Under the pieces are notes generated by a model that searched no databases, was not told the DNA's origin, and saw only the letters and a program-made list of their open reading frames with translations. Both the position numbers and the translations under genes were made by a program. Shown here piece by piece: positions 1-64,000 of a stretch of 64,000 bases of DNA. The first letter of the stretch is position 1; every line of letters begins with the position of its first letter. This DNA is from Leucoraja ocellata (lineage: Eukaryota): contig JAWMAR010000191.1 of assembly GCA_036785375.1 (NCBI GenBank), positions 2,170,001 through 2,234,000 on the forward strand, given 5' to 3'.

Positions 1-550
1 ATTAACCAACGGCAGCACTTCCTGGTTCGGGAGCTGCAAGGCATACGAACGGCACCAACTAGACAGGATTGCGAAGACCGCCAGCAGGATTATTGGTGCT
101 CCACTCCCTTTCCTGCTGGACATATACAGGAAGAGATGTATCAGCAGAGCCATCTCCATCATCAAAGACCCCTACCACCCATCGCATCACATATTCTCCA
201 TCCTGCCATCTGGGAAGAGGTACAGGAGCATTAGCTGCAAAACCAGCAGGATGCTCCTCAGCTTCTTCCCGCAGGCTATAAGACTGATAAGCGGACTTTG
301 CCCCCTGCCAAAGTATCGCGCACCAACCACCAACCTGGACACACTGCAGCAGAGCCACTGTCGTGCCGCTGCTGATCGGAACGCCTGTTGATGTTTAGTA
401 GAGAGTAGAGTGTTCATTTGTTCATGATATATGTATTTTTATTTCTATTTATTTTTTACTGCACACTGAATGGACACTGGTTGAGCAACGTTTTTTTGTT
501 TCCTCTGGGTATGTGAATACTCAGGAAATGACAATAAAGATATACAATAC
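1..550 (+). mobile_element. Rex1/Babar-type LINE 3' fragment
   Basis: Translates to LDRIAKTASRIIGAPLP...IIKDP.HP...LPSG.RYRSI...SFFP.AIRL, the typical C-terminus of this clade. It ends in aataaa plus a tacaa-repeat tail. Confidence 0.75.
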
Positions 551-1470
551 AAGTACAATCAAGCCAAAATCACGTATAATAGGTAGGGCAAAGGGGAAGA
601 TACAGAGTGTGGAATATGGTTCTCAGCATTGTAGTCCAACACCAGTCCAATGTCCGCAGTGGGATATCGGTCAATCGGGCAGTATCCTCTCTTATGCAAG
701 GATCGTTCAGAAGCCCGATAACAAAGGGGAAGTAGATATTCCTGTGCCTGGTGGTGCGTGCTTTCAAGATTCTGTATATTATGTCCAACGGGAGCAGGGG
801 TAAGAACGAATGACTGGGATGGGACAAATCTTATGGTGGCTGCTTTTCTGAGGCAGCTTGAAGTGTAAATGGAATCAATGGTGGCGAGTCTGGTTTATAT
901 GAAGCACTGGGCAACATCTGCAACTGTCTTGGGTAGAGCTGTTCCCAAACCAAGCTGTGACTCATCCCAATAGCTTTAATTCTAAGGTGTATCTGTTCAC
1001 GTTTGTAGGAGTCATTGGAGACATGCCAAATTTCCTTAGTCTCCTAAGTAAGTAGATGCATTGGTGAGCCTTCTTGGCAGTGGCTTCAATGCGGTTGGTC
1101 CACGACAGATCATTGATAATATTAACACCAAGAAACGTGCAGCTCTCAGCCATCTCCACACCAGCACCATCAATGCTGATTGGGGCATGTACTCCACCAC
1201 ACTTCCTAACGTCGATAACTATGTCCATTATCTTGCCGACATTGAGGGAAAGGTTGTTGTCCTGACACCATGTTACTAAGTTCTCTATTTCCTTCCTGTA
1301 TTCCATCTCGTCATTGTTCATGATCCAGCCCAACACAGTGGTGTCATCTGCAAAATCATAGATGGAGTCAGAGCCAAATATGGCCGCACAGTCATGAGTG
1401 TATAATGAGTATTATAGAGAACTGAGAGCACATTGTTGCAGGGCGCATCGTGTTGAGAATTATTGTGGAT
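550..1470 (-). mobile_element. Rex1/Babar-type LINE reverse-transcriptase fragment (degenerate)
   Basis: ORF 962-1336: EYRKEIENLVTWCQDNNLSLNV...FLGVNIINDLSW...LRRLRKFG. An FADDT motif lies near 1340-1357 on the - strand. Confidence 0.85.
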
Positions 1471-1640
1471 TTCAATGTGCTTGGAGGTACTTTATCGGTT
1501 AACTAAATGTTGTTCCTTGAGTGCAAATTAGAATTCATTTTCATAGCATGAAAAATGTTGGCACATCACGATCCAAAATGGAATCCAGTGTGAAAAATGG
1601 GTCAAACTGCTATTTTTAGTACCTGACCATGTTTAACTTT

Positions 1641-1736
1641 AGATAGACACAAAAAGCTGGAGTAACTCAGTGGGACAGGCAGCATCTCTGGAGACAAGGA
1701 ATGGGTGACGTTTCAGGCCGTGACCCTTCTTCAGAC
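1641..1736 (-). mobile_element. Penelope-related short repeat with degenerate hammerhead motif
   Basis: gacacaaaaagctggagtaactcag...gacgtttcaggccgtgacccttcttcagac, the same family as 11064-11190. Confidence 0.7.
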
Positions 1737-2019
1737 CTTCTTGGCTGTCTCAGTGCATGATGATTTTTAATCATCAAACTTTCAATTGCGCAGGAAACAT
1801 CTCAACCTTTACAACTTTTGGTTGATAAATGAATGGAAAATCACAGTTGGAATGTAAATGTCTTTAGTCTTCAACTTTTAGACATTTCCAGAGCATCAAT
1901 TGAAAATGCAATTTGTGTGGTTTAACATCACATGGGCAGCAACTGTAATTTGAATGTGTATTTAAAAACTGCATTATTTGTGATAAAATGTCCTGCATCA
2001 TGCTGTTGCAGTTATAGAT

Positions 2020-2440
2020 ATATAGATACATAGATACATAGACAGTAGTTGCAGGAGTAGGGCATTTGGCCCTTCGAGCCAGCACCGTCATTCAATTAGA
2101 TCATGGCTGATCATCCACAATCAGTATCCCGTTCCTGCCTTCTCCCCATATCCCTTGATTCCGCTAGCCCGAGCTATATCTAACTCTCTTTTGAATGCAT
2201 CCAGTGAATTGCCCTCCACTGCCTTCTGAGACAGAGAATTCCACAAATTCACAACTCGCTGTGTGAAAACGTTGTTCCACATTTCGGTTCTAAATGACCT
2301 ACCCCTTATTCTTAACCTGTGGCCCCTGGTTCTGGACTCCCCCAACATTGGAAGCATGTTTCCTGCATCTAGCGTGTCCAATCCCATAATCATGTTATAT
2401 GTTTCTATAAGATACCCTCTCATCCTGCTAAATTCCAGTT
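2020..2440 (-). mobile_element. CR1 (HER1-like) LINE 3' fragment
   Basis: ORF 2121-2423 MRGYLIETY...SRTRGH...FTQRVVNLWNSL...AFKRELD, followed by a 3'UTR and a short tandem tail. Confidence 0.88.
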
Positions 2441-2934
2441 AAATTACTGTTGATCAGCCACATGTGTGTATCACTGCTGGGACCTTTGCTGGATGAGCTC
2501 TTGACCTTAATAACATTTGTGCAAAGTGCTTACGGTTGGATACCTTCAATGTTCATAGTGCAGATGTTATCTATATTGAGAACACACGCAGGATTGTTAA
2601 TGATGAGCTGTACCACCTCAGACAAGTTGAACCAGTTGATTTTCCCAACCTTTATGAAATGAAGTCACCGCCTTCTTCACTCACAGCAGCAACTTTCCGC
2701 AGAGATATTCAGAGGGCACTAATCATCTCCCCATGCGACGACAGGAAATCTTTAGATACAGAAACACAGTGCTGTATCTGTCAGGAAGGACATGGGCAGA
2801 CTACAATTCACGCTGTCAGAGTACAAATTCCGGGAACGAAAACAAAAAAACGTTGACAATATTTTTCAATGATATTTTCATAACATAAAATGATTACCTG
2901 CAAATCCATCAAACCTCTCGCACAATAGCTAACT

Positions 2935-3200
2935 GGCACAGTGGTGCAGTGGTACAGTTGCTGCCTTACGGTGCCAGAGACCCGGATTCGAACCTGATTA
3001 CGGGTGCTGTCTGCATGGAGTTTGTACGTTCTCCCCATGACCACTGGGTGCTCCGGTTTCCTCCCACATCCCAAAGACACACAGCTTTGTAGGTTCATTG
3101 TCCCTGCTGTATAAGATAGAATTGATGTACGGGTAATCGCTGATTGGCACGTACTCGGTGGGAACAACGCCCTGTTTCCATGCTGTATTTCTAAACTAAA
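2935..3200 (+). mobile_element. tRNA-derived V-SINE (HE1-like)
   Basis: tRNA-like head ggcacagtggtgcagtggt...ttcgaacc, V-domain ggagtttgtacgttctcccc...gctccggtttcctcccacatcccaaagac, and a CR1-like tail ending taaactaaa. Confidence 0.8.
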
Positions 3201-3887
3201 ATAAATTCTCAGAAGAATATCTAATTGTCCATCTGCTGTTGTACATTTTGCACTAATACTTAAAGTTAAAATTCAGAGAGCTTGCTGTGAAATTGTAGGA
3301 GTTAAAAGCTGATGTAACAGAGGATGGAGAATAAACCAGGTGTTAAGATTTCAAAGCTAGAGCAGACAAAGAGTGAAGTTAATCCCAGGAGATGTTTCCT
3401 TTATCCCTAATGAAAATAAAAAGGATTTGTAGCTGAAACCATAGGTCCGATCTTCTACTTTCATCAACAAATTAGAACGCAGCAGCAGAAATTTCTGTAG
3501 AGTTTCTGCCATTCCCTGACATAAAGTCAATGGAAACACCAGTGATATTGAGTAAACACCCAATTCACTGAGGTCTCTGCCAATTTTATGCCAAAATTAC
3601 ATTTGGAGAATTTTAATGGATGCTGATGTTTTGTTACATTTCTACTGGAGTCAATTCTTGGCTCTCAATGCGAAAGTTGCAAAGGATGTTTCCTTTTCAA
3701 AAAAAGGAGTCGTTCTTATTTTAAAGCCAAAATGAGACCAACTTAAGAGCTTCCTATGCTTCTCATGTGTCACACTCCAACTGGGTAAAATAAAAATAAT
3801 CACTCTAAGTGCACATGTTTAGCAATATTTAGATATAGACATTGTAAGTCGTGATTATATGTTAAGTCAGGATGGGAGATGTTACAT

Positions 3888-4320
3888 AGAAACATAGAAA
3901 CATAGAAAATAGGTGCAGGAAGAGGCCATTCGGCCCTTCGAGCCAGCACCGCCATTCATTGTGATCACGGCTTATCATCCCCTATCGTTAACCCATGCCT
4001 GCCTTCTCCCCATATCCCTTGACTCCACTAGCCCCTAGAGCTCTATCTAACTCTTTTTTAAATCCATCCAGTGACTTGGCTTCCACTGCCCTCAGGGAAT
4101 TCCATAAATTCACAACTCTCTGGGTGAAATTTTTTTCCTCACCTCAGTCTTAAATGACCTCCTCTTTATTCTAAGACTGTGGTCCCTGGTTCTGGACTCA
4201 CCCAACATTGGGAACATTTTTCCTGCATCTAGCTTGTCCAGTCCTTTTATGATTTTATATGTTTCTATAAGATCCCCCTCATCCTTCTGAACTCCAGTGA
4301 TTACAAGCCTAGTCTTGTCA
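3888..4320 (-). mobile_element. CR1 LINE 3' fragment
   Basis: (tagaaaca)n tail and sequence similar to 2020-2440. A 21-bp tandem duplication sits at the 5' junction (4301-4342). Confidence 0.85.
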
Positions 4321-4569
4321 ATTACAAGCCTAGTCTTTTCAATATTAGCTAACAGATGTTAAGCTTCAATGTTAAGCTAACAGATCACATATTTTCAAGA
4401 TCTATTATTGCTACATAGTTACCAAGTATCTAATTAATTTAAGTTATAGTCATATGTTGACAGCAAAGTGTACTGGAGAACATATCAGATCCCACAGATA
4501 GATTATCTGTCAAGCATTGGGAGTGTCATAGCACATGAATTTGAATTACCTATACATGTGAAATATTAG

Positions 4570-4900
4570 AATTGAACAGTAGAGCACAGGAACAGGCCCT
4601 TTGGCCCACAATGTCTGCACTGAGCACCAAGCCCAACTTATATCTGCCTGCATATTGTTTATATCCCTTCATTCCTTGCATATCCACATGCTCATCAAAA
4701 AGCCGCTTAAATGCCACTATCGTGTCTGCTTCCATCACCACGCCTGGCAGCGTGTCCAGGCCCCCACCAATATTTGTGTAAAAAAAATGCGCCAACCATC
4801 TCTTTTTACCTCTGCCCCTCTCTCCTTAAAGCTGTGCCCTCTAGTGTTTGATATTTCCATCCCAGGAAAAAGATTCTCTTGGTCTCTCTATGTATTCTAT
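4570..4900 (-). mobile_element. CR1 LINE 3' fragment (older subfamily)
   Basis: ORF 4550-4795 ...LPGVVMEADTIVAFKRLFDEHVD... Confidence 0.7.
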
Positions 4901-5049
4901 CCGGTCTCCCCAAAACCTCTGGCAACATTAGGTGACTCTATTTTCCATGTTTGGTTGACCTTTTTACAGCCTGCAGTACCAACTGGATTTCATGATCCCT
5001 CTATGATTGACTATGAATTTGGTTTCAAACCACCTGAGGTTCTGGTGCA

Positions 5050-5147
5050 GATAGACACAAAGTGCTGGAGTAACTCAACGGGCCAAGCAGCATCTTTGGA
5101 GAAAATGGATAGGTGACATTTTGGGTCGGGACCCTTGTTCAGACTGA
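5050..5147 (-). mobile_element. Penelope-related short repeat
   Basis: gacacaaagtgctggagtaactcaac...gacattttgggtcgggacccttgttcagact. Confidence 0.65.
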
Positions 5148-6474
5148 TTGCAGGGGGTTTTGAGGTTTTGGTGAGTTTGGACTCACGACATCAGTGGGCT
5201 TCACCTCGCTTCTGTTCTTATCCTCACTTCACGCTCCATTTTGTTACCACGATCCCTCCTCTGCCTAAAGGTCACAGTGAAGTCACACGGGTCACAGACG
5301 AGGATTGGCATCTTAGACAGTTCATTCGTGCTCCGCAGTATAACATTTTGTACACCTGTTTAACTTTATCTACTTATCTGCACAGACACATAGATGCAAT
5401 ACATGTACAGTTTCCTGTGCAGAAATAGCTAACAGTAAATGTAATTACAACATTGTCAAGCATGCACACACATCAGTCACAATTCTTGCCACTGATTTGG
5501 ACGTACGAAAGGCAATAATCAAAAGACATGAAACTGGCTGACAACCAAATAATTTTGATACTTCCAATTTCCCCTCTTTCTACTAGGCATATTGAGCCTG
5601 AAATCAATTAGCGAACAAAAAATACAGAAATGTTAAACTTGTGAGCCTTTCATTGCACCTTGAAGGCTGCCAACATCATGCGACATAACTGCACTTGAGG
5701 AGACCTTCAAAAAGCTTCAATGTTATTCATTTTCTCATTTGATGTAGCAGATACTAACGTATTCTTTAGTTTAGTTATTGTATTTTTGTTGTTCACTGAA
5801 CAGCATTATTGTAGTTTTTGTTGTAGTTATTATTTTTTGACTGAGGTCATAAGGTCATAAGTAATAGGAGCGGAATTAGGCCATTCAGCCCATCTACTAA
5901 TTATGTTCTTATTATTGTGTGGGATTTTGGATAGCCAGTCTCGCCCCCACATTAATTTTGGTTCCTACTGGCAATTGTTGAATTGGGGACTTATTTTGAG
6001 TAGCACAGGAAGTTCCCAGGAGGACATGTGGAGACTTATGTTGAGTTTCCCTGTTGCTGCAACTACCTGTGATAAAAGAGAAGTAAAGAACCCCAACTGC
6101 AGACTGTGTATTACCCACGGCCCAGAGTGACTGGAATAAATCTACACCAAAAGATTAACAAGTTTATGTCCATCCCCAAAATTCCCAAAAAAGAAAGATG
6201 GATCCCACGATTCGCCCAGGTGATCTCCCAGTTTTCGATCTCCCATCGCTCTCTTTCCCTCTCAATACCCACACAGCAAAGGACTTCATGTTGCGTGAAT
6301 AACACTAAGCGGCCATGAATGAAGAACTCAGATGCGGTGAAAATTGGCTACCAGGTACTGGCACCAAGTCACAAGTACAAATAGACATTTGACTCTCAGG
6401 ATAAATGTGATTTCTCAGGAAACCTGTGGTCTCCGCACATTGTGCTGCAGGATTAATGAATGTGATGAACTAGT

Positions 6475-6785
6475 TGTGTCGGAAGGAACTGCAGATGCTG
6501 GTTTAAACCAAAGATAGACACAAAAAGCTGGAGTGACTCAGCGGGACAGGCAGCATCTCTGGAGAGAAGGAATGGGTGACGTTTTGGGTTGAGACTGGTT
6601 GGGGATAAGGGAAACGAGAGATATAGACGATGATGTGGAGAGATAAAGAACAATGAATAAAAGCTATGCAAAAAAGTAACAAAGATAAAGGGGAACAGGC
6701 CATTGTAAGCTATTTGTAGGGTGAAAATGAGAAGCTAGTGCGACTTGGGTGGGGGAGGAATACAGTGAGAGGGAATGCCAGGGCA
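6475..6785 (-). mobile_element. Penelope-like pseudo-LTR fragment (longer form)
   Basis: Begins aggaactgcagatgctgg and continues gggaaacgagagatatagacgatg...aacaggccattgt, shared with 43540-43800. Confidence 0.65.
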
Positions 6786-8039
6786 CAGTTATTGCAGACA
6801 CATGAAACTGGAAAGCGACCATGTGAAAATTTGTACTTTCATCATTAATTGGTTTCTAACAAGCCCTAAGCAAGTTAATAATATTATGAGCATCTGATCT
6901 GTACATTGAACCTATTCTATCTCCAGAGGGTACAGGTGCCATTAAGACTAATGTACCTACTGTGCATTAGTGGGCTTTGTATACGTTTTCACTGTTGCAC
7001 ACAGTAACTTCAACCTCACTGAAGAGTTCATTTATAATCCATTAAAGAGGTTCAAAACGTTGGTAATGGCTGGATTTATTGTGCACCCAATACAAACTCA
7101 AGCTATTATCACATGCCCTCAAGGAGCAAGAGTCATACCCCACTGGCTTTGGCACTTACAAATTAAATCGGACTCCCACACCACACAACCACCTTCGATG
7201 CACTTCACCCAGTTGCAAATGTGACAGTGTATTTGCATCTTTTATTGAACTGTATAATATGACCATGAGTCTTGTGCAAATTTATCTTTCCTCCCATTAA
7301 TTCAAGAAACATTTTCAAACAAGTTACCAATGACAAGCCTCATCTGTTTTATCTCTTCAATTACAATAAATGCTCACCCAGTTTATATTCTTATTACTAC
7401 TTTCCAGCAAACACAATTTGGAAAAAAAAAATGAGGAAATGATAAAAGGTTAGGGCCTGAATTTCCCAGGGTGACACAAGTCTCCAACTGCGACTTCAGT
7501 AAGAGCTCAGGGAGCCAGCCCATAGTGACACGAGAATAAATAATAATTCACAACTTTGCCCCAGGGTTTTCCAGTAATCTCCTGGGAAAGAAACACTGTG
7601 TAAATTCCAGTGCATGTGGAACAAATACTAAAACCACCCGCATTGAGTCACATTTAACATCATTCTTGCACGTCCAGTAATGCCTTGATTTGGATCCCAT
7701 GGCTGACTTGAATCACCTGCAGCCCGTATCTCAGAGATTTCCCTGCATCTCGTATAAACTTTGTATATGGCTGGATGTCAACTGTTGTTTAATAAATCTG
7801 GGCTAAAATGTGCTGGGATATTTCACTATATTAAATGTACTTTGTCAATGGAAGTTGCTGGAGTTTGTAAATCTGGTTATTTCTTGTAAAAAAAAGTATG
7901 TCATGAAATGGCTTTCATCTTTGCCTGGAACAATTTGTTTTATCAGTAATATAAAATAACATTTCCTGAAGTGTGATTGTGATGCAGTTACTGTATTTCC
8001 TGTGCAGCACAAAACATTGTTAGGACAAGAAAAAGAAGA

Positions 8040-8300
8040 GAAATAAAGTGTATGCTACGTTTAAGAGGATGGAATCCTATGGGGACTTTGAGGAATACAA
8101 AGAAAGGAGGAGAGAACTTAAGCGGGTGATTAGAAGGGCTAAAAGGCACCACGAAATGACTGTCAAAGTGGATTAATCAAAATCTTAAATATTTTTATAC
8201 CTATGCTAAAAACAAGAGGGTAACCAGGTAGAAGGTAGGGCCACTCAAGGAGAAAGAAGGGAATTTGTGCTTTCAGTCCATGGATGTGGGGAATGTGCCA
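8040..8300 (+). mobile_element. Degenerate CR1 ORF2 internal fragment
   Basis: Reads ...ELKRVIRRAKRHHE...KIFYTYAKNKR...VGPL, the tether region upstream of the CR1 RT. Confidence 0.55.
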
Positions 8301-8631
8301 AACGGGATTTTTGTAGCAGCTCTATCAGCTGTGCTTCTAAACAGCCATCTATTACCTTTTGGAAGATTGACCCAAACAAGGCTACCGAGTCCTCACAGCC
8401 GTACACTGGTTCTATCCTACACACTGGGGACAATTTATAAAGCCAATTAACCTACACACCTGCACGTCTTAATCCACAAAAATGAAAAGTTTATTCCCTT
8501 TAAAAGAACTGAATTATGACTTAATTCCATTACTCAAATCAGGTAATAAACCTTTTCTGTTCTCTGTTGGAATACCTGTCAGAGGAGGCAATTGAGACAG
8601 GGACTATTGCAACAGGACAGGTTTAGAGGGA

Positions 8632-9955
8632 TAGAAACATAGAAAAATAGGTGCAAAAGTAGGCCTTTCGGCCCTTCGAGCCATTCAATATGATCATGGT
8701 TGATCATCTAAAATCAGTACCCTGTTCCTGCTTTTCCCCCAAATCCATTGATTCCTTTAGCCCTAAGAGCCAAATCTAACCCTCTCTTGAAATCATCCAG
8801 TGAATTGGCCTCCACTGCCATCTGTGGCGGAGAATTCCACAGATTCACAACTCTCTGGGTGAAAACTTTTTCTCATCTCAGTCCTAAATGACCTACCCCT
8901 TATTCTTAAACTGTGACCTCTGGTTCTGGACTCCCCCAACATCGGGAACATTTTTCCTGCATCTAGCTTGTCCAATCCTTTAAGAATTTTCTATGATTTT
9001 ATAAGATACCCTCGCATCCTTCTAAATTCCAGTGAATACAGGCCCAGTCGACCCATTCTTTCATCATATGTCTGTCTCACCATCCCGGGAATTAACCTGG
9101 TGAACCTACGCTGCACTCCCTCCATATCAATAATGTCCTTTCTTAAATTAGGAGACCAAAACTGCACACAATACTCCAGGTGTTGTCTCACCAGGGCCCT
9201 GTACAACTGCAGTAGAGCCTCTTTGCTCCTAAACTCAAATCCTCTTGTGATCCAACACGCCATTAGCTTTCTTCACTGCCTGCTGTACCTGCATGCCTAC
9301 TTTCAGTGACTGATGTACAAGCACACCCAGGCCTCATTGCACTTCCTCTTTTCCTAATCTGACACCATTCAGATAATAATCTGCCTTCCTGTTCTTACCA
9401 CCAGTGGATAAACTCACATTTATCCACATTATACTGCATCTGCGCACTCACCCAATCTATCCAAGTCACCCTGCAGCCTCATAGCATGCTCCTCCCAGCT
9501 CACACTGCCACCCAGCTTTGTGTCATCAGCAAACTTGAAGATTTCACATTTAATTCCCTCGTGTAAATTGTTAATATACATTGTAAATAACTGGGGTCCC
9601 AGCACTGAGCCTTGTGGCACCCCACAAGTCACTGCCTGCCATTCTGAAAAGGACCGGTTAATTCCTACTCTTTGCTTCCTGTCTGCCAACCAGTTTTCTA
9701 TCCATGCTGACTTTGACCGATCCTGTCATTGCTTTCCAAATGTGCTGCTATAATATCTTTAATAATCGACTGCAGCAGCTTCCCCACCACCGATGTAAGG
9801 CTGACTGGTCTATAATTCACCCTTTTCTCTCTGCATCCTTTTTTTAAGAGTGGATTTACATTGGCTACCCTCCAGTCCACAGGAACTGATCCAATGGTGA
9901 GAGAACATTGGACAATGATCACCAATGCACCCACGATTCCTAGAGCCTTCTCCTC
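8632..9955 (-). mobile_element. CR1 LINE ORF2 (RT) fragment with internal deletions
   Basis: ORF pieces NYRPVSLTSVVGKLL, GVPQGSVLGPQLF...KFADDTKLGG, LEYCVQFWSP and SRTRGHSL, followed by a 3'UTR and tail. Confidence 0.93.
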
Positions 9956-10141
9956 GAGTGCCATGGTATGGGTCAAACGCACGCAGTTGGGGCCAGTGTA
10001 GATGGGACATGTTGGTCAGCGTGGGCATTGGGCCAAAGGACCTGTTTCCACATTGTATGACTATGACCAATTGAAGAGTCCACCAATGCAGAACATGCAA
10101 TCCAGCTGTGGCACCTCTCCCAACAGCAGAAAGCCAGGGGC

Positions 10142-10281
10142 TTCTTCTTCTTGCGTATGGCGTGCACAGCCTAAAGTTGTAGGACAACTTGTTCTGTTTG
10201 ATCTTATTTGATTGTGCACACCGGGATGATTGCATTCGTTGAAACAGGGCGGACCACGTAAAGGTTGCAATCTCCCACCCC
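10142..10281 (-). mobile_element. 140-bp retroposon with (GAA)n tail and 12-bp TSD
   Basis: Direct repeat aaagccaggggc at 10130-10141 and 10282-10293. The - strand 3' end reads ...ccatacgcaagaagaagaa. Confidence 0.75.
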
Positions 10282-11063
10282 AAAGCCAGGGGCCACGCTG
10301 CCTTCCAATTCATACAATTGGATTATAGGATTGATGGGTATTGTTGCAATCACCTCACCATCAGCCTAAACATTAAAGGATCACCACAAACTATCAGTTC
10401 TCCACTATGAAATGCTCCTCTCATAACAATGCCTACTTGGGGTGTCTTTCTGAAGATTGTTTTTTTGTTGCATTCCAGCTTTTTACTGCAACTTTATATA
10501 TTGAACTTGCATATTTAAAAAAAGATTTTTCCCAAAATATTACCTGCAATATCCATGTAAGACACTTTCACATGAAGAGTATAGAATATTACACACTGAG
10601 ACCCAATGGGAAAGAAGATTGTGAAAAAAAAAAGATTGTTGTATAGTCTTATTGTGTTATTTCTGTTTACATCTACTTATTACATTTGAAAATGTAATTG
10701 TACAGCTTGTACTCAATGGATTAAGCATCCATGATTTGAAGGTAAACAGTAGAGAGCTGTTCTTTGAATACAGCAGCTATATCCCTGTAACGTTTAAAAA
10801 ATGAAAGTGCAATTCAAGTCACGAGTTTATTGTCTGACGAACATATACAGCAATGTACAGGAACAATGAAAATCTTGTTTGCAGCAGCATCACAGGTGCA
10901 TGGACTCAGACAAATACACAAAAAACAGATTGTACATAAATCAGACTTAAGCAACGCATAATTTTTCTTAAAGAAAGGAGAGTGTGCAAAAAAACAAGAC
11001 ATCAGTGCAAAATGCAATTAGAAAAAAAGCTCATGGCCGGCCAATAGGTAGACTGTAGTGTTC

Positions 11064-11190
11064 AAGAAGGAACTGCAGATGCTGGAAAATCGAAGGTACA
11101 CCAAAATGCTGGAGAAGCTCAGCGGGTGCAGCAGCATCTATGGAGCGAAGGAAATAGGTGACGTTTCGGGCCGAAACCCTTCTTCAGACT
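11064..11190 (-). mobile_element. 127-bp Penelope-related hammerhead-bearing element with 17-bp TSD
   Basis: Exact direct repeat ggtagactgtagtgttc at 11047-11063 and 11191-11207. Confidence 0.85.
11160..11187 (-). ncRNA. Minimal type I hammerhead ribozyme motif
   Basis: - strand reads CUGAAGA-A-GGGU-UUCG-GCCC-GAAAC-GUC: both conserved boxes, stem II with a UUCG loop, palindromic ACGU stem III and a GUC cleavage triplet. Confidence 0.65.
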
Positions 11191-11960
11191 GGTAGACTGT
11201 AGTGTTCTGTTGTTTTTAAGTAGCATTAAGGTTGTGCAATTTGCTTCAGGGAACTGAGAGTTGTAGGAAAGTAGCTGTCCCTGAACCTGATGGTGTGGGA
11301 CTCCTATGCCTCCTGCCCAATGTTAGCAGTGAGAAGAGGCCCGGATGGTAGGGACCAGTGATGATAGATGCCACATTCTTGATGCAGCCCCTCACTTAGA
11401 TGCCTTTGATGGAGGGGAGGGCTGGGCTGAGTCCACCATTCTCTGTAGCCTTTTGCATCCTTGTGCCATAACGGACCATGATGCAACCAGTCAGGATTCT
11501 TTCTACAGTACATCTGTCGAGGTTTGTCAGAGCATTGAGTGGTGTCAGGGTCAAAGTATTGAACAATGGACTCAGCTTGGTCCATCATGGGCACAACCCT
11601 CCCCTCCATTGAAAGCATCAAGATGAGGAGCTGCATCGAGAAGACGAACACAGAAGCCTGAAGTCCTCCACCACCAGTTCAGGAACAGCTTCATGCTGGA
11701 TCTCTTTGAACGTCCAAGAAAGTCGAGGCGCTGATGCTCTATCCTTGTGATTTGACCCAGGAAAGGTCATCTAAGATATTAACGCCCAGGAAGTTGAAAC
11801 TGATCACTCTCTCCACCATCGACCCAACAATGAAAACTGGCATGTGGTCTTCTGACTTTCCCTTTCGTTCAGAACTCTGTAGTTGCAGGAAATCTGAAAT
11901 AGAAAAATGCAGGAAGTATTCAGCAAGTCAGGCAGCATGTGTGGATAGAGTAACAGTGTT

Positions 11961-12276
11961 TTTTTGTTTTTTTTTATATTTTATTTTATTAGAAGTAAGC
12001 ACAGTCATATGGCACCAAAGTGCCTAATATATATTTTCATAATACATTTTATGTGCAACTTCTTTTTTTTTTTGTTATATTGAAAAAAGATGAGCATAAG
12101 AAAAAGAGGTTAGATAGTAAAGGATAGAAAGATGTGAAATATATAGTGTGTGAAGAAAGAAAACGAGTAAATGAAGAAAGTTGAGAGAGAAAATAGTGAA
12201 AAAAAAAGGAGATCATTATTTATAATCTTGACCAACCCTCGTCCAGTCCTGAAACAGTTATTTTTTACAATTGTGT
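11961..12276 (-). mobile_element. L1-type LINE 3'UTR with poly(A) and TSD
   Basis: T-rich tail with tttatt (AATAAA on -). TSD tagagtaacag(t/a)gtt at 11946-11960 and 12277-12291. Near-identical to the reverse complement of 20333-20512. Confidence 0.75.
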
Positions 12277-12349
12277 TAGAGTAACAGAGTTAATACCACA
12301 TTTTTCATCTTTACCCTTAATCATTATGTGGATCCACTGAAGTGGGGAT

Positions 12350-13190
12350 TGAAATATAGAAAATAGGTGCAGGAGTCGGCCCTTCGATCCAGCACCGCCA
12401 TTCAATATGATCATGGCTGAACATCCAAACCCCATACCACGTTCTGGCTTTTACCCCATATCCCTTGATTCCCTTAGCCCTAAGAGCTAAATCTAACTCT
12501 CTCTGGAAAACATCCAGTGAATTGGCCTCCACTGCTTTTTGTGGCAGAAAATTCCACAGATTCACAACACTCTGGATAAAAATGTTTTTCCTCATCTCAA
12601 TTCTAAATGGTCTACCTCTTATTCTTAAACAGTATCTACCCTGTCCATTCCTCTAAGAATTTTACATGATTCTATAAGATCCCCTCTCATCCTAAATTCC
12701 AGTGAATACAAGCCCAGTCAACCCATTCTTTCACCATATGTCAGTCCCGCCATCCTGGGAATGAACATGGTGAACCTATGCTGCACTCCCTCAATAAGAA
12801 TAATGTTCTTCCTCAAATTAGGAGACCAAAATTGCACACAAAACTCCAGGTGCAGTCTCACCAGGGCCCTGTACAACTACAGTAAGACCTCCTTGCTCCT
12901 AAACTCAAATCCTCTTGCAATGAAGACCAACATGCCATTAGCTTTCTTCACTGCCTGCTGTACCTGTATGCTTATAGGTACAGCAGGCAGTACTGTAAGC
13001 ATATAGCTCTAATTTTGCACATTAATCTCTTGTGTGGGATCTTGTCAAAGGCTTTTTGGAAGTCCAGATATACCACATCCACTGGCTCTCCCTTATCTAT
13101 TCTACTTGTTACATCCTCAAAAAATTCCAGAAGATTAGTCAAGCATGATTTCCCCTTCATAAATCCATGCTGACTTTGATCGATCCCGTC
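12350..13190 (-). mobile_element. CR1 LINE ORF2/3' fragment with internal deletion
   Basis: ORF pieces SQHGFMKGKSCLTNLLEFFEDVT...VYLDFQKAFDK and VVNLWNFLP...FQRELD. Confidence 0.9.
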
Positions 13191-14304
13191 AGGGATCTGC
13201 AAGGATATGAGGAACTGATGCTAAACAGGCAGTGGAGTGTTAAATTAGTTTTCAATTTCATTATTCACTGTGCAGGAAAGCAATGATTTACTTGAACTAT
13301 AAGAACGTCACTGAGTTGCAACTATATGACGAATAGCTGTGTAAATTAAAGATAATCATTCTCGGGACCCTCAGATTCTTAGCTGACGAAAGGAGAAATG
13401 ACTGGAAGTGTTATCAGTCAATTGTACTGCTGTTATTTGAGGCTGCCTCGAGCTTGATCAGGATAGGCTCTTGCATTGTTTATGTATTATGATACATTTA
13501 TGATTGCCGTTCAGCCCATCAGGGATCTATGCTGATGTCCAGCAGAACAATTCTATCAGTTCCATCTGCCCCACATCCCTTTCTCCCTGCAAAATGCAAC
13601 ATTCTCTCTTGTATATGCTTGTTAAGTCCCCTTTGATTATTTAGCCACTTAACCACAGTGTGGCACAACTTACAATGGCTAATTAATCTACCAGCACATT
13701 CTTGGGCAACGCGAGGAAGCCAATTTAATCATGGGGAGAATATACTAACTCTGCACAGACTCCACCCAATATCAAGATCAATCCCAGGTTGAAGCTGGGA
13801 GGTACCACACCACACATGTTACTTACTTTGATTTTACTTGGGCTACTGTTACATTTCTCTGAAATGGTTGGTGATAAATATAAAGATGAAATAGTTAACA
13901 GAAATAGTTCACAATGGTTGATGAGTAGAACTCAGAAAAAGGTTATGCAGTGAAAACAATAGAGTTAGAAATATTACTATTTGACTTTTCACAGAAAACA
14001 GTTTTGGCATCAACGTAAGATTTGGGGTTGTGTTGGGATTGGAGGGGATGGGTGCAGCCACAAGCACAGAGGCTGAGATTGCATATGATGCAAACCTAAT
14101 GGGTGTGATAGACGTCAAAGTTAAACAGGATAAGCTCCGGTGGAGATGTGAAGACTCTTGTGAATTGGGCAGACCAGCGACAGATGAAATTCAGTAAAGA
14201 GAAATATAAAACATTTCATGCGCATGCAGAACATTTAATTATTTAAATGAAGTTATTTAAATGAAAAAAAAATCTATGCTAAATGAATGGATCTGATGAT
14301 GTTG

Positions 14305-14550
14305 GTATGATGTGATACGATAGGACTTTATTTATCCCAGGAGGGAAATTGATCTGCCAACAGTCATAAAACACAAAATACATGAAACATGAAATTAAAG
14401 TGACGAGTGGAAAGGATTGGGGATGTGCAAATATTGTTGGGGGGGGGGGGGGGGGGGGGGTAGTGGGAGGAGAGTCAGTCCCCGTGACAGAAGGTGGAGG
14501 AGTTGTACAGTTTGATAGCCACAGGGAAGAAGGATCTCCTGTGGCGTACT
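14305..14550 (-). mobile_element. Rex1/Babar-type 3'UTR fragment containing a G22 run
   Basis: Tail gatgtgatacgata+ctttattt and a tttgatagccacagggaagaa (SFFPVAIKL on -) remnant. The G22 run is at 14439-14460. Confidence 0.55.
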
Positions 14551-15422
14551 GTACTGACCGACAAGCAGATGAAGATAACAATGTTCACTGGCAGTAATTG
14601 AAAATAAAATCTCAGTAAAGGAACCACATTTGAGCCTTAAAGGTGAAATAATCCTGTCATTTTCTAAACCGCTCATGCAAATCACTCCGCTATACAGTAT
14701 ATGATTATAGTCACTACAATACGGAAAGGATCTCACATTTTCTAAGAGAATACTGAAGGGAACAACCAAAATATTGGGAGTAATGAAGGATAGATTAAAA
14801 GGAGCAATTATAAAAAGTGGCTACAATGTGATGGGATTTTTTTTTCTGGATTTTGAAATCACTTTGTGAAAAGGAGTCAAGTCTGACACACTGTGACCAT
14901 TACTTAGTCTTTTATTAAAGCACATGTCACACACGTCCCAGCACTGACTGCATCTAGTCTTCAGGCGTACTGGAACCAAAAGGGAGGAACAAGGGGAGGA
15001 TATCACTGTTATACTGATATGGCTGGGCGTGGTTAGTGGTGTTGAGGTAGCTACATTATAGGTTGCATGCATAAACCATCTACACTTTGTAATACAAGTT
15101 AGATAAATTTATGTTAATAACAAATAACCAGACACAGTAAATGATGAATATAATGCATAAGTAAAAATATAAAGGAGTCCTTATGTACAATAAGTGAGCA
15201 CACTGATCAATTTGCAGCAGTTACTGGATAATGTACAGTTTAGACCTCATTGTATCAAAATAGTGCCATCAAACATTGTTAATATGTGGACCATGAAATG
15301 CATTTCAAAAATAGACAAATACACTACAGTAACATGGCTAACTGCATTTTCCTCCAGGATTTTTGTAGTGATTGTATTAAAGTAAAAAGATAAACAAACG
15401 GCTTTTTTAACTTTTTCAATAG

Positions 15423-15570
15423 TTGATGCAGCAACAAGCAACGATAATGGCGTCAGTTGCGCAGGGAGGTTACCTGAACCCGATGGCAGCATTTGCAGCA
15501 GCACAGATGCAGCAGATGGCAGCCTTGAATATGAATGGACTTGCAGCTACACCCATGACACCAACATCAG
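15423..15570 (+). CDS. CELF4: CELF4 internal coding exon (linker/divergent domain), 148 nt
   Basis: Acceptor ttttttaactttttcaatAG (AG at 15421-15422) and donor CAG|gtatgt. Encodes [49 protein letters not shown]+G, recognised as nearly identical to vertebrate CELF4. Confidence 0.93.
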
Positions 15571-15734
15571 GTATGTGTGGCAGTGGGGCCAATGAAGAAT
15601 TTGATATTATCCCATATTTCTTCACTTTTGACGACTATCATTTATGACACCATTATTCACGTTTCATTTATAGCATAGACATTTTTCATTACAACCTTAC
15701 ATTTTTTTGTATAACAATATCATGATTTCTAGCA

Positions 15735-15895
15735 TGGAGTCATACAGTGTGGAAACAGGCTGTCTTTCTCAACCCATCTTGCCCATGGCAACCACTATGC
15801 CCCATCTACGCTAGTCTCACCTTCCTGCTCTTGGCCCATAGCCCTCTAAACCTATCCAATCCATGTACCTGTCCAAATCTTTCTTAAATGTTATA
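15735..15895 (-). mobile_element. CR1 3' end fragment
   Basis: gagtcatacagtgtggaaacagg...ccctctaaacctatcc...ccatgtacctgtc, the reverse of the tail at 29680-29830. Confidence 0.65.
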
Positions 15896-16319
15896 TAATT
15901 CCGAACAAAATTTCTAAAGCCATTCATATAGTTTTTTTTCCTTTATAGTTGTCAATACCAAGATGCTTTTTATTAATCATTTATTTACTGTAGCATTGTT
16001 GTTTTTATGCATCCTTTTCTGAACGATTTCACTTACCTTTGTGTGCAGTTTAAGAAGAATAAGCAGTCCAATGATACTCCATCCAAGTCCAATCCTGCCT
16101 TCACCTGCAATCTAGTGACATTCACAATTTTCAGTGAAGTATCGTGTTGAATATCAAACGTGAGCAGGACCCTCGCAGGCTAACTTATCTCCCAGTTTGT
16201 TTTCAGTGTTCACCAAAGCCTTGCTGTCACATTTCCACAGAAACCTTCTGAAATATGTTCTCAGTACAGGGCAAGGATCCACACTATGAATAGAATTACA
16301 CAATTGTTGGTGTGAGTAT

Positions 16320-16890
16320 GATAAGGTTCATAAGGTTCATTTATTGTCACATACACCAATTGGTGTAGTAAAATTCATTGGCCAGGTCAGTCATACAATT
16401 TAAAAAAGCAACAGACTCAAAAAACACATTTTAACATAAACATCCATCACAGTGACTCCTACACATTCCTCACTGTGATGGAAGGCGAAAATAAAGCTCA
16501 AGTCCTTCCCTTGTTGTTGTTCCTGGTTGGGGGCCTCGAGCCCTGTTGACGGGACGGTCTTGACTCCCGTAGCCAGCGGCGTTCAAGCCCTCCGCGTCGA
16601 GGCGTTCAGCTGCCGCATCGGGGGGATGTCAGCTCCCCCGCGCCGGGCGATCGAATGTCGCGTCGGGGCTGGACGAACCTTCTGCGGCTTTGGAGCTCCC
16701 GACTAGCCTCTCCCGAGACTGTGAGCCCTTGATGGTAAGTCCGCAGGCCGCGGTGGGAACGGTCCCAGGCAAGGGATCCGCTCCGATGGTAAGTACGCGC
16801 CCCGCGGTGGGGCTCACGACAGTCCGAGGTGGCTCCCAACTCCAGCGATGGTAGGCCGCAGGGCGCGGAGAATGTGACCCGTGTATCCGC
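16320..16890 (-). mobile_element. CpG-rich non-autonomous element with Rex1-like 3' tail and stem-loop
   Basis: (aaggttcat)2 tail, tttattgtca, a 13-bp hairpin tccatcacagtga/tcactgtgatgga (16443-16482) and a GC-rich body. Related to 18300-18660 and 59575-60255. Confidence 0.65.
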
Positions 16891-18299
16891 CCCCTGTAGT
16901 AATTGATGAATTGATGATATCAGATACATTGAAAGCCCCAAGGTAAACCTCTTGCAAAAATAACTTATGAAATTAAACTTTACCATTGATTTCTCTAGAC
17001 AGCAGCTCTCATCCGTGCTATCAGGAAATTTGTTGAGCAAGAATAACATATTGAAGACCACACATAGAATTAATCCAGCATACATTTATTAGTTTCTAGG
17101 ATGCGCACATGAGGAGTGCATGTGGTACAAACCTAGCCTTCAAATGTAATACAGTGCAAGTAAGCTGGCAGGGAGCTTTCCATCTTTTCTGAAGTTAATG
17201 AAAATAAGGAGACAAATCATAAAATCAAAATTACTCCATTGCCTGAGCAATGGTGCCTACAGCACAGTTGTTGTTTAGTTGCAAGATAGGTGGAAGGAAG
17301 AACATTTTACATTTACAGCAGGGGTGCGGAAAGGGAGGTGCTGAAGCAGAAAGTAGTGGCCTATGAGCATCACATGCCTCTATCATCTTCACTGTTGCAA
17401 ATGTGACCCTTTGGGTCATTGTTGCAAAGATTCTGTAAGCATCAGCGTATTATGTAAACTACCTACAACAACATCAACCTTAGAGCACTCCCTCGCCACC
17501 TCTTCTGATGCAACCACATGGACTGCTAACACAGTGTCAATGCCCTTGGAACCACAATGAAAACCAAGGACATCCATCGATAAAACATCAGAATACTCAA
17601 AGCAAAACCCGAATGCAATGAATTCTTTAAGATTCTTGACATTACGACGATGTGAGTGAGAAAGAATGGATGCTAAAATATCCAATACTTTTTTTTGTTA
17701 TTTACAACACATTGAACTATCCCCAGCTATTTCTTGAACCATCTGCTAATTGAGCACACTGTCAGTCAGATGGAAAGCACCTCATTTCAATGACACAATG
17801 ATTCTTTGCTTCATGCAAGCGTTATTAAAGTCCTTCTGACTAGAAACGAGTTGGCATCAACTATGATTGCGTTAAGCACAAAGCACACTTTGTGATAATT
17901 AGGACTCATGTACGCTGTAAAAGTGCAGATGGAATGGAAGGGAAAATAAGTACTGGTTTGGAGTCATTTAAATAATGTAAGTGACAACTTGGATACATTC
18001 GTAGTCATTAGCCAGCCCCACTTCAAGTAGGGCAATTATCTTTGTAGGTCAAATTTTTAAGCATATTTGCTTTTCAATTGCCAAACTCCACCCTGACTTT
18101 TCCTACAAGACATTCTTCATCCATTCCTTCCATAACCTCTGCACTCAATGATTCCTCATTCTCAATTACTTTAATTTCTATTTTGGTTACTGTTGCCTTT
18201 CCTCTTCTAGACTTACTGCATTCCTTTATACCAGAGGTCTTTGTGTATATATTCTGCTGATTACAGCCATGACAAACACCCAGTGCAATCCCAAGATTC

Positions 18300-18662
18300 A
18301 TAGGTTTCAAAGGTTTCAAAGGTCTTTTATTGTCACGTGTACCAATTAAGGTACAGTGATATGCAAATTACCATACAGCCATACTAAAAAAGCAACAAGA
18401 CACACAACCACATAAACGTTAACATAAACATCCGCCACAGCAAATGCCCCACATTCCTCACTGTGATGGAAGGCAATAAAGTCTAATCCTCTTCCCTCAT
18501 TTTTCTCCCACGGTCGGGGCAGTCGAGCCATCCGTTGGGGCGATCAAAGCTCCATGCAGCCGGCGGTCGAAGCCCCCGCTTTGGGGTGATCGAAGTTCCC
18601 GTGTCGGGGCGATCGAAGTTCCCGTGTCGGGGCGATCAAAGCTCCTGCAGCTTGGAGTTCCC
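18300..18662 (-). mobile_element. Same CpG-rich family, shorter copy with 23-bp minisatellite
   Basis: (aggtttcaa)2 tail and cattcctcactgtgatggaaggc. Tandem gggg(t/c)gatcgaagttcccgtgtc at about 18583-18645. Confidence 0.6.
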
Positions 18663-19069
18663 AATGACTCTCAATTTGCATTTTCTCACATTATATTTTA
18701 GTTGCATTTAAAAGCAATTCATTGGATGAGAAGCTGTTAAGGAAGTCCCAAAAAGTGCAAGTTGCCGTTTATAAACACATTTTGTGTTTCAGAGAATTTC
18801 CTGGTATTGATGTATTTTTCTGACCAGTTCCTTGTATCTTGCAACAGCCAGATATTTCTAACCTCTTCTGCACTGATTCTGGAGGTAAATGGGGTCAGAA
18901 GAGATCAGCACAATGGCTGCCATGGACATGTTGGGTTGAAGGAGCTGCATGACTGTACGGCCTGATGACTTTATGATTTCAAGTACATTGCGAATATAGC
19001 CATCTGTCGACGGATCTGGCAGGAACAAGTGCGATTAGGTCTTGTTCTCCATTACCAAATTACTCACGA

Positions 19070-19415
19070 CTTAACCATATATAACCATATAACAATTACA
19101 GCACGGAAACAGGCCATCTCGGCCCTACAAGTCCATGCCGAACAAACTTTTTTTCCCCTTAGTCCCACCTCCCTGCACTCATACCATAACCCTCCATTCC
19201 CTTCTCATCCATATGCCTATCCAATTTATTTTTAAATGATACCAATGAACCTGCCTCCACCACTTCCACTGGGAGCTCATTCCACACCGCCACCACTCTC
19301 TGCGTAAAGAAGTTCCCCCTCATATTACCCCTAAACTTCTGTCCCTTAATTCTGAAGTCATGTCCTCTTGTTTGAATCTTCCCTATTCTCAAAGGGAAAA
19401 GCTTGTCCACATCAA
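19070..19415 (-). mobile_element. CR1 LINE 3' fragment ((aaccatat)n-tailed subfamily)
   Basis: ORF 19159-19410 ...QTRGHDFRIKGQKF...FFTQRVVAVWNELP... Confidence 0.85.
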
Positions 19416-19527
19416 CTTAAAGGTGAATCTGATGAATAACTGAGGTGTTTTGCTCCACTGTGAATCGTCTCCATGAATTCTGTTCTCTGTCTCACTACCA
19501 ATAGGATGTAGAAGGATATGTTGTGAA

Positions 19528-19765
19528 CTTCACAGAGAGTTGTGAATCTGTGGAATTCTCTGCCACCGAAGGCAGTGGAGACCAATTCACTGGATGTTTT
19601 CAAGAGAGAGAGATTCAGCTCTTGGGGCTAAAGGAGTCAAGGGATATGAGGAAAAAGCAGGAAGGGAGTATTGATTTTAAATGATTAGCCATGATCATAT
19701 TGAATGGCTCGAACGGCCAAATGGCCTACTCCTGCACCTATTTTCCTATGTGTCTATGTTTCTTT
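19528..19765 (+). mobile_element. CR1 3' fragment
   Basis: cagagagttgtgaatctgtggaattctc...cctactcctgcacctatttt plus a ctatgt tail. Confidence 0.8.
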
Positions 19766-20209
19766 GTTTCTTGCTTTACTTTGACTATCTGTTTAGCCAT
19801 TCTGCTGCCCCTCCCCTTTCCCTTGTTCATTGATCTCCTCCCTGCCCCTAAACCTCGGTGACATCTCCCATATATTTTTTTTGACTACTCTCTGGGCTTC
19901 CATCCATTTTCTGGCTTGACATTTTCAAATTGGTGACATCCATGAATCTACCCCTATGTTGACATTCTCCCATTTCCAGTCGCTCACTGCCGAATTTCCT
20001 TTGATCTGGTCTTCCCCATCACCCATATTATAAATGGTTTCCTCTCCTCAGATCAAATCCCTTATCAGAATCTTTGCATCTCGAATCTTGTCTTGCCATT
20101 TGATGTGAAGTACTCTGTGGAGCCAGGTCATGTGGAAGTGGTTCGGCTGCCTGGCATGTCAGCTGTACATTGTCCATATCTTGCAATCATAGAGTAAAGT
20201 GCGTATAAC

Positions 20210-20529
20210 GTGGATTGCAAGTATGTTGGACACCGCTCATCTTGAGGAAATGCGATTCCTCCTAATGGATAAATCAGACCAATTCATAACGAGTTGGTCT
20301 CCATTCGTCGTTTTTTTGGAATCATATGGTGCAACACAATTGTAAAAAATAACTGTTTCAGGACTGGACGAGGGTTGGTCAAGATTATAAATAATGATCT
20401 CCTTTTCTTTTTTATTTTATTTTCTTTTCACTATTTTCTCTCTCAACTTTCTTCATTTACTCGTTTTCTTTCTTCACACACTATATATTTCACATCTTTC
20501 TATCCTTTACTAATAAATTAAAAAAAAAA
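20210..20529 (+). mobile_element. 5'-truncated L1-type LINE with poly(A) and 14-bp TSD
   Basis: TSD aaagtgcgtataac at 20196-20209 and 20530-20543. ORF end WIASMLDTAHLEEMRFLLMDKSDQFITSWSPF resembles the L1 ORF2 C-terminus. AATAAA is followed by an A tail. Confidence 0.8.
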
Positions 20530-20559
20530 AAAGTGCGTATAACAATAGTATGATGCTCT

Positions 20560-20852
20560 TTAGACTTTAGAGATACAGCGTGGAAACAGGCCCTTCGGCC
20601 CACCAGGTCCGCACTGACCAGCAATTAAGCCATACACCAGCATGGGTCAACACTACACACTAGGGACAATTTACAATTTTACCGAAGCCAGATAACGTAC
20701 GTCTTCCGAATGTGGGAGGACACTGGAGCACCCAGGGAAAACCCACGCAGTCACAGGGAGAACGTAAGAACTCCATACAGGCAGCGCCCATAGTCAGGAT
20801 CGAACCTGGGTCTCTGGCGCTGTAAGGCAGCAGCTCTGCCACAGCACTGCCA
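20560..20852 (-). mobile_element. V-SINE (HE1-like)
   Basis: Reverse complement of the 2935-3200 family, with a tRNA-like head near 20790-20850. Confidence 0.8.
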
Positions 20853-22793
20853 ATATGCCGCCACCCCTTCCGCTTGGTTTGCGACTGTTCCTCTTCGTTC
20901 CCACACTTTATGAGTCAGTCATATATCCTGTATGTAAATCTGGCTTTTGCTTCCTGTTCTGGACTTCGCCATCAGTGTTGACCTATCTGAAGACAGTGCT
21001 GCCAAGGTGTGAGAACGTGCCCACTACTGAAAGCCACTGACCGTTCACAAGGATGTGGTGTCTGATGCAAGCAAACGAATAAGCCGCAAACAGTTGACAA
21101 AAGAGTTAAAGAAAAGAAATGATCAAAGTTAGAGCTCGGCCAGGACAACTGCCATTTATTAAAATCAGGAATAAACATTCGTAAGAATGACAAATCACCG
21201 TTACCAGCAGACAAAGAGCAAAACATTCCTTATCCAGGAAACCTATACTAGAAACACTCAGCCAGTCAGTCAATTCTGAAGGATATTCTCCTTAAATTAA
21301 GCTTTCTTTTCTTGCACAGATGCTGCCTGACCTCCAAATGTTGCAAGCATTTCCAATATTAAAATGAGATGCACTGGCAGACTTTTCTCAGTAGCAGTAG
21401 TGCAGTGGACTTCAGCACCATCAAAGTCTTCCAAATATACTTTCTTGGATCAAATTATTGAAGAACAGATGGATGAGCTTTATGTGGGATATCTGGCAGA
21501 TTTGGGTAGAGAGGAAACAGTTCTACTTCTCTGGCATCTCCATCCACCAGAAAGATAACTGGCTCCATTGCCGGATGTAGAGCAAAGTCCATGCACCCAA
21601 ACTGCGCAGAGGCCATCCTCAACCATCAAACAGACCAACAGATTTTATGTGAGTGCTGCCTGACCCACTGAGTTACTCCAGCACTTTGTGTCTATTCTAA
21701 TTATCCTTGTTATAATGCAATTGTCAACGCATTTCTTAATGAAACTGAAGACGACTTTGTTATACTCAGTCAGGCTGGGTGAAGTGATTTTGAACATCGT
21801 CTAGTCCATGAACTCAAGGCAGACCAGACGTAAACCCTCCTCAGGCCACCACTGTATCGTTCTCTTCATTGGTGCTTTGAACTTCAGTCTCTATCTGTAA
21901 GCTGGCAGAAGCAGGTGATCAGACCAGCTAAAATGAGGTTGAGGGATGGAGCAATGGGTGTACATGGACGGCTTGATTGTAATCACGTATTGTCTTTCCA
22001 CTGACTGGTTAGCAAGCAACAAAATCTTATCACTGTACCTCAATACACATGACAATAAACTAAACTAGAGTGTCAAATCTCCGTGTGGAACTAGAGACCT
22101 GCTGATGGTATTTGAGAAGTACGTTCTTGAAGTTAGTTTGAAGCCTCCTGCTCTACAAAACATCATGCTTTTCTGTTTCCAGAGCATTGACAATTGAGTC
22201 TAATTCAACGAGTACCACTGTGGCATTATCATGTAGACCACCAACAAGAAGGTAGAGGTGAATTCCCTTGGTTGATAAAGGTGACAAAATGTTATGAACA
22301 ATCATTCCAGTTCAGGCGAGCAGAATTGATCTAAGATCATCACAACAGTGCACCAGGAAAAGACACAATCTACTGGAGTAACTTAGCAGGTCAGGCAGCA
22401 TCACCACAAAGCATTGACCAAAAAGCAGACAGCGCTGCCTTTCCCTTTTGCCTGAGGATTCCATATGGTCCATACAATAAATGGAGGAAACCTCAGGTTA
22501 TATAGCAGGGTGAGCCATGTTTCTGTGGGATATTGATGTTAGATGATCATGGGGTACTGATTTTAGATGATCAGCTATTGAATGGCGGTGCTGGCTCGAA
22601 GGGCCAAATAGCCTACTCCTGCACCTATTTTCCTATATTTCTCAGTTTCTACAAAGAACACAGCAGTCCCGGATCTTGATTTGAAACAGCAGCCTTGTTC
22701 TTTCAGCTTGTTCTCGAGTGATTGAATGTTACCTGGAAGTATGCTGGAGAAAGGGGGTACCTGGAATCCCTCAGTTTCAGCCTTACCCTTCAC

Positions 22794-22838
22794 ACCCCCC
22801 CCCCCCCCCCCTCCACCCCCCCACCCCCCTCTCCCCCC
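22794..22838. repeat. C-rich low-complexity tract (G-quadruplex-capable on -)
   Basis: Long C runs interrupted by single a/t bases. Confidence 0.8.
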
Positions 22839-23610
22839 AGCTCACTGCCACTCTTCCTTCTTCTGATAGTACTCACAGCTGTACCAGTAGGGTCGGGTCC
22901 AATAAAGATCATTAGTTCTAAGAGTTCCTTTGAAATGGCGAATATTTTCAGTGCTGGAATAAATGATTTTCTCAGCAGTAGAGTCGCCTATAGACCGGAA
23001 AAGCTAAGGATGGGGAGATCTGCTTCTAAGAAGGATTTAGCAAATCAAATGTTTTCTTGCAACAATCCAGTGGTTTCATGCTTACTATTACTAGCTTTTT
23101 TCGTTCTCGAATCCCAGATTATCTTAATTACCTGAGTTTAAATTCCCAGCTCTCGCGGGGGATTCAAACTAGGTTTAGGGATCAATCATCCAGGACTCAT
23201 ACTGCTAATGTAGTAACTTAATAACAATACTACCATGTCCCTTGGTGGCAAAACTGAAGGATTGTTCAACACACTGCCAATTTACTGTCACGTAGGGTTA
23301 GAATCTCCGTCAATGCTTTCAACACAATTAGCTGGCAAGATGCTAACCTTTAAACTTTCCTCCCGCACCTCTCCACTTCTCTAATCTTACATTCTATTGT
23401 TAAGGCATGTCTAAAAGTATGATTGAAGCTTGATTCCAAGTTCTCTCTCGTCGCGTTGTTTTATGTGAAGTACCATGTATTGTTTTGTTAGACTAAACGT
23501 GATTGATGGTGATTTCCAGTCTCATTTCAGCCATGGCAAACAATTATGCAGAAATTGTATAGTGGAGCAAATATTATTAGCAGCATATGCAACATTCTTA
23601 ACTTTCTTCA

Positions 23611-23735
23611 CAGTCTGAAGAAGGGTCCCGACCCAAAACATCACCCATCCTTTTTCTCCAGAGATGGTACCTGACCTGCTGAGTTATTCCAGTACTTTGT
23701 GTCTATATTCGGTATAGACCAGCATTTGCTGTCTT
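23611..23735 (+). mobile_element. Penelope-related short repeat, hammerhead GAAA box mutated
   Basis: cagtctgaagaagggtcccgacccaaaacatc...ccagcatttgc. Confidence 0.7.
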
Positions 23736-24189
23736 AACTTTTGATGTATGTGCTATTAGCCACGCACATCTTTTGTGAAGCAACCACTTAAGCAAGTCTT
23801 CAAAGATCCATTCAAGCATTGCTGGACTGGAACAGAAATATTTGCACTGGCTTTTAAAAAAAACCTTCAGTAACCTTGCCCTGAAGTCTTCTAACATGGA
23901 CAAACAAACATGGACAAACAAATAATTGGTCTTTCAACATGCACTAGCATTGCCAAAAAGAACCCTTTCCAGACAAGTATGAGCATGAAGTGACATTTCC
24001 ATAACAGTTGGACAGATATCATATATATAAGGAAAGTTGTATTATTATCGCTGGCAACAGTGGGTCCATCTCCATACCTTCTCTCCAGAGATGCTGCCTG
24101 TCCTGCTGAGTTAATCCAGCATTTTGTGTCTACCCTCAAATTAAACAAGCATCTGCAGTTCTTTCCTACTCAATAAACTCAATGCATTC

Positions 24190-25400
24190 TATGTCCAATT
24201 TCAACAGAAGGCCCCTGGTGGAATGCACCCCCCCCCCCCCCAACACCACCCCCACACCCCCACCACCCCCACCACCAGTCACAGATGCACCAGTTCCAAT
24301 GGTTACTGAGGCAGGCTTAAGATCAGCCTTCCTGAGAGTGAATCCACAGAAAACAACCGGCCCGGATTGAGTCCATGGCCACATGGTGAGGACCTGTGCG
24401 GATCAGCTGGCAGAGGTATTCACGGACATCCTTGCCTTCCCACCACTCCAATCTGAAGAGCCCACCTGCTTCAAAAAGACCACTTACATCCCGTTGCTGA
24501 GGGAAAGTATGATAAGTATGCTTAATGACCACTGTCCAGTGACTCTGAGATCCATCATCATGAAGTGCTTCGAGCAACTGGCAATTATAAGCCAGCACAA
24601 ATTAAGTCATCTCTGGAGCAACAAGGACTTCTACATCAGACTCCTATTTATTGACTCAGCGGGACAGGCAGCATCTCTGGAGAGAAGGAATGGGATGCTC
24701 GACCACAGATGCTGCCTGTCCCGCTGAGTTACTCCAGCATTTTTTGACTACCTTCGATTTAAACCAGCATCATGCAGTTCTTTCCTACACACTTCCTATT
24801 TGACTATAGCTCTGCCTTCAACACTGTAATCCCATCTAAATTCATCTCCAAACTCCATGATCATGGAATCAGCTCTCCCTTCTGACACTGGATCCTCGAC
24901 TTTCTGATCCACTGACCTCAATCGGTGAGGATATGTTACCGCACCATCTCCACATTAAATCTCAACACATTAAATGCCCCACAAGGATATCTTCTCAGTA
25001 CAATGACAAGACGGAGTGCAGGAAGGAGACGGAGAACTTAGTAATATGGTGTCAGGACAACATGCTCTCCCTCAATGTCTGCAAAATGAAAGATCAAGTT
25101 ATTGACTTCAGGAATAATGATGGAGTACATGCCCCAAACAGCATCCATGGTACTGATGTCTGAAATGGTTGAGAGCTTCAAGTTTCTTGGCGTTAATATC
25201 AGCAATGATCTATCATGGGCCAACCACATTGATATGACAACCAAGAAGACACACACACATCTACTTCCTCAGGAGAGTGAGGAAACTCAGCATGTCTCCT
25301 ATGACCCATACAGATGCACTGTAGAAAACATACTGTCGGGTTGTGTTTGGCAACACCCCTGATTTACACCAACACCTCCACTTCCTGAGGAGACTGAGGC
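24190..25400 (+). mobile_element. Rex1/Babar-type LINE RT fragments with a nested Penelope-related insert
   Basis: Peptides RVNPQKTTGPD, TCADQLAEVFTDI, IMKCFEQL, RLLFID..SSAFNT, WCQDNMLSLNV and FKFLGVNISNDLSW. The insert is at about 24654-24792. Confidence 0.85.
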
Positions 25401-26030
25401 AATACCTACCACTCTGCCTTCATCAATTCTCCTAGTTACCACCCCTAAAATACCAATTGCTTTGTTCAGACATGATCTTCCCTGTACAAAGCCACGCTCA
25501 GTTCCCCTAATCTATCCTTCCTTTTCAAGTGAACATGAATACTGTCCCTCACAATCTTTTCACAATCTTCTCCAACTATTTCCCTACCACTGATGTGAAG
25601 CTCACCAGCCTACACCTTCCAGGCTTACCCCTATTGCCCCTTCTGAAAAAGGGAACACCATTACGAAGAAACTAGCTACAAGTCTTTGGAAGCTTTGTCT
25701 CAGGAAGCTGTGGAGGCTGACCTTCTAATCAAAGATAACCTTGTTATTTAATCATAAGAGAATCAGGGGATTTGAGTTTTGGAAGCAGAAATGGACGTGG
25801 GAAGTTGGGTGAGTCACAATCTAATTGAATGCTCCAGCAGGCTCAAAGGGCTGAGAGAGTTCCCGTTTCTAATAATCTTATGCATTAAAAACAGTTTGCT
25901 GCATAACAAGGTACCCTACATTTAATACCATTGTCACATTTTTTTGAGCTTCATCATTGCAAATTTATCAACATCAAATTCTTTGTTGTAGCTTCTGCTG
26001 TTTCCCTGGGAATGGTCTGGCTAATCTAAC

Positions 26031-26162
26031 CAGTCTGAAGAAGGGTATCGACTAGAAATGTCGCCTATCGATGTTCTTCAGAGATGCTGCCTGGCCCGCT
26101 GAATTACCCCAGCACTCTTGTGTTTTTTTTTTTTGTTGTAAACCAGCACCTGCAGTTCCTTG
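26031..26162 (+). mobile_element. Penelope-related short repeat just upstream of the CELF4 exon
   Basis: cagtctgaagaagggtatcgactagaaatgtc...ccagcacctgcagttcct. Confidence 0.7.
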
Positions 26163-26241
26163 CATCCGCTGCAAAAGTGAAATATTTTTGCTCGATATGG
26201 TCGTAGCTTGAGATGCATGATTTGCTGTGTATGTGTTTCAG

Positions 26242-26391
26242 GCGGGAGCACACCTCCTGGTATCACCGCACCAGCCGTGCCTAGCATTCCTTCTCCAATT
26301 GGAGTAAATGGATTTACCGGCCTCCCCCCACAGGCTAATGGACAGCCCACAGCAGAAGCCGTCTTTGCCAATGGAATCCATCCCTACCCAG
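26242..26391 (+). CDS. CELF4: CELF4 next internal coding exon, 150 nt
   Basis: Acceptor tgtgtttcAG (26240-26241) and donor CAG|gtacac. The phase-1 join G+GC continues the previous exon: [50 protein letters not shown], matching CELF4. Confidence 0.93.
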
Positions 26392-26989
26392 GTACACATT
26401 TACTGTCTTCATATACGTTGTACTGAGAGTGGTAGACACAGGGACAAACTCATTTGCTCAGATTCGGGAAAAGACTGTTTTGTCAGCTTTCCAGGTGTGT
26501 GCATGGCAGAGGGAATATTTGGTGTTTATTCTGACCAGACACTGGAATTACCTCTATGGCTCTGCATCACACATCTTCAAGATTTAGTTCGTTCACTGTC
26601 ACTGAGAGATTGTGAAATGTTTAACAGCAACTGCTATCCCAAATAAATCGTTTAATCAGAGCATTATGAATATAAATTTATTCTGCCCACAAAAAGACAC
26701 ATTATGACAGCATAATAAATATGGATTGATATCTTAGATACGTTAAAAAACGCAGCCAATTTTTTAACCAGTTTTTAACAAGGCAGATGAAGTTATGAGT
26801 AGTGTTAACACTAGAAGTCATGACCAAAAGAACAACAAGAATGGACAGTATTCCTGGACCATGGAATGGACAGCATTCCATAGTCAAATTTATATCAAGA
26901 AACCTGTAACTGAAAGGTTAACTTGTTTCTTTTCTCCTTTCAAATATTGAGCCAACTACACTATTTACGCTCCATGTCAAAACGTGCTT

Positions 26990-27370
26990 TAATTTACTTA
27001 GCATCTTTGCATGACTTCAGACGCCCTGAAGCCCACACAGATAATTAAGTATATTTTTACTGTGGGAGACGCAACAGCTAATGTGCACACTGCAATTCTA
27101 TACAATTAGTTGAGGATAAATGCTGGCCGGACATTGGAGAGAACCACCCCGTTGTTTTTTAAACTAGTGACATCCAATCTTTTACCACCACCATAGGAGA
27201 GAGCTGCTCTTAGTTTGACATCACTCATCTGAAAGGCAATAGTTCCAACTTGCAACATGGCTTATTATTGGACTGCCATGTACTTTGTGTCAACCCAAAT
27301 CCTGTACTTAAGTGGGTCAGAACCATCAACCTTCAGAGACATGAATAATAATGCTATTCCTGAGACATGG
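26990..27370 (-). mobile_element. Probable ancient DeuSINE (SacSINE1/AmnSINE-like) relic
   Basis: Degenerate segments (cagctaatgtgcacactgcaa; tagtttgacatcactcatctgaaagg) resemble the DeuSINE consensus as I recall it, and resemble 53540-54040. Confidence 0.4.
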
Positions 27371-27949
27371 CGAACATATTACTGTTGTTTGGCTCAACAC
27401 ATATTAATTTTGAAAAAACAGAGTCGTTGTGAGATAATTAGTACATTTCATCTGGATAATATCCTTGGAGTGCTGGAAAATTCCTTGTAATGCAAGTACT
27501 AAGGGGACAAAGCAGTGCAATTTGTTAGCAAATAGTCCTTTACTTCCTAAATTTGCCATCTAAACACATCCATCTGGAGAAATGGAATGTGTCTTATCTG
27601 CAAAAAAGTACTGGCTGTGAGCCCAGAAATGGGATTACATAACACTGTTTTATTCAGTGCTATATGATTAAAAAATGATTTAATTTGGAGAATACATCAT
27701 TTACAACCATTTTTGCCAGGCTCCAATCTCTCCTTAAACCACACTAGTGTTGACAACTCATGCCCAATTTCCCATCCCTTGCAGCACATATGCATGCCTG
27801 TTTACTTTCACCACCCACACCATACAAGAACCCAGCAGATGAAGAATGCTGGAGTGAAGTGTTGAGGGAATCCCACCGATGTTGGTGAGTCAACAGTCCA
27901 AGATCCTTCCACTCTACCCCATTAGCCATAGGTGCACTTGAGTCCGTGA

Positions 27950-28172
27950 CCACCCTTGTTTGATCATCATTGGCTTTGATCTGTTCTTTTCACACTTTAC
28001 GTGTTCTCTATACCATTCCATATCTTGTTTCCCTCTCTCCAGTCTGAAGAAGGGTCCCAACCCGAAACGTCACCCATTCCTTCGCTGCAGAGATGCTGCC
28101 TGTCCCACTGAGTTCCTCCAGCATTTCATGTCTATCTTCAGTGTAAGCCACCACCTGTAGTTCATTCCTACA
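27950..28172 (+). mobile_element. Penelope-like pseudo-LTR fragment
   Basis: Pyrimidine-rich leader, then the hammerhead motif, then agagatgctgcctgtccc...tgtagttc. Confidence 0.7.
28044..28071 (+). ncRNA. Minimal hammerhead ribozyme motif, sense to CELF4 pre-mRNA
   Basis: CUGAAGA-A-GGGU-CCCA-ACCC-GAAAC-GUC with an intact core. Confidence 0.6.
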
Positions 28173-28297
28173 CCCTGCAAATCTGACATTGAGGAAGGAT
28201 TACTCTGGAATAACACAGTTTTGATTCCATTAATGCCCAGACAGTCTCAGTTGTAACTGACTTTTGATATGGTGGGACAACCATCAGACCACTAAAT

Positions 28298-29110
28298 GGT
28301 CATAGAATCACACAGCACAGAAACATGCCCCTCAAAACAACTCGTCCATGCCGACCAAGATGCCTCATGCCAACACATGCCAACTAAGATGTCCATATCC
28401 CTCCAAACCTTTCCTATAAAGGTACCTGTCCAGGTGTTATTTGAATGCTGTTATAGTACCTACCTCAACTACCCCCTCTGGCAGCTCATTCCATATATCC
28501 TCCATCCTCAGAGCGAAAAAAAATTCCCCTGAGGTTTGTATTAAATCTTGCCCTTCTCATCTTATACCTATGTCCTCTCATTCATGATTCTCCTGTTCAG
28601 CATAACAAAACTTTGTATTCCCCTCGTGATTTTTATACACCTCGATAACATCACTTCTCAGCGTCCTGAGCTCCAAGGAAGTAACTTGCTCAACCTCACC
28701 CTACAGGTCAGGCACCATCCTCATATATCTTCTCTTTACCCTTTCCAGTTTAATGACATCCTTCCTCCAGCAGTGCGACCAAAATTGAACACGGTACTCC
28801 AAATGTGACTTCACCAACATCATAACATAACACCCTAACCTCTGTACTCAATACCCTGACTGATGAAGGCCATTGTACCAACAATCTTCTTTCCCACCCT
28901 ATCTACCTATGACTCTACTTTCTGGGAACTATCTACATGTATTCCCTCTACTCTACAACATTCTAAAGGATCTTACCATTCACTGTGAAGATCTTACTCT
29001 GGTTCCTGCAATTTCTTCTCTAGCTTACCACAGCATCCCAGAATATTTCTGAACTAGCCCTGGGGGATTTATCTACCTTCATACACCCTAGAACGTCTAG
29101 TACCTCCTCA
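28298..29110 (-). mobile_element. Degenerate CR1 LINE 3' region
   Basis: gtcatagaatcacacagcacagaaac tail and gaccaaaattgaacacggtactccaaatg (HLEYRVQFW on -). Confidence 0.75.
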
Positions 29111-29509
29111 ACCATAATATTGTCTGTCTTTGAGACATCTCTATTAACAGTCCCAAATTCCCTAGTTTTTCTCCACTATACCTTCACCATTATGTACGCA
29201 TTGTGTTTTCTAGTTTCATCATCTCCAACCTACTTCCTGAAGGAAGTAAATTTGTTGCACAGAGTAATTGAGGTTTAAAGATTGGCACAAATTGATTCTC
29301 GCTCGCTCTCAATGAAATAATAGGATAATGATGTCTGAATTGCTCTGAGATGTTAGCTTTGGAATAAATGTAAATTTCAAGGCCTGGATTTTACTGAGTG
29401 AAAAATGCAGCTTGCAGTTGTTGCTGAACTTGTTGAGATCATAAACATACCAGAATGGGAAACCTTTCTGACCCAGACTGCCCTGGAGCTGAGCAATAGG
29501 GACATGTCC

Positions 29510-29832
29510 CTTGCCTAGAGTAAGGGGATTGAGGACCAGAGAACATAGGTCCAAAGTGAAGGGGAAAAGATTTAATAGGAATCCGAGGGGTAACTATTTC
29601 ACACAAAGGGTGGTGGGTGTATGGAACAAGCTTCCAGAGAAGGTAGTTGAGGCTGGGACAATCCCAACGTTTAAGAAACAGTCAGACAGGTACATGGACA
29701 GGACAAGTTTGGAGGGATATGGACTAAAAGCAGGCTTGTGAGACTAGTGTAGATGGGACATGGTGGCTGGTGTGGGCAAGTTGGGCCGAAGGCCTTGTTT
29801 GCACACTGTTTCACTCTCTGACTCTCTGACTA
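29510..29832 (+). mobile_element. CR1 3' fragment
   Basis: ORF 29511-29741 ...FTQRVVGVWNKLPEKVVEAGT..., with an (actctctg)n tail. Confidence 0.85.
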
Positions 29833-29929
29833 TGCCTGATGTGACTGAGGCATGGGGCAGACCAGTCTATTTCACTGTCATGAATTCTCTCTGAAAAGCT
29901 TTGATTGAGAGCAAGCATGGTGGGTTATA

Positions 29930-30255
29930 AGATCATGTGATAGGAGCAGAATTAGGCCATTCTGCCCATCAAATATACTCTGCCATTCAATCATGGCTGA
30001 TCTATCTCTCTCTCCCAACCCCATTCTCCTGCCTTCTCCCCACAACCCCTGACACCCATACTAATCAAGAATCTATCTATCTCTGAGATAAGAAATATCC
30101 ATTGACTTGGCCTCCATGGCCTTCTGCGGCAAATAATCCCACAGATTCACCGCCCTCTGACTAAAGAAATTTCTTCTTCTCTTTCCTAAAGGAACTTCCT
30201 TGAATTCTGAGGCTATGACCTAGTCCCAGACTCTCCCACTAGTTGAAACATCATC
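29930..30255 (-). mobile_element. CR1 3' fragment
   Basis: gataggagcagaattaggccatt...cagactctcccactagt, similar to 39300-39670. Confidence 0.8.
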
Positions 30256-31057
30256 TCCACATGGGGATAACAATAAGAGGACAAACTGGGTCGGATAAGC
30301 TCTTGGAGGGGAGAGGAGGTGGAGAAAGAAAGGGAGAGGAAGAGGTGCAAGGAGAGACGAGCACCCTGCAAATCTGTGATCCATGATCCAGATCCCTCCA
30401 TTCCCTGTATATCCATGTCCCTATCTAAAAGCCTCCTAAACACCACCATCTTATCTGCCTACACCAGCAGCCATGGCAGTGTGTTCAAGGCAACCATACA
30501 TTACGTGAAAAGATGAGTGCACTCCTTACACATAAAGTGTAAAATAATGTGCCACTCAGCTCCTTTAAACATTGCCTCTCTTGCCTTAAAGCTATGCCCT
30601 CAAGTTTGTGTCTTGTCACTAAACAATGTGTGAGATTATATGCTTCAGTAAACATCATCACAGAAATAAAAACAGAACAATCTGGAGATAGAAGGTCAAA
30701 CGGTATCTGTGGAGAGAAAAACGTATTTAACAATTCAGGTCGATGATCTTTCATCAGGTTTCAAACATCTGCAGTTTTATGCTCCCCAATAACTCCACTG
30801 AAATTCGCCATCTGCTGCCATTTACAGCTCAGCTACAAACTCAGAGCTTCGTACAATAACTGTGACAGAGCCCATGACTCTCTCTTCAGTCAGCCACATC
30901 TTCTATTTACCACCAGTGTTTCACAGTGGCCTTTATTCAATGATACCCTCTATCTGAAGGAAAGTTCAGTGGAGTTCACTTTTTATGGAGTCCTGACTAG
31001 ATTTCACCCTTTTTGCCAAATAGCAGCCGGTTTCATGGCATTGCACATTTTACTTTA

Positions 31058-31745
31058 GTAACTTGACTTCAGAGATACAGTGCGGTAACAAGCCCTTCAG
31101 CCCAACGAGTCCACGCCCACCAGCGATCACCCCGCATCACAATAGCGCAATCCTACACCAAGGGATAATTTACAATTTACATAAGCCAATTAACATACAA
31201 ACTTGTACATCTTATAGAAACTTACAAAATTCTTAAGGGGTTGGACAGGCTAGATGCAGGAAGATTGTTCCCGATGTTGGAGAAGTCCAGAACAAGGGGG
31301 TCACAGTTTAAGGTTAAGGGGGAAATATTTTAGGACCGAGATGAGAAAAACATTTTTCACACAGAGAGTGGTGAATCTCTGGAATTCTCTGCCACAGAAG
31401 GTAGTTGAGGCCAGTTCATTGGCTATATTTGAGAGGGAGTTAGATGTGGCCCTTGTGGCTAAAGGGATCAGGGGGTATGGAGAGAAGGCAGGTACGGGAT
31501 ACTGAGTTGGATGGTCAGCCATGATCATATTGAATGGCGGTGCAGGCTCGAAGGGCCGTATGGCCTACTCCTGCACCTATTTTCTATGTTTCTATGTCTT
31601 TGGAGTTTGGGGGGGTATCTGGAGCACCTGGAAAAAAACCATGCGCTCACAGGGAGAATGTACAAATTCTGTACATACAGTCAGGATCGAACCTGGGTCT
31701 CTGGTGCTGTAAGGCAGCAACACTACTGCTGTGCCACTGTGCTCC
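31058..31745 (-). mobile_element. V-SINE split by a nested CR1 3' fragment
   Basis: SINE tail at 31058-31212 and SINE head/V-domain at 31597-31745. Confidence 0.75.
31209..31597 (+). mobile_element. Young CR1 3' fragment nested in a V-SINE
   Basis: ORF remnant ...FFTQRVVNLWNSLPQKVVEASSLAIFERELD...GTGY and a (ctatgttt)n tail. Confidence 0.9.
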
Positions 31746-32555
31746 CCTGCACTTGATCACCATGCAGACAGTGTACGCAGCACTTGACCTGGACTGGGGA
31801 GGATTCCATTCTCTCAATATCTAGCAAATGTGCCACCTTGGGAAGAAGATGTCCTGAAAATCACAATGCCCTCATTCTACAGCACTCCAAATGTCATCTG
31901 CATCTGAGCTTTCAAGACGATGCAAATGATGGCTATTACTTAGTGGTGGATGGTTACATAAAACATAGAATAGACAAAGACAGGAACACGCCCTTCAGCC
32001 CACAATGTCTGTGCCAAACATGATGCCAGGATTAAGGAATTTAATCTGCTTGCACATGATCCATATCCATTCCCTGCATATCCATGGTGCCTCTCTTAAA
32101 CACCACTATCATATCTACCACACACACCACACTCCACCTGCAGCCCTGACTGCACATTCCGACTGCCCACCACTCTCCGTGCATAATAACAACTTTAAGC
32201 ATTGCCCTTCTTATCTTAAGGCTATGCCTTGTAGTTTTTTTTTACATTTTCACCCTCAGAGGAAGGATCTGATGTTCTACTTTATCTTTCAGGGCACTAA
32301 CTCCTCAAAGAGCAAACCATAAATGTCAATGGAACAATGCTTAGATTAGCTCATATTTGCTTATGGCAATGAAAGAGAGTATTCAGTCCACTGAATCTAT
32401 ACTGGACCTTATGATGCTCCCATCAGTTCCATGTCTGCTTATTTCAAGGGAATGGGAGTGCAGGGAATGGAGGGATGTAGATCATGTGCAGACAGATGAG
32501 ATCAGTTTAACTTGGCACCATGTTCGGCACAAACCTTGTGGGCCAAAGAGGTTCT

Positions 32556-32934
32556 AACTTACAAAATTCTTAAGGGGTTGGACAGGCTAGATGCAGGAAG
32601 ATTGTTCCCGATGTTGGGGAAGTCCAGGACAAGGGGTCACAGCTTAAGGATAAGGGGGAAATCCTTTAAAACCAAGATGAGAAAATCTTTTTTCACACAG
32701 AGAGTGGTGAATCTCTGGAACTCTCTGCCACAGAGGGTAGTTGAGGCCAGTTCATTGGCTATATTTAAGAGGGAGTTAGATGTGGCCCTTGTGGCTAAGG
32801 GGATCAGAGGGTATGGAGAGAAGGCAGGTATGGGATACTGAGTTGGATGATCAGCCATGATCATATTGAATGGTGGTGCAGGCTCGAAGGGCCGAATGGC
32901 CTACTCCTGCACCTATTTTCTATGTTTCTATGTT
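32556..32934 (+). mobile_element. Young CR1 3' fragment nested in an older CR1-type tail
   Basis: ORF 32512-32841 TYKILKGLDRLDAGRLFPMLGKSRTRGHSL..., nearly identical to 31209-31597. Confidence 0.9.
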
Positions 32935-33199
32935 CCTGTGCAGTACTGTTCTATGATCTATGTTAGGAGTTTCCACATTGGTTGCCTTTGCCTGCTCCTG
33001 GTGCTCCTAGATTGTGTTTCCCTGTAAACATGGTGCCACTGGTGGGATGGCACTGACGTCCAGTGGAGGAAACAGCAGATGGTATTGGAGGATAATCACA
33101 AGCAGAACTGAGGCTGGAAGGCCTGGTTTAGCATGGGTGGGAGCCACAGCAAGGGCACTGGTGAAGTAAGGATGCCAGAACTAAAACACTTTAACAGTT

Positions 33200-33410
33200 T
33201 ATTTTATTGTCAAATGTACCGAGGTACAGTGAAAATCTTTTGTTGCGTGCTTTTCAATCAGCAAAAACACAATACATAATTACAATTGAGCCATTTACAG
33301 TGTATAGATAGATACACGATAAGGGAATAACATTTAGTGCAAGGTAACGCCAGCAAAGTCCAATCAACAATAGTCCGAGGGTCACCAGAGGTAGATAGTA
33401 GTTCAAAAAT
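33200..33410 (-). mobile_element. Rex1/Babar-associated 3'UTR repeat
   Basis: ttattgtca..tgtaccgaggtacagtgaaaa...gattacaat; also present at 44290-44570 (-) and 21965-22065 (+). Confidence 0.55.
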
Positions 33411-33440
33411 GGTGAGAATTTTGACTGAATTGCTGCTTAA

Positions 33441-33731
33441 TGGACCTGTCCCACTTACACAACTTTGCTGTAACATGGTGAAAATTTAGTGGCGACCAGA
33501 AAGACGCTACAACTCTTTGGGCGACTGAGGAGACTACTCACAACCATACAGGCGACATCCTGGCGACATGTCGCGGGGTGAAGCCTGTATAGTCGTGAGT
33601 AGTCGCCCAAAGAGTCGTACCTTGTTCTGGTCGCTGCTGGATTTTCAACATTGAAATTTTTCAGCGACCTGCAACGACCTATGACGGGTGCCGGCAGTCG
33701 CCGAAAAAGTCGCGTATGTGGGACAAGCCCA
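33441..33731. mobile_element. PIF/Harbinger-type MITE
   Basis: TIRs tggacctgtcccacttac / gtatgtgggacaagccca, a TAA TSD at 33438-33440 and 33732-33734, and internal cgac/gtcg sub-palindromes. Confidence 0.8.
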
Positions 33732-34203
33732 TAAGGGAGGGTCAATTTAGATAAAACAAATATTGTAGATAAAACAAACGTAACAAACAAAGGTTCTTTG
33801 GAGTGAGTTAGGAAATGAGCAAGTTAGGCAGGAAAAGAGGCTGTAAAAATGAGAAGGCAGTGAATTTATTTATAAATTAACTTTATTAGTTATTTGTGGG
33901 GCAGTGGACCTTCAGAAAGATTCCCATCACTAAATGTGAGAAATCATTTTATTAGCAATTAAAAGGAATGCCATTTTTCTTTTTTTTTAAAGAAATTACT
34001 TATGTTAATGGAAAAAGATGTTGAGCTATAGATTAATTAATGCCAACGTCCAAGAGGGCAAGACATAGACATAAAGCTGCAGATTTTGAGAGAAAGGGAA
34101 AAGAGGAGACCACTGTTTGTATCAATAGAATGGGATGTGCCTGATTATAACATTACAGAAGGTGACTCTGCTGCTCCCTAGTGGTGGCAACCATAAGAAA
34201 TGG

Positions 34204-34306
34204 AAAACGTTGCCTATTTCCTTCGCTCCATAGATGCTGTTGCACCCGCTGAGTTTCTCCAGCTTTTTTGTGTACCTTCGATTTTCCAGCATCTGCAGTT
34301 CCTTCA
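34204..34306 (+). mobile_element. Penelope-related short repeat truncated inside the hammerhead
   Basis: aaacgttgcctatttccttcgctccatagatgctg...ccagcatctgcagttccttc, near-identical to the reverse of 11064-11165. Confidence 0.75.
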
Positions 34307-35274
34307 TAAACAAAATATCTTGAACAGGTGTCATGCACCTTTTGTAATAAAACACAAAAGATGATGGAATATATATTATTATTAAAAAATATATAAACAA
34401 GCTTTACAGCTACCAGTGACTTCTCCAAGCTTCAAAGTCCTTACGTCACCAAAGTGTGTACTTTATTTCAAACTGCCTGTTACGTTTCCCTCGATATATT
34501 TAAAACCATGATCAAATCACTGTATAATGTGCTAAATTTCAGGAGATATATCATAGTTTTGAGACATTTCATCTTGCAACATAACTTTTGCACTTCAAGT
34601 ATAATTTTGATAAAGACACTGCATTTTCTCCAAGGCCAGTGTATCATTCAGAACAGCCTGCAAGCATTTGCATCAATTCTACAGCAACACATTACTACAC
34701 CCTTGCACACCCTCTAAATGTAAAGATACTTGCAATTAATTCTTATGTCTTTCCATGACATTTTAATCATCTCCACATGTGAATCGTCAATTTTTGGTGC
34801 ATCTCCTCTGTTACTAGCATCTCACTGTTTTAGAAAATAATTCTGTATTTTTCTTTTTAGATTCAAAGTAGATGACTTTATATCTACCTTCACTGAAAAC
34901 TTTCCCACCAGTTTCTCTATTCTATTAATGTTTCTTTATTATTTTATACATCTATCTAGATTCCCTAGCTACCTATTATCTATTTAATTACTGAACTTGG
35001 ATACCTGGGTTTCTACCCGTCATAGGGAGTGTATAAATACATTGGTTTTGGCCCCTTTAAAAAACATATTCTCCCTTAACTCCATTCTTTAGCAACCTGA
35101 GATAAAAATCATTTGGACCTGAACAAATGGGGTGCAGTTTGATTGCCAATATTTGTTACATTCTTGCTGTATATCCATTACATTTGTTACGTACTCATAT
35201 GACCATTATTTTTTTTGTAATTGTTATTGTCCCTATGTTAACCTTTATAAGTTTCTATCCCTGACGAACTAAGA

Positions 35275-35508
35275 CAGGGGTTCCCAACTATTTTCGTCCC
35301 GTTGACCCCATGCAACGTTAATAGCACATAACAATGTTATTTCACTTATTTATGAACAACTAATGATGAACAGATACCGGTATACCAGAACCAAACACAG
35401 TCAGTCAATGAGAAAAAATATGTACAAATTCAGAATCAACAAATTTACCCCTTGGGTAGGTGAAATTTACCCCCTGGAGGTAAATTTACCCCAGGTTGGG
35501 AACCCTTG
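35275..35508. mobile_element. hAT (Charlie-like) MITE
   Basis: TIRs caggggttcccaac / gttgggaacccttg, an 8-bp TSD aactaaga / gactaaga, and subterminal aaatttacccc repeats. Confidence 0.82.
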
Positions 35509-35704
35509 GACTAAGACCAAACTTGCTGGCAAATATTGATGTGTGTGTCCCCAACCACTGGCATTTCTTGGTGAAAATATCATCACAATCACAGATGACC
35601 CAAACATATTGGCCATTCTTAGCCAACTAAACTAGGTTCAGGATAGAGTCGGGGCAGTATAATTTGTACAGATTTTCCAAACAACCTGTAGTTGTTCAAT
35701 GAAG

Positions 35705-35890
35705 ACACAAAAAGTCTGCAGATGTTAGAATCTTGAAAAGCCAACTGCTGGAGGAACTCAATGGGTCAGGCAGCATCCATGAAGGATAATGGACAGTCGA
35801 TAATAGTATGAAAAGGGTCCTGACCCAAAACATCATTCATTTCCCTCCACAGATGCTGTCTGATCTGCTGAGTTCCCCCAGCTTTTTCGT
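35705..35890. mobile_element. Inverted pair of degenerate Penelope-related repeats
   Basis: ctgctggaggaactca..gggtcaggcagcatc followed by gatgctgtctgatctgctgagttccccca. Confidence 0.6.
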
Positions 35891-36142
35891 TTGCAGTCAT
35901 TGTCCAACATATACACTACTTATTTTTGTTTCTCTTGCCATCTTAATTCTGGCATTCATATGGTTTTCAAATGTAGAGAAAAGTTTGTTTGTTTTTATAA
36001 ATTTGATTATGACCTTTTCCACTGATTTGAGGACACATGATTAATGTCATTGGCAAAAGAAACAAAAGCAGCATTAAGAAAGAAATTAGTTATCAACAAG
36101 CATTTATCATGTGGACTGCGCAGGTTGCAGCTTTGAAAACAG

Positions 36143-36465
36143 GTGGCAGAGTAGCACAGTGGTAGAGTTGCTGCCTCACAGCACTAGAGGCCCAGGTTCA
36201 ATCCTGACCTCGGGTGCTGTCATTGTGGAGTTTGCACGTTCTCCCCGTGACCACATGGGTTTCCCCCGGTTGCTCTGGTTTCCTCCTACATCCCAAAGGC
36301 ATGCAGGTTTGTAGGTCAATTGGCCTTGGTAAATGGCACATAGTGAGTAGGGTATGAAAGGCAAATTGCATAGAACTAGTGTAACCGGGTGATCAATGGT
36401 GAACGTGGACTCGGTGGGCCGAAGGGCCTGTTTCCATGCTGTATCTCTAAACTAGACTAAACTAA
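36143..36465 (+). mobile_element. V-SINE (HE1-like)
   Basis: tRNA-like head, V-domain and (taaac)n-like tail. Confidence 0.85.
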
Positions 36466-36782
36466 ATGGATTAGTTAAATAAAAAAAGGAAATTGCAGGG
36501 CTAGGAGAAAAATGCAGGGCTGGGGATACTGTGGCAGGTTGCATTGTTCAGGCAGAGATGTGGCCCTGTAATACTGTTCCTCTGTGTTGCTGCTGTTCAA
36601 TGATTCTTTATCAGGGCTGTGTTGAACCTGTTTTTACACAATGCCATGTGTTTACCTTGGGAATTATTTCCTGATATGACTCTTAGGCGTATTATTGATA
36701 CACCCCCAGAGATTTTGTTGCAGAGGACATTTCGGACACCAAACACAATTGGGTCTTTTAGATTCTTGATTTTACACCAAGT

Positions 36783-37048
36783 GATAGAGCTGTTGTCTCA
36801 CAGCGACTGTGCGGAGTTTGTGCATTCTCCCTTTGACTGCAATGGTTTTCTCCAGGAAACTCCGGTTTCCTCCCACATTCAAAAGCGTGCAGGCTTGCAG
36901 GTGAATTGGCTTTTGTAAAGTGCCGCAAGTGTGTAGGATTGCGAGAGTGGGATAACATAGAACTGGTGTATGGGGATCGATGGTCGGCATAGACTCGGTG
37001 GGCCGAATGGTCTGTTTCCATGCTGTATCTCTAAACTTAAACTAAACT
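36783..37048 (+). mobile_element. V-SINE (head partly deleted)
   Basis: ggagtttgtgcattctcc...ctccggtttcctcccacat...tgtatctctaaact. Confidence 0.8.
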
Positions 37049-38029
37049 GCACAATGTTGTAGGAAATTGGGCACCACCCTCTGTGATATAAAAAAATAGC
37101 TATCTTGAAGAAAGCTTGTGGTATACATATCAAATCGTACAGGCAAACTACTTCTTACAATAGGGTCTGTGCACATTTCAGCAGGTGCACCGTACACTAT
37201 GAACTGGACTTTGCTGGCAGCATTTTGCACTTCACTGTTATTAATGTGAAATCAGTAGCGTGAATAATGGCAAGCCTGAAGTCTCAATTTTAAAATGACA
37301 AAAGACAGTTCCAACTAAAATAATAAATGACTGCTAGTGAATAATGTAGCTTTTGAGGGATACAGAAAGCATTACAGCGGCGAGTTCAAATCCTTCATTA
37401 CTTCCTTTGAACTCTGGGATTAAATTCCATTTTTTCTTGAGCTCTGCTGACCGCTGCTAATAAAGCATATTATTGTTCCACCATACAATGAAACCCGTGC
37501 CAATACCAATACCACTGTTAATGACAGTCTGGCTGGCTGACTGGCTGATTACTGTGAATAGCTGCAGTATGGCATCACTACAGTGCAACTGTAGAGGGTG
37601 CAATAAGACGAATCGTGCTTGCACTTCAAAGTAGGAATAGGAAATAATAAACTATATATAGTTCATTGTAAGGCAGCATACGCAATTGCCTCTCTTCCTC
37701 CGTTATCACACAAACATAATACATTACGAGCATTACACTCAGATCTTCAGTTCTGTGAGCCATGGAAACTAATAATGAAATTGTTGGACTGGTTTTTGGG
37801 AACCTTGACTCTTGGTCTGTTTATATCCATCTACGTTTAAATTCAAGTCGTTAATAACTTGGGAGTAAAAATCCAATATCAATAACCATAAAAGTATTGG
37901 ATAAATGTAAATACTTTTGCAGTCATAAACAATCTTCAGTGAAGAAAATGTTTACTCGTTCCCTAGTCTGACATAAATGTGGCAGCAGGCCTATAATGGT
38001 GTGATTGACTGTTAATTGCTATGTAAAAT

Positions 38030-38700
38030 GGCAGTAAGCTGCATCATGAGTTCCTGACTCTTATGCTCAATGCCCTGACCAATGAAGGCAATCATACCAT
38101 ATGCCTTCTTTACCATTCTATCTACTTGTGTTGCCACTCTCAGAGAGACTTGGATCTCAATATCCCTCTGTATATCAATGATGTTAAGAGTCACGCCATT
38201 AATTGTATATTTTCCCTATACATTTGACCTCCCAAAGCAAAAACGTTACATTTGATTAAACTTTGTCATTTCCCCCCCGCCCCTCCCATTTCTGTAACTT
38301 ATCTGTATCCCACTGTGTACTTTGACAGACTTCGCAACAAACCACAAAGAATCTTGGTGCCATCTGCAAATTTACTAGCCAACCTATCTAAATTCACGTC
38401 TGAGTCATTTATATCTGTAACAAACAACAAAGGTCCCAGCACATATCCCTCCACTGGTTACAGACCTAAATATTGTCCTTCCACCATAACCCACTGTCTT
38501 CTATCAGGAAGTCATTTTCAAATGTTTTCTGTTGCATGTAGTCTACATAGATTGGAGCAAGGCTTTATCAAATGCCTTACTAAAATCCATGTAGACAACA
38601 TCCACTGCCCTATCCTCATCACTCACCTTTGTCATATACTCAAAAAATGCGATCACGTTCGTAAGACACAACCTGCGATGTGCAAAGCCATGCTGACTGC
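38030..38700 (-). mobile_element. Degenerate CR1 RT fragment
   Basis: atcaaatgccttactaaaatccatgtagacaacatc (DVVYMDFSKAFD on -), catctgcaaattt (KFAD) and ORF 38012-38194. Confidence 0.8.
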
Positions 38701-39014
38701 AGTGGCACAGTGGCCCAGCGGTAAAGTTGCTGTCTTACAGAGCACCTTTGTTCGATCCTGATCACAGGTGCTGCCTGTACGAAGTTTGTCCATTCTTCCC
38801 ATGACTGCGTGAGTTTTCCCCAGGTTCTCCAGTTTCCTCCCACATTCCAAAGACATACAGGTTTGTAGGTAAATTGGCTTCGGTAAAAATAGTAAATTGT
38901 CCATAGTATGTAGGATAGTGCTGGTGTAGGAAGATCGCTGGTCGGCGCAAACTCGGTGGGCCGAAGAGCAGTGTTTGCACGTTGCATCTCTAAACTAAAC
39001 TAAACTAAACTAAA
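38700..39014 (+). mobile_element. V-SINE (HE1-like)
   Basis: gtggcacagtggcccagcggta head and a (taaac)4 tail at about 38991-39013. Confidence 0.85.
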
Positions 39015-39110
39015 AGGTACACAAAAATGCTGGAGAAACTCAGTGGGTGCAGCAGCATCTATGGAGCGAAGGAGATAGGTAACGTTTCGGGCCGAAACCC
39101 TTCTTCAGAC
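39015..39110 (-). mobile_element. Penelope-related short repeat with intact hammerhead core (39081-39108)
   Basis: - strand reads CUGAAGA-A-GGGU-UUCG-GCCC-GAAAC-GUU. It abuts the V-SINE tail. Confidence 0.75.
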
Positions 39111-39299
39111 CCAATTGACTGCTAAACGACCTTTTTTCAATGCATCTTTCATAAGATCACAAGATCATAAGTGATAGGAGTAGAATTAGGCCATTCCATC
39201 CATCAAGCTGGGGTTTAAAGTATCACGGATGTCTTAAATGTTTGTTCTTCGAACACCCATTTTGCGGAGAAACATTGCAGAGAAACACTTAATTCTCAT

Positions 39300-39670
39300 G
39301 TTCATAAGTTCCAGGAGCAGAATTAGGCCATTCGCCCCATCAGGTCTACTCCGCCATTCAATCATGGCTGAACTATCTCTCCCCCTTAACCTCATTCTCC
39401 ATCTTTCTCCCCATAACCTCTAACACCCTTACTAATCAAGAATCTGTTTGTCTCTGCATTAAAAATATTCACTGACTTGACCTCCACAGCCTTCTGTGGC
39501 AAAGAATTCCACAAATTCACCACCCTCTGACTAAAGCGATTTCTCCTCATCTCCTTCCTAAAAGAATGTCCTTTAATTCTGAGACTACAACCTCTAGTCC
39601 TAGACTCTCCCGCTAGTGGAAACATCCTCTCCCTCCACATCCACTCTATCTGAGCCTTTCATTATTCTTT
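39300..39670 (-). mobile_element. CR1 3' fragment
   Basis: ORF 39392-39640 MFPLAGESRTRGCSL...FSQRVVNLWNSLP. Confidence 0.85.
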
Positions 39671-40127
39671 GTGCTTCCATTACCTCTTTTGTGGACTCCT
39701 TGTGTCTGGGAGATTCATTGTTAATTCTTAGAGAATGCAACATAAACTATAAATCCACCCACATGTCTGATGAGTCCTGACCATGGGAGGTTAATTAACG
39801 TTTAGCAGGATCAAAACCTTAACGGACTGCGAGGACATTTTAACTGTGTAATGGGATAAAATGAGTCACTTTATGACTGTTTTATGGAGTTAGCTAAAAA
39901 TAACATTTAATGGAGACCTAAAATAGATTGTCTTCCCATTACCTCTGCTTTATATGATTGAGCATTGGCTGAGTGTGTTTATATACACATGCATGGTATA
40001 TGTGTATATATGGTTTATTGTTGTACCCTTGTCAAAACGGAACTATACATTGAATAAGTTGAGCTAGTTAGAAGAACATGACACTCAGATATGTATGAAT
40101 ATCTTGGTAAGATGTGACATGTTGGGT

Positions 40128-40405
40128 TGCACAGTGGCACTGCTTATAGAGCTAGAGACCCGGATTTGTTCCTGAACCAGGCTGCTGTCTATGTGGAGTT
40201 TGCACGTTCTCCCAATGGCAGCGTGGGTTTTCTCTGAGTGCTCCAGTTTCCTCCCACATGCCTCTGCAAATTGCCCTAATGTGTAGGCAGTGGCTGAGAA
40301 AATGGGATAACAGAAATAGTGTTAACAGGTGATCGATGGTGGGCATGGACCCAACGTACCAAAGGGCCTGTTTCTATGCTGTGTCTCCAAACTAAATTAA
40401 ACTAA
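40128..40405 (+). mobile_element. V-SINE (degenerate)
   Basis: ggagtttgcacgttctccc...ctccagtttcctcccacat with a taaa-repeat tail. Confidence 0.75.
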
Positions 40406-41097
40406 AATTATGCAACACATTAAAAAAGCTTGACATGCAGTTCATTACAGCCCTTGACACCACTTTAAAATATTACACATTAGCCAGGCACATGGAGTGG
40501 TACAAATCTCCCCAAGTTGAGCCAGTGTTTATCTGCACGCTCTATTGAGAATTACACAAAGGAGCCCAACGCACTGATGCAGAGAAAGACATTTTGTTTT
40601 CCCCTTTCAAAAAAAAATGATTTGCAAAATATTGTTCATATAACAGTGCCAAATAATTAAAAAACAGTAATTTAATCAAATATAAACAAAAGCCAACTTG
40701 AGACTTATAATTAACTGTGCCACTTTTCTCCTTAGACATCCTCTAATTAAATATGTTGCATAACTTTTAAACATAATGAATAGAGAGAAATAATGACATG
40801 CATTCAAATGGTAACAAGTACATTTGTACCTAAGCTTATTGGATTGTTGCAATGCTCGGTAAATAAACTAAGAAAATCTACAAAATCCTAAAACTCGGTG
40901 TTTCCTCCCTAAAATCCACCCTGAAACCAGTTGATGGGGTGGAGGATTGAAGGGAATGTTCATTACGGACGAACGCTATAAAAACAAACTTTAAGACTTG
41001 CAGAAAGCCGTATAAAGTACAACTTTTACAAGATAGGACAAAGAATAGAAAGATCACATTGTTGATTAGGTTGGGTAAAGGAACAAAGGGATCTTGG

Positions 41098-41100
<3 letters not shown>

Positions 41101-41145
<45 letters not shown>
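41101..41145. repeat. (AT)n microsatellite
   Basis: About 22 perfect AT units. Confidence 0.97.
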
Positions 41146-41147
<2 letters not shown>

Positions 41148-41499
41148 AAACACCGCCGATGGAACCACTGATGGCACCCTAAGGAAATGATTTATTAAAT
41201 GAAAAGCAAACCAAACACTAGGGCTTGCTTCTGGGGGGACTGAAGTGAAAAGTAAGCCATGTGTGTCAAACTTGCAACAAATCTTAATTAGACCACAGTT
41301 GTAGCATTGCACACACATCAGGTCGTTGTGTTAGATATTGAGATATAAAGTCACTGGAAAGAAAGCAGAGAAGATTTACAAAAATTATGCCAAAACGGCA
41401 AAGATGTATACAATTACAAGGATGAATAAACCAGGTCTTTCTTTGACTCTATTCTCGACAAGGAAATAAAATCCTAAAGAATTACCTAATAGATGGCCT

Positions 41500-42120
41500 A
41501 ATAGATATGAGTTTAGGAGCAAGGAGATCCTACTGCAGTTATACAGTAGGAATACAGTAGCCCTGGTGAGCACGCACCTGGAGTATTGTGTGCAATTTTG
41601 GTCTCCTAATTTGAGGAAGGACATTATTGCTATTGAGTGAGTGCAGCGTAGGTTCACCAGGTTAATTCCCGGGATGGATGACATATGATGAAAGAATGGA
41701 TCGACTGGGCTTGTATTCACTGGAATTTAGAAGGATGAAAGGGAATCTAATAGAAACATGTAAAATTCTTCGAGGATTGAACAGGATAGATGCAGGTAAA
41801 ATGTTCCTGATGTTGGGGGAGTCCAGAACCAGGGGTCACAGTTTAAGAATAAGGGGTAGGCCATTTAGGACTGAGGTGAGGAAACACTTTTTCACCCAGA
41901 GAGATGTGAATCTGTGGAATTCTCTACCACAGAAAGCAGTGGAGGCCAATTCACTGGATGTTTTCAAGAGAGAGTTAGATTTAGCTCTTGGGGCTAAGGG
42001 AATCAAGGAATATGGGGGAAAAGCCAGAACGGGGTACTGATTTTAGATGATCAGCCATGATCATATTGAATGACGGTGCTGGCTTGAAGGGCCGAATGGC
42101 CTAATCCTGCACCTATTTAA
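41500..42120 (+). mobile_element. CR1 ORF2 3' fragment
   Basis: ORF 41678-42040 YDERMDRLGLYSLEFRRMKGNLIET...GY plus 3'UTR. Confidence 0.9.
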
Positions 42121-42129
42121 AATGTTTTC

Positions 42130-43090
42130 TATTAATGTTTGTCATCTATATCGATGATTAGGATGAGAATGTACATGGCAAGATTTGCAAATTTGCAGAT
42201 TATACAAAAGTGGGTGTATAGCAAACATTGAAAATGGTTGTCAGAAATTGCAGCAGGATCTTGATCGAATAGTCAGGTGGACTGAGGAATGGATGATGTA
42301 ATTTAACACAGAGAAATGTGAGGTGTTGCATTTTGGAAAGTGGGCAGGACCTATACAGTGAATTGTAGGGCTTTGGTGAGTGTTGTAGAGCAGAGGGATC
42401 TAGGCATGCAGGTACATAGTTCCTTGAAGGTGGTGTCACAGTTGGTTAGGGCGGTCAAAAATGATTTTGCTACTTTGGCCTTCATCAGTCAGGGTATTGA
42501 GTATAGAAGTTGGGAGGTCAAGTTGCAGTTATTTAAGACATTGGTGAAACTGCATTTAGAGCGTTGTGTTTAGTTCTGGGCACCATGTAATAGGAAAGAT
42601 TTTGTCAAGTTGGAAAGAGTACAGAGAAAATTTATAACGACTTTGCCAGTACTCAAGGTCTGAGCTAAAGGGAGAGGTTGAGCAGGCTGGGACACTATTC
42701 CTTCGAGCGCAGGAGGATGAGGGATGATCGTATTGAGGTGTATAAAATCATGAGAGGAATGGATTGGGTAGACACACAGAGTCTCTTGCCCAGAGTAGGG
42801 AAATCTAGAACTAGAGGACATAGGTTTAAGGAGAAGGGGAAAAGATTTAATAGGAATCTAAGGGGTAACTTTCACAACAAGGGTGGTGGGTGTAAGGAAC
42901 GAACAGCCAGAGGAGGTAGTTGAGGCAGGGACTATTGCAATGTTTAAGAAACAATGACAGGTGCATGGATAGGACAGGTTTAGAGGGATCGGGGCCAAAC
43001 ACAGGCGGGTGGGACTAGTGCAGATGGGACATGTTGGTCGGAGTGGGCAAGTTGGGCTGAAGGGCCTGTTTCCACACTCTATGACTCTAA
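42130..43090 (+). mobile_element. CR1 ORF2 fragment, second subfamily (KFAD to 3' end)
   Basis: aaatttgcagat, EQRDLGMQVHSSLKV, RRRMRDDRIEVYKIMRG, with an actctatg tail. Confidence 0.88.
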
Positions 43091-43539
43091 ATAGAATTGA
43101 GACCAACATGAGTAAAAATTCCAGTTTCCCCCATTGGTTTTCATCATTACATTTTATCAAAGGAGAGATTCCCTCCTTTAATGCTTCCATCATATGAACA
43201 TATATGAAAACTGCGCACTCCAAACCGTTGTTTAATCGTGGTCCAGGAGGTCAGAAGCAGTAAATCTCTTTTTAAATTTCTACTATCTTTTATAAAGCTA
43301 TTCAAACTTCTTATATGAAGAACATAAAAATTTAAACAATGATGTTGTCACATTTGAAACAGCAAAAATCTGGGTGTCAATCCTAGTATTTTTGTAGTCA
43401 ACTGACCTCAATGTTATAGTGAATCCATCTAACTATTACCTCTGAGTCCGGATCATCTTTTCTCCTAGCGCATCCTGCCAGGTGTCATTTATATTTCGGG
43501 TCTTGGCGGTGACCTGGGTGTTAATAAGAGAAATAAAAG

Positions 43540-43932
43540 ATAGACACAAAAAGCTGGAGTAACTCAGCGGGACAGGCAGCATCTCTGGAGAGAAGGAATG
43601 GGTAATGTTTCGGGTTGAGACCATTCTTCAGGAGTCACGGGGAAGGGAAACGAGTGATATAGACGATGGTCTAGAGAGATAAAGAACAATGCATGAAAGA
43701 CATGTAAAAAAGTAACGATGATAAAGGAAACAGGCCATTGTTAGCTGTTTGCTGGGTGAAAACGAAAAGCTTGTGCAACTTGGGTGGGGGAGGGATGGCC
43801 TGAAGAAGGGTCTCGACCCAAAACATCACGCATTCCTTCTCTCCAGAGATGCTGCCTGTCCCGCTGAGTTACTCCAGCATTTTTCTGTCTATCCTCGGTT
43901 TAACCCAGCATCTGCAGTTCCTTCTGACACAA
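43540..43932. mobile_element. Penelope-like inverted pseudo-LTR pair
   Basis: A - strand copy (43540-43795) is followed by a + strand copy (43800-43932). The arms gctggagtaactcagcgggacaggcagcatctctggagagaaggaatg / cattccttctctccagagatgctgcctgtcccgctgagttactccagc are complementary. Confidence 0.8.
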
Positions 43933-45478
43933 GAGAAATAAAAGGTTCAATTTTTGACAATAATCCAAGGCAGAAATACTTTGATTGCCAAAATGTGCCA
44001 GTAACTGGCAGCATTTCAGGTACCTCAGCTACAGTCGATGCTCATAATATTTACACCCAGAGAATTGCTTTCATGAAATAATTAACGTGCAAATGGATAT
44101 GGGAACTCATGGATGCATCAGTGGATATGATTCCAATGGGCAATGCACCTACGCATGTGAACAATTCATAAAATGTACCTTATAACAATGTGCCCCAGAA
44201 GAAGATTTTTTGGTATTAACTGCAGAGCCATAGCATGCAAGCTTTCACTTGAAGGGCATACTTTTTCACCCCTCTTTTAAATTAGTTAAGATTAGTTTAT
44301 TGTCACGTGTACTGAGGTACAGAGAAAAGCTTTTGTTGTGTGCTAACCAGTCAGTGGAAAGACAATGCATGATTACAATTGAGCAATTCACAGTGTACAG
44401 ATACATGATGCAGAGAAATACGTGAATAATGTTTAATGCAAGATAAATTCCAGTAAAGTCTGATCAAAGATAGTCCGAGGATTCCTAATAAGGTAGATAG
44501 TTGCTCAGAACTGCTCTCTGGCTGTTGGTAGGATGGTCCAGTTGCTTAATAACAGCTGGGATGAAACTAAATTACAGCATCTTCAAAATTTATGGAGCTT
44601 ATACATTGAATAATCAAAGATGTAGCAACCTATTCTAGAGATTCTTGCAATTTTTTTGGAACTAGCTATGAATTTGAGGAAATTATGCTTTCCTCATTTG
44701 TTATCCCCACTAGGTCTCTCTTTGTTTCTCAGGGACAAGTAATTCAGGCTCTTTAAATACTTAATGTAAGTTGCATGCGATGAAAGATGTTGCTCACATC
44801 ACGTCTTTGTAGTCTGTAATGAATAGGGTCATTAAGCTGGCTCTGTGAAGTTCATTCAACAAAGTCATTAGTCCAGTAGTGTGGGACACTACAGAAATGA
44901 GAAATCCTTCCCCATGGGGCTGTATAAAGTATTTATTTTCCAGGTGTTTTTTTATGGAGAAACAATGACATATTAATTGGAGGTGCATGTAATTTCAATA
45001 TTTTGATGGGGACAGTTTGGGCTTATTTTCTAAATTAACAAATTGCGTGATCTTTTTCGCTGCTGTGTCAAGTGAGTCTAAAGTCTGCATGCAACGTATC
45101 CTGACTCATTCACGCTGTACGTTCCATTTCTGCACAATGTCACTGCTTCAGGCAACAACCAGATGGTCTGGGGTCTCAGTCCCAGGGATGCCATTCACTT
45201 AGATTTGCCTGGAAATAAAGACATTTTATTATTTGCCTCTTGACCAGACTGCTAGTTTGAGAAGCAGTAAGTCACAAGCTGTTGCCTTTTTTTGCAAGAG
45301 GAAAGTGCAGGAGAAAAAGTCAAGCAAGCTGGTATGTTTCTTTCCTGTATTTCACACCCATCTATGGTCATGCCACCCAATCAATGCAAGAGTTCCAATT
45401 TGCATGTTTGCTATAGAACTAAACAACTGCTACGTTGAGAATTTCAAAAGAAAAGTTGAACCAAAATTGTATTTGTAA

Positions 45479-45788
45479 TGCCCCTGTCCCACTTAGGAAA
45501 CCTGAACGGAAACCTCTGGAGACTTTGTGCCCCGCCCAAGGTTTCCGTGCGGTTCCCGGAGGTTTTTGCCAGTCTCCCTACCTGCCTCCACTACCTGCAA
45601 CCGCCGGAAACCCCCTGCAACCTCCGGGAACTGGAGGTTGCAGGTGGTTGCCGGAGGTTGCAGGTAGTGGAAGCAGGAAGGAGACTGACAAAAACCTCCG
45701 GGAATCTCCGGGAACCGCGCGGAAACCTTGGGTGGGGCGCAAAGTCTCCAGAGGTTTCCGTTCAGGTTTCCTAAGTGGGACAGGGGCA
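45479..45788. mobile_element. PIF/Harbinger-type MITE, almost fully palindromic (310 bp)
   Basis: TIRs tgcccctgtcccacttaggaaacctgaacggaaacctctggagacttt and its exact reverse complement. TAA TSD at 45476-45478 and 45789-45791. Confidence 0.9.
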
Positions 45789-45857
45789 TAACTCTTTCAG
45801 TTTCTCCAGCACTCATTTTTTTTTTACTTTACACTGAGGTAAAATAAACATTGGAGG

Positions 45858-46150
45858 GCACAAAGTATTGGAGTAACTCAGCGGGTCAGGCAGCATCTCT
45901 GGAGTAACACGGAGGGGTGACATTTTGGATCGGGATCTGCCTTCAAGTCTGAAGAAGAGTCCCGACATGAAATGTCACCCCCCCATGTTACTCCAGAGAT
46001 CGGACTACTCCAAGTCTTAAGAAGGGTCCTAACCTGATATTCCACCTTTTCCATGTTACTCCAGAGATGCTGCCTGACCGGCTAAGTAGTAACTCTTTGT
46101 TACACTTGTGTCCTTTTGTGTAAACCAACATCTGCAGTAAACCAGCATCT
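45858..46150. mobile_element. Rearranged inverted/tandem Penelope-related repeats
   Basis: One - arm, then two tandem + arms each containing ccatgttactccagagat and a degenerate hammerhead box. Confidence 0.65.
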
Positions 46151-46887
46151 AAAATATAATCTTATTTTAGTTTATTGTACCAGTATGAGGGAAACATTGC
46201 TTGCTTTCTTGGCAAAGAATGGAGCGAGGTGGAATGTTTGAGACCATGCCCATTTGCACCCCCATAGCTGGATTCTTAAGTAAAACTGTCAGGGCAAAAA
46301 CCATTTACTTCTGCCAGAGACACGTGGATGTCCCATTTAGCTCGTCAGCACTGTTTTTACCTTTTAATGCCAGCCACTGTACAACTCAAGTTCCAAGTGC
46401 ATAGGATCAAACAGTTGTTTAATTTTCCACCTGTTAAAAATTGACACCGATGTCTGCTAACTCTGTTGTACGCATAAAGAATAAATAGAGGCAGATTGTG
46501 ACAATGGTAGGAAACCCAAGGGAGTTTAATGACACATATTAAACAGTGACTTTGATGACTGCGGATTTATACAGTGATCAGGTGGCTAAGGTCGTATTGT
46601 GCTCTTTTCACTTTCATATTCTATCATTACTTTTATTGGTTTATGGCTTTTTTAATGATTTTACTTTTATTAGTGAATTATAATTTTCATGTTTTGCAGC
46701 TTAAGTTTGTCGTTTATGTTACTGCTGCTATTATGATCACCAGGCTTCACTGGTTAGGGTTCTCATGCGCAACAGAAAACTCTTATAAAGAAACAGGTTG
46801 TCATTTCATTGTGTGAGATAAAATCAGTTGTGTCACACATCATTCCCCATCTGAGAAAGAGAATTGCTAACCTGACCCTCTCTACAA

Positions 46888-47200
46888 ATGAATATTGATT
46901 TCTCCAACTTCAAGTAACTCTTGCATTCTCTCACTCTCCGATCCTCCCCTACTCTAGTCCTCTTGCTAATTTCGCCGTTCGTATTCCTTCATTATCACCT
47001 CGTCCCCAGCCAACAATGGACCATTGTGGGCTCCACATTTCCTGAGTCAAAAGATTCTGCTTTGTTCTGTACCTTCCCTACCTCCAGTGTCCCCCTCCCT
47101 AACTCCCAGCCTGATGAAGGGTCTAAACCCAAACATCACATATTCCTTTTCTCTAGAGATGCTGCCTGACCCGCTGAGTTACCCCAGCATTTGTGGCTAT
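46888..47200 (+). mobile_element. Penelope-like element 3' end (ORF terminus plus pseudo-LTR)
   Basis: MNIDFSNFK* at 46888-46917 resembles the end of the Penelope GIY-YIG ORF (recalled). It runs into ctgatgaagggtctaaacccaaacatc...gatgctgcctgacccgctgagtt. Confidence 0.55.
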
Positions 47201-49939
47201 CCATTCTACGAGTAGTTGCAAAGAGGGATGGGATGCCAGTTCTGTAACATTCTTAACCATGGAATTTTCCCTTCTGTTTCTGTTGTTGAGGGTTCAGTGG
47301 TAGTCCAGTCTATTTGGCCCATCACCTCTTATTCTGGATCTAGCCTGTGGTCCATGTCACGTATAGACAGGACACAGTCACAGCCTTTTAAGTTTCCTCC
47401 AAACCTCTGCTAAGAACACTCCTAGTCTCAACCTGTATGATTGAGCATTTAACATACCTTCTCGATTCAGCATTGTTCATTCAAGGCACAGACCACTTGT
47501 TTCCAAAATGCATTAGTTAATGGGTCAGTTGTGCCTCTGCAGCCAAGAAAGACACAGATGGAAAATGGCATCGTAACTGTGGCCACTCAGAATGTTCTTC
47601 GCAGGTGCTATTGCCCAAATTCTATTAAGAACAAAGATGAGTGGAAGGGATATAAATATCTGAGCACAAAGGGGAAGGGAAAGTTTATGGTAGCTCCACA
47701 AGTCCCCAGGAGTTTGAACGAAATGATGCCCATCTGTAAGCTCAGCAGGATTTGACTCAAAATATTGCTTACATATCTATAAATCAAAACTAGCGTGAAT
47801 ACACTGAAGTACTTCATCTCATAACAAATTTGAAAATTATTCTGTGAACAAATTAGCATAATGACTTGGTGGGAGAGAAAAGAAAAATGCTCAGCACATG
47901 CAGTTTTTTAAGTGTTGCTAGTAGCATGAACTTTGTTAGACTACATTATATGTTTGATTATGATTTTGAACATTTATTCTAAGCATTACATTGTTAAATT
48001 ATTTAAACACGTTATGTTACTTAAATTATCAGCTTGTTTACAAAACATTTGTCACTTACATACCATTTCTTACTTGCTCCTATCATGAACAATAGGCTGT
48101 GTGTTCGTAAGGTTGTTTTTATGATTGTGTATTCTTATTAAATGAAAAAAATAAGCAAAGAAGAAGGCCTTTTCTGTGGGCTAATTGCATTGCTGTTTAA
48201 AGTTAGCTTAGCATAGAAAGTCCTAGTATCACCCCATTTCCACAGTGTTTTGCATTTATCAGCTCAGCATACTTGAGAGATGACTAGAGTGCTAAGAACT
48301 CATTCACTTTTATCAACGCAAAGTTTATAGAGGCAACTTAGTGTTGTTTTTGTTGCAGTTGCACAGACTTGCAGCAATACATTTTGAGGTGTTTCTCCAC
48401 AAAATGAGCATGACATTTCTGCAATGCCGCTGCAGGCAGTTGCCCAGTGAAGGCCAGGTAATTCCCCCACAGTGAGTAGAAGACAAATTGAAATGGTGGG
48501 ATGAAAAAGTTTCATTTGAGTAAAATCAGTGATCGGGGGTAGATCTCCTTCTCAGAAGTATCCCCTTACCTTATTTTACTAGAAAGCAAGAAAAGGAGAA
48601 GAATGGTACTTGCCTCTGGCACATTAACAACTAACAGCTGAGCAGGACATAACAGGAGCCCTCGAGGCCCCTGTACCTACAATTTGGCAAAGAACGGAGG
48701 TGACAGGGATTAGGGCTGCAAATAGCTTCTAGGTCAATATATGAATAGCACCGATGTGAAGTAAGCCATGAGGCTGTTGGTCAGATATATTTTGTTAATT
48801 TGCTATGATAGGCCAATTTGTGTACTCCTTAAAGGGCTAAGAGTAATGTGTTTGTACCATCTAAAATCTAGCACAGTGTTGCACAACATAAATTAGCCCA
48901 CAGGCTGGAATGTGGCCTGTTGGATCATTACAATTGGGCCCTCAATGCACTTTCTAATTATTCCAAAGGGTCAGCTCATGAGTGGTCTCCAGAGGCCAGG
49001 CAGGACGTTTCATCCGGCCCGCGATGTGCTCTATTGTTATTTACTAGAGCCGGCTCACCAGTCCTCCCAATCGCTCAGACGGGAGATGAAAACTCCAACC
49101 AGATGTGGCACACAGTAAGCTCCGTCTGCACGCACGGTGAGTGTCCACCATTAGAATACCCTTCAAAGTGCGGTTGTCCTGGGCCATTTGAGGCTTTTAC
49201 TGCCACTGAACGCATCCTGCGCTCAGCCGCAGCGGCTGATCAAGAAAAAATTGCAATCCCAAAGATCGAGGAAGTTGGGCACCACTACACGACATATCTA
49301 GAGTAAAAAATATATCAGTTATCATTATAGTGTGAAGAATAGAAACAAATGGGCTCCCAGTCGATACAATTAATCTAAGATGTGCTACCACACTGTCAAT
49401 GCAATCACATCATTAAAAAGAATTACATAGCTAAATTGACCAAACCTTTTGTGAATTGTTGCCCAGCACCTGGCTAAACATTACATGGTTTAAAAATATT
49501 TCAAACAAATACAGATTCTGTCGTAGTCTCCCGAATCACCTCAGAACATCCAAACAAGTAAGCTATCCTACTGTTTATTTGCTTTACCAAAACATTATTA
49601 TTTTTTTAATTTTAACTCAAATTAATTGTAAATTTAGTCCAAAATATAAGGGAAAAAATTCTGTATATTCCCCCTTTCAGTTGAAAATGCCTTTGATAGA
49701 CTACAATGATTTGAACAGAGGGTCTCTCTAATAATTTTTTTTTAAAAACAAGCGCAGAGATTCAATGGTATATTAGTTTATTCAGTGTAATGCAACTCAA
49801 AGTCATGTTTTTTTTCTCGGGAATGTAACAGGATGATGATCCTATCCAATTATTCTCATGTAACTCAATACATTTGAACAGGCACTTCTTTGATGAAGGG
49901 TATACTCATTCCCAATACAGTGCTCTGATGGAATATTTA

Positions 49940-50252
49940 GGGGTGGCACAGCTGGTAGAGCCGCTGCCTCATAGCACCAGAGACCCGGGTTTGATGCTGA
50001 CCTCGGGCACTGTCTGTGTGGGGTTTGCAGGTTCTCCCTGTGACTCTGTGGGCTTTCTCCGGGTGCTCCGGTTTCCTCCCACCTCCCAAAGCCTTGTGGG
50101 TTTGTAGGTTAATTGGCATCTGCAAATTGCCCCTGGTATGCAGGGAGTGGATGCGAAAGTGGAAGATCATAGAACATAGAACTAGTGTGAACGGTTACTC
50201 GATGGTTGGCGTGGACAGAGGGCCAATGGCCTGTTCCCATGCTGTATCTGTC
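49940..50252 (+). mobile_element. V-SINE (HE1-like)
   Basis: ggtggcacagctggtagagc head and V-domain gggtgctccggtttcctcccac. Confidence 0.85.
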
Positions 50253-50345
50253 AATTTCAATTGAAATTTCAGGAAACTTGGACCACAGTGTTCTGGGAGT
50301 GAACATTCTTGCTCACTCCCAGAACACATGATCCTCCCTGCATTA

Positions 50346-50733
50346 ACATAGAAACATAGAAAATAGGTGCAGGAGTAGGCCATTTGGCCCTTCGAGCCTG
50401 CACCGCCATTCAATATGATCCTGGCTGATCATCCAACTTAGTATCCCGTACCTGCCTTCTCTCCATACCCCCTGATCCCTTTAGCCACAAGGGCCACATC
50501 TAACTCCCTCTTAAATATAGCCAATGAACTGGCCTCAACTACATTCTGTGGCAGAGAATTCCAGAGATTCACCACTCTCTGTGTGAAAAATGTTTTTCTC
50601 ATCTCAGTCCTAAAAGATTTCCCCCTTATCCGTAAACTGTGACCCCTTGTTCTGGACTTCCCCAACATCGGGAACAATCTTCTTGCATCTATCCTGTCCA
50701 ACGCCTTAAGAATTTTGTAAGTTTCTATAAGAT
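50346..50733 (-). mobile_element. Young CR1 3' fragment
   Basis: ORF 50438-50701, near-identical to 31209-31597 and 32556-32934. Confidence 0.9.
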
Positions 50734-50937
50734 TAAGCTAAATTGAAGCTCTGTCAGGTGAGACCTATGCTTAATTTTAATTGTTTGAGTCCCAAACACT
50801 ACAAAACCTCCACCACCCCAACATCACTGCCAACCCTCTGATTTCATGATGTTGATAATCCATTAACTACCTGACCCTGTGATCTCATTTGGTTCACAAA
50901 CGGAGATTCAACCTCCACAACCATTACACCCAGTGCC

Positions 50938-51225
50938 AGCATGGTGTCCCAGCAGTAGAGTTATTGCCTTGCAGCGCCAGAGACCTGAGTTCGATCCTGA
51001 CTACATGTGCTTGTCTGTACGGAGTTTGGACGTTCTCCCCAAGACCTGCGTGGGTTTTCTCCAGGATCTCCGTTTTCATCCCACACTCCAAAGACATACA
51101 GATGTGTAGGGTAATTGGCTTGGTATAATTGTAAATTGTCCCTAGTGTGTGCAGGATAGTGTAAGTGTGCGAGGGTCGCTGGTCGGTGCCGACAGTGTTT
51201 CCCCTCTGTATCGCTAAACTAAACC
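50938..51225 (+). mobile_element. V-SINE (HE1-like)
   Basis: gagttcgatcc B-box-like motif, V-domain and taaact tail. Confidence 0.8.
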
Positions 51226-51808
51226 AAAATAAACCCGGTTCCCTGAACCGGATTTTGATCATTGGTGCCATTCTTTTCAGTAAGGTGAAGACTGGGATCA
51301 CTCACCAAAATCGTATTCACCCATGATGATGCAAGCTCCGACCTTTCTCCCCACCCCAACACAAGCACGATTCAGGCTATAATTAATCTTCCCCAACCGT
51401 CCCACCCTCTACACAGCTGGCAAGCCTTTGATCCATCCCTCTCCACCACACCCATTCACAAACAGGTTGCACGTCTCACTCTAACCCCTTCCCCAACCAC
51501 ATAAAATGCTCAGAATCAACTTCCTCCCCACAACCCCACATCACCAGTCACAAGGCAGGCTCTGATCTATCACTCCTTTCTAGCCAAAGGCAAACAAGCC
51601 CTGTTGGAAGTTTTTAAACCATTCACTTCTCTTCAAGTTAAAGCCAGGGTAGCACTGAGGGAGACACTGAAATGTATCTGCACACAGGAGACAGATGTCC
51701 AACTGATGTTTTATATTACTGTTCTTAGAAATGTGTTCCATGTGTCCTGCAGCAGGTTTTAGTTTTTTTTCAGGAGAATGCTTTTTTTATTAAATTTGGA
51801 GACCTGTC

Positions 51809-51991
51809 NNNNNNNNNNNNNNNNNNNNNNNNNNNNNNNNNNNNNNNNNNNNNNNNNNNNNNNNNNNNNNNNNNNNNNNNNNNNNNNNNNNNNNNNNNNN
51901 NNNNNNNNNNNNNNNNNNNNNNNNNNNNNNNNNNNNNNNNNNNNNNNNNNNNNNNNNNNNNNNNNNNNNNNNNNNNNNNNNNNNNNNNNNN
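51809..51991. other. Assembly gap (183 N)
   Basis: Run of n. Confidence 1.
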
Positions 51992-52311
51992 CAAATACCA
52001 TTGAAATAATAGTTCTTGTGAAATGATTGCAATTCTTTCTTTCATTGACCCTGCACTGTTGGCATCTCTCTCATTGTTCGTGGAATATGGTTGTGATCAC
52101 ATGTCGAGGTCAAGGAGAGTCGAGGCACTCAGTGGAAATGCTGCTAGCTGACGCCATGACGAGAATAATGACCTTAGACTGCTCACACAGTGTGTTCATC
52201 ATGTATATTATTAACACTAATAAATGCCAGGCAATGATTTAAAACCTGCAGCCAAGTCTCAGTGTTTGGGGATTAATTATATGGAGAACAACAGCTTCTA
52301 AGTATTTATTC

Positions 52312-52640
52312 AGAGTCATACAGCACAGAAGCTGGCCCTTCTGCCCAACTCCTCCATGCTGAGCCCAACTCGTCCATGCCCCCATTAGTCCCAGTTGCCT
52401 GTATTCAGCCCATATTCCTCCAGATCTTTCCTATCTATGCAGATGCCCAAGTACCATTTAAATGTTACAGTACCTCGTTTGGCAGTTTATTCTTGATATA
52501 TACCACCCTCTGAGTGAAGAACCTGTCCCTTTGGTTCCTATTAAAATCTTTCCCCTCTCACATTGAATCTAGAACCCTCTGGTTCTTGATTCCCTTACCC
52601 CGGGTAAAAGCCTCTACGCACTCACCCTATCAATTCTAGC
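52312..52640 (-). mobile_element. Degenerate CR1 3' fragment
   Basis: agagtcatacagcacagaa tail and accaccctctgagtgaaga (FTQRVV on -). Confidence 0.7.
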
Positions 52641-53539
52641 ATTCACCCTATCAATTTCAATTCATTTGATTCCAAAGTTATGACTTCATCAGGACAGAAT
52701 TTGCTGTTAATCCCCACAGATAACAATGATTTGCAAAATATCCAATTCAGAAAACAAGCTATATGCAACGAGTGGAACACTATCATCAGATACCTCATAA
52801 TTGTTACATTTTCTATTTGTTTGCTTCTAGTTTCCAGCACTCTTTTTTCTCATCTCACTTTATTTTGAAATTGATCCAGCAAATTTAGATGATGTCATGA
52901 ATACTGAAACAAACTCATAGTGGCTCTTGTGAGTCACCTAAACTCCCAGATTAGATTACAATTTTGTAATATCTGTTAGGTTTCCATTATTCTTCTTATG
53001 AGCCATCTCAACTTCGATATTGCATTACTGCTTTGGAATCACTCCCAGGTATCCATTATTCCGATGTTTACTGATCCCGATTGAATAGTAATGCAGCCTG
53101 TAAGTGCAGATGAACTGAAGTCATTACTCCAATTGTACATTGTCATCGGCACCAGGTTTTCATTGGGACAGAAGAGAATCTAAAATTATACCACTCAGCT
53201 CTTTAGGATTAAATCTATTAACAAACAATACCAGGGGCTTTTGTAAAATCCACTCAAACAGCCACATTAACTAAACTTCATGTGCACACGAACTCTAATT
53301 ACACTGCTGGCTAAATACCACACATGCAAATTGAAGTCAGGCTGTGATTTTTGCTCAAAGTTGTTCCAGCAGATTTTTCAGTAATGGGTCAGTTGCTGCA
53401 CAGCTGAGGATAATGAAGCCCTGAGACTGTATCGGCTCTGCTGTAAATAGGTATGTTTTCCATGAGAATGAATGGGAAGACATCATAATAAAAATGTCCT
53501 ATTAATTGGCACTTACTAAACATAGTTTAATATACTTAA

Positions 53540-54040
53540 CAGCAAATTCCCAATATCCCAGGGTGCTTTACAGCTGAGGGAGTCTGGGGTTTAATAATGT
53601 GTTGTCACTGCTGTGAAGAAGGAAATATGGCAACCAGTTTGGACAAGGCAAGCTTCAACAGGCCAATAGCAAAAGGATAATGACCAAATAATCTGCTGCA
53701 TGATTATGGATTAAGGGAATACATTTTGCATTTGACAATGGAATTAACTGTCTATCTCTTTTTCAAAATCATTGCATAAGTCTTTAAACATCCATCTGAG
53801 AAGGCAGACAAGAACACAGATTAGCACAGAGAGTCATAGTGTCAGTCAGCATGGAAACAAGCCCTTCAGGCCAACTTGTCCACACTGATTAATATATCCT
53901 ATTGACACTGGTCCCACCTCATCTCATTCAAATGATAGCATAACAATATTAGACTGAAAGTTCAGACCAGACTTTTCTGTCCATTTTCTTCACAGAGGGT
54001 CTTGATTGCAACTAGTAAAATTGCTACCAATGAAGACTAT
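53540..54040 (-). mobile_element. Probable DeuSINE relic with a nested CR1-type tail (about 53830-53920)
   Basis: gtgctttacagc...gtcactgctgtgaa...ataatgaccaaataatctg...catccatctgagaaggcagac resembles the SacSINE1/AmnSINE1 consensus as I recall it. Confidence 0.45.
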
Positions 54041-54889
54041 TCTTCCCTCGCTGAATATATGGATTTATGCATCTAATTAGAATCAACATTATTTGTAGAA
54101 AGGAAGTATTAATGATAACGGAGTAAAGTCTCCATCCTTTAGTTAGAGTGATTAATTGTAGGTCAACATCCAATGTCCCTGAAAAGGTACAGCTTAACAA
54201 TTAGAAGTTAACTTTTTGAACTAATACAAATAGTCTCTTTTCCCAAATCATTATTGTAAAGATAATTACAAGTCCAAAGTTCACATTTCACAATCCCGTA
54301 GAGAATTAGAGAGAACATTCTGTGGCCCAAACCTGCAGTCTTTGTGGAAAACGATTCATCAATGATTGTAGGAAGTAGAATTACCATTTCCTACTGAAAT
54401 CCAAGATAGACAGTGAATAGGATTTGTGAAGGGCGCGATCAAGTCCTGAGAACAGACCTTTGATTTCACGTTAATCAAAATTCCTTGCCACTCTGCAACA
54501 AGTACATATCAAAAAGCAGAGAACTACTGTGGGGAAAAAAGTGACTTTTGTTTTGAATTCTCTTGGCTGTTTGGTTATGGTAGCATGTTCTGATTTGGCC
54601 TAAAATGGCAGACTGTCACCTTCAGGCTGGTGCTTTGTCAAACACTACGTTCAAAAGAGTCAATCAATGGCAGACAGGTGTTGCACACTATTTTAATGTG
54701 TACATTTGGGAGATTTATGTACTGTTCAGCTTTTGGCTGTGTAAGGAAATGTTTAAAAGTGCCAATCTGTAGCCCGAAAAATACTTAATCTTACAAAGCA
54801 AATTTTATTTTAAGATGCATTTATTTTATCTCGCAGTGAATATTTAAGTAAGTTACACAATGAATTCATGACTAAATAAGGTAAAGAGA

Positions 54890-55340
54890 CCTGGAACAAA
54901 GAAACAGATTGCTGGAAGAACGCAACAAGTCAAATAGCATTGGTGGAGCTAAAGGGGGAAGTCAATATTTTGGGTCGAGATTCTGTATTGGCTGAATTCC
55001 AGATTCCAGCATCTGCAGAAACAAGGAACTGCAGATGCTGATTTACAACAAACAAAACACAAAGTGCTGGAGTAACTCAGCAGGCCAGGCAGCATCTTGG
55101 AACGATATGGATTGGCGACGCTTCGGGTCAAGTCCTTTTTTCTGAAAAAGCGTCCCAACATGCAACATCAACTATTCGTGTTCTCCAGATATGCTGCCCG
55201 ACCTGTTGAGTTACTCCAGCATTTGTGTCCTTTTTCGAGCATCCGCAGTCTCTTTTATCATCATGGATAAAGAGATGTTCCTGACTTACTGAGTATTTCC
55301 AGGATTTGCAGTTATAATTTCAGATTTCCAGTATCTGAAA
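54890..55340. mobile_element. Cluster of nested/inverted Penelope-related repeats
   Basis: aggaactgcagatgctg...gctggagtaactcagcagg paired with cctgttgagttactccagc. The hammerhead boxes are degenerate. Confidence 0.65.
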
Positions 55341-56169
55341 GTTTTTTTTTAATCTTCACTAAAAATATCTGCTACTGCTTTTTAGGACCTTATTTCCTCT
55401 CAAAGTCCTGAAGTATTCATGGAATATTCTTGAAATTCTTATTGCCACAGTTATTGCCACATTTGACATCTATTCACATCAAACAATACATCTTGTAACC
55501 TTAAAACTGTCTGGACCCAAACCCCGCTTCCAGAGTGTTCAGAACAGTGCACAAACACACTGTGCAGTTCATTTTCAACACCAACACATGTACAATGATT
55601 ATGCATTTCTTAAAGAGCAGCTTAATTACTGCCTTGTTAGAAGATGTAGAAGTCCTGATTTACCATAACATATGGTATTTTAAAGCAGAGATTGACAGGT
55701 TTTTGATTAGGAAGAGTGTCAAAGGTTATGGAGCCAAGTCTGTAGAACGGGGTTGAGAGTGTAAACAAGATCAGCCATGATTGAATGACTCGATAGGCTG
55801 AATGGCCTACTTCTCTTATGTCTTGTGGTCATATGGTTGGATAATTAAGGAAAGCTCATGTGAAGGTCAATTGTCAAAGCTTCCAAATTTGCTTTTTTTC
55901 CTCGCCTGATCGCTTACCTGCCTTCTGACATTTGCAGTTCTGATTGTATACATAGGCAATCTCTCATAGGCCCTCAGCCAACACAACTGCAAAATGGCCA
56001 CCAGGAGAAACCAGGAGATAACTGGATTTATTTGCTTCATTTCCTGTTTTCCATAAGTCATTAATATGGCTCTGTTTGATCATTCTCTGGCTTGATAGTG
56101 GCCAACTAATAACAATCAGACTGTCCACAAGTTCAAATCCCAACCTACTGTTCTTGGTTTTCAAAGGAT

Positions 56170-56330
56170 ACAATAGACAATAGACAATAGGCAATAGGTG
56201 CAGGAGTAGGCAATTTGGCTCTTCGAGCCAGCACCACCATTCAATGTGATCATGGCTGATCATCCCCAATCAGTACCCCGTTCCTGCCTTCTCCCCATAT
56301 CCCCTGACTCCGCTATTTTTAAGAGCCCTT
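56170..56330 (-). mobile_element. CR1 3' end
   Basis: (caataga)n tail plus ggtgcaggagtaggc...cagtaccccgttcctgccttctcccc. Confidence 0.8.
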
Positions 56331-57421
56331 GAGTTAAGATACCTTAACTCAAATTGACTAAACCTGACAGGGGCCATTTGGGCTATAGTACCATCATGTG
56401 GGAAGCCCAGAAAACAATCCACCCATATAACAGTGAAGAAAATGTTGACAGTCAAGTAGGCCAGCTTAGCCTGTTGTCAAACCAGTCAACACTATGAATG
56501 TCATTGAATGCTTGCTAGATGTACTTATCAACGGGTTTCTGAAGCAAACAACAACATCCAGGTATAGAGTTCCCTTAAAGTGATGGAAAAAGTCCCAAAG
56601 CCACTTTATAGAAACCTTATCAAACAAAAATATAATCTGGATTGTGCACTTTCATATGAAAAATAGAAAGCTAAAATACATTTTTTAAGTGATAAGAAGC
56701 AACTACATTTTAATGTACAGAGGATTGCTTGCCATTACTTCACGTCACATCAAGCAAACAAAAGGTGAAACAAGCAATTGGGAAGGGCAAAAGGTATAAT
56801 GGCCTTCCCAGTCAATGGGTTGGAATACCAAACAAGGACCTCTGACCAAGATTACACTTGGTTTTGGAGAACTCACTTGGAGTGCTCTGTCCAGTTTCCA
56901 TTATTGAGTGGGTTTCCGTGATTAACAGACTTGATGCCAACAGATTGCCTTTCCCAGAACAGGGTCACAATCTCAGACCATTAAGGACTGAGAAAAAGAT
57001 ACATTTCTTTACACAGAAGATTGGGTGAGTTGTTGGAAACTTTATAACAGAGAGCAGCAAATGCTCAATAAATGAATCCAAGACTGGATGTCAGTCAAAG
57101 CATCAACCCTGATTGCATTGAATGTCAGAGCACATTATGGGATTATGTGGCCTTCTACTATTTTCATTTAGTATGTACTTCCATTAAATTGAGAGCAAAG
57201 TCACACAATGAGAAATTAGGGCACATCACCCAAATGGACTATTGGTGTCTTAAAAGAAAGAAATGTTGAGAAAATCTTGGGATAGAGTCCTCGTGTTTGA
57301 GGCAGATGCTGGAGTTAGAAAAAACAGAAATGTGCTAGGAATTGGACCTGCACAAGCACTTAGATGGGATTTAGGGGCTGGAGGAAGTTCTAAAGATAGA
57401 CTGCGTTTGAAATAGAAATAA

Positions 57422-57560
57422 TAGTCATAGTCATAGAGTGATACAGTATGAAAACAGGCCCTTTGGCCCAACTTGCCCACAGCTGCCAACATGTCCAAGT
57501 TACACTAGTCCCACCTGCCTGCGCTTGTTCCATATCCCTCCATCCCTACTATCCATGTAG
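57422..57560 (-). mobile_element. CR1 3' end
   Basis: (tagtca)n tail plus aacaggccctttggcccaacttgccc. Confidence 0.7.
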
Positions 57561-58482
57561 ATAAGTTTGAAGCTGAAGCTGAAGGGTGGCATGAGTGGTA
57601 GGTTCATCAGATTTGTATGAGTTAGGACATGGGCAGAAGTGTTGAGGATACAGTTTAGAAAACTCTAAGTTTAGTTGGCCCTCTGTTTGTTTTTTTTTGA
57701 GGGACTAGAAGCATCTTCAGTGCACCCCGATTTATCCCGTGGAGTTCCTGTTCCTGGTTGCCATCTGGTGGCTCTAATGGAAAGTGCACATTTTGTGATT
57801 TGGGGATCAGCATCGACGACACCTCTATTCAGCCTTGTGAACAATAGCCTCCTGACGAGATATTAAAAGTAGAAAGAAGTGGGAGAAAAGTGAAAATAAA
57901 TGAAACACACCAAAAATAAATAATGATTATAGTGCAGAGATAGGAAGCAACTATGATCAAATGTGAAAGATCATCAATGTAATGTTCACATTTATCAATG
58001 TTTTGAACAGCTTGCAGCATTCAAAGGGTTAAGTAAGTAAGCTTTGTTAATAAAGTTCTGTGCAAGTGGTTATGTTATTTGATAGTTTTGCTTAAACAGG
58101 ATTCATTCTGTTTAATTAACATATCGAGCTGTGTTGTCTTTTATTATGAATGTGGCTGCAGCCTAATCTATCTTCATACGACAGAATGATATTAGTGAGA
58201 AGAATGCGCTCTTCTGTCTCTTATTTCTTTCTTTCACATAAATTACTTTAATCTGCTAATATTTTTATGAAGGAGATCAGCTTTGTGTTCCCAAGATCAG
58301 TTGAAAGTTGTTTGAGGATGTGCTGTGAAAAGAACTGGGGGAATAGCTATGTTTGCTCCTCTCCTAAAAAGATGTCGAAACTAAGACAATTAACTATTTC
58401 AATGCTGTATGTCAGAACATTTGCTAGACAAGTGTAACTATAGACCAAATGTAATTAGACTAAGGCACAAAAAGAAACCTAA

Positions 58483-59216
58483 AGGGGCTGTCCCACTTGG
58501 GCGACCTAATCCGCGAGTCCAGAACAGTGTCTTCGACTTTCAAGCTCGAGGGCACACGCCTGGAAAGCCTCAAACTGGATCGATCGTCCGCGTTGAAACT
58601 GCGAGCTGGATCAACCGACCACACGTGCACACACACACACGAACAAACACATTGCAAAGGCGGGGGCCAGGGAAAGCGGGGGAGCGCTGGCTGAAATTCA
58701 CACCCGCGATGATGAGGAAGGTAAAATGGCTGCATAGTAACGGTAAGTCCTTTAGAGAGCAGAGAGCGCGGGGGGGGGGGTGGAGGGGAGAGAAGGAGAG
58801 AGAAGGGGAGAGAAGGGGGGGGAGGAGAAGGAGTGGAGACACTTTAAAGAAGTATAATAACGTTTTAGTGGGCATTTTACCTTGGTCTTCCTTGGTCCTG
58901 AAAACTCCAATGAGCCAATCAAAACGGCCGGTCAGCGAAGGAGATTGCCTACGGTTGCCCTCGACTGCCTGTAACTAAATAGCGACCCCACTCCACTGCA
59001 CTACGAGTTAAAAAGACTCATGCCGACCAAATTTTACTTGGGGAAAATCTTTCAATATGCTGAAATAGTTTCTGCGACCTAGCTGAGGCCACGTGTTTTC
59101 GGGAACTTCCCTCGAGCATGAAGGAGAGTTCCAGCGACCACATAGGACCTCCTAGGACCACATGTCAACCACTCCTCGAAACTCGCAGATCAGGTCACCC
59201 AAGTGGGACAGCCCCT
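58483..59216. mobile_element. PIF/Harbinger-type non-autonomous DNA transposon (734 bp)
   Basis: TIRs aggggctgtcccacttgggcgacct / aggtcacccaagtgggacagcccct, flanked by TAA (58480-58482) and TGA (59217-59219). The interior is CpG-rich with (CA)n and G-rich tracts. Confidence 0.82.
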
Positions 59217-59219
59217 TGA

Positions 59220-59403
59220 GACAAAAAATGCTGCAGTAACTCAGCACGTCGGGCAGCTTCCCTGGAGAACATGGATAGGTGACGTTTCAGTTCGGGAGGG
59301 CCAACCCAAAACATCACATATCCATGTTCTCCAGGGATGCTGAGTTACTGCAGCATTTGGTGTCTTTCCTTGGTAAACCAGCAACTGCAGTTCCACATTT
59401 CTA
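59220..59403. mobile_element. Collapsed inverted Penelope-related pair
   Basis: aatgctgcagtaactcagca..ccctggagaacatggata / tatccatgttctccaggg..tgctgagttactgcagcatt. Confidence 0.7.
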
Positions 59404-59574
59404 CAAGTAAATAAAGTTATCTTGCAGATGGGCCAATGACGGAAGGAAAAAAGAGTAACAGTAAAAATCCCATCCAAGATCTAACCAATCTAGCTTTCAG
59501 CATCTAACATTTGTCCCTGAAACAGGCAGGCATTATCATTTCATGGCAAACTGGAGTCCTATGACTTTATTTGA

Positions 59575-60255
59575 TATCAAGTATCAAGTATCCTTTATTG
59601 TCATTCAGACTTTTCAGTCTGAACAAACTTCGTGCCTTGCAGTCAAAACATAGAATAAAATAACAAAACACACAATAAACACAGATTTAACATCCACCAC
59701 AGTGAGTCCACCAGGCACCTCCTCACTGTGATGGAAGGCAAAAGTCTTAAAGTCCTTGTCTCTTCCCTCCTTGTTCTCCCTCTGCTCTGAGGCGATCCAG
59801 GCCTCCGATGTTGTGACCCCGCCGGGTGATGGTAAGTAAGTCCCGCGGCTGAATCCGAGCTCCGCGAACGGGCCGGTTCAAACTACGCGGCCCAGGGCGG
59901 TCGACGCTGCCGAAGATGCTGCCCTCCAGTCCAGCGGACGAAGCTGTAGTTGCGGGAGCTCCAGAAAAACAGGTCACCAACCTGTGACCTGCGAGCTCCC
60001 GACGATGTCGTCTACTGGGCCCGCGTCCGAACCTCCGAGGCTTCAAAGTCAGGTCGCCGCCGCCGCAACTCCGCCACAGCCCCGAAGTCGGCCAGCCCCG
60101 CATTGGTAAGTCCTGGCTGGCTCTGCCTCTGGAGCCTCGAGGTTGGTCCCAGTTGGAGGCCGCCACCTCCGCCATTAGGCCTCAGCCTAGACAGAGACGA
60201 AGACGGGGGATACGACAAGAAAAGGTCGCATCCCCCCGAAGGAAGAGACCAAAAA
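59575..60255 (-). mobile_element. CpG-rich non-autonomous element with Rex1-like tail
   Basis: (tatcaag)2 tail, ctttattgtca, a hairpin tccaccacagtgag/ctcactgtgatgga (59693-59735) and a GC-rich body. Confidence 0.65.
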
Positions 60256-61039
60256 CATATTAGGAATGGTACATCCATCCCACATACACCTATATATCTT
60301 GCCATTTTAACTTAACTTGGTGGACAATTTAATCTGATGTGTTGAACACCAAATTCCCCAATTCTTCCTTTATATCATCACCTAAATCCATTTTGCGTCG
60401 CTCCCCCTGCAAATGCAACCCCTCAATGTTTTTCCTACTTCTAGCATTGTCCTCCTAGCTGCCTTCCAGCTTTCACCCATATAGATCTGACCTCTTACAA
60501 AACTCTGCTGCCAATATACTAATTCATACCAAATCATATTCAGGGATCGATTATCCCTGCCGTGATCCATTCCCATGCCAGCAATTACTCAATTTCAAAT
60601 TTTATGTCATGTCTCTAAACTTCTCCATGGTCTTACACCTTCTTGCTACTATAACTTCAATCAGATTCAGAGCATTGCAAAAATCCCCTGAAATTCTGCC
60701 CTCATCGAAGCACCATTGACAACCACACATTCATTTGCCCTGGCAAAATCTCTTGAGTCAAATCTCATGTCCCAAACTGGTCTAATTCTGTGCAGGATGC
60801 CCCAAAGGTGACATCAAGTGACTTTAAAATATGCTTTGATCCTACTCCAGCGCTTGGATGACACCATCCAAGGAGTAAAATAACTATTAATGCAAAAGCA
60901 TACGCTGACATGGTGTCTCAGCTGTGCCTTCCATTATTTGATGCATGAAATCACTGAACAAAGCCATTCTGGTAATTGTTGCTCAGGATGGGAAGGTGGG
61001 AGAGTGTAGCTTGTCTTTGTCTTTTATGAAATTTAGTTT

Positions 61040-61235
61040 TCTCCTGAGTTGTGCAGCAGGATTTGTTCTAGTCTTTTCACTCTTCCAGTTTATCCCCCCT
61101 CCCCACCCCCTCCCCTCCCGACTGAAGAAGGATTCCAACCAGAAACGACACTTGCTCCTTTTCTCCGGAGATGCTGCCTGGCCTTTGGTTACTCCAGCAT
61201 TATGTGTAAACTAGCATCCACAGTTCCTTCCTACA
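61040..61235 (+). mobile_element. Penelope-related repeat (degenerate)
   Basis: actgaagaaggattccaaccagaaacgac...gagatgctgcctg...ttactccagcat. Confidence 0.6.
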
Positions 61236-61911
61236 TATTCTGTCTGTCAGTGATTCCATTGTTAATGGTGTCAAGACATAGTGCATGCCTGGGTGAACAC
61301 AGCTGGTACTTGAGATTCTTTGACTAGTTTCATGTATGGATTGAATATGTGGAGAAGATGGAACATCTTTTTTCTACTAATGATGTTGCAGTCAGGAAGA
61401 AGCCATGTGGCTCATGCCTGCAGGTAAAAAGATGTACAAGATGATAAAACTGTTGGTTGCAGCCAAACTGGAAGAGAAAACATTTCAAGATTTGATTATA
61501 ACCGAGCTGAAACGTTGGAGACAACCTGCAGAATATTGTGAATATCAGACAGATGCAGAAGAGGTGTTCTAGGATCAGAATGTTTCTGGAATCAAGGGAG
61601 CAAAAGGAGCAGCTCAATGAGAAGAATTTGAAGAGCAAACAGGCAATTGGTATTTTTCAAGCAATGGAAACAGCGGTGTAGCAAGCACACAATTTGCAAC
61701 ATCTGCCTGCAGAGATTCAGATCATGAACAGACAAAGCCCAGTTCTTCAGTATCTTTAGGAGAAGGAAGAATAACTTAAAGGGAAGCAACCATCACTGTG
61801 GTGATGTGAATACAAGCATAAAATTGATGGTCATAATTATATCGGGGATGCATGTCAATATTTTGCCAAAGAGGAAGACGAGACAATGGCAAACACACAA
61901 CTGATTCAGTT

Positions 61912-62480
61912 TCAGATTAATGTATTATTATGTACACCAGGGTGCAATGAAAATCCTTGCTCACATGTAGCTCAAAGAATGAACAGGAGGTGGTAACGAT
62001 AGATACAAAAATAAATACGACGAGTGCAAAACAGTTGAATGGTGCAAAGATTGGAGTGCAATCTGAAGTAGTGGTGAAGGCCAATAGCAGAGTTACTGAA
62101 TGAGGTAGAGTTAAGAGTAACAGTATGTGGCAGCAAGGAATGGGAAATAAGTGATTGGTTCAGAAATCTCACTGCAGTAGGGATGAAGCTGTTCTTCAGC
62201 TGGAAGTCTGGGCTTTCAAGTTCTTGTATCTTCTCCCAGGAGGTAGAAAAGAGAAAACGGAATGGCCAGGGTGACGGACATTCTTGACAGTGCTTCCATC
62301 CTTCCTGATGTAACACATCTTGAACATGGACTGGATGGAAGGAAATAACGAGCTTGTGGTGGACTGGGCTGTGTTCACTGCTCCCTGCAGGTTCAGATGG
62401 TCAATAGCAGAGCAGTTACCTTACCAGGCTGAGATGCATCTCATCAGTATCCCATCTATAGAACGTCTGTAGAAGTTCAC
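61912..62480 (-). mobile_element. Rex1/Babar-type LINE 3' fragment
   Basis: ORF pieces HPGHSVFSFLPPGRRYKNLKAQT and LKNSFIPTAVRFLN. Confidence 0.75.
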
Positions 62481-62584
62481 GAGCTTATTAAAAAAATGTC
62501 ATAAAGGATATGATAAACACAACCATAAGATGGTGCACTGAAACTCAAAGAATCATCCACCTGTAACTACATTGGAGAAAATAT

Positions 62585-63585
62585 TAAAATTATGGTGCTC
62601 GGTGCTGGGATCGCAGCTATTTACAATATACATCAATGATTTGGTTTTAGATGAAGGGATTCAAAGTAACATTAGCAAATTTGCAGATGACACAAAGCTG
62701 GGTGGCAGTGTGAACTGTGAGGAAGATGCTACGAGAATGCAGGGTGACTTGGACAGGTTGGGTGAATAGGCAGATGCATGACAGGTGCAGTTTAATGTGG
62801 ATAAATGTGAGGTTATCCAATTTGGTAGTAAAAACAGGAAGGCAGATTATTATCTAAATGGTGTCAAGTTGTGAAAAGGGGAAGTACAACAAGATCTGGG
62901 GGTTCTTGTTCATCAGTCAATGAAAGTAAGCATGCAGGTACAGCAGGCAGTGAAGAAAGCAAATGGCATGTTGGCCTTTATAACAAGAGGCCCTGGTGCA
63001 ACCACACGTAGAGTATTGTGTGTAGTTTTGGTCCCCAAATTTGGAGAAGGACATTCTTGCTATTGAGGGAGTGCAGCGTAGGGTTACAAAGTTAATTCCC
63101 AGGATGGCGGGACTGTCATATGTTGAGAGAATGGAACGGCTGGGCTTGTATACCCTGGAATTTAGAAGGATGAGAGGGTATCTTATTGAAACATATAAGA
63201 TTATTAAGGGTTTAGACACGTTAGAGGCAGGAAATGTAATATGTAATAAAATGTAATAACAGGACATGTTCCTGATGTTGGGGGAGTCCAGAACTAGGGG
63301 CCACAGTTTAAGAATAAGAGGTAAGCCATTTAGAACAGAGATGAGGAAACACTTTTTCATACAGAGATTTGTGAGTCTGTGGAATTCTCTGCCTCAGAGG
63401 GCGGTGGAGGCCGATTCTCTGGATACTTTCAAGAGGGAACTAGATAGGGTTCTTAAAGATAGCGGATATGGGGAGAAGGCAGGAACGGGCTACTGATGTG
63501 GATGATCAGCCATGATCACATTGAATCACAGTGCTGGCTTGAAGGGCCGAATGGCGTACTCCTGCACCTATTGTCTATTGTCTAT
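62585..63585 (+). mobile_element. CR1 ORF2 RT-to-3' fragment
   Basis: SVLGSQLFTIYINDL...KFADDTKLGG, ERMERLGLYTLEFRRMRGYLIETYK and SRTRGHSL, with a (ctattgt)n tail. Confidence 0.92.
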
Positions 63586-64000
63586 GAAAGTATATTACAT
63601 TTGAATGAGAACTGGGGACAGTAAATCCTCTGACTGCTCTAAATCAAGGATCAAATTTGATAGACCAGATCTAGCTATCAAAAAATAAAACAGGTTGTGA
63701 AGAAATAAAGATGTCTGTATTATCAATACTGGGTAAATATCCCAGACTGTTTCATGTTGAATTTGGAAACATTTATGGTATGACACCAATATTCACTTGA
63801 AGGAAAATGCTCCACCTTGATTTTTCTAAGCAAGATTTACACTTTACCATCTCAAGTTAAGGCTTGGAAGAGCTAAAGTGACTACAGTAAGCAAGTATAT
63901 TTGTATTGGTTCTGACTGGGCAATTCAATCACTTGTATAGCGAGGACAGATAGCATCATTAGAATCTGCAAAGATGACATGATGGTCATTGACAAATGTA

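Follow-up and report, generated by a model that had tools for sequence, protein, structure and literature searches.

Dispersed hammerhead-bearing repeats in CELF4 introns of a skate as probable pseudo-LTR ends from a Penelope-like element of Neptune type

Penelope-like elements (PLEs) carry minimal hammerhead ribozymes, of which an extra base after CUGANGA is a hallmark (PMC4209133), and a helix I of 2 bp has been reported for the D. virilis hammerhead. Neptune and Nematis elements are marked by a CX2-5CxxC linker finger and CCHH (PMC8557442). For PAc, internal priming, an uncut template and protein-assisted cleavage have been demonstrated (PMC11167929). The Penelope element of D. virilis has an internal Inr/DPE promoter (PMC2377424), which lies upstream of the intron and of the hammerhead rather than on the hammerhead, and a rotifer pseudo-LTR (pLTR) carries an Inr-like TCACT (PMC3846280).

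The stretch of skate DNA analysed here, referred to as the window, is 64 kb long. An earlier note had described in it about 20 dispersed repeats with a hammerhead motif, and the repeat unit was found at 13 of the 13 coordinates that it listed. With 11 window copies as its seed, an HMM matched the window 40 times at E ≤ 10; at E < 1e-3 there were 30 matches, 15 per strand, and the reversed window used as a control had a best E of 1.8. This raises the number of fragments from about 20 to 30 (Table 1). The unit is ~95 nt long, or ~130-135 nt with its tail. Its supposed abundance is borne out by a density sample of 1.2 Mb, where 577 unit matches make up 4.1% of bases; at 469/Mb compared with 481/Mb elsewhere, the window is at the genome average. 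The proposed location in CELF4 introns is also correct, with two CELF4 exons inside the window and more ~5 kb and ~29 kb beyond its end. The second exon has 98-100% identity to most of the matches listed, with the named ones being CELF4, while an RRM search had no match inside the window among the matches listed. Given the similar density elsewhere and the lack of strand bias, the location of the units in CELF4 introns is incidental, and nothing suggests a role for the repeats in CELF4.

Table 1. Repeat copies and host gene exons in the window
Feature	Position	Strand	Basis
Unit, core bases intact, begins 3 nt ahead of CUGA	1629..1737	-	
Unit, decayed core	5040..5146	-	
Unit with tail and upstream pyrimidine-rich UTR, without CUGAAGA box	6501..6595	-	HMM
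17-nt direct repeat (TSD and microhomology), downstream copy	11047..11063	-	
Unit with tail, intact core (11160-11187), bounded by TSD	11064..11190	-	
17-nt direct repeat (TSD and microhomology), upstream copy	11191..11207	-	
3' fragment, old	11903..11948	-	HMM
CELF4 exon, host gene context	15423..15570	+	
3' fragment without hammerhead	21654..21701	+	HMM
3' fragment without hammerhead	22357..22402	-	HMM
Unit, G12>A via CpG decay	23611..23718	+	
3' fragment without hammerhead	24073..24144	+	HMM
3' fragments, inverted pair, head-to-head	24654..24764	.	
Unit, decayed stems II and III, ~105 nt upstream of second CELF4 exon	26031..26136	+	
CELF4 exon (second), host gene context	26242..26391	+	
Unit, intact core (28044-28071); sole intact CELF4 sense-strand core in window	28040..28148	+	
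Diverged old unit	30667..30758	-	HMM
Unit beginning in GAAA box	34204..34285	+	HMM
Decayed inverted pair	35741..35895	.	HMM
Unit, intact core (39081-39108), cut triplet GUU, 5-bp stem I via flanking DNA	39006..39111	-	
Decayed inverted pair: - copy with ~165 nt upstream UTR, joined to + copy beginning at CUGA	43531..43905	.	
Decayed inverted pair and partial tandem copy	45850..46087	.	HMM
Unit, decayed	47107..47211	+	
Decayed: old - fragment and inverted pair	54896..55237	.	HMM
Inverted pair beginning inside stem II	59219..59376	.	HMM
Unit, decayed stems II and III	61119..61218	+	

The majority bases of the family spell the core CUGANGA, GAAA and UH, with the extra base after G8/N9, the G10.1-C11.1 pair and the palindromic 15.2-16.2 all present. 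The initial reading as a minimal type I hammerhead with a loop-less ACGU stem III, including the extra base after CUGANGA, thus stands and fits the published PLE minimal hammerhead. Searching with hammerhead models had been suggested. A descriptor matched 59 times in 1.2 Mb against 1, 0 and 0 in Markov controls and 0 in a reversed one; an Rfam scan of the window at E ≤ 10 returned no hammerhead family. Matches to Rfam MIR820, mir-196 and psbJ were rejected as palindromic repeats far below gathering scores. Core-intact motifs, with stem I not required, occur at ~48/Mb (58 in 1.2 Mb). Stem I is as weak as anticipated, having 2 bp in 31 of the 59 descriptor matches and at least 3 bp in nine, and monomer folds give pairing probabilities of 0-0.14 for stem II and 0 for stem I. 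By eye, a permuted type III reading with the cut at AUC before AGU was discarded because 16.2 would not pair with C15.2, and no conserved CUGANGA was seen for a hammerhead on the antisense strand.

Within the window, the core is intact in 4 of 18 core-spanning copies. This is one more than previously counted, since no core base is lost from the copy at 1707-1734(-), in which only the first stem II G-C is replaced by G-U. The 5-bp stem I of the 39108(-) copy is reached only via flanking target DNA. In the GAAA box, the cG>cA change that had been called frequent was seen in 5 of the 10 copies earlier called decayed. Covariation in stem II, a test named beforehand, was nearly absent: for any one pair, no more than 8 rows out of several hundred carry two-sided changes, and the sole change between subfamilies is U-A to U-G. 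The ribozyme reading is not refuted by this, since dead copies stemming from a few masters decay without selection. The hammerhead core decays at the neutral rate, with G12 lost in 59/253 versus 155/760 for the G of three further CpGs (p = 0.33) and the non-CpG core at 94.1% versus 93.4% (p = 0.26). The motif is broken in most copies and likely inactive in those of the window.

The Penelope origin is supported by the position of the unit 88-150 nt past an RT/GIY-YIG ORF, on the same strand, in 30 of 30 ORF loci, one of which is the query locus and at least three pairs of which look like duplicates. The 815-aa ORF of locus L061 matches RVT_1 at E = 4.7e-6 and GIY-YIG at E = 9.8e-4, each match falling short of the Pfam curated cut-off, and its translation reads as having a CX4CxxC linker and two cysteines inside GIY-YIG. 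The unit with its tail continues into the 5' end of the ORF in 9 of 11 loci examined, and the element has a pseudo-LTR at both ends, partial tandems and inverted 5' copies; no full-length uninterrupted ORF was seen among the element loci. A genome-wide GIY-YIG search picked up a second PLE family, one with a full hammerhead, instead of this one. We saw no sequence specific to short units, and by eye short copies and ORF-linked ends comprise the same sequence types, so the separate non-autonomous family proposed earlier is not supported, and the unit is better read as the end of an element that encodes its own RT/endonuclease. The repeats very probably derive from a Neptune-type PLE that has an RT/GIY-YIG ORF of its own, representing its pseudo-LTR end and persisting as neutral fossils. 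The designation Neptune-type is taken solely from motifs, which are marks common to Nematis. Elements of this kind have already been published, and the CELF4 copies resemble neutral fossils.

Among 424 copies, 5' ends occur at a per-base rate of 0.079 at -7..0, compared with 0.0068 at the predicted cut site and 0.007-0.014 more than 15 nt upstream of CUGA. The pile-up 0-7 nt upstream of CUGA is thus ~12-fold the predicted cut site per base, with the -7..0 count possibly inflated by UTR types absent from the 28 references and by low-complexity pyrimidine-rich UTR. The peak is broad (129 of the 424 copies end at +1..+19), and four of nine long elements begin at the same edge as the short copies. 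No peak was found at the predicted cut site in these 424 copies, which agrees with in vitro work indicating that insertion can do without the ribozyme. Most copies begin at or just inside the front edge of the motif, which likely marks the start of the element RNA. The 3' ends form two clusters, at ~+88-99 and ~+126-133 from CUGA. Of 96 copies lacking upstream homology, 16 have target site duplications (TSDs) of at least 9 nt, versus 0-3 in 20 shuffles; several TSDs overlap the first bases of the element. Among 211 anchored copies in the 1.2-Mb sample, UTR is kept in 45 and absent from 96, another 65 adjoin an inverted copy, and just five have a direct copy no more than 160 nt upstream; head-to-tail arrays are not seen among them. 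In the 45 copies with UTR, TCAGT is conserved at 84-93% although their UTRs are unlike and stem I uses just the GU of this motif; copies without UTR keep its A and G (71% each), and many copies lose its T and C. A copied-cap G at -4 shows no excess (18% versus a background of 12-23%). RNA reads of related organisms, aligned to the less common subfamily and taken from libraries that are not of the 5'-end type, have no begin or end peak on the unit, and 78-96% of these reads run on into other sequence. No RNA records were listed for the element stretch.

To account for the short copies, we propose that the RT of the element primes inside the RNA and copies back to an RNA start just ahead of the hammerhead. 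The two 3' clusters would correspond to two internal priming sites, as in vitro for the anole PLE, and the template RNA would not have been cut by the hammerhead, which we consider probable. We put the explanation overall, a pLTR end in neutral decay with likely internal priming copied back to the RNA start by the hammerhead, at about three in four. The template's 5' end may be a Pol II start at TCA(+1)GT with a DPE-like G-T-C at +29..+31, in agreement with the consensus and spacing of Inr and DPE (4/5 for DPE), in which case a single 35-nt stretch would act both as promoter and as ribozyme. The hammerhead of a master would cut after GUC or GUU only as a dimer or with element protein. A promoter as the cause of the 5' boundary is a reading that we hold at slightly short of even odds. 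That the 35-nt hammerhead doubles as an internal Pol II core promoter, with the DPE-like element on the GUC cut triplet, and that some one million short copies are complete internally primed cDNAs spanning the initial 95-135 nt of uncut RNA, rebuilding the pseudo-LTR, is a more tentative proposal. The position of the D. virilis promoter counts against placing a promoter on the hammerhead. By eye, the unit has no match to a Pol III B box consensus.

The boundary could also be a 5' truncation hot spot, where the RT stalls or switches template on leaving the folded hammerhead at the C/U-rich UTR and microhomology provides the join to the target or to an inverted copy, with no promoter at the edge. 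Truncation at the 5' end and inverted junctions are frequent across PLEs (PMC8557442; PMC3846280). The breadth of the peak up to +19, the absent cap-G excess and the overlap of TSDs with the first element bases all agree with such a hot spot. However, it leaves the conservation of TCA across unlike UTRs unexplained, copies passing -15 continue with a low end rate, and an RT would be expected to stall at a hairpin's 3' side, leaving this account possible with the odds against it. A 3' splice site at the edge, with short copies derived from spliced RNA, is quite improbable: UTR-bearing copies do show a C/U-rich tract followed by CAG, and the D. virilis intron ends at helix I, but UTR-less copies keep the AG without a common upstream exon, and no splice joint is among the RNA joints listed from low-depth libraries of relatives.

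It is unlikely that the units are a self-propagating SINE- or retrozyme-like family, transcribed alone and copied in trans by PLE protein. Such a family would suit discrete, TSD-bounded units of very high copy number, and both the existence of vertebrate pLTR-derived retrozymes (10.64898/2026.07.22.740005) and the sufficiency of rotifer pLTR sequences in trans (PMC3846280) are in its favor, yet the sequence types shared with ORF-linked ends, the scarcity of direct tandems and the frequent loss of T and C from TCAGT argue against it. That some copies are ribozymes, still active or domesticated, and cut the CELF4 pre-mRNA is least probable, with almost no chance of being correct; the one intact sense-strand core at 28044-28071 speaks for it, but there is no second in the window, and the neutral decay, the absence of strand bias or enrichment, and a 2-bp stem I with a hammerhead fold not favoured in the monomer all weigh against it.

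With ~4% of the sampled DNA made of one short end, its junctions document on a large scale, in nature, a transposition mechanism that is still poorly understood, and the fixed front edge bears on the start of PLE transcription and the rebuilding of pseudo-LTRs. If the reading by promoter and internal priming is true, the short copies would map start and priming sites genome-wide and would explain pseudo-LTR regeneration.

Like the published PLE minimal hammerheads, the skate motif lies in the pLTR and combines a conserved core, the extra base between 9 and 10.1, G10.1-C11.1 and palindromic 15.2-16.2, mostly as single dispersed motifs from truncated PLEs and with opposite-strand pairs. We found no shark or skate entry of PLE hammerheads in the one supplement file searched. 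Stem I has ~2 bp in the skate family, compared with 4-5 bp in Schistosoma and 2 bp in D. virilis, while its 4-bp stem II is unlike the published ones; the ~48 core-intact motifs per Mb compare with 4,000-9,000 per genome published using a different descriptor. Animal non-LTR retrozymes (bioRxiv 10.64898/2026.07.22.740005) are likewise small non-coding hammerhead-bearing sequences from pLTRs, yet they form tandem arrays and start at the cut site, whereas the skate units occur dispersed, as monomers or in inverted pairs, and contain the front edge of the hammerhead. With the PAc Poseidon element of Anolis (PMC11167929), the skate family shares a tail bounded by two clusters of 3' ends, no sign of cut RNA as template and, in one subfamily, a frame open from stem II onward. 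It belongs to another clade, is known from sequence where PAc is known from in vitro work, and has no AUG at stem II, the first being 53 codons on. In common with Neptune-clade EN+ PLEs (PMC8557442), the element has an RT, a CX2-5CxxC linker and, at the C terminus, GIY-YIG with CCHH, as well as partial tandems, inverted 5' copies and an optional 30-40 bp tail, and it differs from them in its extreme surplus of 95-135 nt ends.

A profile HMM seeded with 11 window copies of the unit, a short dispersed repeat of about 95 nt (about 130-135 nt with its tail) that carries a minimal hammerhead motif, gave 30 matches in the window at E<1e-3, 15 per strand, and the best match in the reversed window had E = 1.8. 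The repeat is present at every position reported in the earlier note, which was right about the repeats themselves and too low in counting about 20 of them. The core is intact, with all core bases, the ACGU of stem III and a stem II of at least 3 bp, in 4 of the 18 core-spanning window matches, and in 25 of 189 when a 600 kb genome sample is taken together with the window. Because two + strand CELF4 exons lie in the window and two more past its end, the copies are intronic, as had been proposed; within the window, only one intact core is on the CELF4 sense strand. In the 3.44 Gb assembly, where the window is G000:C191:2170001-2234000, we also sampled 120 10-kb stretches, placed at round positions on the 118 largest contigs, and found 577 unit matches covering 49,204 bases (4.1%), with no match in the reversed sequence of the first 60 stretches. 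Since unit density is 481/Mb in this sample vs 469/Mb in the window, CELF4 is not enriched for units, and this aspect of the repeats is ordinary. Scaling yields some 1.6 million fragments genome-wide, a rough total because one insertion can give two matches, small contigs were unsampled and paired matches suggest uncollapsed haplotypes. The unit copy in the 28040 region occurs again with its flanks on the opposite strand of this contig, some 320 kb distant and about 97% identical; part of CELF4 is here either segmentally duplicated or represented by an uncollapsed haplotype.

The suspected Penelope origin was borne out by the adjoining coding sequence. The end of a GIY-YIG ORF lies directly upstream of the unit in two of the ten genomic loci first compared, and a genome search with the peptide of this ORF end (150 of 190,617 candidates scored) returned at least 30 loci. 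Each of the 30 listed has the unit in ORF orientation, 88-150 nt beyond where the ORF alignment stops; the query itself is one of them, and at least three pairs among them resemble duplicates. Of 11 loci examined at the 5' end of the element, nine have unit and tail leading into the ORF and the other two gave no result; three of the nine begin after the ORF end of an upstream copy, four (two of them near-duplicates) begin 1-3 nt before the CUGA box, and two begin within the unit. A unit at both ORF ends is the standard pseudo-LTR arrangement of Penelope-like elements (PLEs). Longer stretches of these loci hold open frames of 499-815 codons, and no full-length uninterrupted ORF was seen among the loci examined. 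The 815-aa frame matches RVT_1 and GIY-YIG, both under curated cut-offs. Its CX4CxxC linker and the cysteines within its GIY-YIG are given in passages of PMC8557442 as marks of Neptune and Nematis.

In the majority sequence of the unit, CUGAAGA is followed by one additional A, a stem II of 4 bp capped by a tetraloop, and then GAAA, CG and UH. A hammerhead descriptor that does not demand stem I had 59 matches in 1.2 Mb vs 1, 0, 0 and 0 in controls, and 58 of the 59 were assigned by eye to the unit-bearing PLE family. Stem I has 2 bp, in agreement with the weak pairing noted previously, monomer folds sequester the core, and stem II shows almost no two-sided changes across copies; all three count against cleavage activity. 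In the copy at 28044-28101 and in others, a C/U-rich stretch immediately beyond the cut site is able to pair with the CUGAAGAAGG core, and the hammerhead would be blocked by this alternative fold. Among the 264 of 577 rows spanning the region, loss of the G of the GAAA box (G12) affects 59/253, and other CpG sites show loss in 44/258, 60/249 and 51/253 (p=0.33); outside CpG, 94.1% of core bases remain intact vs 93.4% of bases elsewhere (p=0.26). The copies decay neutrally.

The sole part of the finding worth pursuing is the fixed 5' edge. We counted ends in the 424 of 577 matches that reached the 3' part, scored at least 40 and had full flanks, with offsets taken from the CUGA box. The 3' ends of these copies fall into two clusters, at about +88-99 and about +126-133, which are the boundaries of the tail. 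The frequency of 5' ends per base is 0.079 at -7..0, 0.037 at -15..-8 and 0.007-0.014 farther upstream; downstream it is 0.024 at +1..9, 0.016 at +10..19 and 0.002-0.007 from +20 to +59, with 0.0068 at the hammerhead cut site. A start within -7 to +19 is found in 283 of the 424 copies. Among 211 CUGA-anchored copies, 45 keep the pyrimidine-rich or other upstream sequence (UTR), 96 have none, 65 adjoin an inverted copy and 5 are in tandem; the second arm of inverted pairs is variably shortened. The 96 UTR-less copies retain A-G-T at 71-86% and the C at -4 at 47%, with background composition from -5, and 16 have a target-site duplication of at least 9 nt (mean 0.75 in 20 shuffles). In a wider set such duplications occur in 29/306 copies, 26 of the 29 ending no more than 6 nt from CUGA, in a search that allowed only 0-14 nt and in which some 9-mers are due to chance. 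Loose ends at the same edge also occur in sequencing runs, both RNA and DNA, from related organisms.

According to passages of PMC11167929, reverse transcription of the anole PLE has two internal start sites, which form the boundaries of the tail, the main template is uncut RNA, and the hammerhead requires the protein. By analogy, a unit of exactly 95 or 135 nt would result if cDNA synthesis were primed in the 5' pseudo-LTR and ran to the RNA 5' end, priming in the 3' pseudo-LTR would produce UTR-bearing and long copies, and priming from both nicked strands would produce inverted pairs. The RNA would then start at TCA(+1)GT, with G-T-C at +29..+31, positions read here with the Inr and DPE consensus. 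TCAGT is conserved across unlike UTRs; an internal Inr/DPE promoter is described for D. virilis Penelope (in part of PMC2377424) and an Inr-like TCACT for a rotifer pseudo-LTR (in part of PMC3846280). Against this candidate start stand the lack of excess cap-derived G at the 5' edge of copies, the breadth of the 5' peak and UTR types possibly missing from the references. Nearly as likely, the edge is a stall or template-switch hot spot of reverse transcription.

A second, young PLE family (stretches L074, L075, L023 and L025) is arranged in tandem arrays, and its 759-aa RT/GIY-YIG ORFs are near-identical. Its pseudo-LTR holds a full type I hammerhead, less usual in animal PLEs, with a stem I of 7-8 bp and a 5-bp stem III with an 11-nt loop. 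Because this hammerhead is the minimum-energy fold, monomer cleavage is predicted for it; its z-score is 0.0, and one variant does not fold likewise. A 637-aa frame before the ORF weakly matches GDSL/SGNH (E=0.0035), and esterases are known in fish Neptune-like PLEs (passages of PMC5408684). The window also holds a palindromic element of about 300 nt, likely a MITE, that was the source of a spurious MIR820 match, and many LINE 3' fragments in both orientations, which from their peptide motifs we take to be CR1-like.

Coordinates of features in the window and in genomic stretches outside it
Feature	Position	Remark
Intact hammerhead core	1734(-)	
Intact hammerhead core	11187(-)	
Intact hammerhead core	28044(+)	
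Intact hammerhead core	39108(-)	
Core and C/U-rich stretch	28044-28101	alternative pairing
Palindromic element	45493-45791	
N run	51809-51991	183 bases
LINE 3' fragment	2019-2442	
LINE 3' fragment	8612-9567	
LINE 3' fragment	12329-12868	
LINE 3' fragment	31266-31597	
LINE 3' fragment	32556-32934	94% complementary to 50345-50723 across 379 nt
LINE 3' fragment	41560-42131	
LINE 3' fragment	50337-50737	
LINE 3' fragment	62646-63578	
Recurrence of 28040 region	L002 (G000:C191:1878905-1882005)	
Second PLE family	L074:1585-1665 (G000:C353)	
Second PLE family	L074:1736-5844 (G000:C353)	
Second-family hammerhead variant	L074:7941-8021	

We found no literature joining hammerhead ribozymes and elasmobranchs. 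Adding Penelope and shark to hammerhead ribozyme gave one review (PMC6155905), where 'shark' in the passages concerned names a shape, and neither sharks nor skates are listed in one supplement file of PMC4209133. Parts of a preprint (bioRxiv 10.64898/2026.07.22.740005) report retrozymes in one chondrichthyan, and its supplements may already cover the unit-bearing family. The unit is a real and very abundant representative of a known element type that may already be named; its majority sequence agrees with the features of the PLE minimal hammerhead in passages of PMC4209133. In one subfamily (5' pseudo-LTRs of loci L077, L078, L081, L085, L089 and L095) the frame is open from just past the UGA of the CUGA box, with 53 codons to the first AUG; the ORF of the anole PLE begins at stem II.
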